From Oscillospiraceae bacterium (GTDB lineage Bacteria > Bacillota > Clostridia > Oscillospirales > Acutalibacteraceae): a stretch of DNA of 64,000 nt. How positions within the stretch are numbered: the stretch's first letter is position 1; each line of letters opens with the position of its first letter. The stretch lies in NCBI GenBank assembly GCA_015066015.1, contig SVPE01000005.1, positions 68,533-132,532 on the forward strand, in the 5' to 3' direction. Positions 1-64,000 of this stretch are shown piece by piece. Both the position numbers and the translations under genes were made by a program. The notes under the pieces are model-generated. The model was not told the origin of the DNA. It made no database searches and saw only the letters and a list, made by a program, of their open reading frames with translations.

Positions 1-29
1 CTTCATATTTAAGGTGGTGAAAGATTCAC

Positions 30-773
30 ATGAAACAATATGCAATAGAGGTTGATCATGTAAGTATGCTCTTTCACCTTAACCGTGAAAGGGTAGACAA
101 TGCAAAGGAATATGTAATTCGTTTCCTTACAAGGAAACTGCATTACACAAAGTTCTGGGCGCTGAAGGATGTTTCCTTTAAAGTAGAAAAGGGAGACCGT
201 GTCGGTGTCCTCGGCTTCAACGGTGCAGGTAAGAGTACACTTCTTAAAACAATCGCAGGTGTACTCAAGCCTACAATGGGCACAGTAAAGGTTTCGGGAG
301 TAATCGCTCCTATGCTTGAGCTGGGTGCCGGCTTCGATCCGAATTATTCCGGTGCGGAAAATATTTACCTTTACGGAGCCACAATGGGCTTTTCAAGAAG
401 GTTTATCGACGAAAAGTATGATGAAATTGTGGAATTCTCCGAGCTTGGTGAGTTTATTGATGCTCCGCTCAAGAGCTACTCCTCAGGAATGAAGAGTCGT
501 CTGGGCTTTTCAATTGCAACGGCTGTCAAGCCCGATGTGCTGATTCTTGATGAGGTGCTTTCGGTAGGTGATGCCGCTTTCAAAGATAAGAGCGAGCAGA
601 GAATTCTCGATATGATGGCAGATGGCGTAACGGTGCTTTTTGTTTCGCACAGCACAGAGCGCGTCAAGAAAATCTGTAACAAGGCAATTATTCTCACAAA
701 GGGTCAGCTTGTGGCCCAGGGTGAGGCAAACGAAATCTGTGAGATTTACACAGAGATGGTGAATAAGAAGTAA
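30..773 (+). CDS. ABC transporter ATP-binding protein, glycopolymer (teichoic acid / O-antigen) exporter class (TagH/Wzt-like)
   Basis: 247-aa ORF with an AAGGTGGTGA RBS. Walker A is GFNGAGKSTLLK, the ABC signature is YSSGMKSRLGF and Walker B is VLILDE. The N-terminal FWALKDVSF..KG..VG and LELGAGFDP motifs are typical of TagH/KpsT/Wzt ATPases. Confidence 0.9.
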   Translation: MKQYAIEVDHVSMLFHLNRERVDNAKEYVIRFLTRKLHYTKFWALKDVSFKVEKGDRVGVLGFNGAGKSTLLKTIAGVLKPTMGTVKVSGVIAPMLELGAGFDPNYSGAENIYLYGATMGFSRRFIDEKYDEIVEFSELGEFIDAPLKSYSSGMKSRLGFSIATAVKPDVLILDEVLSVGDAAFKDKSEQRILDMMADGVTVLFVSHSTERVKKICNKAIILTKGQLVAQGEANEICEIYTEMVNKK

Positions 774-800
774 AGTTTCAGCCAAGACAGATATTTTATA

Positions 801-830
801 TCTTCCCCGTAGTTTCGGGGGAGATTTTTG
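801..830 (+). terminator. Rho-independent terminator after the ABC ATPase gene
   Basis: Hairpin CTTCCCCG-tagttt-CGGGGGAG followed by ATTTTTG. Confidence 0.6.
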
Positions 831-952
831 TATTTATAAACATCAAAAGTATTATTAAGGAGCACAAGAGGTCAAAATCACCAAACAAGAATTAACATTT
901 TCGTCACAAGACACAATTTTTTAATAATTATAAAAGTTTTTAAGAATTGATA

Positions 953-982
953 TTGACTTTATTGATTTTGAAATGATATACT
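953..982 (+). promoter_or_regulatory. sigma-A type promoter of the 2,374-aa gene (TTGACT, 18 nt, TGaTATACT extended -10)
   Basis: -35 TTGACT at 953-958 and -10 TATACT at 977-982, with TG at 974-975. The same AAATGATATACT string precedes the 10,378-aa gene. This leaves a ~200-nt leader. Confidence 0.55.
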
Positions 983-1184
983 GATACTAACTAAAAGTGA
1001 CTCTATATACCCTTTTGCGCCCAAATTGCGAAAAACGGTCAGGTCAGGGACTGCGCAAAGCGGCAACCTGAGGGTAAAAAGAGCACGGTAAGTTTCGTTC
1101 TGACGGTTAATATTAAAAGGATCGCTTATGCGGTCTTTAAGCCGTTTTACATAACGACATATTTTTATTAAGGAGGAAATCTTA

Positions 1185-4100
1185 ATGAAAAATTATTTAA
1201 AGAAAAGCTTATCTCTTTTAATGGCAGTTCTTATGATTCTGTCCTGCTGGGTGTGGATTGCACCTGATAAGGCAGAGGCAGCAACATCAGGATATTATCC
1301 TTTAACTCTTGTTTGGGATGTTAAAGACGAGGTTAACGGCGGTTCTGCAAAAGTAACGGTTACTTATACAACTAATAACGGAACCGGATCCTCGACCAGT
1401 AAAGAATATAGTATGGATGCTCTTAAAAGTAATACAGGTTCGGTTACTTGGTCCCAGGAGATTCCCGGCTTCCCGACGAATATTTCTATCACAATCGACA
1501 ACGAGGGTATGCGTCAGTTTGAAATGGTATTGCAGTCGATCACAATAGCAGGCAGAACGATTGGTACAGGTGACTGGACATTTAAGTCAACCTGGGGCAG
1601 TGCCTCAAAAAACTATCCTCAGGCCGGCGGCGGTGACTGGGGTACTGTTGACCCTACTACTAACTGGACCAAGCCTTTCCTCAACACAGCAACTGCAACT
1701 CTTGACCCCACTTCACATACACTTGCTAAGATAAATTCCGGTACAAATTCAACATCAACAATTTCTCTCAGCGGTTTTGTTGATGATTATGGTATTGACT
1801 GGAAAGGTACAGTTACTTCCACTTTCAATCTTCGTGTTGACGATGGTATAACACTTGGCTCAAATGCTACAATTGCCGGTAGCGGTAACAGCAGAACCAT
1901 TACAATCAAGCCCTGGTTCCAGACACTCTATTCGGGCAAACAGAATGCAAAGCTTTATATAGACTGGACTGCAACGGGCGGTAGCGGTACAAAGACAGGT
2001 ATAGAAACCATTACCGTTGACTTCCCCACCTACAAGGCAACCTTTGATGCTAACGGTGGTAAGATAGGTAACGATGACTCTGAAGCTAAGGATCAGATCG
2101 TTCTTGAAGGCGAAAAGATGAACATCGGTTCAATCATCGGTAAGGCTCCTGCTTATGCAACAAAGGACGGATTTGAGTTCAAGGGCTTCTATTCAACAAA
2201 GAATGCTGATGCAACAGGACTTAATGCCTCATTCAGCGGAACAAAGTTTAAAGATAATGAAACCACCATTCCCGCAGCTTCTACAGGTAACGGCGATACA
2301 ACCTGGTATGCTGCATGGCAGGCACTTCCCATCACTGCAACCTTCGTAACAGCTGACAATCAGCTTATCGGTACAGTTGAAGGTCGTTACAATAACTATA
2401 TGACTGCATCAAACATGTACAACGGTGATGCAGGACTTAATGCTGCAGTCAAGGCTGCTTATACAGGTTCAACTGTTAAGTTCAACAGCAACAACCAACC
2501 TATCTATACAGACGGTTCAACAAATTATACCTTCGACGGTTGGAAAATCATCAAAGCTTACGATGAAAGCGTTGTTGACGGTAACGAAGATACCGTTCTT
2601 CATGGTGACGTAACCTTCCAGGCAGTTTATAGAAAGGCTGATGCTGCTACATATACCGTTTCATTTGAAGACGGTAACGGCACGGTTATTTCAACACGGA
2701 GTGGTTATAAGTACAGAGACGATGTTACAAACATTCCTGCTAATGATCCCACCAAGGCTCAGGACGACAGATATGACTATGAGTTCATCGGTTGGGCAAA
2801 GGATATCGGCAAGAATTTCTACACTGTTGATGAATATGACAACGATGAAAACGGTGCAAAAATCGTTTACACACATAAGGATGGCGCCGAATTTATCGTT
2901 AAGGGCGATGCATCCTATGTTCCCGTATTCAGAATGATTCCCCGTGAATACAAGGTAACTTATAACTACATAGTTGACGGTGGTAATTCTGCAAGTATTG
3001 TTGTTGAGGGCTTCCACTGGCATGACGCGCCCACTATGCCCGAAATTAAGGATAATTACACAGCTGTCGGTTACAGATATTACCTTCTTGGTTGGAAGGT
3101 AAACAATACCGGAGAGATAAAGCAGCTTGATGAAATCGCTGTTAACGGTGATATGAGCCTTACTGCAGCTTACGGTAATCGCGAAGCTGCAAAGTACACC
3201 ATCAACTTCTACGGTAAGGATGTTGACGGTGAAACAGATGTACATCTTAACCCGGAAGCAAATATTTATGAGCATAATACAGCTGTAACTGTTCCTGATG
3301 TTGCTCCGACAATCGATACCGAGGATGCACTTTACACCTTTGCAGGTTGGTCACCTGAAATAAAGACAACTGCAAGCGGTGACGCTGAATATTATGCAAC
3401 ATATACAAAGAAGGATTATGCAGACCTTCACTTCTATAATTATGACGGAACCCTTATTGACGAACTCGACGGTAAAGAGAACAGTCTCTTTGTAGGTGAA
3501 ACAATTCCCGCTTTCACAGATGAAACACCGGTTAAGGAAGCTGATGTTGTCGGTACCTATAACTTCACAGGCTGGGCAGATGCAAGCGGTAACGAAGTTG
3601 TTCCCGGTACAGATAAATTCACCGGTGACACATACCTCACCGCACAGTTTGAAACTGATTATACAGAGTATAAAGTTATGTTTGTAAACGAAGGCGCAGT
3701 TGTTTCTGAAAAAGATTATCACTACGGTGAGGAAATTGTAATTCCTGATAATCCCACAAAGGCAGCTGACGTTGAGTATATCTATGACTTCAGAGCATGG
3801 TCACCCGACGTTTCAAAGGTTTGCTACGGCGAAGCAACCTACGAAGCAACCTACAGAAGAACTCCTCAGTATTATACTGTTACATGGCTTAATGATGCTA
3901 AGGCAATTCATACAGAAAGTAACTATCAGTATAATGCAAAGATTCAGCAGGCAGTAATCAACGATCCTGTAAGCTATGATGCTCCTGAAACAGGTAAGAC
4001 ATGGGCATTCAAGCACTGGGTACAGTGTGATGCAGACGGCAATGATATCCTTGTTGACGATGAGCAGGTAATCTTTGCACGTGGTATGAGAATGCCTGCA

Positions 4101-7100
4101 GAGCATCTCTACTTCTATCCTGTATTTGAGCAAGTAGATAATGTTCTTACAGTAACCTTCTATAAGGAAGACGGCACATCTCTTCTTGGTGAAGCTAAGA
4201 TTCCTTATGGCGGAAACATTGCTGATTATGCAGAGCCCTTCGCAGCAAAGGCTCCCAAGATTTCCGATGATACCTACCACTATATTATCAACAAGTGGGT
4301 AAATGTCAATGGTGGAGCAGATGTAACTAAAATCACTGCTGATGTTTCAGTTAAGCCGGACTATACATCGGAAGCTCATAACAAGCAGATTTATGAGGTC
4401 GTTGCAGAGCCCACCTGTAATGTTCCCGGCTACGGTCACTTCAGATGTGTGGATCAAGAAGGACGTATCGTTGAAGAGTGTACAGAAATCGACTACAATG
4501 TGGCTATTGCTCCCATCGCTGATGAAGGTGAGCCTACCGGTCAGATTTATGTGGGTACAGATAAGTGGACACTTGCTCAGTTTGATGCAGGCATTGATTA
4601 TACTGATGTCAAGTTTGTAGGTCCTAATACTCAGCTCATCGTAAATGCTGAAGATACAGGTACACGTTCAATGCCCTGGAATAACGAAGGTGAGCTTTCA
4701 AGAGGCGTAGGTAAGATCGAGTACTATGTTTCCGAAGAAGAAATAGATGATCTTACCATTGTAACAGAAGGTTGGACAGAAATCTACAACTATGAAGCTC
4801 TCAGACAGGAAGCACTCAACACAGTTCTTGCTGAAAAGAAGCTTACACTTGTTGATTATGACGGTTATTTAAGAGGCGGTCTTGAAGCTCAGATGAAGAA
4901 GGCAGAAATTGACAGAACAGTTGATGCTCTCCTTTCAATCTACAATGCAAACGCAACAGATGTTCTTTCAAACCTTAACCTTGTTAACGGTAAGGAATAC
5001 ATCATTTATATCAAGGTTTCCGACCGTGAAGGAAACGGTGAAGTAAACGTTAATTACTTCAGCTCAGGTTCTGTCAGCTACGGTTCAACAGCTGCGGAAA
5101 TTGCAGTAAGCGGTGAAGGCTACGGCACAAAGTTCTGCGCAGAGGCAACAATTAAGGTTACTGATGATAATGACGGCTTCAAGGTATTCGTTGATGAGGA
5201 TAAGGTTACTCTTACAAACGGCGAATACATTTGTGACAAGGCTGGCGTTCATACCGTAACTGTTATTGACAAGCACGGAAACAAAACAACTAAGATCTTT
5301 GAAATTAAGGGCAGCCACTCCTATAGAAACTACACAATTGCTGCTACATGTGAAAATGCAGGCTCAAGATATGACCTTTGTACTCTTTGCGGTGCAAAGG
5401 CAAATGAGACAGTACTTCCTGCACTCGGTCACAGTTATATAACAAACTTCATTGATAAGGATCCTGACTGTATCAACGATGGTACAAGAACATACGTCTG
5501 TGAAAACAACTGCGGTATTAAGCTCGTGCTTAAGCCTACAGATGATGCAGCTACAATTGCACAGGCAAAGAAGAATGTAGAAGGTCAGGAAGAGCCTGTT
5601 TCCCTTACAGCTGAAGACCTTGAGCATCTTAAAGCTACAGGTGTTCATACTTATGAAAAGGTTAAGGATGCCAACGGCAATGATACAGATGATGCATGGG
5701 TAATTGACAAAGAAGCAACATGTAAGGTTGCAGGTTCAAAACACAAGGATTGTACAAAGTGCGGTTACAGAGTAACTGAAGATATTGCTGTTGATACAGA
5801 AAACGGCCACAAGTTCTACCGTGAAAAGGTAACTCTTGAACCCACATGTACTGAAAAGGGTGAAAAGACAAAGACCTGCCGTTATTGTGGTTATAAAGAA
5901 ATAGTTGAAGAACTTGATGCACTTGGTCACAGTGAAGGCGAGTACAGAGTAATCGCTGACGCAACATGTGAAGTTGCCGGTTCAAAGATCCTCACTTGTG
6001 CAGTCTGCGGTGTTGACATCGGTGAGCCCATTGAGGTTGATGGCAAAGTAACCGGTTTTGACGGCAAGGAAGTTGAGATTCCTGCAACAGCTCACGCATG
6101 GAAGATCAGCGGTGAAGTATACGAAGAAAATGGTAAGTATTATCAGGACTATGTATGTAGAAAAGATAGCAATCATACCAAGAGAGAGGAAGTAGCAGAT
6201 TATCAGCCTCCCGTTGCTGCAACTGTCACCTTCGACTTCAATGGCGGTTCATACACAGTTCCTGCAGTAGGTAACCCCAATGAGATCGGCTATGTTCCCG
6301 AAATGCTCAAGGGCACTCAGGCAATCAGTACTTTCGTTGGTGAATCAATCGGTGCTGACGAAGTTGAGACAGCTTTCAAGCAGGATAATGCAACAAAGAC
6401 CTATAAGTTCGCTTATTGGGCAACCAAGAATGCTGATGGAACATATACCGAAGTTAATTTCCCCATCGAGGTTAAGGGCGATGCTACTTACTATGCAGTT
6501 TATACAGAAAAGTATGTAAACTATACAATTACATATTATAAGGAAGATGGCACAACCGAATTCAAGAAAGTTGGTTACCTCCATAATGGTGACGAAGTTG
6601 CACTTGTAGACGGTCCCTCAAAGGCAGAAACCAATCTTGTTAAGTATGTGTTTGCAGGTTGGAAGGAAACAACAGGAGATAAGGTTTACACCGATAAGGT
6701 AACAATCGACGGTGCAAACATCAACCTCAAGGCAACATATACAGAGGTTAAGAAGCAGTATGCAGTTACATACGCTTACTCAAGCAGCAACATCATTCAC
6801 ACTTACACCGTTACAGCCGGTGATCCCGCACCTGATGTTCGCAATGATTTTGATGTTGAAAAGGGATACGATACAAAGTATCACTATGAGTTCAAAGAAT
6901 GGAACAGAGATGCTCAGCTTGCAAAGGTCGAGAGCAACATTTACACAACACCTAACTTTGACCCCGTTCTTCATACATACGATCATGCAGGCGGCAAGAC
7001 TCTTCTTACTGCTGCAGACTGTACAAACAAGGCAGTATATACCTATACCTGTACTTGCGGATACAGCTATACAAAGGCTGAAGGTGAAGCACTCGGTCAT

Positions 7101-8309
7101 GATTGGGGTGATTATGTAGCCGGCGAAGACGGCAAGAGCGTCAGAACGTGTAAAAGATGTCAGGCCAAAGACGAAAATACAACAACATTTACAATCAAAT
7201 TCTTCAAGTATGCTGATGACACAGAAGATCTCAAGACTATCAGCTACATTCCCTGGAACACAATAATTGCAGCAACAAGACTTCCTGCAGCTCCCTCCAA
7301 GGAATCAGACTCAATGTATGATTATAAGTTTGCAGGCTGGATTGAAAAGGGTGATGCAACAGAAGCAGTTGTAGATTTCACAAATCTTGCTATCACAAAG
7401 AACTATGAATTTGTTGCAAAGTTTGACAAGACAATCAGAGAGTACAGTGTAATCTTCGCATATGATGCAAAGAATGCGATTCAGATCTCCACAAAGGTTC
7501 CTGCAGGTTCAAGTGTTAAATTCGAAGGAAGCATTCCTGTTAAGGAGTGTGATGTAAACTATCATTACACCTTCAGCGGATGGGAAGGCTATGAAGGCAC
7601 AGCTCACGACATTACTGTTACAAGTGTACAGTGCGATCTCTATATCCTTGCAAAGTTTGACAAAGCTCCTCATACATTCACAAGCTATGAGCTTGCAGCA
7701 GCTACCTGCACAAACGGTACCGGTACAAGATATTACTGTGACTGTGACGGCAACGGAGAGTTTACTGAAAAGGTCAACGGTAAATTTGTTGACTATTACT
7801 ATGATATAACAGGCAAGCCTCTTGATCATAAGTATAAAGAAATCACTCGTGTAGAAGCTACTCCTGACAGAGACGGTTATGTTAAGTATGAGTGTGAGAC
7901 CTGCGGTGCAACTACAGAGGAAACTCTTAAGTATAACGACAATACAATTGAAGTTAAGGTATATGCCGAGCATAATGGCAAACCCGCTTCAGGTATTAAG
8001 GTTGAAATCAGATCTCTCAGCACCGGCGCAGCGGTTTATGGCACAACAAATGCAAACGGTATTGCTATATTCAGAGTTGACAAGGATGATGCATATCAGT
8101 GTTATGCAAATGAAACCTTAATTACACTTACAACTGTTGCAAACGGCAATCTTGAAGGCGTATACAGCTACACAGATCAGGCAAACTGCACATGTGCTTG
8201 CCATCGTGACAATGTCTGGGGTGCAATCTTCAGATTCTTCCATAAGATTATCAAGCTCTTCACAGGCGAATTCAAGTGCTGCGGCAACCCCGACCCGATG
8301 TACGGCTAA
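1185..8309 (+). CDS. giant secreted repeat protein (2,374 aa): InlB-B/Listeria-Bacteroides-type repeats plus Cys-rich units; function unknown
   Basis: 7.1-kb ORF with SD AAGGAGG upstream of the ATG and signal peptide MKNYLKKSLSLLMAVLMILSCWVWIAPDKAEA. It has 14 units of the pattern Y-x-V-x-F...Y-x-F-x-GW...Y-x-A-x-Y and about 9 Cys-rich units. A CarboxypepD_reg-like beta domain (IEVKVYAEHNGKPASGIKVEIRS..NANGIAIFRV) lies near the C-terminus, followed by a Cys-rich amphipathic tail. Confidence 0.95.
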   Translation: MKNYLKKSLSLLMAVLMILSCWVWIAPDKAEAATSGYYPLTLVWDVKDEVNGGSAKVTVTYTTNNGTGSSTSKEYSMDALKSNTGSVTWSQEIPGFPTNISITIDNEGMRQFEMVLQSITIAGRTIGTGDWTFKSTWGSASKNYPQAGGGDWGTVDPTTNWTKPFLNTATATLDPTSHTLAKINSGTNSTSTISLSGFVDDYGIDWKGTVTSTFNLRVDDGITLGSNATIAGSGNSRTITIKPWFQTLYSGKQNAKLYIDWTATGGSGTKTGIETITVDFPTYKATFDANGGKIGNDDSEAKDQIVLEGEKMNIGSIIGKAPAYATKDGFEFKGFYSTKNADATGLNASFSGTKFKDNETTIPAASTGNGDTTWYAAWQALPITATFVTADNQLIGTVEGRYNNYMTASNMYNGDAGLNAAVKAAYTGSTVKFNSNNQPIYTDGSTNYTFDGWKIIKAYDESVVDGNEDTVLHGDVTFQAVYRKADAATYTVSFEDGNGTVISTRSGYKYRDDVTNIPANDPTKAQDDRYDYEFIGWAKDIGKNFYTVDEYDNDENGAKIVYTHKDGAEFIVKGDASYVPVFRMIPREYKVTYNYIVDGGNSASIVVEGFHWHDAPTMPEIKDNYTAVGYRYYLLGWKVNNTGEIKQLDEIAVNGDMSLTAAYGNREAAKYTINFYGKDVDGETDVHLNPEANIYEHNTAVTVPDVAPTIDTEDALYTFAGWSPEIKTTASGDAEYYATYTKKDYADLHFYNYDGTLIDELDGKENSLFVGETIPAFTDETPVKEADVVGTYNFTGWADASGNEVVPGTDKFTGDTYLTAQFETDYTEYKVMFVNEGAVVSEKDYHYGEEIVIPDNPTKAADVEYIYDFRAWSPDVSKVCYGEATYEATYRRTPQYYTVTWLNDAKAIHTESNYQYNAKIQQAVINDPVSYDAPETGKTWAFKHWVQCDADGNDILVDDEQVIFARGMRMPAEHLYFYPVFEQVDNVLTVTFYKEDGTSLLGEAKIPYGGNIADYAEPFAAKAPKISDDTYHYIINKWVNVNGGADVTKITADVSVKPDYTSEAHNKQIYEVVAEPTCNVPGYGHFRCVDQEGRIVEECTEIDYNVAIAPIADEGEPTGQIYVGTDKWTLAQFDAGIDYTDVKFVGPNTQLIVNAEDTGTRSMPWNNEGELSRGVGKIEYYVSEEEIDDLTIVTEGWTEIYNYEALRQEALNTVLAEKKLTLVDYDGYLRGGLEAQMKKAEIDRTVDALLSIYNANATDVLSNLNLVNGKEYIIYIKVSDREGNGEVNVNYFSSGSVSYGSTAAEIAVSGEGYGTKFCAEATIKVTDDNDGFKVFVDEDKVTLTNGEYICDKAGVHTVTVIDKHGNKTTKIFEIKGSHSYRNYTIAATCENAGSRYDLCTLCGAKANETVLPALGHSYITNFIDKDPDCINDGTRTYVCENNCGIKLVLKPTDDAATIAQAKKNVEGQEEPVSLTAEDLEHLKATGVHTYEKVKDANGNDTDDAWVIDKEATCKVAGSKHKDCTKCGYRVTEDIAVDTENGHKFYREKVTLEPTCTEKGEKTKTCRYCGYKEIVEELDALGHSEGEYRVIADATCEVAGSKILTCAVCGVDIGEPIEVDGKVTGFDGKEVEIPATAHAWKISGEVYEENGKYYQDYVCRKDSNHTKREEVADYQPPVAATVTFDFNGGSYTVPAVGNPNEIGYVPEMLKGTQAISTFVGESIGADEVETAFKQDNATKTYKFAYWATKNADGTYTEVNFPIEVKGDATYYAVYTEKYVNYTITYYKEDGTTEFKKVGYLHNGDEVALVDGPSKAETNLVKYVFAGWKETTGDKVYTDKVTIDGANINLKATYTEVKKQYAVTYAYSSSNIIHTYTVTAGDPAPDVRNDFDVEKGYDTKYHYEFKEWNRDAQLAKVESNIYTTPNFDPVLHTYDHAGGKTLLTAADCTNKAVYTYTCTCGYSYTKAEGEALGHDWGDYVAGEDGKSVRTCKRCQAKDENTTTFTIKFFKYADDTEDLKTISYIPWNTIIAATRLPAAPSKESDSMYDYKFAGWIEKGDATEAVVDFTNLAITKNYEFVAKFDKTIREYSVIFAYDAKNAIQISTKVPAGSSVKFEGSIPVKECDVNYHYTFSGWEGYEGTAHDITVTSVQCDLYILAKFDKAPHTFTSYELAAATCTNGTGTRYYCDCDGNGEFTEKVNGKFVDYYYDITGKPLDHKYKEITRVEATPDRDGYVKYECETCGATTEETLKYNDNTIEVKVYAEHNGKPASGIKVEIRSLSTGAAVYGTTNANGIAIFRVDKDDAYQCYANETLITLTTVANGNLEGVYSYTDQANCTCACHRDNVWGAIFRFFHKIIKLFTGEFKCCGNPDPMYG
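2031..4368 (+). repeat. block of 9 Listeria/Bacteroides-type (Flg_new / InlB B-repeat-like) units, ~70-100 aa each
   Basis: Unit starts are YKATFDANGGKIG, ITATFVTADNQ, YTVSFEDGNG, YKVTYNYIVDGG, YTINFYGKDVDG, LHFYNYDG, YKVMFVNEG, YTVTWLNDA and LTVTFYKEDG. Each ends in a Y-x-F-x-GW ... Y-x-A/P-x-Y/F pattern. Confidence 0.7.
5331..6180 (+). repeat. cluster of Cys-rich units (C-x6-G-x5-C-x2-CG ... LGH)
   Basis: ATCENAGSRYDLCTLCGAKANETVLPALGHSY; DCINDGTRTYVCENNCG; ATCKVAGSKHKDCTKCGY..ENGHKF; PTCTEKGEKTKTCRYCGYKEIVEELDALGHSEGEY; ATCEVAGSKILTCAVCG. Single extra units lie at ~4405-4490, ~7010-7170 and ~7690-7940. Confidence 0.7.
6219..6963 (+). repeat. second block of 3 Listeria/Bacteroides-type units
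   Basis: ATVTFDFNGGSY..YKFAYW..YYAVYTE; YTITYYKEDG..YVFAGW..LKATYTE; YAVTYAYSS..YEFKEW. Confidence 0.65.
7186..7660 (+). repeat. third block of 2 Listeria/Bacteroides-type units
   Basis: FTIKFFKYADD..YKFAGW..FVAKFD; YSVIFAYDAKN..YTFSGW..ILAKFD. Confidence 0.6.
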
Positions 8310-8334
8310 TTAAATAACGGCCTCCGGGCTTCAG

Positions 8335-8369
8335 AAAGGCATCTTCTTCGGAAGATGCCTTTCTTTATT
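8335..8369 (+). terminator. strong Rho-independent terminator of the 2,374-aa gene
   Basis: Perfect 12-bp stem AAAGGCATCTTC-ttcg-GAAGATGCCTTT followed by CTTTATT, 26 nt after the stop codon. Confidence 0.85.
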
Positions 8370-8412
8370 GACTGAAAAGAAAAATGATTACAGAAAACAT
8401 ATAATTTGGTAC

Positions 8413-8487
8413 ATCTTGTGGCAGTAGTGTCTTAAAACACAAGATATCGTTTTTGGTCCCTTTTACTAAAAGAGACCTCGTTTTTTT
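8413..8487 (+). terminator. two further terminator-like hairpins with T-runs
   Basis: ATCTTGTG-(17 nt)-CACAAGAT followed by ATCGTTTTTGG. Then GGTCCCTTT-tacta-AAAGAGACC (one mismatch) followed by TCGTTTTTTT. Confidence 0.45.
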
Positions 8488-8574
8488 GTCAAAATAACAG
8501 ATTTGTTAAACTAAACAAATTAAAATTAATACATCTATGCAAAATGTAGAATTAAAAAAAAATTAAAAAATATA

Positions 8575-8603
8575 TTGAAAATCTTGAGTTCAAATGATAT
8601 ACT
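8575..8603 (+). promoter_or_regulatory. sigma-A type promoter of the 10,378-aa gene (TTGAAA, 17 nt, TGaTATACT extended -10)
   Basis: -35 TTGAAA at 8575-8580 and -10 TATACT at 8598-8603, with TG at 8595-8596. It sits in a very AT-rich upstream region and leaves a ~135-nt leader. Confidence 0.55.
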
Positions 8604-8737
8604 TACTATAGTTATAGGTGTCTCTATGGGCGAATTGCACCCTTTTTTAGGGAAATTCGCTTTAAAAGCGTTATTTTTGACGCTGAGAAATCCTATTTTA
8701 GATCATATACAATCTTTCATTTAAGGAGGAAAATTTT

Positions 8738-11700
8738 ATGAAAGTTGGTAAAAAAGCGTTAAGTTTGCTGTTGGCCGTGATCATGATCATGTCCACAATG
8801 TCAGTATCTTTCAGCGTATTTGCAGCAACAAATACCACAGCTGACATTTACAGCGCAATCGTAATGCACTATGACAGCCTTATGGATGCCATTGACAAGG
8901 CTACAGTTGCGGATGAGTCCAAGAGGGATACATCCGGCGTTCCTGTCAAGGATGGCTCTGAATGGGTAGTCAAACGTGACACTTTAAACGGAGGTTGGCT
9001 TGCAGTCTCAAGAGCCATTGCGTCTTATGCAAAGGGCACAGTTGCCACTAATAAGACCTATGTAGACCTGGTCGAGAAGATTAAGCTCGATGCAGCAGGT
9101 TATGCAGGCTCAAACGGACATCCCGTTGCTGACTATAATGCTATTCTTGAATACTACAAGTTCGGCTCAACTGCAACAGGCACATTTGCAACTCAGGAAA
9201 CCGTTACTCTCAACATTGGTACCGGTTTTGATTTGCTTGCCTTTAAGGATGTAGCCTCCATTGTAGACAAGACATATTCAAAAGCAACATTAAAGTTCAC
9301 TCCTAAGGGTGAGCTTGCTACAGGTTATACCCTTTCAACTGCTGACGATATCAGCTTCACAACTGAAGATTTTGTTGAAGCAGGTACTGATGTAGCTGTT
9401 ATCAAGGGTGTTCTTGAGCAGTGTGTTGCCGCTGATGCATTTAAGACTTGGTTCAATGCAGGCACGCTTACCACACAGCAGCTTGCTGATATGACAAACC
9501 TTCTCGCTCTCTTTGATACAACAATGGCACTCGCAGGTCTCGGCTATACAGAAGCTGAAATCTGGGATCACTATGTTGCACCCGAAGTTGGTAAAACATA
9601 TACAGAAACAAAGGCCTGGTATGATAATGCCGGTGCACGTGCAGAGGCTGAGCCCAAGGCTGATGCTTATAAGGAACGTATCGATAACCTTATGGCAACA
9701 AGTACAACAGCAATGACAGCTGAACAGCTCCGTGATCATAAGCGAGCAGTTGAAACTGTTATTCAGGAAATGGATAACGACCAGTTCAGCGTTCTCGTTT
9801 ATCAGATCGTAAATGAGAAGGAAGCTGATTACATCGGTGCAGCAGGCCGCAAGGTAGAGACATATCTCAAAGAGCTTGGCGTTAAAGTAGGTCAGGCTTA
9901 TGCTCCGTTGTACGCTGATGAGCTTGTTGCACTTGCTACAAGTGTTGACTCACTCAAGACAAAGAACGATGTTGAACTCGCTGAAGGTCAGGCTTGGGAA
10001 GACACAGAAGAATACCGGGCAAACCTTAACTGGCTTGAAGCTGCATCAGAACTCATCAGCAATATAGACAACTATGTTCTTACAGGTGCTACCTTTGCAG
10101 ATATTGCCGAAAGCAAGACAGCTGCAGATAATGCTATCACAGAAGCTCTTTACAACAAGGTTGCATCAAAGGTTGGTGAACTCTCACTTGAAATCTACGG
10201 TTCAACATACCGTGAGGACAAGGCTGCTATGGACAGCATTATGGCAAATACCATTCTTGTAGGTCGTAGCTACAGTGCTGTTTATGAAATAGCTCAGGAG
10301 TTTATCGGCTATTATAATAAGGCTCTTTCACTTAAGAACACAGCTTCAATGCAGGCTGTGTATGAGTCCATTTATCCTGATGGACTTGATGCGTACGAAG
10401 CATATGTACATACTCTTAAGGCAGCAGCTGCAAAGGCTTACTATGATGCCATTTCAATTGTTGATACGTACATCAGTGAAGCCGGTAAGGTTGCTTACTA
10501 CAATTTTGAAGTAATCATTTCAAAGGCTAATGCTATCAGCTCATCAGACGGCACTTATTCTGTTGTAGGTGCATTCCTTGCTGATGATCCCGCATATGTT
10601 CCCGCAACAGGTGATGTAAAGCCGGAAGATATCTCTGCCCTTTACAACAAGATTTACACCTCAGGAGGCTATCTTGATAAGGCCTACGCATTCAAAACCG
10701 GACTTAATAACCTTCGTAATCTTGCATATACCAATGCAAACGAACAGGTTGTTGACAAGAAGCTCCTTGCTTACATTCTCCGTCAGGAAAACGTAACCGG
10801 TTCAGCATACGCATGGGAAAGCATGCTCGGTAACGTAAGTGTTGACAAGATACGTGAATTTGTTAACGATATCGAGCTTGTTCAGCAGACAGGTATCGAA
10901 ACAAAGAACGGTAAGATTACAGCAGGTGGTATTGAAGATCTTATGAGCCTTGCTGTTGAAGATCTTGATAAGATTCTTATTTCTAATGACCTTGGTACCC
11001 TCCTTAACTCACTTACAGCTAAAGAGAACGAAGAAACCGGTGCAACTGTAGGTTTCCTCGGTGTATGGGGATTTGACTACACATTCAAGAATCCCGAAGG
11101 CGGCACAACAACGGTTAAGGCCGGTGATCCTTGTAAGAACCTTCGCGAATTTCTCATCAACACCATCGTTGGTCTTCTTTGGGGCGGTTCTCTTCAGACA
11201 ACGCTCTTCAAGCTTCTTTCAGAAACTGTTGGTGGTGCAGTTTACAACTTTGGCGGTGCTGCATTCGATGTTGTTGTTGCTACAAAGGACGGATGGCAGT
11301 GGCTTCCTGAAATTCTTCATATGGCTATTCCAGTAATGCCTCATGACTATGTAGAAAACTGGACTAACCCCCTTACAGGTGATACAAATAAAACATATCA
11401 GCAGATAGCACAGGATTATTATGTTGACTGGTACAAATACTTTACCGGTGCGGCTTTTGGTGCAACCGGTCATGCTGAGTATGATTATACAGATATTCTT
11501 TACGTTCTTGATAAGGCTCCTATAGATAAGAAGTGTAATGATGACACTACTGAATGGAGATCTTATTGGAAGGGCTTTACATACGCTGACAACATCTCTA
11601 ATGATAACAGAACTGAATACAGACCCGGTAACGTAATTACCGAAGGCTCATCTGCAGGTCAGGCTCTTGATGCAAGATATTGGGGCGAGGCAAATGGCCA

Positions 11701-14700
11701 AAAGCAGCTCCCATTCTGTAATGACGGTGCAAACTGTACAAATGAAGATCATTACTTCGACAGTAAAAAAGCATGGCATGTTAATGACTGGGACGATTTT
11801 TACAGAACGTTTGCTGTTGCAACCTGCGGTCTTCACGTTCCTCTCGCAGAGCTTGTTACAAAGAAATCTTTGTCCCCTGGTGACAGTGAAGCTTCAAACC
11901 TTTTCGGTGAAGTAGATATTCTTGCTGTTGGTAACGGTAGAGGTCTTGACGCTACACTGCATGCATCTGAACTTGGTGATGCTCTTTACGATCGTCTCTT
12001 TATTCCTCTTTACAGACTTCTTGGTATCGAAGGATTCTACAATGTAAATACTAATCCCGGTGGTTATCACAATAAAGCCGACATCAGATCAGCTTCCGGT
12101 TCCTATGCAAAGGGTAACGGTAGGGTTTCAGTCGGTTCAATAAAAGATTCCGGTGTTACACTTTGGAAGTATGTTCTTGAACCCATTGTTTATTGGTTAG
12201 AAAATACTCTCTTTGTATCTCCCGTTAAGACAATCGCAGAGCTTCTTCCTAACCTTCTTACTATGCTTGAGTATGACCAGCTTATTCCTAAGCTGAAAAA
12301 TATTAATGTTGATATTAATGCAACAATCAAGCCTATGGGAATTACTGTTAATCTTGACGTTACAGAACTGAACCTCTCACAGATCATTATGCCTCTTCTT
12401 GAGGGACTTGGTCTTAATCAGGAGAATCTTTCAAAGGGTATAAACGGTCTTTTGGGTGTTCTTTTAGGTGGTGAGCGAGTAACAAGCAAGCCAAATATGA
12501 ACACTACGACTGATAAGTGGCTGATGCAGGTTACAAAGGTTACCGAAGAAGATGAGTTTGGTAATAAGGTAACAGTTAATAAAACCAGCGATACCGAGCC
12601 TGCTGCATGGAAATCTTCAGCTGATGGTAATACTTATTATCTTAAGAATCCCGGACTTCTGACAGCAACTCTCTATGGCCTTATGGTTCAGGAAAACGAT
12701 CCAACCACAACAGAAAACGAAACACTCAACAATGCTTTCCTTGACTGGATTTTCCTCAATGGTGGAACAAAAGCTGAGATTCCACTTCAGATTCCTGTTA
12801 ACCGCTTTATGGCTACCGGCTCACTTAAGGGCGGTGACCATCCCACAGCAGAATCGATTACAATTCCCGGTGTTTTCAGCTCTGTAACTAACTATCATAT
12901 TTATGCCGAAGCCGGTACATCAATGCTTGTACTTCTTCGTTGGCTTCTTAACGACGGCACACTTGATTCAATTATGCCGCTTCTCAACGGTCTTATTAAG
13001 CCGACTGTTGACCCCGAAACAGGCAAGGAATCAAGCATACTTGATACAATCATTCCTCTTGTTGACGGTCAGGCTGATACCCTTATGGCTATCATTATCT
13101 GTTTGCTCAATGACTATGTAATTGGTTTTGAGTCTTTCCAGGATCCCGCGCAGAATACTAATGATTGGGGTAAATGGAACGCTGAAGGTACAGAATTTAC
13201 ACCATACCTCACTGATGGTGGTGCATCACAGTTTAAGTATGGTACAGTATTCCAGAAGTACCTTTCCGAAGGTAACAAGGATGTAACTGCCAATGAGCTT
13301 GCAGCAGGTTATGGTACAGGCTTCACAGATGCAGACCTTCTTGCAAAGGCAAACCTTGCAGTTGCAAATGTTGACAAGACTATTGCTAAGCTTGTTCCCA
13401 CACTCTTCGTTGCTCTTAAGGATACACTTCTTGGTGTTGATGCTATCCGTGACCTTGGCTTCGAAGCAGTTATTGAAAAGGCAGAAAAGGCTATCGCAGA
13501 AGGTAACCTTGATGCTGTTACACTTGAAACAGTTGTTCTCGATACAGTTATCGGTAATGACCTCGTTGATATGATTATGAACCTTGTCTTCGGTAACGGT
13601 CTTCCCACAAAGGCTAAGGATGCCGCAGGTGCAGCTATTCAGGCTCACACCGACGGTGAGACTATGACCCAGACCTACACCGACGGTAAGGGCAACACAA
13701 CTACTACAACATATTACATTACAGCTGGTAGCGAATCTGCACCTCTTGCTTACGATGCAAACGGCGACGTTGAAATCGTACGCCAGGTTAAGTATGCCCT
13801 TGATGCTGACGGTAACGAAACTGACACAATCGAAGGCTTCGTAGTTAACGAGGGTCTTCTTGGCGGTCTCTTTGCTGATCCTGAAAGCATTCTTAACAAA
13901 GTTCTCGGTGCACTTGGCGACTTCAACCTTGACATTTCTCCCGCAGGCTTCTACGGGCTCTTCTCAGATACCGCTTATGAAGAGAAGACAGGCACAACCG
14001 CTGCCTTCATTAAGACTGCAGGCGCCAATACACATCTTGCTACATGGCTCAAATCACAGGCAGAGAAATTCTCAGGCAAAACTCTCAGCTCACACGCCGC
14101 TACGAAAGCAGAGCTCAAGAATATGACCTGGGGTGATATCCGTGCACCTAAGGGCACAGTATGGTTCGATGAGAACACAACAGACGTTATCGAAAAGTTC
14201 AACCGCTTTGCTGAAATGCTCTGTGACCTTCTCTATCCCCTTAACCCTGTACTTGCATTCCTTCTTTCCGGTCAGGATATTACACTCTTTGACGAACTTA
14301 AGCTCCAGGGTGAAAACGGCTATTCAAAGGGTATTGTTGCAATTCTTGAAGCTCTTATGCTTGATGCAGCTTGCATGAGCCAGAATAGCTTCGATAACTA
14401 TGTTTACACTGCAGCTATAGGCATAAGTCCGATTGGTTATAAAAATGACGCAAACGTAAATGTTGATAACCTTTCAAGCGGTACAATTATTAAGGACGGA
14501 GAAACAATTACAAAGAGATTTGCTGTTACCAAGAACTCACCTCTCAAACCCTTACTTTATGCTATCGGACAGCTTCTCTTCGGTACAAGTGACGGCACTG
14601 TTGATGGTCTTCTTGACGCTCCTCTTACTGTTCTCTTCTCACGTCTTCCCAACATTGCATACAACCTTTATCTCTTCAAGGGTGAAAACGGTAAGAACAC

Positions 14701-17700
14701 ATGTAACTTCTCAATCGCAGTTAAGAACCTTATTGCTCCCGTAACAAAGGTTCTTGAGATTGTTGACCCTGTTCTTGCAAGACTTGTTAACCTTGATATC
14801 AACGAGCTTCTTGACTCATTCCTTGATATTGAATCACTTATTAACAATCTTATTAATGGCCTTGCAGGTCTTGATGAAGGCACAGGCTCCAGTGTTGCTA
14901 TCTTCGAATTCGGTAAGCTTGCAGCTGACTCTGCAACAGTTGACCTTAACGCAACGACATACCGTCATGGCGCTTCTAAATTCACAAGATTTTACGGTGC
15001 GCCCGGTAAATTCTTCATCACACTTGTAAGAACTCTTCTTACTAAGGATGTTGTCGGCGCAATCGGCGGCCTTGTTGAAGGTATATTCAATAAGGAAGGC
15101 GAAAACAAGACTCCTGAAGAGCTTGAAGCCGACCAGCGCGTAAGAGATATCATCACAATGATAGAAAACAACCTTTGTAAGCCCGACACAGAAAACAAAC
15201 TTGCCGGCGGTGCATACATTGACTATCTTACAAGTATTATAATTGACATCTTTACAGACTATCTGCCTGAAGAAGGTGCATTCTACTTCTACGAAATCAT
15301 CAACCGTGTTGATGAAGAGCTTATTAAGCTCGAAGACCAGATTGATGCTATGTCTCTTGACAAGTACGGTATCAAGCACGACGGTTATGATTGGGCAACA
15401 AAGCCTGTTGATGAAAACGGCAACGTTCTCTTCACAGAAGCTGACGTTAACGAAACAATCGAAAACCTTGACTATGTTATCCGTAAGGCTGTTCCTGATG
15501 TCCTTTCAACTCTTCAGTCAAACGGTGTTATCGGTGGAGATCTCGTTGCATCACTTCAGGGTGACGACGGACTCTGGGGTCTTCTTAAGGGTCTTGCTCT
15601 TGACTATGCTCTTAAGGATGACGGTCTTACATGGCTTGCAAATGCTATTATCGGTCTCTTCGGTGAAGGTGGCAGTACAAGCACAACAAAGATAATTCAG
15701 CAGGCTCTCAAGGCTGCCGGATTTGATATGACCTTCGATGCATTCATGTACAAGAAGGGCGCAGACGGTAAGATTGACAAGTCACAGCCTACGGCTATCT
15801 ATGACTACTTCACTTACGGCTTCTACAAGAAAGACGGAAAACTCCAAAGCGAAACCGGTAAGATGGACTGGTATTATCTTGATGCCGACCACAACAATAA
15901 GGCAGATGATATTAACGGTGACGGTAATATCGATAAAAACGATGAAGTCGAGCTTACATTTGTTCAGATTTATAAGAACCACAGCTATGAACTTTACGAG
16001 ACTGACGATGACGGTAACCTTGTAATTGTTGACGGTCAGCCCAAGAAGAAGGCTGTTCAGATTCAGATTACTGAAGAACGCGAAGAAAAGAACGCAGAAG
16101 GCGTTATCGAAAAGGTTACCTACTACAAGTATATCGTTCTTGACGATAACGGTGAAGAAACAGCAGAAGTTATCTGGCTTAATGAATCAGGTAAGACAGA
16201 GGTTGTTGACGGTACAGTTACCAAGAAGCTTGTAGCAGATACAAAGGACAAGAAGGTTCTTGATGAAGACGGCAACGAAACAAATGTAACTGTTTATGAA
16301 ACCGCTCTTCTTTCAACAGCATATCCGCAGGTTAAGACAGCTGAAGGCTATAAGTATACCTATACAAACGCAGATGGTGAAGTAAAGGAATACTATGGTG
16401 CATATCAGCAGATGACTGTTCTTGACAGCGGTGAAGACAATGACAAGGGTGAGAACATCTACTACACCCTTAGCCCCGTATACTCTGAAGACATCGGTGA
16501 ACGTGAGTGGTCATGGGATATCGACGATATAATAGCGGGCGAATCCGAATCAAGAGACGTATTTACTCTCAGAAAGGTTAAATTCATTAACACACTCTGG
16601 GATGTTCTTGAACCCTTTGCAGTTGTATTCTCAACACTCTTTGCAGGCGATGCTCTCAGACTCTTTGATACACTCAACATCGAAGGCGGATTCGGTTATG
16701 ACGATTACCTCCTTCCCTTGATGCGTGCATTCGGTCTTGATTCTATTATCGAAATGCTCGGCGCAGAAAAACTCAGCCAGCTCCAGACAAAGGATGCCGG
16801 CGGTAATCCCATTGAGCATCTTATGACAAGAGATGAGTATATGGCAAAGGTTTACAACGCAGACGGTTCAATCAATCCTGAAGGCGTTGGCTACACAGTT
16901 AAGAATGTAGTTAACTATATCTTCTACTTCGTTGAAATCCTTTGTAACTATCCTGTTGAAACACTTGCAAACGCACTTCCCACTCTCGCATACTTCCTGT
17001 ATGCTGACGGTCTTACATCAATTCTCAACGGTGTACTTGTTCCCGTTACAACTCTTACAAACAGACTCAATGAAATCATTGACCTTGATGTAAACGCAAT
17101 CGGTGCAGGTCTCATCGACTATCTTGCAACAGGTGACTGGGCAAACTTCCAGGAATCACTTGGCGGCTTCATGTACATTGATCCCGATACAGGTAATCTT
17201 GTAACAAACGTTGATGCAAACCTTAACCTCACATATTCAATTCTTTCACTCATTACAAACCTTGAATTTGACCTTTCAGGCATTGTTGGTGAAGATGATC
17301 CTTACGAAGGAAAGTACGGTCTCGTTCTCTTCCTTAATAAGGAAAATGAGCATATGGCTAAGCAGCTTCTTAAGGATGCAGCTGAGCTCGAAAAGAACGG
17401 CGGCGCTACAGCTGAGCAGATCAAGCAGATGCGTCAGCAGGCAAGAGACTGCCGTGCAGGTACCCTCAAGGGCTTCCTTAAGTCAATTGCAGCTCTCGGT
17501 GATCCCGTAAGCGAAAAGCAAGGCTTAGCAAATGAATACATTTATAAAAACTATGCTGATTATGTATACATCTCCTCAACAGGTTCTGTACACGTAAGTA
17601 AGGCAGAAGTTCTTATGTTCCTTCTTGACTTCATCTTCGAGAACAACACTCTCAAGGAAGTTATCGGTTCACTTCTCGGCTATGATCTTACAGATGAAAA

Positions 17701-20700
17701 CACAAGCGATGCTGAGCTTCTTGATGAAATCATCACAAATGTATTCAATAATCCCAACGCACTTGTTAACCTCATCGTATCACTTCTTACAGACTATGAT
17801 GTAAAGCAGATTGTAGGAGTTGAGCTTAAGGAAATCGAAGCTGAAAATCACTTCGAATTCTATGAAGATGCAGGCTTCGATACACATGAAGAAGTTCTTG
17901 AACACAACAAGAACCTTGCAGCAGGCGAAGAAAAAGTTACAGAAATCTCACGTGTAAAGACAAGCGCAACAATTGATAACCTTGATGCACTTGTAGGTAA
18001 GATTCTTAACCTTTCAATCCTTAAGGATATGCTTGCTAAGGAAGATGATCCCGCTACCGCAGAAGATGAAAGCGGTGCATTCAATAAGCTCTTTGGCATT
18101 ACAACAGATGACACAATCACTCTCCAGGGCATTGTAGACGCTGTATTTGAGACATATCTCTATGACGATAAGGGTCTTAACAGCATTATGGATATGCTCA
18201 TTGGTCTCCTTGGCGGCGAAGGTGCATCACAGATCGTAAACATCGTTCTTGATATCCTCGCAGGCTCAGGCTATGACCTTACACCCGAAGCATTCAAGAC
18301 TAACGTTCCTCAGCTTGCTGCAACTATCGATAAGGCAGAGGATCTCAACGAAGACGGAAAGATCAGCTGGGACGAAGTTGTTAAGGCTAACTCCAAGTAT
18401 CAGTATGTTGTCAAGAACGCAGACGGCGAAGTAACTGCAACCTACTTTGCAGATGAAAAGGGCCTTACAAAGCTTGACCACGATGGCGATGCAGCTACAG
18501 AAGAAATTGATGTAATCGCTGATATGGTTCAGAAGCAGACTGAACGCAAGGTTGACAAGCAGGTAACTGACGAAACAACCGGTGAAACCTCAACCGTAAA
18601 GGTAACAGAGTACAAGTACACCTATTCAGTAAAGAATGCTGCAGGTGAGCTTGAAGATAAGGAAGTCTGGCTCGAAGAAGCAGGTAAGACTGAATGGATC
18701 GAAACTCCTGACGATCCTGAAACTGATGAAAACGAAGAAGTTAAGCATCTCGTTGAGGCTGAAATGTATGATACCGACAAGCAGAAGACTGCTGTCAAGA
18801 TCAGTGCAACATGGGGTCTCCAGACTCGTGACGATTTTGTAGACGTTCTCTGGAACTGCATTAAGCCTCTTGCTCCCATCTTTGCAGCACTCTTCTGCGA
18901 AGGCGAGCTCACTCTCTTCGACAAGATTTCAATCAAGGGCGCAGCAGGTTATGACGGCTTTGTTCTTCCTCTCATCAAGGCTCTCGGTATTCCCGCACTC
19001 CGTGCAAACAAGAATGCTGATGGTACTTGGTCAGATGATCTTACAACAGCTAACGAAAACGAAGGTGAATACTTCCTTAAGGCTGATAAGCTTGTAGACT
19101 ATGCAACCTATAAGGCAACAGTATACGGTTCAGACGGTATACTCGGCACAGGTGATGATAACGGTAAGATTATGCTTACTACAATCACAGATGCACTCTT
19201 TGCACTTGTAGATTCACTCTGTGCAAGACCTGTTAATACCCTTCTTACAATTATCCCCTACCTTGCTCACTTCATTGAAAGTGACGGCGTAGATGCAATT
19301 CTCGACAACCTCCTTGTACCTGTAACTACAATTACCGAAATGGTTAAGGATATCTATAAGATTGACCTTCTCGGTATGGTTAAGGATCTCCTCAGAGGCC
19401 TTATCAAGGATATGAACGACAAGGCAGGCGAAACATCCGACAGCACCAAGCCCGAAGATCAGGCAACAACAGGTGGTGCAGCTGCAGCATACGTTCTTAA
19501 CGTAATTGAAGAGTCAGAGGCTGACGCTGGCCAGTCCGCAGGCGAAGCAATTATTTCCGAACTTACTGATCCCGCACCTGCACTTGACCTCTCAGGTGGT
19601 GACGGTTCAAACTACAAGTTCAAGGATATCATCGTTGAACTTCTTGAAGGCGTATCAATCAACGGTACAGCTCTCAATACAATTATCGATCCCGAATTCA
19701 TCTTCCTTAACCTTGCTTCAATTGCATGGCTTCCCGGTGTGATGAAGGCTGACAACAGCGGTTGGGACAGATATCCCTCACAGAAGATCACAGTTACAAT
19801 CAATGCTGACAGACGTGGCGGTTCACACTCACTTTCAGATGCTGCAGTTTATACTGTTGACCGCGAATCAGTACTTATCAAGGTTCTCAATGATATCGTA
19901 TTCACAGACGGTATCCGTGACCTTATCGGTGACCTTATCAAGTTCGACTTCGGCAAGGATGCAATGACAACTCTTACCGAGGAAGACAGCAACTATCTTC
20001 TTACAGTTCTCCTCTACGGCGTATTTGAGGATCCCGAAGCTCTTGAGAGACTTCTCATTGACCTTCTTTCCTGGTACGAAATCGAATATGAGGACGCACG
20101 TGTTAAGAAGACAGATGTTGAAAATGCATATGACCTTGGCACAACAGAACCCATAGATTACGAAGCAGCAGGCCTTGATAAGGCTCAGATGGAAAAGCTT
20201 CCTGAAGATTTCGATAGCCTTATTGGTAAGATCGTTCCTGCAGTTATCGGCATGCTTCCCGCAGATGCTCTCGGCGATATCAAGCTCCAGGGTGCAAACC
20301 TTGAAGAAATGGTACACAACCTCCTTGCTGATCTTATGATGGATAAGGAAGTTACAAACGATGAAGGCGTTAAGGAAATGAAGTACGGCTTCGCAACTCA
20401 GCTTGTAGAGCTTCTTGTAAATCTCCTTGGCGGTAATGCAACAGTATCAATGATCGTAGGTCTTCTTCCCACAATCATTGAAGGTATGGATGTCGAGCTT
20501 AAGGACTTCAAGAAAGTAAATACAGCATTCAATACCTACTTTGCAGATTACGATACATGGGCAGAAGCATACGAAGGTCTCAAGACTATCAAGAAGTATG
20601 TTGCTCCCGACGAACCCGCAGCAGATTATGTTGCACCCGCATATGAAGAAGGCACACTCAATCTCTATGCAGTTGACGAAAACGGCAAGCCCGTTCCCGA

Positions 20701-23700
20701 ATATGCAGTTGACGAAAACGGCGCAAACATCCCCGTATATGCAAACGGCACAAAGGTAACTGACGCATGGGACAACGTATGGTACACAGCAGCCGGTACT
20801 CCCGCAAATGACGAAGAGACGGCTCTTGAAAACACCTATGTTGTTAAGACAGTTGACGGCAAGATCGTTTACAAATATCAGTATGAGCTCAAGCTCACAA
20901 ATACCAACTCCTTCGGTATTGCTACATATCAGGATGTTCTCGACCTTGTATCACAGATTCTTGCTCCCTTCGCACCCGTACTCAGATTCCTTCTTACAGA
21001 AGCTGATCTCGTAGCTCTTGACGGCGTACACCTTACCGGTGGCGACGGCTACGACAGATTCATCATACCTCTCTTCGAGATGCTCGGCGTTGATAAGTAC
21101 ATCGGCGCTCAGAAGTTCCTCAACAAGACAGACTTTGCAGCACTTGACAATGCAGCATTTACCGCAAAGGTAGTAGAATACATCGACGGTCTTATCTCAA
21201 TGGTAGTAAATACTCCCATCCAGACCATCGTTGACCTCGTTCCTGAGCTTGTATTCTTCGTATATTCAGACGGTCTTGCACAGGCAGTTGAACAGCTTGT
21301 TGCACCTCTGCTCACTCTCGTTGACATGGTTAACGACATTACAGCTAAGGAAGTTGTAATCGAAGGCAGAGACGATGCACTTGTTGCACTTGATATCGTT
21401 GCTCTTATCACAGACCTTATCAACGATAACCTTATGAAGCCCAACAACATTGCTGAAATCGACGGCTTCTACGGTGACAACGGTCTTATCACAAGACTTC
21501 TTACTGCTGAAGGTCTTGAGGCACTTCTCCAGGGTCTTCTTGACAATGCAAATGCATGGATTTATGCATACGAATACACAATTCCCAAGGATATGGTTGA
21601 AGGCGCAACAGAGGATGAAGTTGTAACTGTTTACTTCAACAGTGCTGATCTCGACGGCGCAACACACATTCCTACAAACGGTAACGGCAAGGATATGACA
21701 TTCACTCTTACTGCTGTTCCCGATAAGAATAAGACTCCCATCGATCTCGGTCTCGATAAGGACGGCGACGGCACGGCAGATGCTGCACCCATCAAAGGCA
21801 TCTTCAGATGGATCCTTGAAAAGACTTGCAAGATCGAAAAGGTTGACACAATCCGCACTTATGGTGCAGTAAACGGTAAGGTATGGGGCGTTAAGGCAAA
21901 TCGTGCAGATACACTTGTACAGATCATCTCCGAAACTCTCCTTGGCGGCGGCATGCTCACAAGCCTCCTCAACTCCTTCGGCGTTGAAATTAAGGAAGGC
22001 GACATCCTTGATACAATCCTCAAGGCACTTACCGGCGAAAACAAGTATCAGCTCTTCGTAGTTCTTCTTACATACTTCAACGAATATGACGTAGAAACCA
22101 TGCTTATGGACTACCTGTCATTCGAAAAGGTTGAATATGCTTACGAGACATATGTCGAAGGCACAAGACTTACACAGCGTAAGCTCAGAAGAGCTATCAA
22201 GAAGCTTGACGGTTCAATCCTCACAGTAGTTCCCGAGCTCATCCAGATGCTTGAAGAGGTTGAATTCATCAAGATGCTCCTTGACAAGATCGGCGGCTAT
22301 CATGGCCAGAGCCTCAAGGACCTCGTTCACGAGCTTCTCATGGCTTATGCATTCAACGATCAGACAATGAACCAGCTTATGGGTCTTCTCATCGGACTTC
22401 TCGGCGGTGAAGATCTTGCAGGCACACTCAACACAGTTCTGCCTCTCGTTAATGATATCGTTGGTATTGATATCACACCGTACGGCTTCTATGAAGCTAC
22501 AACCTCCGATGCTATTAAAGCGTATATGGAAGCTGCATTTGCAGCATTCCCGGCAGGTCCTGTTCTTGACGATAAGGGCGAGCCTGTTCTCAACGATGAC
22601 GGCACACCCAAGATGACAACAGTTAAGGATGACTTTACATGGGCAGACCTTGCTAAGTATTACACAGTATACGTATACTCATACAACGACGTCACAAAGA
22701 CAACCAAGTATGAATACACATACGAAAAGGATGGCAAGACAGAGTACTACTATGTAGACGAAGCTGTTGCAGCAGACGAAAACGGCAAGTACATCCTCAA
22801 GGATGGCGACAACGTTTATGAGCTTACTGCAACACAAGAAGTTACTAAGGACTTCTACTCATACGAAACCAACTATATGTACAGCAAGAACGCTGACCTC
22901 CACGGCACACCTGTTGAAGGCGTTGACGGCAAGACATGGTTCGGTTATGAGCAGGCAACAGATACTGAGGGTAACCTCAGTTGGGCTGACGAAGCTAAAG
23001 GTATCCCCGAAATCAAGACAGTTACAAAGACTGTAAATAAGGTTGACGCCGAAGGCAACAACATTGTTGTTGACGGTGTTATCCAGACAGAAGAAATCTC
23101 TGAGCAGGTTCGCGCAACAAGAGTTAACGCTCTTGAAGGCGATGCAGCATTCGCATGGGGCATTGATGCAAAGACCTCATACGAGGATAAGGCTGACAAG
23201 TTCATTGACATCCTTGCAGGTATCGTAGTTCCTCTTGAAGGCGTACTCAACTTCCTTCTCCGCGGCGATTCACTCTACATCCTTCCCGATGAAAAGACAG
23301 AAAACAGCGGCGTACTCGAGTTCTACGGAAACAACGGTTACGAAAATGTAATTATGCCTCTCTTCCAGGCACTCGGTGTTGACCAGGTTGGCGGCACAAT
23401 CGTATCAGCTGCAGACTATGAGGCAGGCAGAGGTACAGCTCTTACTCTTACAGCTATCACTGACGGTATCTTCTCAATCGTAGAAGCCCTCACTGACGGT
23501 CCTCTTGAGTATATCTTCACACTTCTTCCCTCACTTTCATACTTCATCAGCTGTAACGGTCCGGAAATCGTTCTCAACAACCTTCTCTCACCCGTACTTG
23601 CACTTCTCAACCTTGCAGATCCCATCGTTGGTGATCTTCTTGACGATCTCCTCGGTGCAACTCTCAGTGGCGTATTCGCTGACTATATGCCCGAAGACAT

Positions 23701-26700
23701 CGACTTCACTGAAACAACCAACTACAAGGCTCCCATCTATGTAGAGGTTGACGGTACAGGCGAATTCGAAGGTCAGATGGTTAAGGTTCCCGCAAGAACA
23801 GACAGCACAACTGTAACCTTCAGAGATGAAACATATTACATCGATGCAGGTACAGATGAAGGCGAAATCATCGAAGGCAAGTATGTTGTAACAACAGAAA
23901 CTGTTGACGGTGAACTCGTTCCTGACTTCGAAGAATACAATGCATACGCTCTCACAGACCTTCTCAAGATTTGTGGCGAAAACGGTGACAACCTCATTAA
24001 GATTCTCAATAAGCTTGTAGGTCCTCTCCTTCTTGCAGAAGATGCAACAGAAGAAGACAAGGCTGCATTCCAGCTTCTTCCTGAGACGTTCTTCGAGGAT
24101 TATGCAAAGCATGCAATCACAATCAATAAGCAGACAGCAAACGCTGACTTCTACTACTACTATGAAGATGCAGAAGGCAACAGAATCAAGATTAAGGATG
24201 ACCTTTATTCATCCGATATGGGCGAAATCAAAGAGGCACGTTATGTTGTTGACTGGTTCAAGGTTGACATTGCTGACTCTGCAGTATATCTTCTTGACAA
24301 CGTGCTTTCAGAGTCACTCCTTAATGAAATTGCAAGAATCGCTAAGATTGACATCAATAAGGAAGGCGATATCCTTGGCGGTATCCTCAAGAACCTCATT
24401 GAAGGCAACTTCAACGGTCTTGTAGTTGCAGACATCATTACAGCGCTCTTTGAAAATTACACAATCAAGTATAACGAGCTTTACGGCGAGTACATTACTC
24501 CTGACCACAGCCACCTTAACACTCTTGAGACTCAGGACGACAAGGATAAGGCTGCAAGAGTTCCCGGTCAGCTTGATACAATCATTGAAAATGCACTTCC
24601 CGCAATTGCTCCCATCCTCTCCGACCTCCTTGCTCCCAAGGAAGGCGCAGAGCCCACAATCCTTAACGACATCTTCGACAACTATGATACAATTGCAAAT
24701 GATGCAGCTGTTGCTGACCTCTATGAAGTTGTTGAATATCTTCTCGATGATCTCGTATTCTCCGACGAGCTTGTAAATACTCTTGCAGCTCTCATCATCA
24801 ACCTTATCGGTACAACCGATATCGTTGGTACAATCATCGAATACTTCGGTCTCACCGGAATCAAACTTGATCCTCAGAGCTACCTTGCAACCGTTAAGAA
24901 GGCTTATGAAAATAAGACTGAAATGGCAGATGCAGTAGCAGCTCTTGCAGGCATCATCGGTGAAGCAAAGACATGGGCAGATGTTGTCAAGAACGACACA
25001 ACTCCTCTCTATGCTTACGAATATGTTGACGGTGTAAACGAAGACGGCACAGCTAAGAAGTTCACCGTATACCTTGCTGATGAAAACGCAACAACCTACG
25101 AGCTTACAAAGACCGAAGGTGAAGGCGAAGAAGCTAAGGAAGTCAAGTACGAGTTTGCTCTTACTCAGGTTCTCGATGCAGATAAGAACCGTGTTGTTAA
25201 GGCTGAATACAATAAGGAAGAAAACGGCGAAAACGTTGCTGACGTAACATGGGGCGTAAATGCTGCTTCTGATAAGAAGACTGCATTCATCAAGGCTCTT
25301 GCAGTTATCGTTGAACCTCTCTTCCCCGTACTCCAGCTTGTACTTCAGGGTAAGACACTCACACTTATCGGTCACGATAAGGCAGCATACGAGCCTGTTA
25401 ATATGGTTGAATACAATGCTGACGGCGTTGCTACAACTATCATTGACGACTCCAGAACAGGTGAGGAAATCGGTAACGGTTACGTTGAGCTTATGGGCGT
25501 AAACGGCTATGAAGAACTCCTTGTTCCCATTCTCGATGCAATCGGCGGTCTTGAAGCATTCGGTGCATATTCCGCTGACAACACAGACGGCATTATGACT
25601 GTTGCAGAATTCTGCGCAATCAACAATGCATATGATATGCTCTCCTACATTGTTAACGTAGTATTCGGCTTCGTTAATAACCTTGTAGAAGCACCTGTAA
25701 CCTATCTTGCAACATACCTTCCCTCACTCCTCTACTTCATTGGCAGTGACGGAGTATATAATGCAGTTCATTCAGTTCTCCAGCTTGTAAATGCTCTTAT
25801 TGCAGTCGCTGAACCTCTCATCGGTGCAAACGGCATCAAGCTTTCAGACACAATAGGTCTTCCTCTTGACCTTCTTATGCTCAAGCTTGACGACTCAACT
25901 GTACCCGGCAAGGTTCAGAAGACTGTTGACGGTAAGTTCGTTTACATTGCTAAGGGCGACGAAAACAAGGAAGAAATCTATCTTGATAAGGCTGGTCTTA
26001 CAAAGAACGGCGAAACTGAAATCGAAGCAGTAATGGTTGACGGTATGGTTACCGTTGAAGGTCTCTGCTCACTTATCAATGGTCTCATCAAGAAGGATAA
26101 CCTCATTAATAAGGACATCATCCTTAAGCTTGCAGGCTACCTCGGTGACTATGCTGTAATCAATACAGTCAAGAGAAATGCAACATCCGCTCTCTACGAC
26201 ACAAAACTTGATGCATATGTAAATATGAACGGTGATATCGTAGCTAAGAAGGATGGCGACATCTGGGTAGATGCATACGGCAACGCTACAACTAAGCCTG
26301 CAACAGGCAGCCAGATGATAACAATCGTTGGCGATACCAAGTACACACTTACAGGTCTCCTTCAGTTTGCTCTTGCAGACGGTCTTGTTGGTGGTCTCGT
26401 TGATACTTCCGAGATGGAAGGCATCCTCAAGACAATCATCGACAACGTAATGGGCCCGGATGCTACTAAGAACGTAACTGAAATTCTCATCAAGCTTCTC
26501 AATAAGTATGTAATCACATATAAGGCTATCGAAGAGCCTGCAGAAGCTCTCGTTCCTGCAGCAACCGATTACGCTAAGTACGGTGTAGAAAAGACTGAAG
26601 TTCAGCTTGCTCTCGGTAACATCCAGAAGCTTCTTCCTGAGGTTCTCGATCTCCTCGGTGTAGGTTCACTCGACAAGCTCGTGGCTGATAACCTCTATAC

Positions 26701-29700
26701 CGATAAGGTTGTAAACGGCATTATCGCAATGCTCGTAGGTCTTCTCGGCGGTCTCGACGAAAAGACCTGGGGCACAATCACCGACATCCTTGGTTATGTT
26801 AAGGATATCGTTGGTCTGAACATTGACATCACTCCTGCAGCTTATGCAGCAGAAGGTAACAAGCTTGCTCCCTTCATCAACGCTGTTGATGTTAAGAGAG
26901 ACGTTGTTGACGAAGACGGCAACGTAACAGGCGAAGAAAGAATTCCTGTAGCTGACCTCACATGGGCTGACGTTGCTGAGTTCTACACCAAGTACGAATA
27001 CCGTTACATGGTAGAAGCAGCTAAGCCGGCAGAAGGTGTAGAGGGCGAAGAAGGCTACAAGGCTCCCGTTGAAGCTAAGTATGTAACCGTATGGTTCGCA
27101 GATGCTGACCTTAACGGTAAGGATCATACACCTACAACAGGCGACTATGCAGGCAAGACCTTCAAGCTTGAAAAGGTTGAAACTGTATACTACGGTTATG
27201 AGTACACAATTCCCGCAGTCGGCGAAGAGGGTGCTGAGGACTATGTAGCAGCTAAGACTGAAACACTCAAGTCAACTGACAGCGAGCTTACCGAATATAA
27301 GGTAGGCGAGGTAACCTACGCTCTTACAGCGAAGGGTGAAGTTGAACGTGTTCACAACACCAAGGTTGAATCCGACTTCGTATGGGGTGTAGCAGAAGGT
27401 GCAACACTCAATGAAAAGGCTGACAAGCTCGTTGCAGTTGTAATTGATCTTCTTAAGCCTCTTGACGGTGTGCTTGAGCTTCTCCTTGCAGGCGGCGTAT
27501 ATGAATTCGACGGCACAACATACGGCGATTCACTCGGCGCATTCGAAGAAATCAATATCATGGGCGGTAGTGGCTACAACTACGCTATTATCCCGCTTCT
27601 TGAGGCTCTCAGCGTTCCTGCTGACAAGATCCTCACTCAGGCAGACTACGAAGCAACAATCGCAACAAAGGGTACACTCGGTTACATTCTGGAGACAGTT
27701 CTTCACACTGTAAACGACAACCTCGATAAGCCTCTTGACTTCGTACTCGGTCTCTTCGCAAACCTTGCATACACAATCTCCAAGAACGGTGCAACAACCT
27801 TCGTATCCAACCTCATTGCTCCTCTCAGTGAAGTAATTGAAGCTATCGAAGGCGTACTTCCCGTAGCTATCAAGGTTAACCTTATGGCTCTTATGGATGG
27901 CGGCAGTGTTGCTGAAATCCTTCTCGGCAGTGACGTAGCACTCAAGGGCGCAGAAGTTGGTCTTACACTTGACCTCGACTGTGATACTCTTGAAGCTCTC
28001 CTTGCAAAGGTTCTCGCTAAGTTCGTAGCAGGCTTTGATATCACAATCAGCTTCAAGGATATCGCTGCTAAGTCAGCAAAGCTTGACGAAATGGGCGACA
28101 TCGAATACTTCAACTCCAAGGTAGATCCCAAGTGGGATATCTGCCTCGGCATACCCGGAAAGAATATCCAGGGCGACACAGCAGCAACAATCATCACTCT
28201 CCTCGCTATGGTTATTACTACCGATAATATTGACGCACTTCTCCAGATGCTCAATCTTGACATCAATACACTTGACAAACCCATCGCAGACCTTATCAAT
28301 AAGGCAATTGAAAGTCCTGACGTTCTCATCGGTGCAGTTATCAAGCTCCTTGCTAATAACTACGATGTAGTTGGTGTGATCGAAGCAATGGTATTCTACT
28401 TCCTCGGCGAAGCTGAATACGATTACTCAAACATCAAGGGTGGTCTCCTCAATGGTGGACACAGTGCAGTCAACAGCGCAATCAGCAAGTTCGATAAGAT
28501 GGTTAACAACCTCATTCCGAAGCTCCTCAAGCTCCTCGGCAATGATCTTGATAAGCCCGTTGAAATCATCGCTGACATCTATAACGGTCTTGGCGAAGAT
28601 GCAGCAGACGCTGACATCAAGGCAGTAGTTGACTATCTCCTCAACGACCTTGTATTCAACGACAAGATGATGAACCAGCTTCTCGGTCTTATCGTTGGTC
28701 TCCTCGGCGGTATTGATGAAAAGACATTCAAGACAATCGTTGATATCGTTAAGGAAGTTCTCGGCATTGACCTTTCACCCGCAGGCGTAGCAGCAATTTC
28801 TGAAGCTAACGGCGGTAAGGTTGCAGCATTCATCAATGCTCACGAAGCATCTGATAAGGATGCAGGCCTCACATGGGCTGACATTGCTAACGCTCACGCT
28901 TGGTACGAATATAAGTACTGTGTAGTTGAAGCTAAGGAAGCAGTCGGCACAGAAGGTGAAGAAGGTTACGTGCCCGCAGTTGAAGCTAAGTATGTAACAA
29001 CTCACTTTGCTGATGCTGACCTCGACGGTGAGGATCATACTCCCACAACCGGCGACTACGCAGGCAAGACATTCAAGCTTGAAAAGGTTACAAAGGACGA
29101 TAAGCACGTAACTAAGGTTATCCTCGAAGAAACCTGGAATATCTCCGATAAGGACGACTTCCTCGGTATCCTTTACGAAGTAACCGCAGTTGTTGAACCT
29201 CTCCTTGCATTCCTCTTCAAGGGTGAAAACATCAACATCCTCATTGATGACTTCGGTCTCAAGGGTAGCGATGGTTATACACACGCACTTATTCCTCTTG
29301 CAAAGGCACTGCACATTGAAATAGAAGAAGATGTAACTAAGTTTGATGATGCAAACGAAATGCTCAAGGAAGTTGTAAACGGTATCTTCGGTCTCGTTGA
29401 AGACATCGAAAAGGCTCCCATATCAACAATTCTTGAGGTACTCGGCAGCGCATCCTACTTCATCGCAAACGACGGTGTTGCACTCGTTATCAACAACCTT
29501 ATCGCTCCTGTAACAGGTCTTATCTCTATCTTCGAGAAGAAGACAACTGTTGAAGTAAACGGCGAAATAGTTGAAAAGAGCGAAGGCATCACAATGGCTG
29601 ACATCAATGCACTCCTTAAGAGCCTCATTAAGATGGATCTTAACGATATCACAGGTATCGCTGGTGCAGACGGCAGCAAGCTCGTTTCAATGATCAACGG

Positions 29701-32700
29701 ACTTCTTCCCAAGGTTTACCTTGTTGACGAAGCAACAGGCGAAAAGACAAGACTCGCAGAGCCTCTTCCCGCTAAGTTCTTCGAAATCATGAGCACATAT
29801 GCTATCAACTATGACAGCATGACAAATGCTCAGAAGAAGGACGCAGCAAATATCAGAACTCTTGAAGTAACCGAGTGGTCAGTTGATAAGGCAGACGTAC
29901 TTATGTATCTCCTTTCAACAGTTTGCTCTGACGACTTCCTTGCATTCATCGGCAACCTTGCTAAGGCAGAAGAAGGCACCGTTCTCGGTGATGTAATCTA
30001 CGGCCTTGCAGGTGACGAAGACCTTGTAATCAACATTATCTCAATGCTTCTCAATGAGTATAAGCTTGTATATAACAAGTACGCTCAGGTTGACATTACA
30101 AAGATCAATGTTGATCCTAAGGATCCTCTTACCGATACAAACCTTGCACAGGCAATCCAGGCAATCGACGGTCTTGTACCCGCAATCATCGGTCTCCTTG
30201 TTAAGGATGCTGATTCACTCAAGGGTCTTGTTGAAAACCTTGTTGCAGGCGCAGACCTCGGCAACCTTCTCATGAATCTCCTTGTTCCTCTCCTTGCAGG
30301 TCTCGACATCGACGAAATCCTCGGCTATGTCAAGGAATTCAGTAACCTCAATGTCAAGCTTGATCCTTCCGCATGGACTGCAGATGCTGACAGCGAAATC
30401 GCTAAGTTCATCCTTGCAGCTGATGAGGATAAGGACGGTAAGGTAACATGGGCAGATGTAGAAGCATTCTACACTCAGTATGAATTCACATACACAATTC
30501 CTGCAGTTGGTGCAGAAGGTGAAGAAGGCTATGTAGCAGCTAAGACTGAAACAGTCTTCAAGCCCGCCGGCACAACGAAGATTACAATCGGTGAAGGTAA
30601 GGACGCTAAGACCTATGACCTCACAAAAGTTAACGAATACGAATACACCTACACCGTAACAACAGGTGAGGGTGAAGAAGCTAAGACAGAAGAAAAGACC
30701 ATCATCCTTGATAAGGACGATTACACAACATATGATGTTGACGGTAACGAAGAAACTGCTGATGTTGAAGTAACACTCAGCAAGCCTGTCCAGAAGTCAA
30801 AGATGGTAAGCGAATATGATTGGAACATCGATAACTTCGACGGTCTCAAGAACTTCGCAGTTGACCTTCTCAAGCCTCTCGACGTAGTATTCGAGCTTCT
30901 CCTTGCAGGTGCAAACATCATCGTTGCTCCTGATACTAAGACAGATGTTGAACCCTATCCCGCAGAAATCACAGTACGTGGCGGTGACGGCTACAACTTC
31001 GCAATCATTCCTCTTCTTGAAGCTCTCGGCGCAACCGGTCTCAAGACTCAGGCTGAATACGAAGCTCAGGCTGCAACTGACGGTTCACACCTCAAGTATG
31101 TTCTTGACGTACTCTTCGCAGAAGTTGAAGAAATCCTTGCAACTCCTGTATCACAGCTTATGTCAAGACTTGCAAATCTCTTCTACTTCCTTGGTAACAA
31201 CTCCGCAAACGACCTCGTTGATAACCTTCTTGCTCCTGTCAATACTCTTATTGCAGAAGTAGATCCCATCTTCCCGCTTGCAATCAACATCGATGTAAGC
31301 AAGATCGGTACAGATGATATCATCGGCCTCTACCTTGGTAAGGCACACGACGGCGTTGAAGCTGGTATCCATGTAAATGTAGAATCCACTGCTATTGCAA
31401 CACTCCTCAATGACCTTCTTGCAGGCATCGAAATCAACGGCACAAAGCTTGGTCTCAGCCTTGACCTTAACTGGCTTGAAATCGCAGCTAAGATGGCTAA
31501 GACCGAAGACGCTACAAAGCAGTCAACAACCGGTGCTAAGATTGCTACAGTTGCTTCCAAGATGGATTATAAGTCATATGAAAACGTTGTAGGTAACACC
31601 GAATATGCAGACGGTAAATACTACAATATCCAGGGTGACGTAGTTGACACCTTCATAACTCTCCTTCAGGTTCTTCTTACAGACAACAATACTGAAGCTC
31701 TCAAGAACCTTATCGAAGGTCTCCTTAAGGATGCACCTCAGGAGGTTAAGGATATTCTTGATGATATCCTTTCAGATCCCGACGCAATCGAAAAGCTTGT
31801 TGGCGTTGTAGTTCTTCTCCTTACCGGTAGAGGTGAAATGGAAGACTATCCTCTTGCCTTCGCATACAAGTTCCTCGGTGAACTCAACTTCAACTACAAG
31901 AATGACGAAATCAACGCAGCAATCAGCAAGTTTGACAAGATGGTTGTTCGTGAGGCTGTTGGCATCCTTAAGATGTTCGGTACTCCCGCAGCTGATAAGA
32001 AGGAAGAAGATTACAACTTCCTTGAGAAGATGGTAGTCGGCGTTTCCGATAAAGAAAATGCAACTCTTGCCGATATCGTTGACTGGCTCCTCGGTGAATT
32101 CGCATTCACTTCAGAGAACTTCACAGGTCTTATGGAAATCCTCAACAATGTTCTTGCAGATGCTATCACAGCAGAGCTTGCAGACATTCTTGCAACAATT
32201 CTTCCCATCAGGCTTATGCCTTATGAATTTGCAGAGGCAACAGGCAACGCTAAGCTTCAGGCTTATGTTGGTAAGGCTGTAACAAAGGCAGTTGATGCAC
32301 TTGTATTTGCAGACGATGCAACTGATGAAGACAAGGCAAAGGCTATTGACGAAGCTAAGAAGGCAGTAACATGGGCAGACGTTCGTGCAGCCTATGCAAC
32401 ATCTGCTGAAAAGGACGGCAAGACTGTATGGACATACAACTACGGTGAAGGCGACAACGCATTCACATGGGGTGTAGAAGATAAGGATACATTCGTAGGT
32501 GCAATCCTTGACCTTCTCAAGCCTCTCAACCCGATCCTCGACTTCCTGTTCGCAGGTAAGGAACTCGCATTTGAAATCGAAGGCGTTAAGCTCTGGGGTG
32601 CAGACGGTTACGCAAACGCAATTGTTCCTCTTCTTAACGCTCTCGGTCTCAAGCAGCTCGGCGTTGAAATGCCCGCAACTGCAGCAGATTCAACAACAGC

Positions 32701-35700
32701 ACTCGGCTACATCGTTGATGCTCTTCTTGGCACAACAGAGGCAAAGGGTGCGGTAGATGCAATCTGTGAAGCTCCCATCACATCAATCCTTAAGATTGTC
32801 GGTAACCTCAGCTACTTCATTGCTAACGGTAACCTTGACGAGCTCATCCAGAACCTTCTTGCTCCTGTATTCGGTCTCCTTGACCTTGCAGAATCACTTG
32901 TATCAAGAGAAGATCTCGATACAATCATCGAAGGTCTTGCAAAGATTACCCTTCCCGGCGGTAAGGCACTCAACATCACTAACATCATCAACATTGCTGG
33001 TGCTGAAGGTGAAGGCCTTGTAGCTCTCATCAACGAGCTTATCGGTGGTATCAGAGTTTACGAGAAGGAAATCGTTGTAGAAGACGGTAAGAACGTAAGT
33101 AAGATCGTTGTATATGATAAGGCTTATGTTGAAGATCATCCCGAATTCGACTGGTGGGCAGTTGATAAGACAGACGCAGACGGCAATGTAGTTTACGAAA
33201 CGGACGAAGAAGGTAACGAAGTTCTTGATAAGGACGGCAAGCCCGTCGCAGAACAGGTTTACTACAAGGTTCTTCAGATGATCAACCTTCTTCCCGATGA
33301 CTTCTTCAAGCAGTTTGCTAAGTATGTTGTTGAAGAAAGCGAACTTAACGGTGTTGCAGTAACAACAGTTGGTGCAGACGTTGACAGCTGGACAATCAAC
33401 GTAGGCGACGCACTCATGTACGTTCTCTCAACAGTTCTTGACTACGACTTCTTCGAGACAATTCTCAAGAAGGTAGGTCTTGACCTCAGCCAGGGTATCG
33501 GTGCAACTGTTCTCACAATGGCTGATAAGGAAAATGAGCTTATCGACGTACTTGTAATGCTTCTTAACGATTATAAGGTTGTATACTCAAAGGTTGAGCA
33601 GGCAACACTTCCTGCTGATGTAACTACACCTTACACTAACTTCGGTCAGGATAAGGACGGTAACGATCTCCTTGACAACGAAAATACAACCAATGCAGTT
33701 GCAGCTCTTGATCCCATTATCAATACTGTAGTTGCAATGCTCGCAGACGGTAAGACTCTCAGTGATCTTGTAAACGGTCTCATCGCAGATGCTGACCTTG
33801 CAAACATCATCATGAATGCTCTTGTTCCCGTACTTGCAGGACTTGATAAGAACGAGAATCTTGACCTTGATGCAATTCTCTCATATGTATATGAGCTTAC
33901 AAACATCAAGCTTGAAACCCTTGCTCCGACTCTTTGGGACGATGATTTCGGTTCAGCTCTTGTAACCTTCATCGATGGCTCAGAGACTTGGGCAGAGGTT
34001 GAAGCTAAGTATACTCAGTATGAATATTCATACACAGCCGACGGCGCAGAAGAAGCTACTGTAGTTTATAAGCCTGAAGCAGGCCGACATGACTACACAG
34101 TAACTGTAGGCGAAGGCGAAAATGCAAAGACTTACGATCTCAGACCTGTACTTGACGGTACAACCCAGAAGTCCAAGATGCTCAGCGAATTCAACTGGGG
34201 CATCGAAGATCTCAATGATCTTGTTCCTCTCGTATGTGACCTTCTTGCACCTCTTGATATCGTATTCCAGATTCTCCTTAGTGCTAAGCCTATCATCGCT
34301 CTTGAAGACGATGTAACAAGCGATCGCAACGACATCAGAATCATGGGTGGTTACGGTTACAACTACGCTATTATTCCTCTCCTTGAGGCATTCGGCGCAG
34401 ACGGTCTCCTCACTCAGGAAGAATACGAAGAAAAGGCTGCAGCTGACGGTTCACACCTCAAGTACATCCTTGAAACACTCATCGGTGAGGTTGAAGAAAT
34501 CCTCGAAACACCTCTCAACGAGCTTCTTTCAAGACTTGCAAACCTCTTCTACTTCATCGGCAGCGACGGTATCAACGCAATCGCTGATAACCTCCTCGCT
34601 CCTCTCAATACCCTTATCGAAGAAGTTGACGATCTCTTCCCGCTTGCAATCAGAATTGATGTTGCAGCAGATGAAATCCTCGGTCTCTACCTCGGTAAGG
34701 AACACGAAGGCATTCCCGCAGGTATCACTGTAAACGTTTCCGGTGCAGACCTTGCAGCTCTTATCAATGATCTTATCGGTGACCTCACGATCGGTGAAAT
34801 CCATCTCAACCTCCACCTTGACCTTGACTGGACAGAAATCGCAGCTAAGATGGCTAAGAAGGATACAGATGGTAAGATTCTCACCACCGGTACGAAGCAG
34901 GTATACAACCTCGGCACAGTTAAGAATCCTGCTGTTGCTGATCTTGTAAATCTCACAGGTGATGCAGCAAATGCAATCGTAACGCTCCTTGACACAGTTC
35001 TTACAGAAGAAAACTGCAAGAACATCTATACCCTTGTAACAGGTCTCCTTGGCGATATGGATCCCACACTCAAGAGTGTAATCGAAGAGCTCATCGGTAG
35101 CCCCGACTCAATCAAGGGCATCGTTGCAGCAGTAGTTCTCATCCTCACAGGTGAATACGAAGTTGCAGAGCTTGATTACATCTTCAAGTATCTCGGTGTA
35201 CTTACATTCGCTAAGTCCGCAGATGCTAAGACAGCAGTTGAAAGCCTTGACAGAGTTCTTATTAAGGCAGTTCCCGTAATCATCGAGCTCCTTGCAAAGG
35301 ATGTAACAGATACAGAGAACTTCCTCTACAAGCTTTACCATGGCACAAACAAGAATGCTACTCTTGACAACATTGTCAACTATCTCCTTAACGACTTCCT
35401 GTTCACAGATTCAATGATGAACACCATCACAGGTGCTCTCCTTGGTATCCTTAAGAACCTCGGTACAGATATCACGGATATCCTTAAGGACTTCCTCGGC
35501 ATCGATCTTGCTCCTGTAGCATTTGCCGCAGCTTCCGGTAACGCACAGCTTATCGCATATGTTGGCAATGCAGCAACCTGGGCAGACGTAGTAGCAGCTC
35601 ACACCGATGCAGACGGTAACCTTGCAGCAGTATTCACAGACGTTGCAGGTAAGGAAGCATGGGTAGGCGCAATCCTTGATATGCTCAAGCCTCTTGAAAA

Positions 35701-38700
35701 GGTTCTTGCATTCCTTCTTACAAATGAAGACCTTGTGGTAACCGTTGAAAATAACGGTCAGAAGGCTCAGCTTACACTCAAGGGCGGTAACGCTTATGAG
35801 TCAGCTATCGTTCCCATCCTCTACCAGGGTCTCGGTCTTGAAGAAATCATCACCGGCACTAATAAGGCAAAGGTTGAATCCGCTGTTAAGGTTGATTCTG
35901 CAAATGCAGCAATTGAAGCAGTTGTTGACGCACTTCTTGTTGACCTTGTAGGCGCAATTAAGAAGGCTCCTCTCTCAACAATCCTTACAGTAGTAGGTAA
36001 CCTCGGTTACTTCATTGCAAACGACGACGTTGCAGTTGCAATCCAGAACCTTGTAGCTCCTGTACTCGGTATCGTAGATGCTCTCGGCGGCGTAATCTCC
36101 AGAACACAGCTTGATACTCTTATCGAAGGTCTCGCTAAGATTGAGCTTCCCAACGGTAAGATGCTCAACATCACCAACATTATCAACATTGCCGGCGACA
36201 ATGGTGCAATCCTTGTTGACCTCATCAACGGTCTCCTTCCCGGTATCGAGATTAAGGATGATCAGGGTAATGTTATCCAGGTAATCAATGCACTTCCCGA
36301 CACCTTCTTCCTTGACCTTGCTAAGGCAGCTGTTAAGGTAACAGATCCCGAAACAGGTCTTGTTGAAGGCGAAACAGATGCAAAGACATGGACCACCGAT
36401 AATGGCGGCGCAATCATGTACGTACTTTCAACCGTACTTACAACTGACTTCCTCAACATCCTTTGCGATGTAATCGGTATTGAAGAGAAGACAGAAGACG
36501 GTAAGGACAACATGGTATACGGTATCATTACTTCACTTGCAGGTTCTGCAGATGCAGTAGTTGATCTCCTTCTCAAGCTTCTCAACAGATATCTTGTTGA
36601 ATACAAGGCATATGTACAGCCTGAAATCAATAAGACAAAGATTAACTATGAAGGCGGCGAAGCTGCTCACAGACAGTTCAATCAGGTTATTTCAAACCTT
36701 GACGGACTTATCCCCGTAATCTTCGAACTTCTTGTTAAGCAGGAAGGTGTAAACAACCTTGCAGATCTCGTATATCCGTTATTTGTTAAGGATGACATCG
36801 CTAACCTCCTTGTAAGTGCTATTGCTAAGCTTCTTGCAGGTCTTCCCGCAGAGACAATTACAATGATTGAAGATCTTGTAACTGATCTTGCAAACGTCAA
36901 GAATGCTACAGTTAAGGATGCAGACGGCAACGAAGTTGAAGTATTCAGCATCGCACCTACAGCATTCAAGGCTGACAACTTCAAGTCTAAGCTTGACGAA
37001 TACATCGGCGATGCAAAGACTTGGGCAGAAGTATGGGCAGCACACAGTGAAGACAAGAAGGATGAAAACGGTAATATCGTTTATGCTAAGGATGCAGACG
37101 GCAAGACAGTTGTTGATGCTGAAGGCAATCCTGTAGCAGAAAAGGTAGCATCCGCATATGCTTGGAACATCAAGACTGTAGATGACTTCATCAATCTCAT
37201 CTGTGACTTCCTTGCACCTCTTGACTGCGTACTTAACCTCCTTCTTTCAGGCGGTATGGTAAGAGCAGACTTTGACACAAATCGTCCTAACGAGACATTC
37301 ATGGGCAAGAGACTCGCTGTATTCGATGATATCGCAATCAGCGGCGGTAGCGGTTACAACTACGCAATCATTCCTCTCCTTGAGCTCTTCGGTGTTGATG
37401 CTGATACTCAGGAAGAGTACATGATCGCAGTTGAAACCAATTACAACAGCGCACTCTACCCCGTACTCACAGCACTCTTCGACAGAGTTGATGAAATCCT
37501 TACAGCTCCTGTTGAAAGTCTCCTCGATATTCTTGCAAACCTCTGCTATGCCCTTGGCACAGGCAGCGTTGCAACAATCGTTGAAAATCTCATTGCTCCT
37601 GTAAACAATGTAATTGCAGCAGTTGATGAAATCTTCCCGATCGCAATTCCCATCGACGTAGGCGCTCTCATCAATGGTCAGGCACTTAAGGTTTACCTTG
37701 GTGAAGCACATCCCGGTATCGATTCAGGTATCACCTTCAAGCTCGAAGGCAATGATGTAGCAGCACTTCTTGAAGATGTAATTGCCGGTATCAACATCGG
37801 CGGTGCATCACTCGAAGTTGACCTCGATTGGATGGCACTTGCAGCTGCAGCCGCAGCAGACGTAAACGGTGATGGTAAGGGAGACTTTGACGGTTCAAAG
37901 ATGAGCACCAAGTGGGATATCTACAACGGTGGCGCATACAAGAACCTCAAGGGTGATGCAGGCGACACATTCGTAACACTTATTAAGACAGTTCTCACAG
38001 AAAAGAACTGGAATGCTCTTAAGGAAGCTCTTGGCCTTGATCTCGGTGACTTCAACACAGTTGTTGACGGCATCATCAAGGATCCCACAAAGCTTATCGA
38101 CCTTATCGGCAGTATCTTCAGTATCGAAGGCGTTCACTACATTCCTGTACAGAACAGAAAGGTAGAAGCTAAGCCTTACGACTACACAACATACCTCTAC
38201 ATGACAGAGCAGAATGCTGACATTATTGCTCAGAACATCGACAAGCTTGTAAATGACATCCTTCAGGCAGCCGGCTTCGGTTCACTCAAGGGTCTTATCG
38301 GTACACTTCTCACTAACAAGCTTGCAGGTGACCTCATCGGTAAGATTACAGGTCTCCTCGGTGGCGATACAGTTGGTCCTATCCTCGGAACAATTGCAGG
38401 TCTTACCGGCGGCGAAGATCCGATCCTCGTTGTATACGATGCAGCAGGTAATGTTACAAAGCTTAACCTTGACCTCACAGTTAAGGGTTATGCAGATGCA
38501 TACGACAATTACGCTAACCATAACAGAGCCTTTGCTCAGGAACTCCACAGAGTTGCTAATGCAAACGGCACATGGGCAGATGTAAATGTTGCTAACATCG
38601 ATTGGGGTGTAAACGGCACAGTTACAAGCTTCGCAAATGCATTCGCATCAATCCTCAATCCTCTCAACAGTGTTCTCGAACTTCTCCTTGTTGGTGAAGG

Positions 38701-39874
38701 CAAGTCCCTTGGCTTACTTCCCGCTAAGGACGAAAACGGCGAATACAAGAAGGATGCAAACGGAATGCCTGAATGTGTTGTAAGCATCAAGGGCGGCAAC
38801 GGTTACGATTACGCAATCATTCCTCTCCTTGAAGCATTCGGTCTCAAGTCAGGCGAAGTTATGAACGTAACAGCTTATAACAACGCTTATAAGGCAGATA
38901 ACTCCAAGCTTATGGGTTACATCCTTGAGAGAGTTGGCTTCTTTGCTGACAGACTTCTCAACAAGCCCATCGACGGTCTTCTTACAATCCTTCCCAACCT
39001 TGCATACTTCATTGCAAACGAGGGTGTCGGACTTGTAGTCAGAAACCTTGTAGCTCCTGTTTACTCAATTCTTGGTCTCCTCGGTCTTGACCTTATGGAA
39101 ATGCTTAACCTCGGCAATCTCCTTGGCAGCATCGAAATTCCCATCGACATCCTCGGCGAGAAGCTTGGTCTCCACCTTCCCGATATCGATTGGATGAAGC
39201 TTGCACAGGAAGGCGCAAGTGAAGTAGTAGAAGTTACAACTTCACGTTCACAGGCTGCTAACTCCTTCGTCAATGCACAGAGACTTACAAACCAGGCAGA
39301 CGTTGATAATTACATTAAGAATTATCCCGTAGGCTATGAAGGCAGATCCAACAAGCTCACTCAGACCTTCATCGTAGCAGATAAGGGCGACGTTCTTACA
39401 CTTGTCTTCACATGGCTCTTCGAGCTCTTCGAGGATCCTGACAACCAGAACGCTCTTGTTGAGTGGATTGCAGCAACCTTCAACCTTCAGTCCGGCGCTA
39501 AGGAAACTGTAAGATATGCTATCAACCAGCTCTTCCTTAAGGCTAAGATTTATAACGCACCTGATATCATCGTAGGTGGTCTCTTCTCAGCTCTCGGTGT
39601 AGTACTTGTATTCAACGAAGCTCTCAAGGGAAATATTACTGAAGTTGTTAACATCTTCAAGGAACTCTTCGGTGCAGCAGGTAGCGGCGGATGCGCATAC
39701 TCAAGCATTGCTAAGATCATGGAAGATCTTACCGGTGTATGGGATGACACAATCGGTTCCGATCAGGATCATGAGGACGCAGTTGAAGACGCTGAAGAAA
39801 GCCTTAACTGGTTCCAGAGACTTATCAAGAAGATTAAGGAATTCTTCCAGAAGATTTTCAGTATCTTTAAGTAA
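8738..39874 (+). CDS. giant secreted modular protein, 10,378 aa, unknown family
   Basis: The 31,137-nt frame has no stop. SD AAGGAGG lies upstream of the ATG and the signal peptide is MKVGKKALSLLLAVIMIMSTMSVSFSVFA/ATN. Codon usage is consistent throughout and 15 internally homologous modules are present. A possible C-terminal TM segment (IIVGGLFSALGVVLVF) is followed by the amphipathic tail LNWFQRLIKKIKEFFQKIFSIFK. A terminator lies 39 nt downstream. Confidence 0.93.
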   Translation: MKVGKKALSLLLAVIMIMSTMSVSFSVFAATNTTADIYSAIVMHYDSLMDAIDKATVADESKRDTSGVPVKDGSEWVVKRDTLNGGWLAVSRAIASYAKGTVATNKTYVDLVEKIKLDAAGYAGSNGHPVADYNAILEYYKFGSTATGTFATQETVTLNIGTGFDLLAFKDVASIVDKTYSKATLKFTPKGELATGYTLSTADDISFTTEDFVEAGTDVAVIKGVLEQCVAADAFKTWFNAGTLTTQQLADMTNLLALFDTTMALAGLGYTEAEIWDHYVAPEVGKTYTETKAWYDNAGARAEAEPKADAYKERIDNLMATSTTAMTAEQLRDHKRAVETVIQEMDNDQFSVLVYQIVNEKEADYIGAAGRKVETYLKELGVKVGQAYAPLYADELVALATSVDSLKTKNDVELAEGQAWEDTEEYRANLNWLEAASELISNIDNYVLTGATFADIAESKTAADNAITEALYNKVASKVGELSLEIYGSTYREDKAAMDSIMANTILVGRSYSAVYEIAQEFIGYYNKALSLKNTASMQAVYESIYPDGLDAYEAYVHTLKAAAAKAYYDAISIVDTYISEAGKVAYYNFEVIISKANAISSSDGTYSVVGAFLADDPAYVPATGDVKPEDISALYNKIYTSGGYLDKAYAFKTGLNNLRNLAYTNANEQVVDKKLLAYILRQENVTGSAYAWESMLGNVSVDKIREFVNDIELVQQTGIETKNGKITAGGIEDLMSLAVEDLDKILISNDLGTLLNSLTAKENEETGATVGFLGVWGFDYTFKNPEGGTTTVKAGDPCKNLREFLINTIVGLLWGGSLQTTLFKLLSETVGGAVYNFGGAAFDVVVATKDGWQWLPEILHMAIPVMPHDYVENWTNPLTGDTNKTYQQIAQDYYVDWYKYFTGAAFGATGHAEYDYTDILYVLDKAPIDKKCNDDTTEWRSYWKGFTYADNISNDNRTEYRPGNVITEGSSAGQALDARYWGEANGQKQLPFCNDGANCTNEDHYFDSKKAWHVNDWDDFYRTFAVATCGLHVPLAELVTKKSLSPGDSEASNLFGEVDILAVGNGRGLDATLHASELGDALYDRLFIPLYRLLGIEGFYNVNTNPGGYHNKADIRSASGSYAKGNGRVSVGSIKDSGVTLWKYVLEPIVYWLENTLFVSPVKTIAELLPNLLTMLEYDQLIPKLKNINVDINATIKPMGITVNLDVTELNLSQIIMPLLEGLGLNQENLSKGINGLLGVLLGGERVTSKPNMNTTTDKWLMQVTKVTEEDEFGNKVTVNKTSDTEPAAWKSSADGNTYYLKNPGLLTATLYGLMVQENDPTTTENETLNNAFLDWIFLNGGTKAEIPLQIPVNRFMATGSLKGGDHPTAESITIPGVFSSVTNYHIYAEAGTSMLVLLRWLLNDGTLDSIMPLLNGLIKPTVDPETGKESSILDTIIPLVDGQADTLMAIIICLLNDYVIGFESFQDPAQNTNDWGKWNAEGTEFTPYLTDGGASQFKYGTVFQKYLSEGNKDVTANELAAGYGTGFTDADLLAKANLAVANVDKTIAKLVPTLFVALKDTLLGVDAIRDLGFEAVIEKAEKAIAEGNLDAVTLETVVLDTVIGNDLVDMIMNLVFGNGLPTKAKDAAGAAIQAHTDGETMTQTYTDGKGNTTTTTYYITAGSESAPLAYDANGDVEIVRQVKYALDADGNETDTIEGFVVNEGLLGGLFADPESILNKVLGALGDFNLDISPAGFYGLFSDTAYEEKTGTTAAFIKTAGANTHLATWLKSQAEKFSGKTLSSHAATKAELKNMTWGDIRAPKGTVWFDENTTDVIEKFNRFAEMLCDLLYPLNPVLAFLLSGQDITLFDELKLQGENGYSKGIVAILEALMLDAACMSQNSFDNYVYTAAIGISPIGYKNDANVNVDNLSSGTIIKDGETITKRFAVTKNSPLKPLLYAIGQLLFGTSDGTVDGLLDAPLTVLFSRLPNIAYNLYLFKGENGKNTCNFSIAVKNLIAPVTKVLEIVDPVLARLVNLDINELLDSFLDIESLINNLINGLAGLDEGTGSSVAIFEFGKLAADSATVDLNATTYRHGASKFTRFYGAPGKFFITLVRTLLTKDVVGAIGGLVEGIFNKEGENKTPEELEADQRVRDIITMIENNLCKPDTENKLAGGAYIDYLTSIIIDIFTDYLPEEGAFYFYEIINRVDEELIKLEDQIDAMSLDKYGIKHDGYDWATKPVDENGNVLFTEADVNETIENLDYVIRKAVPDVLSTLQSNGVIGGDLVASLQGDDGLWGLLKGLALDYALKDDGLTWLANAIIGLFGEGGSTSTTKIIQQALKAAGFDMTFDAFMYKKGADGKIDKSQPTAIYDYFTYGFYKKDGKLQSETGKMDWYYLDADHNNKADDINGDGNIDKNDEVELTFVQIYKNHSYELYETDDDGNLVIVDGQPKKKAVQIQITEEREEKNAEGVIEKVTYYKYIVLDDNGEETAEVIWLNESGKTEVVDGTVTKKLVADTKDKKVLDEDGNETNVTVYETALLSTAYPQVKTAEGYKYTYTNADGEVKEYYGAYQQMTVLDSGEDNDKGENIYYTLSPVYSEDIGEREWSWDIDDIIAGESESRDVFTLRKVKFINTLWDVLEPFAVVFSTLFAGDALRLFDTLNIEGGFGYDDYLLPLMRAFGLDSIIEMLGAEKLSQLQTKDAGGNPIEHLMTRDEYMAKVYNADGSINPEGVGYTVKNVVNYIFYFVEILCNYPVETLANALPTLAYFLYADGLTSILNGVLVPVTTLTNRLNEIIDLDVNAIGAGLIDYLATGDWANFQESLGGFMYIDPDTGNLVTNVDANLNLTYSILSLITNLEFDLSGIVGEDDPYEGKYGLVLFLNKENEHMAKQLLKDAAELEKNGGATAEQIKQMRQQARDCRAGTLKGFLKSIAALGDPVSEKQGLANEYIYKNYADYVYISSTGSVHVSKAEVLMFLLDFIFENNTLKEVIGSLLGYDLTDENTSDAELLDEIITNVFNNPNALVNLIVSLLTDYDVKQIVGVELKEIEAENHFEFYEDAGFDTHEEVLEHNKNLAAGEEKVTEISRVKTSATIDNLDALVGKILNLSILKDMLAKEDDPATAEDESGAFNKLFGITTDDTITLQGIVDAVFETYLYDDKGLNSIMDMLIGLLGGEGASQIVNIVLDILAGSGYDLTPEAFKTNVPQLAATIDKAEDLNEDGKISWDEVVKANSKYQYVVKNADGEVTATYFADEKGLTKLDHDGDAATEEIDVIADMVQKQTERKVDKQVTDETTGETSTVKVTEYKYTYSVKNAAGELEDKEVWLEEAGKTEWIETPDDPETDENEEVKHLVEAEMYDTDKQKTAVKISATWGLQTRDDFVDVLWNCIKPLAPIFAALFCEGELTLFDKISIKGAAGYDGFVLPLIKALGIPALRANKNADGTWSDDLTTANENEGEYFLKADKLVDYATYKATVYGSDGILGTGDDNGKIMLTTITDALFALVDSLCARPVNTLLTIIPYLAHFIESDGVDAILDNLLVPVTTITEMVKDIYKIDLLGMVKDLLRGLIKDMNDKAGETSDSTKPEDQATTGGAAAAYVLNVIEESEADAGQSAGEAIISELTDPAPALDLSGGDGSNYKFKDIIVELLEGVSINGTALNTIIDPEFIFLNLASIAWLPGVMKADNSGWDRYPSQKITVTINADRRGGSHSLSDAAVYTVDRESVLIKVLNDIVFTDGIRDLIGDLIKFDFGKDAMTTLTEEDSNYLLTVLLYGVFEDPEALERLLIDLLSWYEIEYEDARVKKTDVENAYDLGTTEPIDYEAAGLDKAQMEKLPEDFDSLIGKIVPAVIGMLPADALGDIKLQGANLEEMVHNLLADLMMDKEVTNDEGVKEMKYGFATQLVELLVNLLGGNATVSMIVGLLPTIIEGMDVELKDFKKVNTAFNTYFADYDTWAEAYEGLKTIKKYVAPDEPAADYVAPAYEEGTLNLYAVDENGKPVPEYAVDENGANIPVYANGTKVTDAWDNVWYTAAGTPANDEETALENTYVVKTVDGKIVYKYQYELKLTNTNSFGIATYQDVLDLVSQILAPFAPVLRFLLTEADLVALDGVHLTGGDGYDRFIIPLFEMLGVDKYIGAQKFLNKTDFAALDNAAFTAKVVEYIDGLISMVVNTPIQTIVDLVPELVFFVYSDGLAQAVEQLVAPLLTLVDMVNDITAKEVVIEGRDDALVALDIVALITDLINDNLMKPNNIAEIDGFYGDNGLITRLLTAEGLEALLQGLLDNANAWIYAYEYTIPKDMVEGATEDEVVTVYFNSADLDGATHIPTNGNGKDMTFTLTAVPDKNKTPIDLGLDKDGDGTADAAPIKGIFRWILEKTCKIEKVDTIRTYGAVNGKVWGVKANRADTLVQIISETLLGGGMLTSLLNSFGVEIKEGDILDTILKALTGENKYQLFVVLLTYFNEYDVETMLMDYLSFEKVEYAYETYVEGTRLTQRKLRRAIKKLDGSILTVVPELIQMLEEVEFIKMLLDKIGGYHGQSLKDLVHELLMAYAFNDQTMNQLMGLLIGLLGGEDLAGTLNTVLPLVNDIVGIDITPYGFYEATTSDAIKAYMEAAFAAFPAGPVLDDKGEPVLNDDGTPKMTTVKDDFTWADLAKYYTVYVYSYNDVTKTTKYEYTYEKDGKTEYYYVDEAVAADENGKYILKDGDNVYELTATQEVTKDFYSYETNYMYSKNADLHGTPVEGVDGKTWFGYEQATDTEGNLSWADEAKGIPEIKTVTKTVNKVDAEGNNIVVDGVIQTEEISEQVRATRVNALEGDAAFAWGIDAKTSYEDKADKFIDILAGIVVPLEGVLNFLLRGDSLYILPDEKTENSGVLEFYGNNGYENVIMPLFQALGVDQVGGTIVSAADYEAGRGTALTLTAITDGIFSIVEALTDGPLEYIFTLLPSLSYFISCNGPEIVLNNLLSPVLALLNLADPIVGDLLDDLLGATLSGVFADYMPEDIDFTETTNYKAPIYVEVDGTGEFEGQMVKVPARTDSTTVTFRDETYYIDAGTDEGEIIEGKYVVTTETVDGELVPDFEEYNAYALTDLLKICGENGDNLIKILNKLVGPLLLAEDATEEDKAAFQLLPETFFEDYAKHAITINKQTANADFYYYYEDAEGNRIKIKDDLYSSDMGEIKEARYVVDWFKVDIADSAVYLLDNVLSESLLNEIARIAKIDINKEGDILGGILKNLIEGNFNGLVVADIITALFENYTIKYNELYGEYITPDHSHLNTLETQDDKDKAARVPGQLDTIIENALPAIAPILSDLLAPKEGAEPTILNDIFDNYDTIANDAAVADLYEVVEYLLDDLVFSDELVNTLAALIINLIGTTDIVGTIIEYFGLTGIKLDPQSYLATVKKAYENKTEMADAVAALAGIIGEAKTWADVVKNDTTPLYAYEYVDGVNEDGTAKKFTVYLADENATTYELTKTEGEGEEAKEVKYEFALTQVLDADKNRVVKAEYNKEENGENVADVTWGVNAASDKKTAFIKALAVIVEPLFPVLQLVLQGKTLTLIGHDKAAYEPVNMVEYNADGVATTIIDDSRTGEEIGNGYVELMGVNGYEELLVPILDAIGGLEAFGAYSADNTDGIMTVAEFCAINNAYDMLSYIVNVVFGFVNNLVEAPVTYLATYLPSLLYFIGSDGVYNAVHSVLQLVNALIAVAEPLIGANGIKLSDTIGLPLDLLMLKLDDSTVPGKVQKTVDGKFVYIAKGDENKEEIYLDKAGLTKNGETEIEAVMVDGMVTVEGLCSLINGLIKKDNLINKDIILKLAGYLGDYAVINTVKRNATSALYDTKLDAYVNMNGDIVAKKDGDIWVDAYGNATTKPATGSQMITIVGDTKYTLTGLLQFALADGLVGGLVDTSEMEGILKTIIDNVMGPDATKNVTEILIKLLNKYVITYKAIEEPAEALVPAATDYAKYGVEKTEVQLALGNIQKLLPEVLDLLGVGSLDKLVADNLYTDKVVNGIIAMLVGLLGGLDEKTWGTITDILGYVKDIVGLNIDITPAAYAAEGNKLAPFINAVDVKRDVVDEDGNVTGEERIPVADLTWADVAEFYTKYEYRYMVEAAKPAEGVEGEEGYKAPVEAKYVTVWFADADLNGKDHTPTTGDYAGKTFKLEKVETVYYGYEYTIPAVGEEGAEDYVAAKTETLKSTDSELTEYKVGEVTYALTAKGEVERVHNTKVESDFVWGVAEGATLNEKADKLVAVVIDLLKPLDGVLELLLAGGVYEFDGTTYGDSLGAFEEINIMGGSGYNYAIIPLLEALSVPADKILTQADYEATIATKGTLGYILETVLHTVNDNLDKPLDFVLGLFANLAYTISKNGATTFVSNLIAPLSEVIEAIEGVLPVAIKVNLMALMDGGSVAEILLGSDVALKGAEVGLTLDLDCDTLEALLAKVLAKFVAGFDITISFKDIAAKSAKLDEMGDIEYFNSKVDPKWDICLGIPGKNIQGDTAATIITLLAMVITTDNIDALLQMLNLDINTLDKPIADLINKAIESPDVLIGAVIKLLANNYDVVGVIEAMVFYFLGEAEYDYSNIKGGLLNGGHSAVNSAISKFDKMVNNLIPKLLKLLGNDLDKPVEIIADIYNGLGEDAADADIKAVVDYLLNDLVFNDKMMNQLLGLIVGLLGGIDEKTFKTIVDIVKEVLGIDLSPAGVAAISEANGGKVAAFINAHEASDKDAGLTWADIANAHAWYEYKYCVVEAKEAVGTEGEEGYVPAVEAKYVTTHFADADLDGEDHTPTTGDYAGKTFKLEKVTKDDKHVTKVILEETWNISDKDDFLGILYEVTAVVEPLLAFLFKGENINILIDDFGLKGSDGYTHALIPLAKALHIEIEEDVTKFDDANEMLKEVVNGIFGLVEDIEKAPISTILEVLGSASYFIANDGVALVINNLIAPVTGLISIFEKKTTVEVNGEIVEKSEGITMADINALLKSLIKMDLNDITGIAGADGSKLVSMINGLLPKVYLVDEATGEKTRLAEPLPAKFFEIMSTYAINYDSMTNAQKKDAANIRTLEVTEWSVDKADVLMYLLSTVCSDDFLAFIGNLAKAEEGTVLGDVIYGLAGDEDLVINIISMLLNEYKLVYNKYAQVDITKINVDPKDPLTDTNLAQAIQAIDGLVPAIIGLLVKDADSLKGLVENLVAGADLGNLLMNLLVPLLAGLDIDEILGYVKEFSNLNVKLDPSAWTADADSEIAKFILAADEDKDGKVTWADVEAFYTQYEFTYTIPAVGAEGEEGYVAAKTETVFKPAGTTKITIGEGKDAKTYDLTKVNEYEYTYTVTTGEGEEAKTEEKTIILDKDDYTTYDVDGNEETADVEVTLSKPVQKSKMVSEYDWNIDNFDGLKNFAVDLLKPLDVVFELLLAGANIIVAPDTKTDVEPYPAEITVRGGDGYNFAIIPLLEALGATGLKTQAEYEAQAATDGSHLKYVLDVLFAEVEEILATPVSQLMSRLANLFYFLGNNSANDLVDNLLAPVNTLIAEVDPIFPLAINIDVSKIGTDDIIGLYLGKAHDGVEAGIHVNVESTAIATLLNDLLAGIEINGTKLGLSLDLNWLEIAAKMAKTEDATKQSTTGAKIATVASKMDYKSYENVVGNTEYADGKYYNIQGDVVDTFITLLQVLLTDNNTEALKNLIEGLLKDAPQEVKDILDDILSDPDAIEKLVGVVVLLLTGRGEMEDYPLAFAYKFLGELNFNYKNDEINAAISKFDKMVVREAVGILKMFGTPAADKKEEDYNFLEKMVVGVSDKENATLADIVDWLLGEFAFTSENFTGLMEILNNVLADAITAELADILATILPIRLMPYEFAEATGNAKLQAYVGKAVTKAVDALVFADDATDEDKAKAIDEAKKAVTWADVRAAYATSAEKDGKTVWTYNYGEGDNAFTWGVEDKDTFVGAILDLLKPLNPILDFLFAGKELAFEIEGVKLWGADGYANAIVPLLNALGLKQLGVEMPATAADSTTALGYIVDALLGTTEAKGAVDAICEAPITSILKIVGNLSYFIANGNLDELIQNLLAPVFGLLDLAESLVSREDLDTIIEGLAKITLPGGKALNITNIINIAGAEGEGLVALINELIGGIRVYEKEIVVEDGKNVSKIVVYDKAYVEDHPEFDWWAVDKTDADGNVVYETDEEGNEVLDKDGKPVAEQVYYKVLQMINLLPDDFFKQFAKYVVEESELNGVAVTTVGADVDSWTINVGDALMYVLSTVLDYDFFETILKKVGLDLSQGIGATVLTMADKENELIDVLVMLLNDYKVVYSKVEQATLPADVTTPYTNFGQDKDGNDLLDNENTTNAVAALDPIINTVVAMLADGKTLSDLVNGLIADADLANIIMNALVPVLAGLDKNENLDLDAILSYVYELTNIKLETLAPTLWDDDFGSALVTFIDGSETWAEVEAKYTQYEYSYTADGAEEATVVYKPEAGRHDYTVTVGEGENAKTYDLRPVLDGTTQKSKMLSEFNWGIEDLNDLVPLVCDLLAPLDIVFQILLSAKPIIALEDDVTSDRNDIRIMGGYGYNYAIIPLLEAFGADGLLTQEEYEEKAAADGSHLKYILETLIGEVEEILETPLNELLSRLANLFYFIGSDGINAIADNLLAPLNTLIEEVDDLFPLAIRIDVAADEILGLYLGKEHEGIPAGITVNVSGADLAALINDLIGDLTIGEIHLNLHLDLDWTEIAAKMAKKDTDGKILTTGTKQVYNLGTVKNPAVADLVNLTGDAANAIVTLLDTVLTEENCKNIYTLVTGLLGDMDPTLKSVIEELIGSPDSIKGIVAAVVLILTGEYEVAELDYIFKYLGVLTFAKSADAKTAVESLDRVLIKAVPVIIELLAKDVTDTENFLYKLYHGTNKNATLDNIVNYLLNDFLFTDSMMNTITGALLGILKNLGTDITDILKDFLGIDLAPVAFAAASGNAQLIAYVGNAATWADVVAAHTDADGNLAAVFTDVAGKEAWVGAILDMLKPLEKVLAFLLTNEDLVVTVENNGQKAQLTLKGGNAYESAIVPILYQGLGLEEIITGTNKAKVESAVKVDSANAAIEAVVDALLVDLVGAIKKAPLSTILTVVGNLGYFIANDDVAVAIQNLVAPVLGIVDALGGVISRTQLDTLIEGLAKIELPNGKMLNITNIINIAGDNGAILVDLINGLLPGIEIKDDQGNVIQVINALPDTFFLDLAKAAVKVTDPETGLVEGETDAKTWTTDNGGAIMYVLSTVLTTDFLNILCDVIGIEEKTEDGKDNMVYGIITSLAGSADAVVDLLLKLLNRYLVEYKAYVQPEINKTKINYEGGEAAHRQFNQVISNLDGLIPVIFELLVKQEGVNNLADLVYPLFVKDDIANLLVSAIAKLLAGLPAETITMIEDLVTDLANVKNATVKDADGNEVEVFSIAPTAFKADNFKSKLDEYIGDAKTWAEVWAAHSEDKKDENGNIVYAKDADGKTVVDAEGNPVAEKVASAYAWNIKTVDDFINLICDFLAPLDCVLNLLLSGGMVRADFDTNRPNETFMGKRLAVFDDIAISGGSGYNYAIIPLLELFGVDADTQEEYMIAVETNYNSALYPVLTALFDRVDEILTAPVESLLDILANLCYALGTGSVATIVENLIAPVNNVIAAVDEIFPIAIPIDVGALINGQALKVYLGEAHPGIDSGITFKLEGNDVAALLEDVIAGINIGGASLEVDLDWMALAAAAAADVNGDGKGDFDGSKMSTKWDIYNGGAYKNLKGDAGDTFVTLIKTVLTEKNWNALKEALGLDLGDFNTVVDGIIKDPTKLIDLIGSIFSIEGVHYIPVQNRKVEAKPYDYTTYLYMTEQNADIIAQNIDKLVNDILQAAGFGSLKGLIGTLLTNKLAGDLIGKITGLLGGDTVGPILGTIAGLTGGEDPILVVYDAAGNVTKLNLDLTVKGYADAYDNYANHNRAFAQELHRVANANGTWADVNVANIDWGVNGTVTSFANAFASILNPLNSVLELLLVGEGKSLGLLPAKDENGEYKKDANGMPECVVSIKGGNGYDYAIIPLLEAFGLKSGEVMNVTAYNNAYKADNSKLMGYILERVGFFADRLLNKPIDGLLTILPNLAYFIANEGVGLVVRNLVAPVYSILGLLGLDLMEMLNLGNLLGSIEIPIDILGEKLGLHLPDIDWMKLAQEGASEVVEVTTSRSQAANSFVNAQRLTNQADVDNYIKNYPVGYEGRSNKLTQTFIVADKGDVLTLVFTWLFELFEDPDNQNALVEWIAATFNLQSGAKETVRYAINQLFLKAKIYNAPDIIVGGLFSALGVVLVFNEALKGNITEVVNIFKELFGAAGSGGCAYSSIAKIMEDLTGVWDDTIGSDQDHEDAVEDAEESLNWFQRLIKKIKEFFQKIFSIFK
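11950..12295 (+). repeat. module core 0 (degenerate first copy)
   Basis: ..LYDRLFIPLYRLLGIEG .. VSPVKTIAELLPNLLTMLEYDQLIPKL; matches the IPL..LG and LP.L...L halves of the later cores. Confidence 0.5.
14198..14775 (+). repeat. module core 1
   Basis: FNRFAEMLCDLLYPLNPVLAFLLSG..LQGENGYSKGIVAILEALMLD..LPNIAYNLY..KNLIAPVTKV. Confidence 0.75.
15908..15943 (+). other. EF-hand / dockerin-like 12-residue Ca-binding loop inside the giant ORF
   Basis: DINGDGNIDKND fits D1-x-N3-x-D5-G6-x-I8-x-x-x-D12. Confidence 0.5.
16583..17078 (+). repeat. module core 2
   Basis: WDVLEPFAVVFSTLFAG..IEGGFGYDDYLLPLMRAFGLD..LPTLAYFLYADG..GVLVPVTTL. Confidence 0.8.
18341..18376 (+). other. EF-hand-like 12-residue loop inside the giant ORF
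   Basis: DLNEDGKISWDE fits D1-x-N3-x-D5-G6-x-I8-x-x-x-E12 and runs into the recurrent (T/S)W(A/D)(D/E)V motif. Confidence 0.5.
18830..19354 (+). repeat. module core 3
   Basis: WNCIKPLAPIFAALFCEG..IKGAAGYDGFVLPLIKALGIP..IPYLAHFIESDG..NLLVPVTTI. Confidence 0.8.
20927..21340 (+). repeat. module core 4
   Basis: VSQILAPFAPVLRFLL..LTGGDGYDRFIIPLFEMLGVD..VPELVFFVYSDG..QLVAPLLTL. Confidence 0.8.
23188..23626 (+). repeat. module core 5
   Basis: LAGIVVPLEGVLNFLLRG..FYGNNGYENVIMPLFQALGVD..LPSLSYFISCNG..NLLSPVLAL. Confidence 0.8.
25274..25819 (+). repeat. module core 6
   Basis: LAVIVEPLFPVLQLVLQG..LMGVNGYEELLVPILDAIGG..LPSLLYFIGSDG..SVLQLVNAL. Confidence 0.8.
27415..27856 (+). repeat. module core 7 (A subtype)
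   Basis: VIDLLKPLDGVLELLLAG..IMGGSGYNYAIIPLLEALSVP..FANLAYTISKNG..NLIAPLSEV. Confidence 0.8.
29153..29542 (+). repeat. module core 8 (B subtype)
   Basis: VTAVVEPLLAFLFKG..LKGSDGYTHALIPLAKALHIE..LGSASYFIANDG..NLIAPVTGL. Confidence 0.8.
30422..30457 (+). other. EF-hand-like 12-residue loop inside the giant ORF
   Basis: DEDKDGKVTWAD fits D1-x-D3-x-D5-G6-x-V8-x-x-x-D12 and is fused to the TWADVEAF module-boundary motif. Confidence 0.5.
30841..31270 (+). repeat. module core 9 (A subtype)
   Basis: AVDLLKPLDVVFELLLAG..VRGGDGYNFAIIPLLEALGAT..LANLFYFLGNN..NLLAPVNTL. Confidence 0.8.
32485..32899 (+). repeat. module core 10 (B subtype)
   Basis: ILDLLKPLNPILDFLFAG..LWGADGYANAIVPLLNALGLK..VGNLSYFIANG..NLLAPVFGL. 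Confidence 0.8.
34211..34636 (+). repeat. module core 11 (A subtype)
   Basis: VCDLLAPLDIVFQILLS..IMGGYGYNYAIIPLLEAFGAD..LANLFYFIGSDG..NLLAPLNTL. Confidence 0.8.
35651..36094 (+). repeat. module core 12 (B subtype)
   Basis: ILDMLKPLEKVLAFLL..LKGGNAYESAIVPILYQGLGLE..VGNLGYFIANDD..NLVAPVLGI. Confidence 0.8.
37181..37633 (+). repeat. module core 13 (A subtype)
   Basis: ICDFLAPLDCVLNLLLSG..ISGGSGYNYAIIPLLELFGVD..LANLCYALGTG..NLIAPVNNV. Confidence 0.8.
38621..39091 (+). repeat. module core 14 (A-like, last copy)
   Basis: FASILNPLNSVLELLLVG..IKGGNGYDYAIIPLLEAFGLK..LPNLAYFIANEG..NLVAPVYSI. Confidence 0.8.
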
Positions 39875-39912
39875 GTTTCACGGTTAACAAATAACCGATT
39901 AAACAAAAATTA

Positions 39913-39944
39913 CTCCCTGCCTCAATCGAGGCGGGGAGTTTTTC
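39913..39944 (+). terminator. Rho-independent terminator of the 10,378-aa gene
   Basis: CTCCCTGCCTC-aatc-GAGGCGGGGAG (one G-U pair) followed by TTTTTC. Confidence 0.8.
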
Positions 39945-39962
39945 TGTGTAGCTGTCGGTGAC

Positions 39963-40005
39963 AAAAAAAGAAGCTCAGCAATGATTTTCGCTGAGCTTCT
40001 TTTTT
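39963..40005. terminator. bidirectional terminator shared by the giant gene (+) and the GH3 gene (-)
   Basis: GAAGCTCAGC-(10 nt)-GCTGAGCTTC, flanked by AAAAAAA upstream and TTTTTT downstream. Confidence 0.75.
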
Positions 40006-40015
40006 ATAGTTCTGA

Positions 40016-42457
40016 TTATATTGCTTTAAGAAGGTCGGGTAATTTTCTGATTGCACCTAAAAGACCTGCAAGAATCTTTCCGAGACCGTAAGCCGGTTTT
40101 TCTCCGTTAAGTATCATAAGAAGGCCGTTAGCCATTTCCTCACTGAATACACCGGCACTCATTGTAACAAAGTTTCTGATGGGAATTTCAAGAGCCATTG
40201 CCTTTGCCATGCCCATTGCTTGATCTTCGCCGGAAACTGAAGAAAGTGCTTTGTCAAGAAGGTTGTTGATAACCTTGCCCCATTTTGTATTTACTGCATC
40301 ACCAAGAGAATTAAGCATTGTAAGAGGAGCATTTTTGTCAAGGGTTGAGGAAGGTAGCTTTCTTCCGAGAATTGCTTCAAACTCTTCTGCTGTGGCTTCG
40401 TTTGCTCTTCCTTCATAATAGCAAGCTGCAGTTTTACGGTAATCGGGAATTTCTGCTTCTACGGTGCTTTCAACAGTTACTGTTGCTTCAAGCTTTATAT
40501 TGCGGGAGGAGGCGCCTATAAGAATATCAAAATCGCCACTTTCTACGTGCCATTCACCGATGTTTATGTTGTAGTATGCAAAGGCTCTTTTTGAAAGGGT
40601 GATTTCTACAGTTTTTTCTTCGCCGGGTTCAAGGAAAATCTTTTTGAAACCACGAAGCTCCTTTTCCGGGCGATAGACGGTACTTTCTTTATCCTTAACA
40701 TAGAGCTGAGCAATTTCTGCACCTGCGATCTTGCCGGTATTTTTTATCTTGAAGGTTACGGTAAGCTCTTCGGTATCTTTGATTTTTTTCTTTGACAGCT
40801 TTAATCCGCTATATTTGTAATCGGTGTATGAAAGTCCGTATCCGAAGGGGAAGAGGACATTTTTTTTTGCTGAATCATAGTATCTGTAACCTACAAAAAT
40901 GCTTTCGCGGTGCTCAGCAGTTGTGCCTGTTGCCGGATAAAACCTGTTGCAGGGCGTATCCTCGAGGGAGAGCGGATAAGTTTCTGCGAGCTTTCCGCAG
41001 GGGTTGAAATCACCGCTCAATATTTCAACGAGCGCGCTTCCTCCTGCCTGTCCGCCGAGGTAACCGTTAACAAGAGCCTTGATCTTGTCGAGCTGAGGAA
41101 TAACAACAGGTGAGCCTCCATAAAGTACTACGGTAACATTCTCGTTTACCTTAAGAATTTCTTCAAGAAGTTTCACGTGAGACGAAGGTAGGTTAAGATG
41201 TGTTCTGTCATAGCCCTCGGACTCGTATTCTTCTGTAAGACCTATGAAAAGAAGTACATTGTCAGCTCTTTCGGCAACGATACAGGCATCCTTGAGCATG
41301 ATTTCGTTGACAGCATCTTTTTTCTTGTTGTATCCGGGAGCAAAATTGACTTTATAACCTTTTTCAAGAAGCGCGTCAAAGGCGTCATCAAGCTGAGTAG
41401 GATTGATATTTGAGCTGCCTGCGCCCTGATAACGGGGACAACGAGCCATTTCTCCTATAACGGCAATTGTTTTATCCTTTTTCAAAGGAAGCATATTGTC
41501 TTCATTTTTCAGAAGAACGAGACTGTTTTTGCAGATTTCAGCGGCAATTTTGTGATGCTCTTTTTTGTCGTAGGTGTGAGAAGAAAGGCTTTCCTTTGAC
41601 TTGAGGATAAGATCAAGCACTCTGTCAGCACAGGTGTCTACACTGTCAATTTTCATTCTGCCTTCACGCACGGCTTTGCACACTTTTGCATCGTTATATC
41701 CGCCGGAGGAGGGCATTTCAAGATCATTGCCGTTAATCATACCTGTAACTCTGTCGTTTGCTGCGCCCCAGTCACTGACAACAAGACCTTCAAAGCCCCA
41801 CTCGTTGCGGAGAATAGTATTCTGAAGATATCCGTTGTCGGAAGCGTATACCCCGTTTACTTTATTGTAAGAGTTCATTACAGTCCATGGTTGAGCTTCC
41901 TTGACGGCAATTTCAAAGGCGGTAAGATAAGTTTCACGTAAAGCACGCTCGTCGACAATGCTGTCGATTGTCATACGCTTCTTTTCCTGACTGTTTGCAG
42001 CAAAGTGCTTAAGAGAAGCACCTACATTTTTTGACTGAATACCTCTTATAAGGGCTGCTGCCATTTTTCCGGCAAGCAGAGGATCCTCTGAAAAATATTC
42101 GAAGTTTCTGCCACAAAGAGGGGAACGTTTTATGTTTACACCGGGGCCGAGAATTACACTTACCTTTTCAGCAAGGCACTCTTCTGCCATTGTTTCACCC
42201 ATTTTGTAAAGAAGGTCTTCGTCCCAAGAGCATGCGGTTGTAACTGCCGTAGGAAAGCAGGTTGCCGGCACAGAATCTGAAAGGCTTGATTTACCGCTTT
42301 CATTATTTTTCTTTCTTAAGCCGTGAGGACCGTCAGTGAGTGTGATTTCAGGAATTCCGATACGGGGGATTCCCTTCAGTGTCCAGAAATCCTTACCGGA
42401 GCAAAGACCAACTTTTTCTTCAAGGGTTAATTTGTCAAGAAGTTCTTTATTCTTCAT
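40016..42457 (-). CDS. glycoside hydrolase family 3 beta-glucosidase (BglX-like)
   Basis: 813 aa with a GGAGG RBS. GH3 N-terminal motifs are present (TLEEKVGL, GIPEITLTDGPHGLRK), along with the nucleophile region GLVVSDWGA and a C-terminal FnIII-like region (VTFKIKNTGKIAGAEIAQLYV). Confidence 0.9.
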   Translation of the reverse strand: MKNKELLDKLTLEEKVGLCSGKDFWTLKGIPRIGIPEITLTDGPHGLRKKNNESGKSSLSDSVPATCFPTAVTTACSWDEDLLYKMGETMAEECLAEKVSVILGPGVNIKRSPLCGRNFEYFSEDPLLAGKMAAALIRGIQSKNVGASLKHFAANSQEKKRMTIDSIVDERALRETYLTAFEIAVKEAQPWTVMNSYNKVNGVYASDNGYLQNTILRNEWGFEGLVVSDWGAANDRVTGMINGNDLEMPSSGGYNDAKVCKAVREGRMKIDSVDTCADRVLDLILKSKESLSSHTYDKKEHHKIAAEICKNSLVLLKNEDNMLPLKKDKTIAVIGEMARCPRYQGAGSSNINPTQLDDAFDALLEKGYKVNFAPGYNKKKDAVNEIMLKDACIVAERADNVLLFIGLTEEYESEGYDRTHLNLPSSHVKLLEEILKVNENVTVVLYGGSPVVIPQLDKIKALVNGYLGGQAGGSALVEILSGDFNPCGKLAETYPLSLEDTPCNRFYPATGTTAEHRESIFVGYRYYDSAKKNVLFPFGYGLSYTDYKYSGLKLSKKKIKDTEELTVTFKIKNTGKIAGAEIAQLYVKDKESTVYRPEKELRGFKKIFLEPGEEKTVEITLSKRAFAYYNINIGEWHVESGDFDILIGASSRNIKLEATVTVESTVEAEIPDYRKTAACYYEGRANEATAEEFEAILGRKLPSSTLDKNAPLTMLNSLGDAVNTKWGKVINNLLDKALSSVSGEDQAMGMAKAMALEIPIRNFVTMSAGVFSEEMANGLLMILNGEKPAYGLGKILAGLLGAIRKLPDLLKAI

Positions 42458-42521
42458 ATTTTATACCTCCGCAGATTTATTCATTATCATTATAACTGCT
42501 ACTTCCCATTCGGTCAAGGTA

Positions 42522-42818
42522 TCACTTGAAAAGAGTTTCTAAAATATTGTGCCTACGGGAGCTTGTGCAGTTGTTGCAGGCTGTGTCACAGCAGACGATT
42601 ATTGTATCATTACCGATTACCTCGATATCTTTCCAAGGTATTTTTATGTCATTGTCAGACGGTAATAGTCCGAAAAATCTGCCTTTACCCCAGATAATAA
42701 TTGAGGCAACACAACCTGAGCAGGTGTCAATCTCTACATCACAGACTGTGCCTAGCCGGCAACCGTTTTTACCGTTTATTACCTCTTTGTTGCGAAGATC
42801 TGTAATTGAACAGTTCAT
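42522..42818 (-). CDS. YlmC/YmxH family sporulation protein (PRC-barrel)
   Basis: MNCSITDLRNKEVINGKNGCRLGTVCDVEIDTCSGCVASIII..IKIPWKDIEVIGNDTIIV. I placed the start at the internal ATG (42818), which has a GGTGAT RBS. The 35-codon upstream extension of the ORF track has no homology-like features. Confidence 0.8.
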   Translation of the reverse strand: MNCSITDLRNKEVINGKNGCRLGTVCDVEIDTCSGCVASIIIWGKGRFFGLLPSDNDIKIPWKDIEVIGNDTIIVCCDTACNNCTSSRRHNILETLFK

Positions 42819-42951
42819 AATTATCACCGTTAAAATCATATGAGCATAAAACAGAAAAAATGTTTCACGTGGGAAAAGGCGAGCAAGTTTCACGTGATAA
42901 AAAATCCCGGATGTGTGAAACACCCGGGAAAGATTGATTTTCTTTGAGAAA

Positions 42952-43647
42952 TCAGATATCGCTCTGTTCAGCTTCGGCTACAGGTTGCTGGTAATACGCC
43001 TGAACACCTTCGGGTGTGTAAGCAACGTTTGCAGGCTGAGCCTGAGGAGCAACAGGAGACTGTGCTGTATATACGGGGTAGGGATACATATAACCCTGAT
43101 TCTGAGCGGGATAAGGAACGTATACGGGAGTTTGAGCCTGAGTCGGCTGAGGCTGCTGAACTGCCTGTACGGGCTGCTTGGGTGTGCCGGCCTTTTTAAC
43201 CTGAGGCTTCTTCATTGCTGCGGGATCAGGCTTGTCAAGAGGTTTTGCATCGATAAGCTGCTGAAGAAGTCTGATTGCTTCAGAAAGTGCTCTGAAGATA
43301 ATTGCGATAATTCCGGCAACAAGCATAGAAAGCGAGAATGCGAGTACGGTTGCAGTTTCGGTAAGGTCTGCAGCAACGATACCTGCGATTCCGCCGATAA
43401 TGAGGATTACGAATGAAAGCGCGTTGAGTAAAATTGCAACAGAATTTCTGCCGATTTTTCCTACACCGTTTGAGGCTTTTACAAGTTCCTCATATTCTTC
43501 GTCAGTGACGATGATAGGGGTGACCTTTTTGCCGTCAGTCTTTGTTGTAAGACCCCAGGATTTAAGGTCGGCATCCTTTTTCTTGTAATATTCTTCTGCA
43601 CGGAGTTTTTTCAGTTCCTGGATTTTGTTTTCAACTTGTTCAAGCAT
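42952..43647 (-). CDS. membrane protein of unknown function (coiled N-terminus, 2 TM helices, Pro/Gln/Tyr-rich tail)
   Basis: 231-aa ORF with an AAAGGAAG RBS. TM segments are VAILLNALSFVILIIGGIAGIVAA and VLAFSLSMLVAGIIAIIF. The tail is QPVQAVQQPQPTQAQTPVYVPYPAQNQGYMYPYPVY. Confidence 0.7.
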   Translation of the reverse strand: MLEQVENKIQELKKLRAEEYYKKKDADLKSWGLTTKTDGKKVTPIIVTDEEYEELVKASNGVGKIGRNSVAILLNALSFVILIIGGIAGIVAADLTETATVLAFSLSMLVAGIIAIIFRALSEAIRLLQQLIDAKPLDKPDPAAMKKPQVKKAGTPKQPVQAVQQPQPTQAQTPVYVPYPAQNQGYMYPYPVYTAQSPVAPQAQPANVAYTPEGVQAYYQQPVAEAEQSDI

Positions 43648-43808
43648 AATATATTCTTCCTTTCGGTGAAAGCATTATTTGAATATGTTCTTTAATAGAT
43701 TACCACATTTTTATAAAATGTTCAAGTATTATATGAAAAAAATAGGGCAGTATAGAGAGTTTTATTTTTTGTTTACAATATTTACCACAAAGAAAAAACT
43801 CGGACTTG

Positions 43809-43817
43809 TGTTATAAT
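43809..43817 (+). promoter_or_regulatory. extended -10 element TGTTATAAT upstream of the SH3b-peptidase gene
   Basis: Exact TGnTATAAT 49 nt upstream of the RBS-supported ATG. No clear -35. Confidence 0.4.
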
Positions 43818-43865
43818 TTGCAAGGACGTCTCATGGCAAATACAACGGCGTCCTCAGGAGGTAAA

Positions 43866-44822
43866 ATGAAAAGAATTTTTTATTTTTTTGCAGTTTCGTC
43901 TGTTTTGTTGGTTTTTACAGCTTTCTCGGCGTCAGCAAAAACTGCAGGAAAGGTTGTTACAGAAGGTGGCAGACTGAATCTGAGACAGTCACCGACAACA
44001 TCTGCATCTGTTGTGGCAAGCGCGAGAAACGGAAGCTGGCTTACGGTGGAAGAAAAAACAGGTAATTGGTATCTTGTAGAGTACGAAAAAGGTAAAAAAG
44101 CATATGCAAGCGCAGACTATGTCAGAAATTACCCGAATACAGTTGAGGGCGAAGTTAATGTCATATCAGGCGTACTTAATGTGCGTACAGGACCCGGTAC
44201 AGGCTATGCTATTAAGGATAAGCTCACAGACGGGCAGAGGATTCTTGCCGTAAAGAGTAATTCCGAGTGGGCCGGAATTGTCTATGACGGGAATAAAACG
44301 GGATATGTTGCAAAGCCCTATCTCAGGAGGCTTTCAGCGGAGTATTTCCCGTCGGTGGTGCTTTCGGTGCCTTCATATAAGCAGTATGACGCAAAATGGA
44401 AAAATTATCCCATAGGCATACAGGGAGATACTATAGGCACAATAGGTTGTCTTACAACTGCAATTTCAATGGTTGAGTCTCATAGAGCAGGATATAAAAT
44501 TACTCCGCCGCAAATGGCAGACAGACTTTCCTATTCTTCGTCGGGATCACTTTACTGGCCGTCGGATTATGTGCGTGCTGATGCATCGGGAAATTATCTT
44601 AAGAGTGTATATGAGCTTCTCAAAAAAGGGAAGCCTGTAATTGTTGGTGCAAAAAAAGCTTCAGGCGGACAGCATTGGGTAACCGTTTACGGATATAAGG
44701 CCACAGGTAGCTTTACTGCGGAAAGTTTTATGATACACGATCCGGGTTCGGAAAGAAGGACGACACTGGCTGCGTTTTTCACTGCGTATCCTTATCCTGA
44801 CAGATTTGTATATAAAAAATAA
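43866..44822 (+). CDS. secreted 2x SH3b-domain protein with a C-terminal papain-like (peptidase C39-like) domain
   Basis: Start moved to ATG 43866 (AGGAGG RBS). The signal peptide is MKRIFYFFAVSSVLLVFTAFSASA. Two SH3b-like units are present (GRLNLRQSPTTSASVV..WYLVEY; LNVRTGPGTGYAI..WAGIVY). The candidate Cys/His pair is GTIGCLTTAISM ... GGQHWVTVYGY ... IHDPG. Confidence 0.7.
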   Translation: MKRIFYFFAVSSVLLVFTAFSASAKTAGKVVTEGGRLNLRQSPTTSASVVASARNGSWLTVEEKTGNWYLVEYEKGKKAYASADYVRNYPNTVEGEVNVISGVLNVRTGPGTGYAIKDKLTDGQRILAVKSNSEWAGIVYDGNKTGYVAKPYLRRLSAEYFPSVVLSVPSYKQYDAKWKNYPIGIQGDTIGTIGCLTTAISMVESHRAGYKITPPQMADRLSYSSSGSLYWPSDYVRADASGNYLKSVYELLKKGKPVIVGAKKASGGQHWVTVYGYKATGSFTAESFMIHDPGSERRTTLAAFFTAYPYPDRFVYKK

Positions 44823-44886
44823 CACTTGAAACTTTCTTCTTCAGAGAGTATACTGAAATAAAAAATTTGTCTGAAGGAGAATTAAG

Positions 44887-45732
44887 ATGAAAAAACACAG
44901 AAAGCTTAAAATAGCAGCTTCCGTTATACTTTTGTTGGCCTTAGCGGTAGTAATAATTATGGTGCCGCATATGTATGTTCCGAAAATAAGTGACGGTCTT
45001 TCAATTTCGAGTCACACCTCACATCAGCCGAAAATGGTAGCTCACCGAGGACTTTCCGGACTTGCACCGCAGAATTCCATACCTGCAGTTGAGCTTGCAG
45101 CTGAATACGGATATGACGGTTGTGAATTTGACATCCATACAACAAAGGACGGTAAGTGGGTTGTAATTCACGACGACACTGTCGATGCCATGACCGACGG
45201 TGAAGGAAAGGTTTCGGATTTCACTCTTGAGGAAATACGGAAGCTGACGCTTGACGAGGGTAACGGAATAGAAAATTATGATAACCTTAAGATTCCTACG
45301 CTTGAAGAGGTGCTTGAGGTACTTGGAAACTCAGATACCCGACCGGTTATTGAAATCAAGGGCTGCGATGTGAAGTATATCCCATCACTTAAGGAAACTC
45401 TTGATAAATACGGACTTGCCGAGAAGTCAAGCATTATTTCTTTTACAAGGGAATATCTTGAGCATTACAGAAAGGTTGACCCTGAAGCTCGCATAATGCT
45501 TCTGGTTTCGGTTATTTCCGAAGGAGATGTTCAGTGGTGCATTGAAAATGGGGTGGATACGGTCAACTTCAATTATTTTAATTTCAGCAAGAGCATTAAA
45601 GGCTATAAAGCTGCAAAAGAAAAGGGCCTCAGTCTTGCAGCGTGGACTGTAGATAATACCGTTTATAAAGACGTGATGGTTCTTTTCGGTGTGGAGACCA
45701 TCACAACAAACAAGCTTATTATAAAAAAGTAA
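44887..45732 (+). CDS. glycerophosphodiester phosphodiesterase (GDPD family), membrane-anchored
   Basis: N-terminal TM followed by VAHRGLSGLAPQNSIPA..GCEFDIHTTKDGKWVVIHDDTVD, the GDPD catalytic signature. Confidence 0.85.
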   Translation: MKKHRKLKIAASVILLLALAVVIIMVPHMYVPKISDGLSISSHTSHQPKMVAHRGLSGLAPQNSIPAVELAAEYGYDGCEFDIHTTKDGKWVVIHDDTVDAMTDGEGKVSDFTLEEIRKLTLDEGNGIENYDNLKIPTLEEVLEVLGNSDTRPVIEIKGCDVKYIPSLKETLDKYGLAEKSSIISFTREYLEHYRKVDPEARIMLLVSVISEGDVQWCIENGVDTVNFNYFNFSKSIKGYKAAKEKGLSLAAWTVDNTVYKDVMVLFGVETITTNKLIIKK

Positions 45733-45738
45733 AACCGA

Positions 45739-45772
45739 CTCCTGTCCGTGAACCTGCGGACAGGAGCTTTTT
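45739..45772. terminator. terminator between convergent GDPD and GPH-symporter genes
   Basis: CTCCTGTCCG-tgaacctg-CGGACAGGAG followed by CTTTTT. Confidence 0.75.
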
Positions 45773-47163
45773 CAGTCTTTGTGCTTTTCTTTGAGGATTC
45801 TGATATTTTCTTCTACCTGTTTTTTGTGGAGGGGATACCAGAACCATAAAATAGCAGCAAGGAGAATAAGACCTATTGCGGGGACAAGTGTCGCGATGTT
45901 GAAAATTCCGCTTTTTACGCCGCTTGTAATATTGTCAGGGTTATAGCCGATAAGGGTAAGAAGAGCGCCCGAAACACCCGAGGAGGCGGCTTGTCCCAAT
46001 TTTCTTGCAAAAGAATAAAGAGCATAGACCGAGCCGTCCTCACGGACTCCGTTTTTGATTTCGCTGTAGTCAATAACATCGGTAATAAGTGCCCAGTTAA
46101 CCATAGCGAAAATCCCGAGACCAATCCAGGAAACTGCCTGAAATACGATGTAAACATAAACGCTCGAGGGACGTATAAAGAAAAGAATAAGATTGATAAT
46201 TCCGGCAAAGAGATTTGATACAACGCTGACTTCCGCTTTTCCGAAGCGTTCAGACAGTGGCTTTGCAAGGGCGGCGGCAACAGCCATACCAAACAGCATT
46301 ATAACTGTGGAAAGACTTATCATTTTTGCATTTCCGTAGGTTACGGGAAAAACATAGTTTGACATCTGTTGCATAGTAAGTTGAGAAAGAAGCATGACAA
46401 CAGATGCGGCAATAATTGAAATAAGAGCGCGATTCGATGCGGCGTTTTTCAGCATAGTGAAGACATTGTTGCTGTTTTGTGCTTCTCCGACAGTTTTGCT
46501 TCTGACTCTTTCTGTCGTGAGAAAATAACAAAGCAGATAGCACACGACGGCAAGAATTGAAAAAACACCTGCCGTAACAGAAAAACGGTAGGGAGCAATA
46601 ACATCAATTCCGAGAGAAGGATCTTTTATGAAGGCGAAAAGGGGAACGCCTGCAGTGATGATCGCGCCTGCCAGCATGCCTCCTATTGTTCGGAAGGTTG
46701 AAAGAGACTGACGGTCTCCTGATTCGGGAGAAATAGCCGAAGCCATTGAGCCGTAAGGAATGTTGACAGAGGTGTAAAAAAACGAGCCCCAGAGGATGTA
46801 GGTTATAAAAAGATATAAAACCCTGAGAGTATAAGGAAGATTTGCAACAGCAGGGATATACATAAGAAAAGAGGAAACCGCAACAGGTACACACATACGT
46901 ATAATCCACGGACGGAATTTACCTCTTGCAGAAAGAGGACTTTTGTCACAGATTCTGCCCATAGCAACGTCTGTGAAGGCGTCAATGATGCGGGCGCTCA
47001 TCATAATGACACCTACGACACCTGCGGAAACGCCGATTACGTCGGTGTAAAACTTCATAAGAAAGCTCGAGGAAAAAAGAAAGGTAAAGTCGTTACCGAA
47101 ATCGCCGAACAGGTAGCCCAACTTGTCTTTTATTCCGAAGGGAGGGGTTTTGTTATCTTTCAT
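45772..47163 (-). CDS. glycoside-pentoside-hexuronide (GPH) family sugar:cation symporter (MFS)
   Basis: 463 aa with ~12 TM helices. The N-terminus KLGYLFGDFGNDFTF..FYTDVIGVSAGVVGVIMMSARIIDAFTDVAMG is typical of MelB/YicJ-type transporters. Confidence 0.85.
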   Translation of the reverse strand: MKDNKTPPFGIKDKLGYLFGDFGNDFTFLFSSSFLMKFYTDVIGVSAGVVGVIMMSARIIDAFTDVAMGRICDKSPLSARGKFRPWIIRMCVPVAVSSFLMYIPAVANLPYTLRVLYLFITYILWGSFFYTSVNIPYGSMASAISPESGDRQSLSTFRTIGGMLAGAIITAGVPLFAFIKDPSLGIDVIAPYRFSVTAGVFSILAVVCYLLCYFLTTERVRSKTVGEAQNSNNVFTMLKNAASNRALISIIAASVVMLLSQLTMQQMSNYVFPVTYGNAKMISLSTVIMLFGMAVAAALAKPLSERFGKAEVSVVSNLFAGIINLILFFIRPSSVYVYIVFQAVSWIGLGIFAMVNWALITDVIDYSEIKNGVREDGSVYALYSFARKLGQAASSGVSGALLTLIGYNPDNITSGVKSGIFNIATLVPAIGLILLAAILWFWYPLHKKQVEENIRILKEKHKD

Positions 47164-47287
47164 AGGGAAAATCCTTTCTTAGTTATAAAGCATCTTATTA
47201 TATTTTGACTTGTTTTCCAAAAAGAATTCATTGCGGTTGAATTAAGGTGAAATCTTTTTTGAAAGGTAACAAAAATCGGCAAAAATA

Positions 47288-47316
47288 TTGAGTTTGAAGT
47301 AATTTTATGTTATAAT
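47288..47316 (+). promoter_or_regulatory. sigma-A promoter (TTGAGT, 17 nt, TGtTATAAT)
   Basis: -35 at 47288-47293 and extended -10 at 47308-47316, upstream of the DUF554 gene. Confidence 0.5.
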
Positions 47317-47349
47317 GCCTCTTAATTTCTTATGAAAGAAGATGTAAAA

Positions 47350-48066
47350 ATGACAGGAGTTCTTGTTAATGTTGCAACAGTTATTCTCGGCAGCACAATA
47401 GGTCTGGTTTTTAAAAAGGGTATTTCAAAAAAATACAGTGAAGCAGTAATGACCGGTATCGGTTTTTGCACGATACTTATCGGTATCCAGGGAATGCTCA
47501 AGGGCGAGAATGTGCTTGTTGCCATTGTTTCAATGGTGCTTGGTGCAATTGTCGGTACAGCCGCAGATATAGACAAAAGACTCAATTTGGCAGGGGATTT
47601 TCTTTCCGGTAAGCTGAAAAAAGACGGCTCAGACAAGGTGAGTGTCGCTGAGGGCTTTGTTACGGCAAGCCTGCTTTTCTGTGTCGGCGCCATGACAATA
47701 GTAGGTTCACTCAATTCAGGACTCAAGGGCGACCACAGTATGATCTTTACAAAAAGTGTACTGGACCTGTTTTCATCAATGATGCTCTCTGCATCTTTAG
47801 GTGTCGGCGTAATATTTGCTGCAATTTTTGTTTTTGTTTTTCAGGGCGGGATAGTCCTTCTTGCAGGCGTGCTTGAGCCTCTTCTTAGTGATATGGCAAT
47901 TGCAGAAATTACCTGTGTGGGCTCTATTATGATTCTTGCGCTCGGACTTAATCTTACGGGTATTGCAAAATTCAAGGTTGCCAATTATCTTCCCGCGTTG
48001 TTTTTTGCTCCTGTTGTGTGTCTGTTTTTCGATTTTCTCGGAAAATATATACCGGCATTTGCTTAA
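47350..48066 (+). CDS. DUF554 (YdfK/YqgA-like) membrane protein
   Basis: MTGVLVNVATVILGSTIGLVFKKGIS.., a polytopic membrane protein. The ATG at 47332 lies only ~15 nt after the -10 element, so the second ATG (47350) is preferred. The start is uncertain. Confidence 0.8.
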   Translation: MTGVLVNVATVILGSTIGLVFKKGISKKYSEAVMTGIGFCTILIGIQGMLKGENVLVAIVSMVLGAIVGTAADIDKRLNLAGDFLSGKLKKDGSDKVSVAEGFVTASLLFCVGAMTIVGSLNSGLKGDHSMIFTKSVLDLFSSMMLSASLGVGVIFAAIFVFVFQGGIVLLAGVLEPLLSDMAIAEITCVGSIMILALGLNLTGIAKFKVANYLPALFFAPVVCLFFDFLGKYIPAFA

Positions 48067-48097
48067 GCCGGCATAATCTGACTGAAAGGAATTTCAC

Positions 48098-49009
48098 ATG
48101 AAACAAAACAGTAAAAATCAGCTTTTAGGCTCGGTGCTTCTTCTTATCTGTGCATTTATATGGGGCAGTGCTTTTGTTGCACAGACCACGGGAGCGGAAT
48201 ATGTTGAGCCCTTTACCTTTATATGTCTGAGAAACATTCTCGGCGGAGTGATTCTCATACCCGTTGTACTTGTGTCAGATTTACTGAAGAAGAAAAAAGG
48301 AATTTACCGTAAAATCGATAAAAAAGAGAAGAAAACACTTTTAACCGGAGGCATCTGCTGCGGTGTGGCTCTTTGCTTTGCTTCTGTTTTTCAGCAGGCA
48401 GGTCTCGACAAGGGTACAGATCCGGGAAAGGCCGGATTTATTACGGCGCTTTATATACTTCTTGTGCCTTTGTCTTCTCTTTTTATGAAAAAAAGAGTGC
48501 GCCCCGTTGTGTGGATATGTGTTGCAGCGTCGATTGTTGCACTTTATCTTCTTTGTGTAACGGAAAGCAACTCTGTTGAGCTTTCGGATATGCTTGTGCT
48601 TATCTGTGCAGCGCTTTATACGGTGCATATACTTGTAATTGATAAGGTTTCACCCTATGTGGACGGAATAAAGCTTTCTTGCATACAGTTTTTTGTTGCG
48701 AGTGCGCTGAGTTTTTTCCCTGCACTTATCTTTGAGGGCTTTGACTTTGAGATGATAATTGCCGCAATGCCTTCAATCGCTTATGCAGGCATAATGTCAA
48801 GCGGCGTTGCATACACTCTGCAGATTTTGGGTCAGCAGAAGACAGATCCTACTCTCGCTTCAATGATTATGAGCCTTGAAAGCGTTTTTGCGGTGCTTAC
48901 CTCAATGCTTGTACTGCATCTTGCACCGACGCCGAGAGAGGCAATAGGATGCGTGATTATGTTTGTTGCAATTATTGTGGCACAGCTTCCCGAAAAAAAT
49001 AAAAATTAA
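48098..49009 (+). CDS. DMT superfamily (EamA-like) transporter
   Basis: 303 aa with 10 predicted TM helices in two halves. The N-terminus LLLICAFIWGSAFVAQ is typical of the EamA domain. Confidence 0.85.
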   Translation: MKQNSKNQLLGSVLLLICAFIWGSAFVAQTTGAEYVEPFTFICLRNILGGVILIPVVLVSDLLKKKKGIYRKIDKKEKKTLLTGGICCGVALCFASVFQQAGLDKGTDPGKAGFITALYILLVPLSSLFMKKRVRPVVWICVAASIVALYLLCVTESNSVELSDMLVLICAALYTVHILVIDKVSPYVDGIKLSCIQFFVASALSFFPALIFEGFDFEMIIAAMPSIAYAGIMSSGVAYTLQILGQQKTDPTLASMIMSLESVFAVLTSMLVLHLAPTPREAIGCVIMFVAIIVAQLPEKNKN

Positions 49010-49089
49010 TTTACAAATTAAAATTTATATGATACAATTAACCGGTAAGATTATTTATCGGTTAATTTTCTTTATAAAAGGAGAAAAAA

Positions 49090-50130
49090 ATGAGCGTTAC
49101 AAAAACACTTTTTGACACAATGCCCGACGGTGCTCCGGTACACCTTTTCACTATTGAAAACGACAACGGCGTTACTGCGGGAATCATTACAAGAGGAGCA
49201 ACACTCCAGAGCTTCTGCTGTCCCGATAAGGACGGTAAAAACGGAGACATTATCATGGGTTTTGACACAGTTGCCGGTCATATGGCATCAGGCACTTATA
49301 CCGGTAATATCATCGGTCAGTATGCCAACAGACTTTGCGGTGGAAAATTCTCTGTAAACGGAAAGGAATATCAGGTTACACAGAATGAAAAAGGTAAGAC
49401 CTGTCTTCACGGCGGCGGGGAATTCAACAGCGCAATCTGGAATGCAATCATTATTGATGACGATGCGGTTGAATTTACCTACAGAAGTCCCGACGGCAAG
49501 GAAGGCTTCCCTGGAAATCTTGATGTGACGGTTACCTATGTCCTCACACAGAGAAACGAGCTTGAAATTCACTACAAGGCAGTTACAGACACCGATACGG
49601 TTATAAATATGACGAATCACGCCTACTTCAACCTCGGCGGTGCGGAAAACGGAAACGTGCTTGATACAGAGCTTATGCTCAATTGTGATTACTTCACACC
49701 CACTGATGCAGACAGTATCCCCACAGGCGAATTGAGAAGCGTAAAGGGCACTGCCTTTGATTTTACCGAGGGCAAGAAAATCGGCAGAGACATCGACGCA
49801 GACGATGAGCAGCTTATTATGTGCAGAGGATATGACCACAACTTCTGTGTAAACGGTGAGGCAGGAAAGCTTCGTCTTGTTGCAAAGGCAAAGGATGAAA
49901 AAAGCGGTAGGAAGCTGGAGGTTATGAGTGACCTTCCCGGTGTGCAGCTTTATACCGGCAACTTCCTCGACGGCACAGAGACCGGTAAGGGCGGAGTCAA
50001 GCTTCAGCAGCATTACGGCTTCTGTCTGGAGACTCAGTATTATCCCGATACTCCGAATCATCCCGATTTCCCTCAGTGCACATTCAAAAAAGGTGAGAAA
50101 TTTGAAAGTCTTACGATTTTCAAGGTTTAA
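49090..50130 (+). CDS. galM: aldose 1-epimerase (galactose mutarotase)
   Basis: 346 aa with an AAAGGAGA RBS. Motifs are GQYANRLCGGKFSVNGKEYQVTQNE..LHGG, NMTNHAYFNL and FCLETQYYPD. Confidence 0.9.
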   Translation: MSVTKTLFDTMPDGAPVHLFTIENDNGVTAGIITRGATLQSFCCPDKDGKNGDIIMGFDTVAGHMASGTYTGNIIGQYANRLCGGKFSVNGKEYQVTQNEKGKTCLHGGGEFNSAIWNAIIIDDDAVEFTYRSPDGKEGFPGNLDVTVTYVLTQRNELEIHYKAVTDTDTVINMTNHAYFNLGGAENGNVLDTELMLNCDYFTPTDADSIPTGELRSVKGTAFDFTEGKKIGRDIDADDEQLIMCRGYDHNFCVNGEAGKLRLVAKAKDEKSGRKLEVMSDLPGVQLYTGNFLDGTETGKGGVKLQQHYGFCLETQYYPDTPNHPDFPQCTFKKGEKFESLTIFKV

Positions 50131-50164
50131 CACATATTATAATTAAAGAAAGAAGGCAGCAAAA

Positions 50165-51052
50165 ATGGATATTACAACAATCGTAGTTTATCTCAAGGGT
50201 CTGATAGGAACAATTATGAGTCTGCTTATGATGATGTCTCCTATTTCATCTGCAGGTGAGAGCTTCGGCGCAAGGGATTCCGAAAAGCTGGTTACAAGTT
50301 TTGCAGTTGTTTCTGATATTCACGTTGAAACAAACAATCCCGAGCCTTACGGCAGGTTCAGGGGTGTGCTTGAAGGAATCAAGGCAGGCGAAGACATTAA
50401 AACAGCCGTCTATCTCGGGGATAATGTAATGAACGGACAGGATCTCGAAAACTTTTTCTTCTACACCGCTTTAAAGGCAGTTTCACCTGCAGAAAACAAC
50501 CTTGTTGTTATGGGCAATCATGATATCGGCAACGGCGAAGGTGTATACACTCATCTGCGTGACAGCTTTTTGGGCTTCAATCACATCCTTACCGGAGAAA
50601 GACATGAGAACCCCTACTATTACAAGGTTATTGACGGATGCTATTTCATAGTTCTGGGAATTGAAGACCTTGCCGTAAATGAGAGTGTTATGACTCAGGC
50701 TCAGCTTGACTGGCTCAAGGGAGTTCTTGATGAAGCTCAGGCAGCAGATGCAAACATCTTTGTTCTCAACCATCATCCGATGAATTATCTTAACGGTGTT
50801 CCGAGCGACAGCCTTGAAAATCTTCTCAAGCAGTATGATAAGGTAATATTCTTCCACGGACATATGCACAAAGCGATGGACGAAACCAGCTATTACACAA
50901 TATCGGGTATTCCCTGCTTTAATGTTCCCCGTGCAACAGACATCGGTGACGGATACATAGTAGAGGTTTACGAGGATGAAATTCTTGTAAGAGGCAGAAA
51001 CTTTATTGAGGGCAGCTGGTACGAAGCACTTGAATACTCCTTCAGCTTCTGA
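50165..51052 (+). CDS. secreted metallophosphoesterase (calcineurin-like)
   Basis: Signal-like N-terminus. Motifs are VSDIHVE, LGDNVMNG, GNHD, NHHP and GHMH. Confidence 0.8.
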   Translation: MDITTIVVYLKGLIGTIMSLLMMMSPISSAGESFGARDSEKLVTSFAVVSDIHVETNNPEPYGRFRGVLEGIKAGEDIKTAVYLGDNVMNGQDLENFFFYTALKAVSPAENNLVVMGNHDIGNGEGVYTHLRDSFLGFNHILTGERHENPYYYKVIDGCYFIVLGIEDLAVNESVMTQAQLDWLKGVLDEAQAADANIFVLNHHPMNYLNGVPSDSLENLLKQYDKVIFFHGHMHKAMDETSYYTISGIPCFNVPRATDIGDGYIVEVYEDEILVRGRNFIEGSWYEALEYSFSF

Positions 51053-51123
51053 GAACAGGAAGCTGAAAGGATGTGCTGACAGATAAAATGCTGTTGCGTT
51101 AAACACAGACTAAAAGATAACAA

Positions 51124-51169
51124 AAACAGATGTATTTAAGTTGATTTTTTTGCTTAAATACATCTGTTT
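51124..51169. terminator. bidirectional terminator between the metallophosphoesterase and aroK genes
   Basis: Perfect 17-bp stem AAACAGATGTATTTAAG-(12 nt)-CTTAAATACATCTGTTT with A/T runs on both sides. Confidence 0.8.
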
Positions 51170-51218
51170 GATTTTATTCTGATTCGTTTTCAGGAGGCTT
51201 ATCCCCGGATTTATGGAA

Positions 51219-51728
51219 TCAGGTCGGATCTCGTAGGATTATTTTTTCAACGATTGTGTCAACACATTCTTCTGCGGTAAGTCCCGTGCAATCGAGAGTT
51301 ATATCGGCATATTTTTTATACAGAGGAAGCCTTTCGCTGAAAAGCTCTTTTACCGTTGTGCCTTTTTTCATGGCAACACCCCGGTTTTTTATGTTCGACA
51401 GCCTTTTTTCAAGCTCTTCAACGCCGACATCGAGAAAGATTACAATACCGTCACGGCGGAGCTTGTCCATTGCTTTTTCACCGTAGACAGCACTTCCGCC
51501 CGTAGCTACAACGGTGTTGAGGAAGTCTTCGCCGCAGATTATGTCGCTTTCAAGCTGCAGAAAGCCTTCGGTTCCTTTTTCGTCGAGAAGTTGGCAAAGG
51601 CTTTTTCCGGTTCTTTTCTGTATTGTAAGGTCAGTGTCCTCAAAATCCATAAGCAGACTTTTTGCAAGAATTACTCCGATAGTGCTCTTACCTGCTCCCG
51701 GCATACCGATGAGGATTATGTTTTTCAT
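51219..51728 (-). CDS. aroK: shikimate kinase
   Basis: Start moved to ATG 51728 (AGGAGA RBS). MKNIILIGMPGAGKSTIG is the Walker A motif, and ATGGSAVY is present. About 169 aa, typical for AroK. Confidence 0.9.
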   Translation of the reverse strand: MKNIILIGMPGAGKSTIGVILAKSLLMDFEDTDLTIQKRTGKSLCQLLDEKGTEGFLQLESDIICGEDFLNTVVATGGSAVYGEKAMDKLRRDGIVIFLDVGVEELEKRLSNIKNRGVAMKKGTTVKELFSERLPLYKKYADITLDCTGLTAEECVDTIVEKIILRDPT

Positions 51729-51940
51729 AACGAATCTCCTTTGATTTTTTATGTGGAAATAATAACACGAATAAAGAATCTTTTCAATACAGTGTGAAAA
51801 AAGAACGCACAAAAAAGGCAACCATGTATAAAAAACGCGAAACAATCAGCATAAAATGAATAAAAATTAAACATTGTTCGTATATTTATTCATTTTGCTA
51901 GGTCTTTAACTATTATTTTTTATAAAAATTCTTTTTTTAC

Positions 51941-51969
51941 TTGACAACAAGGGCTAAATATATTACAAT
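51941..51969 (+). promoter_or_regulatory. sigma-A promoter (TTGACA, 17 nt, TACAAT) of the TAXI-TRAP operon
   Basis: Near-consensus hexamers with exact 17-nt spacing, ~90 nt upstream of the start codon. Confidence 0.6.
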
Positions 51970-52055
51970 TATAAAAATATGAAATTTATGAGTATCTGAG
52001 ACAAGGGAAAACTCATATGTTTCAAAACAAAATTTATCAAACGGAGGAAAATCAC

Positions 52056-53063
52056 ATGAAAAAGTTTTTAGCAGTTCTTCTTGCAGCTCTCATGCTCTTC
52101 ACACTTGCAGCATGTGGCGGCAACAACGCAACAGACGGTAATGCATCTGACGGCAACGCATCAGCAGGCAATGCCAGCGCACTTAAGGCAGTTACTATGG
52201 GTACCGGCGGTCCTCAGGGTACATACTATGCTTACGGCGGTGTTCTTGGCACACAGATCAAGAATTCTACAGGTGTTAATGTAACCGTAGTTTCCACAGA
52301 TGGTTCAAAGGATAACATTCTCAGAATTAAATCCGGTAACATTCAGCTTGGTACTGTTCAGTCAGACGTTCTTGCATATGCTTATTCAGGTACAAACATT
52401 TTTGCAGAAGAAGGTAAGGTTGACACTTTCCGTGTAATCGCTGGCCTTTATGCAGAAGCTGTTCAGCTCATCACAATGGATCCCGAAATCAAGAGCGTAG
52501 CTGACCTTGCAGGTAAGAGAGTATCTATCGGTGCTCCTAACTCAGGTGTATATTTCAATGCTGTTGATATTCTTGGCGCAGCAGGTCTCACAGAAGCTGA
52601 TATTCAGCCTCAGTATCTTTCATTCGATGCATCTGTTGACTCACTTACCGACGGTAAGATTGATGCTGCATTCATCGTTGCAGGTGCTCCTACACCCGCA
52701 GTTGAGCAGCTTACAGCAGTAGCTGATGCTTACCTCGTTCCTATTGACGGCGATATCGCTGACAAGCTTATGGCAAACTCATCCTACTACACAGTATATG
52801 AAATTCCTGCAGGCACATATAAGGGTCAGGAAGAAGCAGTAAAGACTGTTACAGTTAAGGCTACACTTATTGTAAGCGCTGACCTTGCAGAGGAAGATGT
52901 TTACAACATCACAAAGGCAATTTTCGATAATGCTGATACTATTCCTCATGCAAAGGCTGCAGAGCTTTCACTTGAAAATGCAACAAGCGGTATGGCTGCT
53001 CCCTTCCATACAGGTGCTGCTAAGTACTTTGCAGAAAAAGGCATCACAGTTGAATCAAAGTAA
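52056..53063 (+). CDS. TAXI-family TRAP transporter solute-binding lipoprotein
   Basis: Start at ATG 52056 (GGAGG RBS). The lipobox is LFTLAAC. TAXI-like motifs are present (TGGPQGTYYAYGG, SDVLAYAY, GKRVSIGAPNSG). It lies directly upstream of the fused TRAP permease. Confidence 0.85.
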   Translation: MKKFLAVLLAALMLFTLAACGGNNATDGNASDGNASAGNASALKAVTMGTGGPQGTYYAYGGVLGTQIKNSTGVNVTVVSTDGSKDNILRIKSGNIQLGTVQSDVLAYAYSGTNIFAEEGKVDTFRVIAGLYAEAVQLITMDPEIKSVADLAGKRVSIGAPNSGVYFNAVDILGAAGLTEADIQPQYLSFDASVDSLTDGKIDAAFIVAGAPTPAVEQLTAVADAYLVPIDGDIADKLMANSSYYTVYEIPAGTYKGQEEAVKTVTVKATLIVSADLAEEDVYNITKAIFDNADTIPHAKAAELSLENATSGMAAPFHTGAAKYFAEKGITVESK

Positions 53064-53137
53064 GTTAAGTACTTTTTGACAACTATCGGCTGCAGTCGAC
53101 AAAGCTGCAGCCAATTTTAAGTTTACAGGAGGTTTAT

Positions 53138-55096
53138 ATGGCATTTTTAAAGAAAAAAACAGCCCCCGAAACAGCACCGGAAGCCATGAATCTCGATGAC
53201 GTAATGAAAAAGTTTGACCGTGAGTCAAATACCCGTGTCTGGGAAGGCGTCCCCAAGATTATTGTAAGCTGTATTCTCGCATCTTTTTCGATTTTTTGTA
53301 TATATGTAACGTTTTTTGCAACATGGCTTGACGAAGTCCGTCTTACATCCTTTGTAGGATTTATTATGTTTATCGGCTTCCTTGTGTTCCCTGCTAAAAA
53401 GGGTACACAGAAAGTAAATTATATGCCTTGGTATGATATAGTTATCATGCTTTTGGGAACAGGAGCCTTCCTTTATTTTACTTTCAATGCGATGAGCATC
53501 ATCAAAACATATGACAGATCCACTGTTGAAATTATCATCGCTGTTGTTGGTATTCTTTGTCTTGCAGAGCTTTGCCGCAGAAGTGTAGGATTACCGATAC
53601 TTATTGTTGCAGGAGTTCTGATGGTCTATGCGATTTTCTGGGGTTCAACAAACCCTGATATAATTGCAAGAATAGTAGAATACATACGTGTTCTCTTCTA
53701 CACAAAAGAAGGTATTTTGTCTACACCGATAAATGTATGCTCTAAGTACATTGTTATGTTCATCATATTCGGTGCTTTCCTTGAGCGTACCGGCATCGCT
53801 GATTTCTTCATCAACATAGCAAATGCTCTTGTTGGTCGTTTCTCAGGCGGTCCTGCAAAGGTAGCTGTTGTTGCATCAGCTCTTGAAGGTATGGTTTCAG
53901 GCTCTTCCGTTGCTAATACAGTAGGCTCAGGTGCGGTTACTATTCCTCTTATGAAGAAGACCGGCTACAAGCCTGAATTCGCCGCAGCTGCAGAAGCATC
54001 AGCTTCTACCGGCGGTCAGATTATGCCACCCATTATGGGCGCGGCAGCTTTCCTTATGGCTGAAACAGTCGGTGAAAAGTATTCAACCATCGTTGTTAAG
54101 GCTATTCTTCCTGCAATTCTTTATTTCGCAGGTGTATTCATTACAGTTCATCTTGAAGCTAAAAAAGAAGGCCTCAGAGGTCTTACAAAGGAAGAGCTTC
54201 CCAAGCTTGTTCCTCTTCTTAAGAAGGCTTATCTTCTTATTCCTCTTATTCTCCTTATCTGGCTTGTAGGCTCAAACACAAAATCAATTGCTTACGCCGC
54301 TGCAATTGCAATTATTGCGGCCATTGTCGTGAGTATGTTTGATAAATCGACCAGAGTTACCCCGAAACGACTTCTTGAAGCTCTTGCGGCCGGCGGTCAG
54401 GGTATGATTACTGTTGCCGCAGCTTGCGGTATTGCAGGTATTATTGCGGGTCTTATTACTGCTACAGGTCTTGCAAATAAAATCTTCACAGGTATTGTTG
54501 CTCTTGCGGGCAATCAGGTAATTGTTGCCCTCTTCCTTACAATGCTTTGTTGTATTGTGCTTGGTATGGGTGTTCCTACCACCGCAAACTACTGCATTAT
54601 GGCGGCTACCTGTGCTCCCATTCTTGTACAGATGGGCGTTCCCATGATTGCAGCTCACTTCTTCGTATTCTATTTCGGTATCGTTGCTGACCTTACACCT
54701 CCCGTTGCTCTTGCGGCTTATGCGGGTGCGGCTATAGCGCAGGCGAATCCGATGAAGACGGCGTTTACGGCAACAAAGCTTGCAATCGGAGCCTTCATTA
54801 TTCCGTATGTGTTTGCTCTTAATCCGGCAATGCTTTTCATTGATACAAATGCATGGGAAGTTGTCCTTATCTGCATTACATCCTTTGTAGGTATGTTTGG
54901 TGTTTCAGCGGCTCTTCAGGGATATTTCCTTGGAGGTATGTCCTGGTATGAGAGAATTATAAGCGCTGCGGGCGGTCTTCTTCTTATCTATCCCGGTCTG
55001 ACAACAGACATTATCGGTCTTGCTCTTGTCGGAGTTGTACTTGTTATTCAGTTCATCAAGAAAAAGAGTAAGCACGAAGTTCCCGTCGCTGCATAA
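53138..55096 (+). CDS. TRAP transporter fused permease (TAXI-associated, DctQ-DctM-like)
   Basis: 652 aa, highly hydrophobic with many TM helices. It follows the TAXI binding protein. Confidence 0.85.
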   Translation: MAFLKKKTAPETAPEAMNLDDVMKKFDRESNTRVWEGVPKIIVSCILASFSIFCIYVTFFATWLDEVRLTSFVGFIMFIGFLVFPAKKGTQKVNYMPWYDIVIMLLGTGAFLYFTFNAMSIIKTYDRSTVEIIIAVVGILCLAELCRRSVGLPILIVAGVLMVYAIFWGSTNPDIIARIVEYIRVLFYTKEGILSTPINVCSKYIVMFIIFGAFLERTGIADFFINIANALVGRFSGGPAKVAVVASALEGMVSGSSVANTVGSGAVTIPLMKKTGYKPEFAAAAEASASTGGQIMPPIMGAAAFLMAETVGEKYSTIVVKAILPAILYFAGVFITVHLEAKKEGLRGLTKEELPKLVPLLKKAYLLIPLILLIWLVGSNTKSIAYAAAIAIIAAIVVSMFDKSTRVTPKRLLEALAAGGQGMITVAAACGIAGIIAGLITATGLANKIFTGIVALAGNQVIVALFLTMLCCIVLGMGVPTTANYCIMAATCAPILVQMGVPMIAAHFFVFYFGIVADLTPPVALAAYAGAAIAQANPMKTAFTATKLAIGAFIIPYVFALNPAMLFIDTNAWEVVLICITSFVGMFGVSAALQGYFLGGMSWYERIISAAGGLLLIYPGLTTDIIGLALVGVVLVIQFIKKKSKHEVPVAA

Positions 55097-55112
55097 TATA
55101 AAACAACAGTAA

Positions 55113-55149
55113 AATCACCTGTCATTTTAAATGGCGGGTGATTTTTTTC
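55113..55149 (+). terminator. terminator after the TRAP permease
   Basis: AATCACC-(17 nt)-GGTGATT followed by TTTTTTC. The hairpin contains the ATG at 55131 used by the ORF track. Confidence 0.55.
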
Positions 55150-55196
55150 TTATCCGGGAAATAGAATGTATTATAAAACTAAAAGGAGGAGTCATT

Positions 55197-55829
55197 CTGA
55201 ATCCCGATAACTTGGATGAAATCATAAAAAAATACAGCGAAGCTCTTATGGAAATGGGCGATGCCTATGGCGGCGAGGTGCCCCGTGAAACAAAAAAAGA
55301 CGCCGAATCTGTGTCAAAAACCGATTCTGACGAGCCTTACAGAGGAACGACAACGGAGTCGCAGGAGACGAAAAAGACTGCAAATGCCATAAATACGGCA
55401 GCAGAAACGCAAAAAAACACGCTTCCCGAGGTGTCGGATGATACAGTAAATACAGCGCCTGCGGTCAGGGAGCCCACTGTCAGCTTTCCCGAGGGAGAAG
55501 CAACCTCATCGGCAACATTTTTTGCCGGGGTGTTTACAGCGGAAAATGCTTATCCTGTTGAAGGGGCAAAGGTTGTAGTTTACCGTGGGGACAATATATA
55601 TGCCTTCCTTGAAACTGATGGAGAGGGGAGAACGAAAAAGATAAATCTGCCAGCCTTTAAAGAGAGCAATTCCCTTGATGAAAACAGTGAATACCAAAGC
55701 ATTGATTATATGGCTGATGTTTTTGCGACGGGCTTTATACCGCAGAAGGAGCTGCTTGTTTCCTCGGTTGGCGGAAGTGATATTGTACTGAATGTACTGC
55801 TTATACCTGAAGAGGAAGGACTTGGCTGA
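55197..55829 (+). CDS. hypothetical protein with a C-terminal carboxypeptidase-regulatory-like beta domain
   Basis: The frame is open from 55131, but that ATG sits inside the upstream terminator hairpin. AAAGGAGGA at 55182-55190 is followed 7 nt later by CTG 55197, a non-canonical and uncertain start. The C-terminus ENAYPVEGAKVVVYRGDNIYAFLETDGEGRT is CarboxypepD_reg-like. The stop overlaps the next start (TGATATG). Confidence 0.6.
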   Translation: MNPDNLDEIIKKYSEALMEMGDAYGGEVPRETKKDAESVSKTDSDEPYRGTTTESQETKKTANAINTAAETQKNTLPEVSDDTVNTAPAVREPTVSFPEGEATSSATFFAGVFTAENAYPVEGAKVVVYRGDNIYAFLETDGEGRTKKINLPAFKESNSLDENSEYQSIDYMADVFATGFIPQKELLVSSVGGSDIVLNVLLIPEEEGLG

Positions 55830-55830
55830 T

Positions 55831-57228
55831 ATGGCGACACCGATAATACCGGAAAGCATTCGGGTGCATCTGGGTTCACCGAGGTCATCGGCAGAAAATG
55901 TTACGGTAAGCTTCCCGGACTATATCAAAAATGTAGCTTCGTCGGAAATATATTCTACCTGGCCCGAGGAGGCTATAAGGGCAAATGTACTCGCCCAGGT
56001 TTCTTTTGCGCTTAACAGAATTTATACCGAGTGGTACCCTTCCATGGGCTATGATTTTGATATCACAAACAATACAAATTTTGATCAGAAGTTCATAAAA
56101 GGCAGAAACATATATGAAAATATCAGCCGTATTGTTGATGATCTTTTTAATGACTATATCCGTAAGGAGGGGACAGTAAATCCTTTCTTCGCTCAGTACT
56201 GCAACGGTACAACTGTGACCTGTGACGGGCTTTCCCAATGGGGAACTGTACCGCTTGCCGAGGATGGGCTGTCAGCCTTTGAAATTCTTGAAAATTACTA
56301 CGGCAACGATATTGAGCTTGTTGTCAATGCTCCTGTTGCGGATAACCTTCCATCATACCCGGGAACTCCTCTTGCTGAGGGGAGCCTTGATGAAAACGTC
56401 AGGCGTATGCAGCTTTATCTCAACAGAATATCTGCTAATTATCCTTCAATACCGAAAATAAGTGTGATAAACGGGCTCTTTGATGAAAATACAGAAAATG
56501 CAGTCAAGGCCTTTCAGCGGATATTCAATCTTGATACGGACGGAATTATAGGTAAGGCTACCTGGTACAGAATCGTGTATATCTATTCGGCAGTAACGAG
56601 ACTTGCCGAGCTTACGGGTGAGGGCATAGGATATGAAAATCTCCCGAAGAGGTTTGAGGGAGATCTCAGTGAAGGGGACAGCGGAGGTCAGGTTGTGACG
56701 CTTCAGTATTTCTTGAATCTGATTTCATTTTTTAATTCGCAGATTCCCGGCGTGGATGTAGACGGAATTTACGGCGCAGGCACCAAAAATTCTGTTGCAG
56801 CATTTCAGCGCTTTGCAAACCTGCCGCAGACGGGAGCAGTTGATAAGATTACTTGGGATAATCTGTACGGAGCATACAAGGGGACCGTGGATTACCTCGA
56901 AGAAAGGCAGCTCATAGAGACCGTTAATACTCAGCCGTATCCGGGAGTAGTGCTCAGAAGAGGTGATACGGGTCCTTCTGTGCTTGCATTCAAAACTTAT
57001 CTTAATTATATTGCCTCATACTTTTTCGGATTGCCGTCTCTTGCAACAACACCTGTTTTCGATACCCGTACGCAAAATGCAGTAAGACAGTTTCAGCAGA
57101 TTTTTTCTTTGCCTGCAACAGGTCAGGTGAATGAAAGCACCTGGAATACGATTGCTGATGTTTATCGTGTGCTTCGTGAGGGTCAGCAGCGACTTAAGGG
57201 TCAGTATCCCGGCTATGAAATTTCCTGA
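55831..57228 (+). CDS. peptidoglycan-binding protein: SpoIID/LytB-like or SleC-like N-domain plus 3x PG_binding_1
   Basis: ATG 55831 is coupled to the upstream stop. The N-domain is EEAIRANVLAQVSFALNRIYTEWY. Three PG_binding_1 repeats are present (..NAVKAFQRIFNLDTDGIIGKATWYRI; ..NSVAAFQRFANLPQTGAVDKITWDNL; ..NAVRQFQQIFSLPATGQVNESTWNTI). Confidence 0.75.
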   Translation: MATPIIPESIRVHLGSPRSSAENVTVSFPDYIKNVASSEIYSTWPEEAIRANVLAQVSFALNRIYTEWYPSMGYDFDITNNTNFDQKFIKGRNIYENISRIVDDLFNDYIRKEGTVNPFFAQYCNGTTVTCDGLSQWGTVPLAEDGLSAFEILENYYGNDIELVVNAPVADNLPSYPGTPLAEGSLDENVRRMQLYLNRISANYPSIPKISVINGLFDENTENAVKAFQRIFNLDTDGIIGKATWYRIVYIYSAVTRLAELTGEGIGYENLPKRFEGDLSEGDSGGQVVTLQYFLNLISFFNSQIPGVDVDGIYGAGTKNSVAAFQRFANLPQTGAVDKITWDNLYGAYKGTVDYLEERQLIETVNTQPYPGVVLRRGDTGPSVLAFKTYLNYIASYFFGLPSLATTPVFDTRTQNAVRQFQQIFSLPATGQVNESTWNTIADVYRVLREGQQRLKGQYPGYEIS

Positions 57229-57242
57229 AAGGCGGTTACAGC

Positions 57243-57737
57243 GTGACAGAGAAGGAGAAAGTGATTTATGAGATTCAGCAGTATCTACGGAACATTTCGA
57301 AAAGCCGTAGCGATGAGCCGGCAATAATACCTGACGGCATTTTTTCATCGGAAACAGAAAATTCAGTGAGAGATTTTCAGGGCCTTATGGGCCTTGATGT
57401 AACAGGCAGAGTGGACTATCTTACGTTTGATGCATTAGTCAGGGAAAATCAACGTGTGATTGAGGAAGGCAAAGCTCCGGTTCAGGTTATGTCTATAGAA
57501 AACAGTGATCTGCCGCTTTATTACGGCAAGGAAAATGAGTTCGTTGAAAAGCTCAGGATAATGCTTGACTTTGTCGCGGATAAGCACAGTAACTTCAAGC
57601 ATCTTGAAAGAGGCAATGTGTTTGACCGTGAAACCGAAAGTGAAGTGAAACGTTGGCAACGTGTAATTGCTGTCGCAGATAACGGTGTAGTTGATAAATT
57701 CACGTGGAACTCTCTTGCTGAATATTATCTTTTGTAA
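57243..57737 (+). CDS. small protein with 2x PG_binding_1 domains
   Basis: GTG start. Repeats are ..ENSVRDFQGLMGLDVTGRVDYLTFDAL and ..ESEVKRWQRVIAVADNGVVDKFTWNSL. Confidence 0.7.
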   Translation: MTEKEKVIYEIQQYLRNISKSRSDEPAIIPDGIFSSETENSVRDFQGLMGLDVTGRVDYLTFDALVRENQRVIEEGKAPVQVMSIENSDLPLYYGKENEFVEKLRIMLDFVADKHSNFKHLERGNVFDRETESEVKRWQRVIAVADNGVVDKFTWNSLAEYYLL

Positions 57738-57744
57738 AAAGAAA

Positions 57745-57779
57745 AAACCGTGTATTACTTACCTTGTAATACACGGTTT
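57745..57779. terminator. bidirectional terminator between the PG-binding gene (+) and the esterase gene (-)
   Basis: AAACCGTGTATTAC-ttacctt-GTAATACACGGTTT, a 14-bp perfect stem that overlaps the esterase stop codon. Confidence 0.8.
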
Positions 57780-58780
57780 CAATTGGTTTCTATTCCAAGC
57801 CAACTGTTGATGCGTTCTTGCAACAACGTTTCGGTATAATCTCTTGTTTCTTTATCTTTATCAAGTGTGTGACCTGAATTCTCAAAGGTGATAAGGTCGT
57901 GATTTACAGAAAAAGCAGTAAGCTTTTCGCTGAGAATTTCACTGCCTTTGTAGGGTGCTACAGTATCTTTTTTTCCGTGCGCAATCAGAGTGGGCACACT
58001 GTCTTCAGTAACATATTCTGTGGGAGAAAGCTCTTTAAGAAGCTTTTCGTATCCGGCTCTTGTTTGTGGGGTGAAGGTTTCACCGCAAGCCTTTGACATA
58101 AGCTCACACATATGCTTCTCGTCACCGAGACTGTTTGATTTGTAGAATTCATCAAGAGAAAGCTCAACGGCGGGAGACGTTACAAAAACACCTACAGGAG
58201 TTACGGGTGAAATATCTTTATATCTGTAAGCATAAAGAAGTGCTAGGTGACCTCCTGCGGAGTGACCGCAAAGAACAACCTTTGTTATGTTCACTGAATA
58301 GCCTGCAGCGAGAGTTTTTATATGTGAAATAGCCGCTGTTATATCGTTGATGATATCGTAAATATCGGTTTTTCCTGTTTCGGCAAGTCTGTAGTTGATT
58401 GAGGCTGTGGCATAGTTCTTATTTTCTTTAAGAACACCGAAATTCTTTTTTACTGTAGCCTTGTCGCCTGCAATCCATCCGCCGCCGTGAAGGAAAAGAA
58501 CAAGACCGGTTTCTTCTCTGTCGTCTACGGGCAGATGAAGGTCAAGCTTGTTGTCTTCGGAAGAGCCATAAGAAATGTCTTTGAAGGAGCAGACAATGGT
58601 TTCTGTTTTTGGCTCGGTGACAGTTTCTTTTGTTGTGGTTTCGGTGGTTTCTGCAGTCACGGATGTCTCTGTCTGTGCAGTGGCGTCGGCATCAACCTTG
58701 TCTTCAGCAAAACCGATAAGATGTAACGAGGCAAAGAAAAGCAACAAAGAGAGAGAGAGTGCAACAATTCTTGATTTCAT
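57779..58780 (-). CDS. secreted alpha/beta-hydrolase (esterase/lipase fold)
   Basis: The signal peptide is MKSRIVALSLSLLLFFASLHLIGFA. The oxyanion motif is LHGGGW and the nucleophile elbow is GHSAGG. Confidence 0.85.
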   Translation of the reverse strand: MKSRIVALSLSLLLFFASLHLIGFAEDKVDADATAQTETSVTAETTETTTKETVTEPKTETIVCSFKDISYGSSEDNKLDLHLPVDDREETGLVLFLHGGGWIAGDKATVKKNFGVLKENKNYATASINYRLAETGKTDIYDIINDITAAISHIKTLAAGYSVNITKVVLCGHSAGGHLALLYAYRYKDISPVTPVGVFVTSPAVELSLDEFYKSNSLGDEKHMCELMSKACGETFTPQTRAGYEKLLKELSPTEYVTEDSVPTLIAHGKKDTVAPYKGSEILSEKLTAFSVNHDLITFENSGHTLDKDKETRDYTETLLQERINSWLGIETN

Positions 58781-58816
58781 ATAAAAGTCCCCGTTTTTAA
58801 TATTCCGTATTTTTGG

Positions 58817-58847
58817 GAGAAAACAAGCCTACCGGAGAGGTAGGCTT
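58817..58847 (-). terminator. terminator of the rpsF-ssb-rpsR operon
   Basis: On the minus strand: AAGCCTACC-tctcc-GGTAGGCTT followed by GTTTTCTC. Confidence 0.7.
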
Positions 58848-58862
58848 AATTCTTGTTTGTTA

Positions 58863-59105
58863 TCAGTCGCTTGTGTAAGCCATAAGAGCTACCTGGCGTG
58901 CGCGCTTGATAGCTGTTGTAAGCTCGCGCTGATGACGTGCACAGGTGCCGGTTACTCTGCGAGGAAGGATCTTAGCTCTGTCAGATGTGAACTTACGGAG
59001 CTTCTGAACATCCTTGTAATCGATTTCTTCAACCTTATCTACACAGAATGCGCAAACCTTTTTGCGTGACTTTCTGTTAGGACGGTTGCCCTTTTCATAT
59101 GCCAT
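58863..59105 (-). CDS. rpsR: 30S ribosomal protein S18
   Basis: 80 aa; [46 protein letters not shown]. Confidence 0.97.
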
Positions 59106-59132
59106 GATACGTATTCCTCCTGTTAGTAATTT

Positions 59133-59573
59133 TTAGAAAGGTAAATCTTCGTCGTCGGTGATTTCTTCAAAATCATTTGCAGAGGCTGTCTGATAAGCGG
59201 GAGCTACTGCAGGAGCAACCTGAGGAGCAGGTGTCACTGAAGTGCCGCTTTCTGCCTTGCTGCCACAGAAACTGATTTCGTTGGCAATAACCTCGAAAGC
59301 AGATCTCTTGGCGCCGTTGGCATCTTCGTAATTTCTTGTCTGGATACGACCCTGAATGGCTATCATTGAGCCTTTCTGGAAATATCTGCAGACAAAGTTA
59401 GCGCTGCTTTCCCAGGCAACGATTCTGATGAAATCGGCCTGTCTCTGCTCGCCCTGCCTTACGAAAGAACGGTCAACTGCAATCGTGAAGGTTGCAACGG
59501 ATTTACCGGTTGGTGTTGTGCGAAGCTCGGGATCTGCCACAAGGCGTCCCATAAGTGTTACGCAGTTAAGCAT
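59133..59573 (-). CDS. ssb: single-stranded DNA-binding protein
   Basis: 146 aa; MLNCVTLMGRLVADPELRTTPTGKSVATFTIAV.. OB fold with an acidic tail DDEDLPF. Confidence 0.97.
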   Translation of the reverse strand: MLNCVTLMGRLVADPELRTTPTGKSVATFTIAVDRSFVRQGEQRQADFIRIVAWESSANFVCRYFQKGSMIAIQGRIQTRNYEDANGAKRSAFEVIANEISFCGSKAESGTSVTPAPQVAPAVAPAYQTASANDFEEITDDEDLPF

Positions 59574-59587
59574 TTTTAGCTTCCTCC

Positions 59588-59881
59588 TTACTTTCTGATT
59601 GTGAGAACACGGAGAACGCCTTCAGTGATGCCTGCAACACGCTCAAGCTCTGCGGGGAGAGAAGCGTTTGCTTCGTAGTTCATAAGAACATAAGCACCCT
59701 GAGTTTCGTCGTTGATCTCGTAAGCAAGGTTGCGTACGCCGTTTATGCCGCCGAAAGGTTCTGCTGATACGAGAGTACCGCCAGCCTTTGTAATAAGAGC
59801 CTGGAATTTCTCGCTGAGAGCAGCAACAGCTTCTTCGCCTTTTGCAACTGAGAATACGAACATTGATTCATACTTGTTCAT
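59588..59881 (-). CDS. rpsF: 30S ribosomal protein S6
   Basis: 97 aa; MNKYESMFVF...; first gene of the conserved rpsF-ssb-rpsR arrangement. Confidence 0.95.
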   Translation of the reverse strand: MNKYESMFVFSVAKGEEAVAALSEKFQALITKAGGTLVSAEPFGGINGVRNLAYEINDETQGAYVLMNYEANASLPAELERVAGITEGVLRVLTIRK

Positions 59882-59995
59882 TTTTTTACCTCCTTATGGT
59901 CTCTGGCCCCGAAACTATCCTTCGGAGCAAGGAAATTTATCGCAATACATACTGCGACAGTTACAAAGTATACCAATAAAAAGGAAATAAGTCAA
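59882..59995 (-). promoter_or_regulatory. rpsF promoter (TTGACT, 17 nt, TATACT) and structured 5' leader
   Basis: On the minus strand the -35 is at 59995-59990 and the -10 at 59972-59967. The leader contains hairpins TCGCA-gtatgtat-TGCGA and CCGAA-ggatagt-TTCGG before GGAGG. Confidence 0.5.
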
Positions 59996-60113
59996 GGCAA
60001 AAATGTAAAAAAAAACACGTTGTGAGAAATTTTTGCCGTTTTGCCTTGCTTTTTTACAAACAGGCGACAAAAAGGTGTATAAGATGACCAAAAAGCGTAC
60101 AATAAATGAACTG

Positions 60114-60142
60114 TTGACAAGGGCTACAAACTTAGATATAAT
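60114..60142 (+). promoter_or_regulatory. perfect consensus sigma-A promoter (TTGACA, 17 nt, TATAAT)
   Basis: Both hexamers are exact and the spacing is exactly 17 nt, 45 nt upstream of the zinc-ribbon gene start. Confidence 0.7.
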
Positions 60143-60186
60143 GTATTCACAGTATGATATATCGGTATTTACAAGGAGGTAAACTT

Positions 60187-60705
60187 ATGAATTGTCCGAT
60201 TTGCAATGCAATTATTCCTGAAGGTCAGAACAAGTGCAGTGTTTGCGGGTTTGTAACAGGTGATCAGCCAGTCAACCGGCAGGCAGACGCCTCTTTTCAG
60301 CAGCAGAATCCTTATGTTAACAACAATGATTCTCAGAATTAACAGCAGCCTCAGGCTTATTACAGTCAGCCGCAGCAGACTTATCAGCAGCCGCAGAATT
60401 TTAACCAACCTCCTCAGGGTTATTACGGCCAGCCTCAACAGGGATATCCGCAGTATAACGGTTTTCAGCCCTACAATCAGTTTAACCCTAATGATGTGCC
60501 AAGCGGCGGCATGAATTTTCTTGCGTTTATAATTCCGATTATTGGAATTATTCTTTATTTTGTTGAAAAAGATAAGACGCCCAACAAATCAAAGGCTATG
60601 TTAAAGTGGGCAATTATCGGTTGGGTGTCATCCTTTGTTTTTGTTATTATTATGTATGCGGTGTTCTTCGCGATAGGCATGTCATCGGGCGGATACTATT
60701 ATTAA
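60187..60705 (+). pseudogene. zinc-ribbon / PQ-rich linker / 2-TM membrane protein interrupted by a single in-frame TAA (60340-60342)
   Basis: AAGGAGG RBS and ATG at 60187. The N-terminus MNCPICNAIIPEGQNKCSVCGF is a zinc ribbon. The frame continues without any other stop through QQPQAYYSQPQQTYQQPQNF..., into the TM region NFLAFIIPIIGIILYF..WAIIGWVSSFVFVIIMYAVFFAI, and on to stop 60705. Confidence 0.6.
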
Positions 60706-60720
60706 GTTTAAAGCATATGA

Positions 60721-60756
60721 AAAGGTGCTGTAAAAACACTCTTTTACAGCACCTTT
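60721..60756. terminator. terminator hairpin after the zinc-ribbon gene
   Basis: Perfect 15-bp stem AAAGGTGCTGTAAAA-acactc-TTTTACAGCACCTTT. Confidence 0.65.
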
Positions 60757-60780
60757 ATGTTAAAAAATTAAAGCATAAAG

Positions 60781-60809
60781 AAAAGGGACTGCTGATTCTG
60801 AGCAGTCCC
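60781..60809 (-). terminator. terminator of the efp operon
   Basis: On the minus strand: GGGACTGCT-cagaatc-AGCAGTCCC followed by TTTTCTTTAT. Confidence 0.75.
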
Positions 60810-60822
60810 TTGAGTTTTCTGA

Positions 60823-61254
60823 TTATTCTTCGATTTCTTCTTCTTCTTCGATTTCAAACTCGAGAACTGCGCCGCAGCAGGGGCATTCAACCTCGCCTGC
60901 TTCGTCGATTTCGTCAAAGCCGATGCATACTGTTTCTTCGCAAGCGGGGCAAACAACCTCGATGCAATCGTCGTCGCAGCAGCAGTCACAGTCATCGTCA
61001 AGGCAACCGCAATCGCAGTCGTCATCCTCAAAGCACTCGTATACGAATTCCTCAACGTCGCCGAGGTCTTCGTCAAGCTCTTCAACATAATCTGTGAGAT
61101 CTTCAAGATCTTCATCGATGTCGCTTAAATCGGAAGCGATTTCATCAAGAGCGTCGATAATAGCGGCAAACATCTTGCCTTCCTTCTTATCGTCGTCGAT
61201 ATCAAGACCTTCCATAAGGCCTCTTAAATAAGCTACTTTTTCTGAAACTGACAT
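60823..61254 (-). CDS. highly acidic Cys-rich zinc-ribbon protein (CD1247-like, efp-linked)
   Basis: The start is at ATG 61254, 26 nt after the efp stop. The N-terminus is MSVSEKVAYLRGLMEGLDIDDD... It has an Asp/Cys cluster CFEDDDCDCGCLDDDCDCCCDDDC and a C-terminal CPAC...CPCC ribbon. Confidence 0.75.
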   Translation of the reverse strand: MSVSEKVAYLRGLMEGLDIDDDKKEGKMFAAIIDALDEIASDLSDIDEDLEDLTDYVEELDEDLGDVEEFVYECFEDDDCDCGCLDDDCDCCCDDDCIEVVCPACEETVCIGFDEIDEAGEVECPCCGAVLEFEIEEEEEIEE

Positions 61255-61279
61255 AGTAGTTAATTCCTTTCGTTTAAAA

Positions 61280-61846
61280 TTATTCGCCCTTTGAACGGCC
61301 GAGATATTCACCTGTTCTTGTATCGATCTGAATGAATTCACCTTCGTCGATGAAGAGGGGAACCTTTACCTCTGCGCCGGTTTCAAGTGTTGCGGGCTTT
61401 GTTGTGTTTGTTGCTGTGTTGCCTGCAAAGCCGGGATCAGTCTTTGTAACCTGAAGGTCAACAAAGTTCGGGGGTTCAACACCGAAAACGTTACCCTTGT
61501 AGGAAAGAACCTTACAAGTCATATTTTCCTTAACGAACTTGAAGTTATCTGAAAGCTCACTTTCGTTGATGGGAACAAGCTCATAGGTTTCGGGATCCAT
61601 AAAGTAATAAAGACCGCCGTCACTGTATGAATATTCCATATCCTTTCTTTCAACAAAAGCGGTGGGGAACTTTTCACTGGGGTTGAAAGTTCTTTCAATA
61701 ACTGAACCTGTGATAACGTTCTTAACCTTTGCGCGAACAAAAGCTGCACCCTTACCGGGCTTTACGTGCTGGAATTCGATAATCTGAAGAACGTTGCCAT
61801 CCATTTCGAATGTAACGCCGTTTCTGAAATCACCTGCTGATACCAT
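61280..61846 (-). CDS. efp: translation elongation factor P
   Basis: 188 aa; [38 protein letters not shown]..; strongly conserved EF-P sequence. Confidence 0.97.
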
Positions 61847-62057
61847 TTTATATTCCTCCGAATAATAAAGATTATTTGTACTTCAACATTTTATACTAAA
61901 ACTGAAAATATTTCAAGTCTTTTTTTAAATTAGAATAACTTTTGATGCATATATTGTATAAATTCTTACAAATTTAATAAAATTCTGCACTCTGTATTGG
62001 GTTTTTGGAATTTTTATGTTAAAATCGAATTGCAATCGGAATAAAGGAAGTGAAAAA

Positions 62058-62867
62058 ATGAAGAGGTTAATTTGTTTTTTTCTTATAATAGTATGTCTTT
62101 TTTTGTTGCCGTCATGCGCAAGAGAAGAGGAAGCAGAGCTACCTCTTACCGTCACTGTAACATTTCCTGAAGGATATACGGTAAAAGAATTTGCCGAACT
62201 TTTGCAGGAAAATCATGTCTGTGAGGCGTCAGAATTTATATCTCTTACAAATAACGCCCGATATCTTAAGAGGTTGGAGCATTCTTTTTTAAAACAGATT
62301 CCGAACTATAAAAATCGTCCATTCATTCTTGAAGGCTATCTTTTTCCCGATACCTACGAATTTTACACCAACGAGGGCGCAGAAGCAGCTCTTTCACGCT
62401 TCCTTGACAATACGGAGCAAAAGCTTAATGTTGAATATAAGAGAAGGGCAGAAGAAATCGGATACACAATGGACGAGATTCTCTCCCTTGCTTCAATAAT
62501 TCAAGAAGAGGCCGGTGAGTACGAGCATATGCCGAATGTGTCTTCTGTGCTTCATAACCGACTGGAAAAGCGAGATTACAACAGACTTGAGTGTGATGTA
62601 ACGGTAAATTACATAAGCAACAATATCAAGGATTCACCTTATATCAGTGTGAGGCTCTCGGAAGTTGAGGAAAATTACGACACATATGTATGTTACGGAC
62701 TTCCTTTGGGTGCTATATGTAATCCCGGTATTCATGCTATTGAGGCGGCACTCTATCCGCCCGAGACGGATTATTTCTTTTTTGTCACCGATACGGACTG
62801 GAATTACTATTATGCTGAAACCTATGAGGAGCATCAGGAAAATTGCAGGATAGCAGGTGTACATTAA
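62058..62867 (+). CDS. mltG: endolytic murein transglycosylase MltG (YceG-like), lipoprotein form
   Basis: Start at ATG 62058. The lipobox is LLPSC. YceG motifs are LEGYLFPDTYEF, SLASIIQEEA and NPG..AIEAAL.P. Confidence 0.85.
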   Translation: MKRLICFFLIIVCLFLLPSCAREEEAELPLTVTVTFPEGYTVKEFAELLQENHVCEASEFISLTNNARYLKRLEHSFLKQIPNYKNRPFILEGYLFPDTYEFYTNEGAEAALSRFLDNTEQKLNVEYKRRAEEIGYTMDEILSLASIIQEEAGEYEHMPNVSSVLHNRLEKRDYNRLECDVTVNYISNNIKDSPYISVRLSEVEENYDTYVCYGLPLGAICNPGIHAIEAALYPPETDYFFFVTDTDWNYYYAETYEEHQENCRIAGVH

Positions 62868-62872
62868 AAAAT

Positions 62873-62902
62873 ACGGGAGGTGAAAACCTCCCGTTATTTT
62901 TA
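62873..62902. terminator. bidirectional terminator between mltG (+) and cysK (-)
   Basis: ACGGGAGGT-gaaa-ACCTCCCGT, with AAAAAAT upstream and TATTTTTA downstream. Confidence 0.8.
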
Positions 62903-62958
62903 ATGTTTAAACAGTCAAAACAATTTTAATTGTTATTGTCGGAAATGAACTACATCCT

Positions 62959-63879
62959 TTAAAATAGCCCCACGCTCATATATCTTTCTCCTGAATCGGG
63001 CAGAAGGACAACGATATTTTTGCCTTTGTTTTCTTCTCTTTGTGCAATTTCTCTTGCCGCACATAGTGCTGCACCTGAAGAAATACCCACCAGGATGCCT
63101 TCTGATTTGGCAAGACTGCGACACATAGTGAAGCAATCGTCTGTTTTAACGGTAAGCACTTCGTCAACAACACTCATATCGAGGTTTTCGGGAATGAAGT
63201 TTGCACCTATACCTTGGATGCCGTGCTTGCCTGCGAAGCCCTTTGTGATAAGAGGCGAGTCGAAAGGTTCAACACCGATAACCTTAAGCTGAGGAATCTT
63301 TTCTTTAAGATAAGCGCCGGTGCCTGAAATTGTACCTCCGGTGCCTATGCAAGCAACAAAAATGTCTGCATTGCCTTCGGTGTCACGGTAGATTTCGGGG
63401 CCTGTTGTGAGCGAATGTGAATCGGGATTGTCGCGGTTTTCAAACTGAGAGGGAATGAAGGAGTTGGGTGTTGCGTCGTGAAGCTCCTTCGCCTTTTCGA
63501 TTGAGCCCAGCATACCCTTTGAACCGTCTGTAAGAACAATTTCTGCACCGTAAGACTTAAGTAGCTGCTGGCGTTCAACACTCATCGTGTCGGGCATAAC
63601 GAGAATTGCCTTATAGCCCTTGCTTACGCAGGCGGCAGCAAGACCTATTCCGGTGTTTCCGCTTGTGGGTTCAATAATCGTTGCACCTTCAGAAATAAGC
63701 TTTCTGTCAGCTGCTTTTGTGAGCATATGAACGGCAACTCTGTCCTTGACGGATCCTGCAGGATTGAAGTATTCAAGCTTCAGAAGAAGTTTTGCGTCTA
63801 TGCTTTCGTTTTTACAAAAGCGTGAAGCATCAAGAAGCGGTGTGTTTCCCACAAGGGAAGAAAAGTCACTGTGTATCAT
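62959..63879 (-). CDS. cysK: cysteine synthase A (O-acetylserine sulfhydrylase)
   Basis: 306 aa. KLEYFNPAGSVKDR carries the PLP lysine; PTSGNTGIGLA and GTGGT are also present. Confidence 0.95.
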   Translation of the reverse strand: MIHSDFSSLVGNTPLLDASRFCKNESIDAKLLLKLEYFNPAGSVKDRVAVHMLTKAADRKLISEGATIIEPTSGNTGIGLAAACVSKGYKAILVMPDTMSVERQQLLKSYGAEIVLTDGSKGMLGSIEKAKELHDATPNSFIPSQFENRDNPDSHSLTTGPEIYRDTEGNADIFVACIGTGGTISGTGAYLKEKIPQLKVIGVEPFDSPLITKGFAGKHGIQGIGANFIPENLDMSVVDEVLTVKTDDCFTMCRSLAKSEGILVGISSGAALCAAREIAQREENKGKNIVVLLPDSGERYMSVGLF

Positions 63880-63897
63880 TGTAAAAGCACCCCGTAA

Positions 63898-64000
63898 TTA
63901 TTTTTCCCCGAGAAGCTTTGCCAATTCATCCATAAATGTATTGATGTCCTTGAACTGACGGTAAACTGAAGCAAAACGCACATATGCAACTTCATCAAGA
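63898..64000 (-). CDS. nrdR: transcriptional repressor NrdR, C-terminal fragment (gene continues beyond the window)
   Basis: The reverse-strand translation of the window end reads ..[33 protein letters not shown], the conserved NrdR ATP-cone C-terminus. Confidence 0.8.

Follow-up and report, generated by a model that had tools for sequence, protein, structure and literature searches.

Alternating A and B modules in the distal third of a giant modular protein gene from an Oscillospiraceae bacterium

The stretch of DNA analyzed here (the window, 64,000 nucleotides from an Oscillospiraceae bacterium) belongs to a short-read metagenome contig and carries a giant modular gene at positions 8738..39874 of the + strand. 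According to the list of open reading frames and its translation, the product is an acidic protein of 10,378 aa (D+E 15.8% versus K+R 7.5%), and the gene call of the source contig gives the same length. The reading frame is open across 31 kb with a dN/dS near 0.2, and values of 0.12-0.33 are obtained for every module in comparison with four related species. These ratios indicate that purifying selection acts on every module. In a Pfam scan, the upstream neighbor (ORF 1185-8309) shows Listeria-Bacteroides repeats, and the giant protein shows none. No partner genes are conserved near the giant gene. Also, downstream synteny is limited to the closest species, being the reason why a functional tie to the downstream GH3 gene was rejected.

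At the N-terminus of the protein, hydrophobicity predicts a Sec-type signal peptide (MKVGKK...SVFA/AT; 8738..8824, + strand). A 19-mer beginning at aa 10 is more hydrophobic than any other in the protein, and similar N-termini are found in the homologs P0017 and P0019. The second most hydrophobic 19-mer, at aa 10274, corresponds to a short C-terminal hydrophobic stretch, APDIIVGGLFSALGVVLVF (39557..39613, + strand), which is a candidate membrane anchor; two distant members of the family, P0011 and P0012, show a clear TM helix at the C-terminus with a basic tail behind it. The giant protein ends in a basic amphipathic tail, LNWFQRLIKKIKEFFQKIFSIFK (39803..39871, + strand), which is nearly identical in P0008, P0009, and P0026 and still recognizable in the distant P0007, P0013, and P0018. 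Moreover, the C-terminal HMM matches the ends of homologs. An LPx[TSA]G sorting signal is absent throughout the giant protein. A membrane anchor at the C-terminus is probable.

Between its termini, the protein comprises 14 clear modules plus a degenerate 15th near aa 1085, with 14 cores recognized by the core HMM. Modules range from ~480 to 800 aa and are homologous to each other over their whole length. Each opens with the boundary motif TWAD/E, followed by a beta-rich insert whose length varies and by the helical core (GGxGYxxAIxPLLEALG ... NLxYFI ... NLxAPV). Behind the core come a post-core segment that differs between subtypes and finally a helical linker. The boundary motif is probably a relic of an EF-hand-like loop. 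Canonical loops of this kind are present at three module boundaries (aa 2391, 3202, and 7229), single and not paired; the EF-hand_7 match in Pfam is weak (16.4 bits versus a cutoff of 30), and in the orthologs a canonical loop is found at only 21 of 429 module boundaries. AF2 models of medium confidence were obtained for one module of each subtype (M11, pLDDT 70.7; M12, pLDDT 70.9), and both are predicted to be mostly helical. The post-core segment is modeled as three short strands and a helix in the A-type M11 and as mostly helical in the B-type M12.

The distal third of the 31-kb gene (window positions 26960-39874) holds eight modules in the order A-B-A-B-A-B-A followed by a terminal module, an architecture that can be written as (core-Atail core-Btail)n core-Atail core-Cterm, with n = 3. 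All of them lie on the + strand. The A-type modules are M7 (26960..28870, 637 aa, first-A positional class), M9 (30446..32368, 641 aa, middle class, with a canonical EF-hand-like loop at its start), M11 (33986..35575, 530 aa, middle class), and M13 (37019..38569, 517 aa, last-A class). The B-type modules are M8 (28871..30445, 525 aa, first-B class), M10 (32369..33985, 539 aa, middle-B class), and M12 (35576..37018, 481 aa, last-B class). M14 (38570..39871) closes the array; it combines an A-like core with a conserved C-terminal domain and forms a class of its own.

The A-type cores (GGxGYN(Y/F)AIIPLLE) lie at nt 27563, 30980, 34346, and 37343 and the B-type cores at 29264, 32597, and about 35780, where a preliminary description of this DNA had placed them; the A-like core that it reported near 38.8 kb starts at nt 38792. 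In the nucleotide repeat families, A cores are separated by 3417, 3366, and 2997 nt and B cores by 3357 and 3195 nt, the longest nucleotide repeat being 300 nt at 74% identity. This agrees with the claimed AB units of 3.0-3.5 kb, single modules being 1.3-1.9 kb, and in a protein dot-plot the off-diagonals match the repeat period. The same description took TWA(D/E) as a boundary of the AB units. The motif does recur there; however, it does not belong to AB units only, since every module start carries TWAD/E (further sites at 28871, 32369, 35576, and 38570 and also at 20555, 22637, and 24971). It is specific for A modules only in the extended form TWA(D/E)VEA.YT.YEY.

Following the core, each subtype has its own segment. 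The Aspec HMM locates the A-specific segment at 27848..28150 in M7 (+ strand), 31262-31552 in M9, 34628-34927 in M11, and 37625-37930 in M13, with scores of 86-119 bits and an additional weak match in M14 (7 bits). The Bspec HMM locates the B-specific segment at 29588..29911 in M8 (+ strand), 32897-33187 in M10, and 36089-36424 in M12, with 73-124 bits and an additional weak match of 41 bits in the proximal module M5 (23885-24142). The consensus motifs first quoted for these segments are strong in M9/M11 for A and in M10/M12 for B, but weaker in M7 and M13 and in M8, respectively. Semiglobal module scores separate the subtypes as well, being 455-1070 for A against A, 474-574 for B against B, and 178-260 for A against B. 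The outlier among the latter is M7 against M8 (420), where a local segment common to both modules raises the score. In their inserts, M7 and M8 share a stretch of 137 nt at 71% identity.

In bootstrapped neighbor-joining (NJ) trees of the window modules, A and B fall into separate clades, as the preliminary description implied, with 82% support for A and 58% for B on cores alone and 94% and 87%, respectively, on full modules. On cores, the B clade reaches only 58% and M10 floats when its orthologs are included; part of the support for the A/B split comes from the post-core segments. M14 is placed within the A clade by only 10-17% of bootstraps, and the terminal-module clade is supported by 98%; M14 was thus rejected as a true A module. 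On the other hand, the proposal that the proximal modules are fused A+B content did not hold: each has a single core and none carries both A- and B-specific segments. M5 has the B-like segment only, and M1-M4 and M6 have neither. The extra length of the proximal modules corresponds to longer beta-rich inserts and linker regions. Among them, M2 and M3 are nearest relatives (62% in the core tree; module score 388), and the same tree unites M5 with M6.

The AB units are clearly related as whole blocks. The alignment of U2 with U3 scores 1605 versus -99 +/- 30 for shuffled sequences (z = 57). The roughly 60% protein identity initially estimated between M9+M10 and M11+M12 turned out to be 45%, a value of 59.5% being obtained for the codon-aligned DNA. 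Over all pairs of AB units, identity is 37-45% for protein and 51-60% for DNA, with U1 at 37-38% protein identity to U2 or U3. The nearest paralog pairs are M9/M11 (48%) and M10/M12 (41%), which are recovered with supports of 99% and 73-81%, respectively, and M7 and M8 lie outside these pairs (bootstrapped NJ). The A tree and the B tree are therefore congruent, which fits the duplication of the AB pair as one unit. A comparable case is the locus L013, where the M9-M10 unit is triplicated and the identities between copies run in parallel for A (54-63%) and B (56-68%). All trees are NJ trees with simple distance correction and midpoint rooting, built without a species tree.

Protein libraries and genomes were searched with profiles of this gene. 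A family with the GGxGYxxAIxPLLEALG core, defined by the presence of at least two cores matching the 148-position helical profile, comprises 613 representative proteins at E <= 1e-3 (clusters at 50% identity), with 2-14 cores per protein among the 150 listed. Pfam scans, which also took in the neighboring genes, gave nothing above threshold in the giant protein, which was scanned whole at E <= 0.1, or in nine other family members, and no NCBIfam match was obtained for the N-terminal region, one AB unit, the C-terminal module, or the upstream ORF. Sequence searches of the PDB returned only noise, whether they started from the core profile, from the module profile, or from the N-terminal 1,796 aa. 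Likewise, Foldseek, applied to the PDB with both AF2 models and to BFVD with the A model, gave best E values of about 0.3-0.5 and TM of about 0.1. Homology searches yielded 13 matches for the AB unit and 19 for the C-terminal domain, all hypothetical proteins and mostly from short contigs, and the giant proteins of Clostridia that literature searches retrieved were all of different kinds (RCC1 and Listeria-Bacteroides types). The protein family is thus undescribed; growth by AB super-repeats is in itself ordinary for giant surface proteins.

A genome scan with A-type cores provided a comparison set of 59 species-level Oscillospirales MAGs (59 loci). The AB-array pattern is found in these 59 loci and in P0014-P0017, P0025, and P0026; all members of this subfamily found here come from MAGs of uncultured Oscillospirales from gut and rumen. 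Across them, modules cluster by position and not by species. Among the A classes, the first, the middle, and the last are each recovered as a clade with 100% bootstrap, and the first-B, middle-B, and last-B classes reach 99%, 81%, and 100%, respectively. In close relatives, best hits follow the order M7-M8-M9-M10-M11-M12-M13 by wide margins. Farther away, the second A of a species is often slightly nearer to M11 than to M9, and M9-type and M11-type copies do not separate within the middle A class, so that one early duplication looks the same as repeated ones. Identity to positional orthologs is up to 91%, versus 37-48% to modules of the same type within the protein. Compared with the loci L004 and L005, the gene shows a mosaic pattern of divergence.

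The relatives carry two, three, or at least five AB units, so that copy number changes by entire AB periods. Three AB units, bounded on the left, are present outright in 35 loci, and five more (L025, L037, L038, L042, and L049) have three if an A tail below threshold is accepted. Two units are present in six loci and at least five in one locus; in complete library genes, P0017 has two and P0019 none. No AA or BB order inside a strong array is observed in the relatives examined. Because every module has a positional ortholog in dozens of species, the sequences indicate that the AB amplification is ancient and largely fixed, rather than recent or variable between close relatives. In agreement with this, the closest paralogous AB units are only 45-68% identical, and no recent duplicate is present.

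These data sustain the two-step history first proposed, namely a divergence of A and B followed by amplification of the AB pair, given the separate clades, the congruent trees, and the differences in whole AB periods. The explanation that we consider likely is a secreted modular protein in which an old tandem duplication of the AB di-module was followed by orthologous evolution position by position, the product serving as a surface fiber or scaffold. An ancestral module would have split into the A and B subtypes, after which the AB di-module would have been tandemly duplicated as one unit, most likely by unequal homologous recombination in register between modules of the same type. Since there is no recent duplicate, this recombination is deduced from the pattern and not observed. 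A and B would be too divergent to pair, so that the array could change in length only by whole AB periods. Three AB units would have been present already in the common ancestor of many Oscillospirales species, each position being thereafter its own orthologous lineage under purifying selection, with occasional later loss to two units or gain to at least five. In this scheme, the reading of two-unit genes as losses rests on parsimony.

Regarding function, the predicted export signal and C-terminal anchor suggest an acidic fiber or scaffold at the cell surface, whose AB array would set its length and/or offer position-specific binding surfaces. A more specific idea, which we put forward tentatively, is that the protein is the largest example here of a family of giant envelope proteins (up to >10,000 aa) in which the AB array forms non-interchangeable stations, as in a scaffold or a molecular ruler, each kept for a distinct partner or contact throughout the divergence of these species instead of being equivalent spacers; its module of 500-800 aa has no recognizable relative in Pfam, NCBIfam, or the PDB. 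A rival and rather unlikely function is that of a docking scaffold, with each positional module binding a different partner as in a cellulosomal scaffoldin. Each position is indeed a separate orthologous lineage under purifying selection in many species, and because of this the modules do not look interchangeable. Also, the hosts belong to the Oscillospirales of gut and rumen, and scaffoldin systems are known from this group. However, no cohesin or dockerin signal is detected, the surroundings of the gene offer no conserved partners and keep downstream synteny in the closest species only, and a structural rod with specific contacts between neighbors would also conserve positions.

The origin of the alternation by independent duplications of single modules (A to A, B to B) or by insertions is improbable. 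Such single-module growth does seem to have taken place in the proximal part (M2/M3 and M5 with M6), and M13 is an A module without a B partner. Against it, the A and B trees are congruent, the parallel identity patterns of L013 involve A and B copies alike, differences between species are all of whole AB periods, and no relative places AA or BB in the strong array. It is still less probable that the alternating similarity is maintained by concerted evolution, with gene conversion linking every other module. One local exchange, the 137-nt stretch shared by M7 and M8, and the mosaic divergence from L004 and L005 would be in line with it; nonetheless, positional orthologs are nearer than modules of the same type within the protein, and the positional clades are supported by 99-100% (middle-B, 81%), which is the opposite of concerted evolution. 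Finally, an assembly artifact (mis-joins or a false ORF) has a negligible probability, because, although long repeats in a short-read metagenome contig are prone to mis-assembly, repeats of 51-60% DNA identity, the longest being 300 nt at 74%, are too diverged to mislead an assembler, at least 35 MAGs obtained independently in other studies have the same architecture, and the 31-kb frame is open at a dN/dS near 0.2.

Under the favored history, an old AB duplication followed by evolution position by position, the array departs from the usual view of giant repeat proteins as unstable stacks of near-identical copies: the higher-order repeat would be old and fixed, and its seven modules each have orthologs in dozens of species. 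It would thus be a clean natural example of a two-module unit that expands and then specializes by position. Moreover, the family is sizeable and wholly unannotated, its members are among the largest genes of common rumen and gut Oscillospirales, and the proteins are probably major surface structures of these uncultured bacteria. The module boundaries, the subtypes, and the candidate C-terminal anchor make the family approachable by structure prediction, proteomics, and imaging.

Several known systems share part of this design. Giant proteins of >10,000 aa from gut Clostridia/Oscillospiraceae were described by West-Roberts et al. (bioRxiv 10.1101/2023.11.21.568195), being made of RCC1, Listeria-Bacteroides, YG, or dockerin repeats. 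The protein studied here is similar in size and in its source, mammalian-gut Clostridia metagenomes, but does not contain their repeat types. Like the cellulosomal scaffoldins of Ruminococcaceae and Clostridia, it is a large secreted modular protein with a position-diversified array from the same order and habitat; unlike them, neither it nor nine family members match cohesin, dockerin, CBM, or SLH in Pfam.

Ebh carries an export signal at its N-terminus and a membrane-spanning anchor at its C-terminus, the end layout that is predicted for the giant protein. Ebh and Embp of Staphylococcus are also ~1-MDa Bacillota proteins built from a tandem unit of two different, mainly helical modules; in Embp, there are 10 F- and 40 FG-repeats, each unit consisting of two alpha-helical bundles (PMC7587433). 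The likeness is in design only. No FIVAR (PF07554) or GA (PF01468) match is found at Pfam E <= 0.1. Modules are 480-800 aa in the giant protein versus about 125 aa in Ebh/Embp, units number 2-5 versus about 40-50, and the copies here are diverged (37-48%) and orthologous by position, whereas those of Ebh/Embp are near-identical.

In SasG and Aap, alternating G5-E repeats were reportedly characterized by Gruszka and coworkers (PNAS, 2012). Differing neighbor modules are thought to help these proteins avoid misfolding. The strict A-B alternation of two related types of surface-protein module, amplified as a pair, is common to both cases. However, the giant protein has no G5 domain in Pfam and no LPXTG, and its modules are large and predicted to be mostly helical, whereas those of SasG are small beta structures.

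Finally, titin and nebulin carry super-repeats that arose by duplication of blocks of already diverged modules, with positions conserved across species. They are eukaryotic cytoskeletal proteins of Ig/FnIII domains or 35-aa nebulin repeats, without homology to the giant protein and with another cellular setting. The likeness is in the higher-order repeat itself, which in the giant protein would likewise derive from a block of diverged modules, each block position being conserved across species.

The whole A/B array lies within a single ORF of 10,378 aa (8738..39874, forward strand), and the same 10,378-aa gene is also called on the public source contig, which is 225 kb long and belongs to a JGI metagenome. 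Against four related species, dN/dS is 0.12-0.33 in every module; the gene is real, with constraint on each position. The protein is built from 14 successive modules (M1-M14) of 434-805 aa, bounded by the 13 occurrences of a TW(A)D/E motif plus one degenerate boundary. When searched with a helical-core profile (GGxGYxxAIxPLLEALG ... NLxYFI ... NLxAPV), each of the 14 modules gives exactly one core, and a weak 15th core appears in the N-terminal region. In the alignment of M7-M14, homology runs along the length of all modules; what varies most is the length of the beta-rich insert that follows TWAD/E, together with a post-core segment (tail) of ~100 aa. In the array region, a motif search places the module starts at 26960, 28871, 30446, 32369, 33986, 35576, 37019, and 38570 on the forward strand. 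TWA(D/E), proposed in the preliminary description as the boundary of AB pairs, does recur at the AB starts noted there, but it is not specific to them, being present at every module start. Canonical EF-hand-like loops (DxDxDGxIxxxD/E) at 15908-15943, 18341-18376, and 30422-30457 (forward strand) end exactly in the boundary TW(A)D/E or its counterpart, and therefore the boundary motif looks like a mostly degenerate relic of a calcium loop; in orthologs, 21 of 429 module boundaries carry a canonical loop. The only sizeable short tandem repeat of the gene (36 nt, 2.2 copies, 80% identity, 20666-20743) encodes YAVDENGKPxPE within the M4 insert.

From M7 to M13, type A modules (M7, M9, M11, and M13) alternate with type B modules (M8, M10, and M12), the core positions given for both types in the preliminary description being correct. 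Semi-global scores are 455-1070 for A x A, 474-574 for B x B, and 178-260 for A x B excluding M7 x M8, an outlier at 420 raised by a common local segment. Also, a profile of the A-specific segment recovers the four A modules at 86-119 bits, with a weak A-like match in the terminal module M14 (7 bits), and that of the B-specific segment recovers the three B modules at 73-124 bits. A weaker B-like match follows the core of the proximal module M5 (23885-24142, 41 bits, E = 8e-15), and therefore the B-type segment is older than the distal AB array. Window-only NJ trees separate an A clade (bootstrap of 82% on cores and 94% on full modules) from a B clade (58% and 87%). At the DNA level, the start-to-start spacing is 3417, 3366, and 2997 nt for the A-core repeat families and 3357 and 3195 nt for the B-core families, the longest repeat covering 300 nt of M9 and M11 (74% identity), and the protein dot-plot shows off-diagonals matching these spacings, as anticipated for a period of ~3.0-3.5 kb. 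Module scores, segment profiles, and trees all split A from B and the off-diagonals are present, so that neither outcome named as refuting in the preliminary description is observed and the alternating super-repeat is real. The idea that proximal modules are fused A+B content does not hold, as each has one core and none carries both subtype segments.

The inserts of M7 and M8 contain a 33-aa beta mini-motif, YVTVxFADADLxGxDHTPTTGDYAGKTFKLEKV (27095-27200 and 29006-29110), which is found as well in the M4 tail (about 21632) and is conserved in a homologous library protein (P0014). In DNA, the M7 and M8 copies match at 71% along 137 nt (repeat 26951-27087 and 28862-28998), well in excess of what A x B comparisons otherwise show, which suggests a local duplication or conversion across an A/B boundary.

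Regarding the AB units (U1, M7+M8; U2, M9+M10; U3, M11+M12), protein identity is 45% for U2 and U3, lower than the ~60% estimated by eye, 37% for U1 and U2, and 38% for U1 and U3, with 51-60% in codon-aligned DNA. The nearest pairs in the NJ trees are M9 with M11 (99% bootstrap) and M10 with M12 (73-81%), M7 and M8 falling outside both, so that the A and B trees are congruent; on full modules, M13 joins the M9-M11 pair with 91% support. This congruence would be expected from an AB pair duplicating as one unit, and it supports the two-step history proposed earlier, in which a module diverged into A and B and the pair was then amplified.

Searched with the family profile, a set of 1.84 billion representative proteins yielded 613 members (E <= 1e-3); among the 150 listed, core number is 2-14 and length reaches 7,691 aa, and strong A and B tails occur in only one subfamily. 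Scanning one genome per species, with loci translated and annotated by core, A-tail, B-tail, and C-terminal profiles, gave 59 loci, every one from a gut MAG (ruminant, other animal, or human) of uncultured Acutalibacteraceae, Oscillospiraceae, or Ruminococcaceae. The pattern of the window, three AB units, a last A, and a terminal module, is scored outright in 35 loci, and accepting an A tail below threshold adds five more; two units are present in six loci and at least five in one (L013). Among complete library genes, P0017 (two units) and P0019 (none) deviate from three. L013 carries three copies of the M9-M10 unit, whose identities to one another run in parallel for A (54-63%) and B (56-68%). 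Thus, unit number differs between related genomes, always by whole AB periods. P0019 (5,829 aa) has a B-type tail directly after an M6-like module, followed by the last A and then the terminal module, and this looks like either a primitive state or the outcome of a large deletion in register. One MAG (JAFUQS01) holds two paralogous giant genes of the AB subfamily on different contigs (L034 and L046), with three units each.

Best-hit assignment recovers the order M7-M8-M9-M10-M11-M12-M13 with large margins in close relatives; in distant species, M11 rather than M9 is often the marginally better match for the second A, and two-unit genes are devoid of the middle B class. In many-species trees, first, middle, and last A each reach 100% bootstrap, and the corresponding B classes 99%, 81%, and 100%. 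The three-unit state is older than the divergence of most of these species, and the middle unit of distant species could come from one duplication or several, both fitting the tree. Along 26960-39871, divergence from two related loci is mosaic: against L004, M7 is 91% identical (dS 0.28) and M13 83% (dS 0.65), and against L005, M9 is 91% identical (dS 0.32) and M13 76% (dS 0.75), a hint that lineages have recombined within the gene.

The simplest mechanism for pairwise growth would be unequal recombination in register between modules of the same type; A and B would be too divergent to pair with each other, and gains and losses would occur in AB periods only. Alternatively, pairs could duplicate because the structure requires A-B contacts. 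An origin of the pattern in concerted evolution is ruled out by identities of up to 91% between modules and their positional orthologs versus 37-48% between same-type modules of the same protein.

At its N-terminus, the protein carries a putative Sec signal peptide of typical form; its composition is strongly acidic (D+E 15.8%, K+R 7.5%), and no LPXTG motif occurs in its entire length. Hydrophobicity over 19 residues is highest at this putative signal peptide (aa 10) and next highest at aa 10274-10292 (39557-39613, forward strand), a stretch lying 100 residues before the C-terminus. Downstream lies a basic amphipathic tail, LNWFQRLIKKIKEFFQKIFSIFK (39803-39871, forward strand), almost invariant between species and still recognizable in distant family members; stretch and tail may be an anchor or sorting signal. 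The putative signal peptide, the acidic composition, the relic calcium-loop motifs, and the hydrophobic stretch plus tail at the C-terminus, taken with the evident TM helix and basic tail that close two distant members (P0011 and P0012), make it likely that the protein is a cell-surface fiber or scaffold that its C-terminus would hold in place. Over 18000-40000, the distal two-thirds of the gene, G+C is 0.445-0.472, versus 0.418-0.434 in its first 10 kb (8000-18000), a difference probably reflecting amino-acid composition; most flanking windows are at 0.40-0.44. The upstream neighbor (1185-8309, forward strand; 2,374 aa) has Listeria-Bacteroides repeats (Flg_new, E = 7e-15), gives no core modules in the core profile search, and probably represents another large surface protein.

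Sequence searches of Pfam, NCBIfam, and PDB gave no match for the giant protein, nor did Pfam scans for nine further members of the family, and all homologs found by sequence are unnamed hypothetical proteins. AF2 models of M11 (A, pLDDT 70.7) and M12 (B, pLDDT 70.9) show a helical bundle round the core, a beta hairpin at GGxGY, and a helical linker, the post-core part being a small beta element in A and mostly helical in B; Foldseek of both models against PDB and of the A model against BFVD returned nothing significant. A survey of giant genes (bioRxiv 10.1101/2023.11.21.568195) covers giant Clostridia proteins of other kinds and not this one.

Finally, super-repeats in giant surface proteins are an already known phenomenon. 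SasG G5-E repeats and the super-repeats of titin and nebulin are comparable in design to the A/B array. The closest design analogs are Ebh/Embp, staphylococcal giant proteins made of amplified two-bundle FG units (PMC7587433), which share an amplified two-module unit with the protein studied here. When tested, it did not prove to be a member of the Ebh/Embp or SasG families; here, the phenomenon occurs in an undescribed protein family whose modules are unusually large and strictly orthologous by position.

Follow-up and report, generated by a model that had tools for sequence, protein, structure and literature searches.

The C-terminal tails analysed here are most likely in-plane membrane anchors resembling that of PBP5. 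The tails end two giant secreted proteins of 10,378 and 2,374 aa, encoded in a window of 64,000 nucleotides (the whole stretch of DNA analysed) from an uncultured gut Clostridia bacterium, and both are short and positively charged with one greasy side. The tail sequences quoted for both proteins in an earlier note were confirmed by translation. The features at the two C-terminal ends are:

8211-8306, tail of the 2,374-aa protein, NVWGAIFRFFHKIIKLFTGEFKCCGNPDPMYG (translation)
39557-39625, hydrophobic segment of the 10,378-aa protein, APDIIVGGLFSALGVVLVFNEAL (translation)
39740-39802, acidic run ahead of the tail of the 10,378-aa protein, WDDTIGSDQDHEDAVEDAEES
39803-39871, type B tail of the 10,378-aa protein, LNWFQRLIKKIKEFFQKIFSIFK (translation)
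39872-39874, stop codon of the 10,378-aa protein, directly after LNWFQRLIKKIKEFFQKIFSIFK
39912-39939, strong terminator 3' of the 10,378-aa protein gene

Type A tails were defined as a Cys/His-clamped helix (C-x-[C/H]-x-C-H-x24/25-C-x-C-G-x-x-H-Y-end) and type B tails as a Cys-free cationic amphipathic helix. The 10,378-aa protein is closed by a type B tail, and the tail of the 2,374-aa protein (CTCACH-x24-CCG...) is a conserved variant of type A, whose Cys/His pattern had gone unmentioned in the earlier note. The two tails had been described as similar, which is correct in that both are cationic amphipathic helices, but they are separate subtypes. Trp is residue 3 of each quoted tail and not the first residue as stated, and the profile alignment supports a register of LIKKIKEFFQKIF against AIFRFFHKIIKLF instead of the proposed KIKEF against KIIKLF. 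The quoted sequence of the hydrophobic segment was two residues shorter than encoded, and the segment probably does not span a membrane. The acidic stretch reported between this segment and the tail was also recovered. In agreement with the reported absence of LPXTG, SLH and choline-binding modules, a Pfam search of both giant proteins found none of them; the 2,374-aa protein matched Flg_new and nothing else, and the 10,378-aa protein gave no match across 10,000 aa or across its last 300 aa.

The tail observation is genuine and well above chance. Hydrophobic moments (18-aa window over the last 30 aa) were 0.80 for the 10,378-aa protein, ranking 2 among 4,585 ORFs, and 0.67 for the 2,374-aa protein, compared with a genome-wide mean of 0.34 (sd 0.115, 99th percentile 0.65). 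Signal-peptide proteins were enriched (odds ratio 5.4, P = 5e-8) among those whose C-termini had a moment of at least 0.55 and at least 3 aromatic residues: 24/48 of these carried a signal peptide, compared with 326/1,989 overall. A core motif, [KR][IL]xx[FWL][FW]x[KR][LIM][FILM], gave 20 matches in six frames, and in 11 of these a long secreted ORF ends 4-13 residues after the match; shuffled sequences gave 5 matches in total.

The 2.4-Mb genome holds approximately 10 type A and 17-20 type B tails, nearly every one on a protein with a Sec signal peptide; about 30 exported proteins in this bacterium carry such tails. The type A profile matched 2,518 protein clusters, and in the best 150 of these the match stopped at the final residue in every case (150/150). 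Both types co-occur and are restricted to a few genera, all from a single family of uncultured Clostridia of the gut and rumen. Within each tailed protein, conservation is highest in the tail. None of the Pfam and NCBIfam models, PDB entries and papers searched matched the tails, which belong to a family without description in any database or paper.

The tails are best read as a sortase-independent surface-retention module, most likely acting as an in-plane membrane anchor that would hold exported proteins on the cell surface. The homologues in a lipase-like family differ in what they carry at the same C-terminal position: some have an amphipathic tail, others an LPXTG-type sortase signal and others a dockerin. 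One cohesin protein is closed by a type A tail.

Two secreted proteins encoded next to each other in the window, one of 2,374 aa and one of 10,378 aa (here called the giant), both end in an amphipathic helix, here called the tail. The corresponding features are located as follows.

1185..8309, + strand: gene of the 2,374-aa secreted protein, with Flg_new repeats, Cys-rich mini-repeats and a classical Sec signal peptide, MKNYLKKSLSLLMAVLMILSCWVWIAPDKAEA
8187..8306, + strand: variant type-A tail of this protein, CTCACH-RDNVWGAIFRFFHKIIKLFTGEFK-CCGNPDPMYG-stop, from the translated sequence and profile alignment
8738..39874, + strand: gene of the giant (10,378 aa, secreted), with a classical Sec signal peptide, MKVGKKALSLLLAVIMIMSTMSVSFSVFAA
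39557..39625, + strand: moderately hydrophobic segment of the giant, APDIIVGGLFSALGVVLVFNEAL
39740..39802, + strand: acidic spacer directly before the tail of the giant, from the translated sequence
39803..39871, + strand: type-B tail of the giant, a Cys-free cationic amphipathic helix, last residue included
39912-39939: terminator 3' of the giant gene, with a 12-bp stem

The C-terminus of the giant reads ...WDDTIGSDQDHEDAVEDAEES-LNWFQRLIKKIKEFFQKIFSIFK-stop. An earlier note on this DNA had given the tail sequences correctly and described one shared motif in both tails; comparison with related proteins instead separated two subtypes, a helix clamped by Cys/His clusters (type A) and a Cys-free cationic helix (type B). 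The tail of the giant has a net charge of about +5, contains no Cys and has no N-terminal C-x-[C/H]-x-C-H cluster, which places it outside type A. Its core, LIKKIKEFFQKIF, is followed by four residues to the end of the protein and agrees with the definition used for type B, i.e. a terminal helix with the core h-h-x-K-I-x-x-[FW]-F-x-K-[LI]-[FI] located no more than about 10 residues before the stop codon and preceded by an acidic spacer. The 2,374-aa protein has the canonical N-terminal type-A cluster (CTCACH, fitting C-x-[C/H]-x-C-H) and the canonical spacing, with exactly 24 residues between CH and CCG that hold the amphipathic helix, and it aligns to the type-A profile from CTCACH on with 13.4 bits. 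Its C-terminal knuckle is non-canonical, with CCG...Y instead of CxCGxxHY, and thus departs from the C-x-C-G-x-x-H-[YW] end. Both tails of the window scored about 14 bits against the type-A profile, with an alignment that places FIYKIxxFFWKLF over the core of the giant, and types A and B therefore share the helix core.

The variant knuckle was also found in related genomes. Orthologues of 2,340 and 2,272 aa adjoin the orthologue of the giant in two genomes of the same genus, so that the gene pair is syntenic, and both keep the variant (CCGNPDPRYNN and CCGDPDSRYGK; tails CSCTCHRNGVWPAIFRFFHKVIKMLVGHFVCCGNPDPRYNN and CSCTCHRNGLWPAIFRFFHKIIKMLTGEFGCCGDPDSRYGK). Over the part of the last 200 residues that could be matched, the two orthologues have no more than 38-39% identity; the CCGNPDPMYG end is a distinct and conserved sub-variant and not a decayed copy.

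All ORFs of the genome (2.38 Mb, 42 contigs) were scanned for similar C-termini. When 4,585 ORFs were ranked by the hydrophobic moment of their last 30 residues, the tail of the giant took rank 2 (0.80), and that of the 2,374-aa protein reached 0.67, as compared with 0.65 for the 99th percentile of the genome. The top of the ranking consisted mostly of signal-peptide proteins whose last 20-30 residues form Phe/Trp/Ile-Lys amphipathic helices after acidic runs. In a non-overlapping gene set a signal-peptide-like start was present in 326/1,989 ORFs, as against 24/48 of those with an aromatic amphipathic C-terminus (odds ratio 5.4, P = 5e-8). The 10-residue core motif [KR][IL]xx[FWL][FW]x[KR][LIM][FILM] gave 20 six-frame matches, 11 of which lie 4-13 residues before the stop codon of long secreted ORFs, compared with five matches in total in shuffled sequence. 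Its sole internal match in ORFs above 220 aa, DVGFFGKIAFFFVKLFKGAYS, lies about 120 residues past the signal peptide of a secreted protein of about 430 aa (contig C8, ORF 36383-37873 of the reverse-complement strand, counted along it, outside the window), and may represent the remnant of a fusion or some other use of the helix.

Nine canonical type-A tails were found in the genome on proteins of 244 to 3,350 aa (e.g. CDHLCHKDGFMGFIWKIVQFFWKLFKMNPVCECGAAHY), eight of them ending at the stop codon. Besides the giant, type B was represented by NSFFGKIKAFFQKIIDWFKNLFK (1,198 aa) and GLIAFFQKIADWFNKIIEWFKNLFN (3,380 aa), with looser versions on about 15 further proteins, and both types occur among the BspA-type LRR_5 proteins of the genome, type A at 653 aa and type B at 672 aa. 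Before nearly all tails there is a spacer that is acidic or rich in Pro/Glu; for type A the preceding 17 residues average 26% D/E and 8% K/R. The acidic spacer of the giant is presumably a flexible linker. Seven canonical type-A tails of the genome share 58% protein identity, and 36% of the codons for the same residue differ between them. This codon difference at identical residues indicated that the type-A tails are old paralogues under purifying selection, and recent gene conversion as the cause of their similarity was thereby ruled out.

The type-A pattern was derived from 220 distinct tails, 217 of which fit C-x-[C/H]-x-C-H (position 3 being Cys in 121 and His in 95), a spacer of 24 (174 tails), 25 (42 tails) or 21 residues (one tail; n = 217) and C-x-C-G-x-x-H-[YW] at the very end (Tyr in 209, Trp in 8). 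A 44-position profile of type A, searched against 1.84 billion representative proteins, matched 2,518 clusters at E <= 1e-3 and 1,197 at E <= 1e-10, and in all 150 proteins listed (the best 150 of the 2,518; 44 to 4,270 aa) the match ended on the last residue. By a heuristic, 133 of the 154 type-A proteins of at least 600 aa have a signal-peptide-like start, as compared with 16% of the ORFs of the genome. The tails thus recur at a strictly C-terminal position and are restricted to signal-peptide proteins, whose passenger domains are otherwise unrelated (LRR_5, Flg_new, lipase, transglutaminase-like, C-type lectin, F5/8-C, Big and cohesin domains).

The distribution is confined to one lineage. 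The 80 named loci are all from metagenome-assembled genomes, none from an isolate, and come from human, goat, sheep, cattle and deer gut, with the labels Clostridia, Acutalibacteraceae, Oscillospiraceae, Ruminococcaceae, Eubacteriales, Faecalibacterium sp. and Ruminococcus sp.; since three close sequences were used for the locus search, these loci are biased towards canonical tails. A sample of 300 genomes from across the order contained no type A; in the own family it was present in 11/300 genomes, corresponding to 7/185 genera when that of the window is counted, with one to at least 17 copies. The type-B core profile matched 17/300 genomes of the family, mostly in ORFs of 2,000-9,958 aa, and a tail of the giant type ends ORFs of 9,958, 9,630, 7,627 and 6,605 aa in related genomes. 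Overall, tails were present in about 8% of the 300 genomes sampled. Type B was also present in 7/12 type-A genomes compared with 0.7 expected by chance, a figure that is descriptive given that related genomes are not independent.

Conservation in the giant was highest at its very end. Of 18 homologues of its last 300 aa, mostly metagenomic fragments, 15 were distant; in these the final 24 residues formed the best-conserved window, with 85% identity to the protein of the window as compared with 52% for the whole 300 aa.

The tails match no family model, solved structure or paper in the sources searched. Pfam and NCBIfam searches with the whole proteins of the window and with five isolated tails at E <= 10 returned noise only (latarcin precursor, YjdM), and for PEP-CTERM, GlyGly-CTERM, Firmicu-CTERM and other CTERM signals there was neither an NCBIfam match nor a membrane span in the tails of the window. 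No Pfam match at E <= 1e-3 was found over 10,000 aa of the giant (window 8738-38737) or in its last 300 aa, and a profile of its last 380 or so columns had no meaningful match in the PDB. Similarly, neither a Foldseek comparison of the type-A tail model with the PDB nor a profile search of solved structures gave a match, and a literature search for tail strings and topics returned no description.

AlphaFold2 run on 90 type-A tails predicted one helix, FMGFIWKIVQFFWKLF, with a pLDDT of 82, and a small beta-bridge in the last eight residues (CxCGxxHY). Two expectations of the earlier note were borne out, namely that the tails are amphipathic helices, as seen from the moments of both tails and the type-A model, and that they are enriched on secreted proteins, in this genome as well as in its relatives. 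Its interpretation, a membrane-interfacial helix or a tag for an attachment system, was supported overall, with either membrane binding or partner recognition as the possible mode.

The energetics of type A and of the giant's tail differ. On the Wimley-White interfacial scale type-A helices reach -6.7 to -8.5 kcal/mol per 18 residues, on par with membrane spans, and their moments are high. The translocon insertion energy of type-A tails is +8.7 to +17, and they should therefore not stop transfer, crossing Sec and then partitioning into the interface. The best 19-mers of the tails in the window gave insertion energies of +10.6 and +17.1, as compared with -2.9 to +1.3 for the LPXTG spans of the same genome. 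The Wimley-White energy of the giant's tail is close to 0 kcal/mol because of its seven K/R, and given this value and its positive charge, binding would depend on anionic lipids or wall polymers.

A helix of this kind could bind anionic wall polymers (lipoteichoic or wall teichoic acid, secondary polysaccharide) non-covalently and not the bilayer, for which the GW modules of Listeria InlB offer a likeness. The strongly cationic type-B tails, the dependence of the giant on electrostatics and the InlB-type Flg_new repeats among the passengers are consistent with this, as is the view that giant surface proteins of Apilactobacillus are attached by a positively charged C-terminal end (PMC12863079). 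However, the narrow polar stripe of type A and its bilayer-like energy (-7 to -8.5 kcal/mol) fit lipid better than a polyanion, and the acidic spacer before the tail would be repelled. Wall-polymer binding was for these reasons considered improbable.

That the tails are a surface-retention module of some kind is, in our judgement, highly probable. With moderate confidence the two tails of the window can be described as two subtypes of one such lineage-restricted C-terminal module that works by in-plane membrane anchoring; for direct in-plane binding to the membrane as such, we regard the case as evenly balanced. In the proposed mechanism the protein would be exported by Sec through its N-terminal signal peptide, and the last 20-40 residues, too polar to stop transfer, would be translocated as well. 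The tail would then fold into an aromatic, Lys-rich amphipathic helix that lies parallel to the cytoplasmic membrane, within its outer leaflet, a non-covalent in-plane anchor like that of PBP5 and PBP6, and the acidic or Pro/Glu-rich spacer would thread the wall, so that the passenger (2,374 and 10,378 aa) is displayed outside. In type A, the helix is bordered by C-x-[C/H]-x-C-H on one side and C-x-C-G-x-x-H-Y on the other, and these clusters probably bind a metal such as zinc and stiffen or pair the anchor.

The closest functional likeness is to the E. coli proteins PBP5/DacA, PBP6/DacC and PBP4, which are likewise exported by Sec and have an amphipathic last 18-25 residues without a membrane span. 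In PBP5 an amphipathic helix made up of the last 18 residues holds the protein on the inner membrane, at its outer face, and without this helix the protein is released (PMC2909392). Both proteins of the window combine a signal peptide with a terminal high-moment helix of 18-25 residues and no span, a likeness of functional class and not of homology. The tails have no sequence relationship to these proteins; their helix is rich in aromatic residues, contains a specific conserved motif and is a portable module on many unrelated Gram-positive surface proteins of up to 10,378 aa, framed by Cys/His in one subtype. The C-terminus of pestivirus Erns is another amphipathic in-plane membrane helix, with a preference for negatively charged lipids (PMC4536213), but Erns is viral/eukaryotic, its anchor is much longer at about 60 residues and it is unrelated in sequence. 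A precedent for the spacer is Listeria ActA, a disordered membrane-anchored protein that threads the Gram-positive wall (bioRxiv 10.1101/2020.11.24.396366).

The interchange of Cys and His at position 3 of the first cluster indicated metal ligands, as a disulfide Cys would not become His, and the type-A clusters probably bind a metal such as zinc. Zinc knuckles and ribbons (CxxC / CxCG...H) are comparable in this interchange and in the knuckle-like terminal beta-bridge of the model, but in type A the clusters flank an extracellular C-terminal amphipathic helix and gave no fold or profile match, the ligands are predicted only, and the tail of the giant has no Cys. The CxxxCH of type-A tails might also be read as heme-binding, but the fermentative lineage speaks against this, as does the exchange of Cys for His at position 3. 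For strict anaerobes, an extracellular metal site such as the Cys/His-clamped helix would be unusual.

Known surface attachment of Gram-positive bacteria proceeds by sortase and LPXTG, as lipoproteins, through SLH, LysM or GW modules, or by cohesin-dockerin pairing. The position of the tail relative to these devices could be examined in a family of secreted alpha/beta-hydrolases of about 510-560 aa (weak LCAT/Abhydrolase_1 matches), of which the genome has at least 10 paralogues of about 520-550 aa, all with amphipathic tails.

C17:8934-10487 and C18:100538-102088 (contigs of the genome): lipase-like loci
C1:734, C12:34429 and C21:34399 (starts, counted along the coding strand): further lipase-like loci, with related loci L086-L135

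Homologues of these lipase-like proteins occur in 54/301 genomes of the family, including 12/12 type-A and 17/18 type-B genomes, most with at least five copies. About 47 distinct C-termini were read beyond the conserved YPQ[FY][LM] end of the enzyme and the spacer. Tails with a moment of at least 0.55 were found in 22, with about five more just below; six have an LPXTG-like motif and/or a span with K/R (IPQTG, IADTG, IAGTG and SPDTG; two spans with KRKR or KKK); and about 10 have dockerin repeats, confirmed by Pfam as PF00404 in 3/4 of those tested. The tail is thus positionally equivalent to LPXTG signals and dockerins. In addition, the public metagenome protein P0265 (474 aa) consists of a signal peptide, a single cohesin, a Cys-repeat stalk and a type-A tail that is its only candidate anchor. 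Such a layout is that of an anchoring scaffoldin, and it implies that in some relatives cohesin-dockerin assembly is combined with the tail as cell anchor.

Other attachment devices are few in the genome. Three sortase genes were found but just three or four LPXTG-type proteins (three LPETG, one VPETG candidate) and one SLH protein; a regular-expression scan of the last 50 residues of all ORFs returned the three LPETG proteins, all on contig C33, a small VPETG protein and, as a doubtful case, one further match. The three LPETG proteins (694, 1,255 and 469 aa) belong to a pilus-type locus (C33:42636-54030) in which they are followed by two sortase genes, and the small VPETG candidate lies elsewhere on C33; these four were the only LPXTG-type proteins detected in the genome. 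No cohesin or dockerin was found in a search across the genome. Both proteins of the window lack an LPXTG-like pentapeptide within about 35 residues of the end, a hydrophobic span with a terminal K/R cluster in the tail, and a Pfam match to dockerin type I (PF00404). Given the exchange between tail, LPXTG-type signals and dockerins, the layout of P0265 and the scarcity of other anchors, the tail takes the place of established surface-attachment modules and is, of all such devices, the most frequent in the organism. The attachment reading is also supported by each tail being the best-conserved part of its protein.

The resemblance to LPXTG signals includes the extreme C-terminal position after an acidic or Pro-rich spacer and the same kinds of passengers. 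Taken further, it would make the tail a true sorting signal that an enzyme of the sortase, exosortase or rhombosortase kind recognises and removes while attaching the protein covalently. Besides the exchange with LPXTG-type signals, the invariant last residues, the strictly terminal position and a lineage-restricted, multi-copy distribution like that of known CTERM systems point in this direction. Known sorting signals, however, consist of a short motif, a membrane-spanning helix and a basic cluster, and the tails have no span; there is no candidate enzyme near the tail genes, and a discarded signal would not need Cys/His clusters at both ends. We therefore regard enzymatic sorting as quite improbable, slightly more so than wall-polymer binding. 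The tails of the window have neither pentapeptide nor hydrophobic span, and in the anchor reading attachment would, in contrast to that by LPXTG signals, be non-covalent and sortase-independent.

Several observations sit uneasily with a simple membrane anchor. K-I-x-x-F-F-x-K-[LI]-F, present in both subtypes, and the terminal H-Y are conserved down to residue identity, which is more than membrane binding by itself usually needs and hints at a specific partner. The near-zero energy of the giant's tail calls for anionic lipids or wall polymers, a non-covalent 23-residue helix is mechanically weak for a 1.1-MDa protein, and the AlphaFold2 model of the last 300 aa of the giant (19 sequences) was poor, with a pLDDT of 52 and below 40 in the tail. 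The main rival, suggested by the conservation of the motif and of H-Y, is a docking or self-assembly peptide, i.e. a tail that binds a surface receptor or other tails in a dockerin-like manner and gathers some thirty proteins; in the Cys/His form this might be a metal-clasped antiparallel pairing of helices.

Such docking would account for the very high identity across unrelated passengers and genomes, which includes the Lys of the polar face and the terminal H-Y, for the K-I-x-x-[FW]-F-x-K-[LI]-[FI] common to both subtypes, for the interchange with dockerins in the lipase-like family and for the fact that both types are found together in one small set of genera. It is also consistent with the strongest long-range mutual information in type A, between positions 3 and 32: His at position 3 pairs with Asp/Glu at position 32 in 154/165 tails, as compared with 20/81 when position 3 is Cys, and the ends of a straight helix cannot touch within one chain. 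On a 36-column tree, however, only two independent pairs fell on supported branches, so that this covariation is not separable from shared ancestry. Dockerin type I of cellulosomes and amylosomes is similar in being a short C-terminal module, exchangeable with the tail in the lipase-like family, that attaches secreted proteins to a surface apparatus. The tail differs from it in having no Ca-binding DxDxDG repeats and no cohesin counterpart in the genome, and in P0265 the cohesin protein itself bears the tail, which behaves as the cell anchor of the scaffoldin and so argues against docking.

A conserved partner gene was likewise absent from the neighbourhoods of tail genes in the 80 related loci and around 27 tail genes of the genome, where nothing recurred but further tail-bearing (lipase-like) genes, transporters and regulators. 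The neighbours in the window (GH3, an SH3b-C39-like peptidase, GDPD and transporters) gave no pointer to a partner either. A few kb downstream of the giant gene, 43806-44822 (+) encodes a secreted protein with two SH3b domains and a C39-like peptidase, and 42952-43647 (-) encodes a protein of 231 aa with two hydrophobic segments, a Gln/Pro-rich tail and no Pfam match; no link between these two genes and the tails was found.

On balance we consider docking or self-pairing unlikely. The same low likelihood applies to its most far-reaching form, a sortase-independent display system of uncultured Acutalibacteraceae-type Clostridia in which a metal-clamped helix has a dedicated receptor or pairs tail to tail (e.g. 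as a zinc-clasped antiparallel pair). If true, such a system would organise a whole surface proteome of lipases, BspA-type LRR proteins, cohesin scaffoldins and megadalton fibres, and would add a fourth principle to the existing three of LPXTG/sortase, SLH-type wall binding and cohesin-dockerin.

The module is of note as a portable C-terminal element on more than 2,500 protein clusters, among its users being the largest proteins of Clostridia that are abundant in gut and rumen but uncultured. As an anchor, which is the reading that we prefer, it would be a very small (23-40 residues) sortase-independent display tag, it would explain the rich surface of genomes with almost no LPXTG substrates, and current predictors would be mislabelling adhesin-like giants, lipases and scaffoldins as freely secreted.

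The moderately hydrophobic segment of the giant (39557-39625) had also been regarded as part of the anchor, for which the data gave no support. Its conservation is 41%, below the 52% average of the last 300 aa and far from the 85% of the tail; its Hessa dG is +0.6 to +5.4 in 19 homologues, with Asp/Asn/Glu at both ends; and no K/R cluster follows, the downstream net charge being -2 to -8. No comparable hydrophobic segment was found in the last 45-60 residues of other tail-bearing proteins. The segment is probably a buried helix of a conserved C-terminal domain and not a membrane span. Were it a span in the giant only, the last 83 residues including the helix would be cytoplasmic. In the 17 homologues that reach the C-terminus the segment is still hydrophobic and still lies 82-95 residues from the end, and the weakest LPXTG spans of the genome score just +1.1 and +1.3 on the same scale. 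With the low conservation, the polar residues at both ends and a would-be cytoplasmic part whose negative charge runs contrary to the positive-inside rule, this topology is nevertheless very unlikely, as is a membrane hairpin.

Flg_new repeats were the only Pfam matches in the 2,374-aa protein. Upstream of its tail (window 7700-8190), as in many type-A proteins and in the type-B protein of 1,198 aa, a pre-tail motif GH-x-D-x-[ND]-x-DG-x-CD-x-C was observed, which combines a calcium-loop-like DxNxDG with CxxC and comes after arrays of Cys mini-repeats of about 38 aa (TCTExG...CxxCG...GH). A CxxC located 35-60 residues from the end was found in 128/220 type-A tails.
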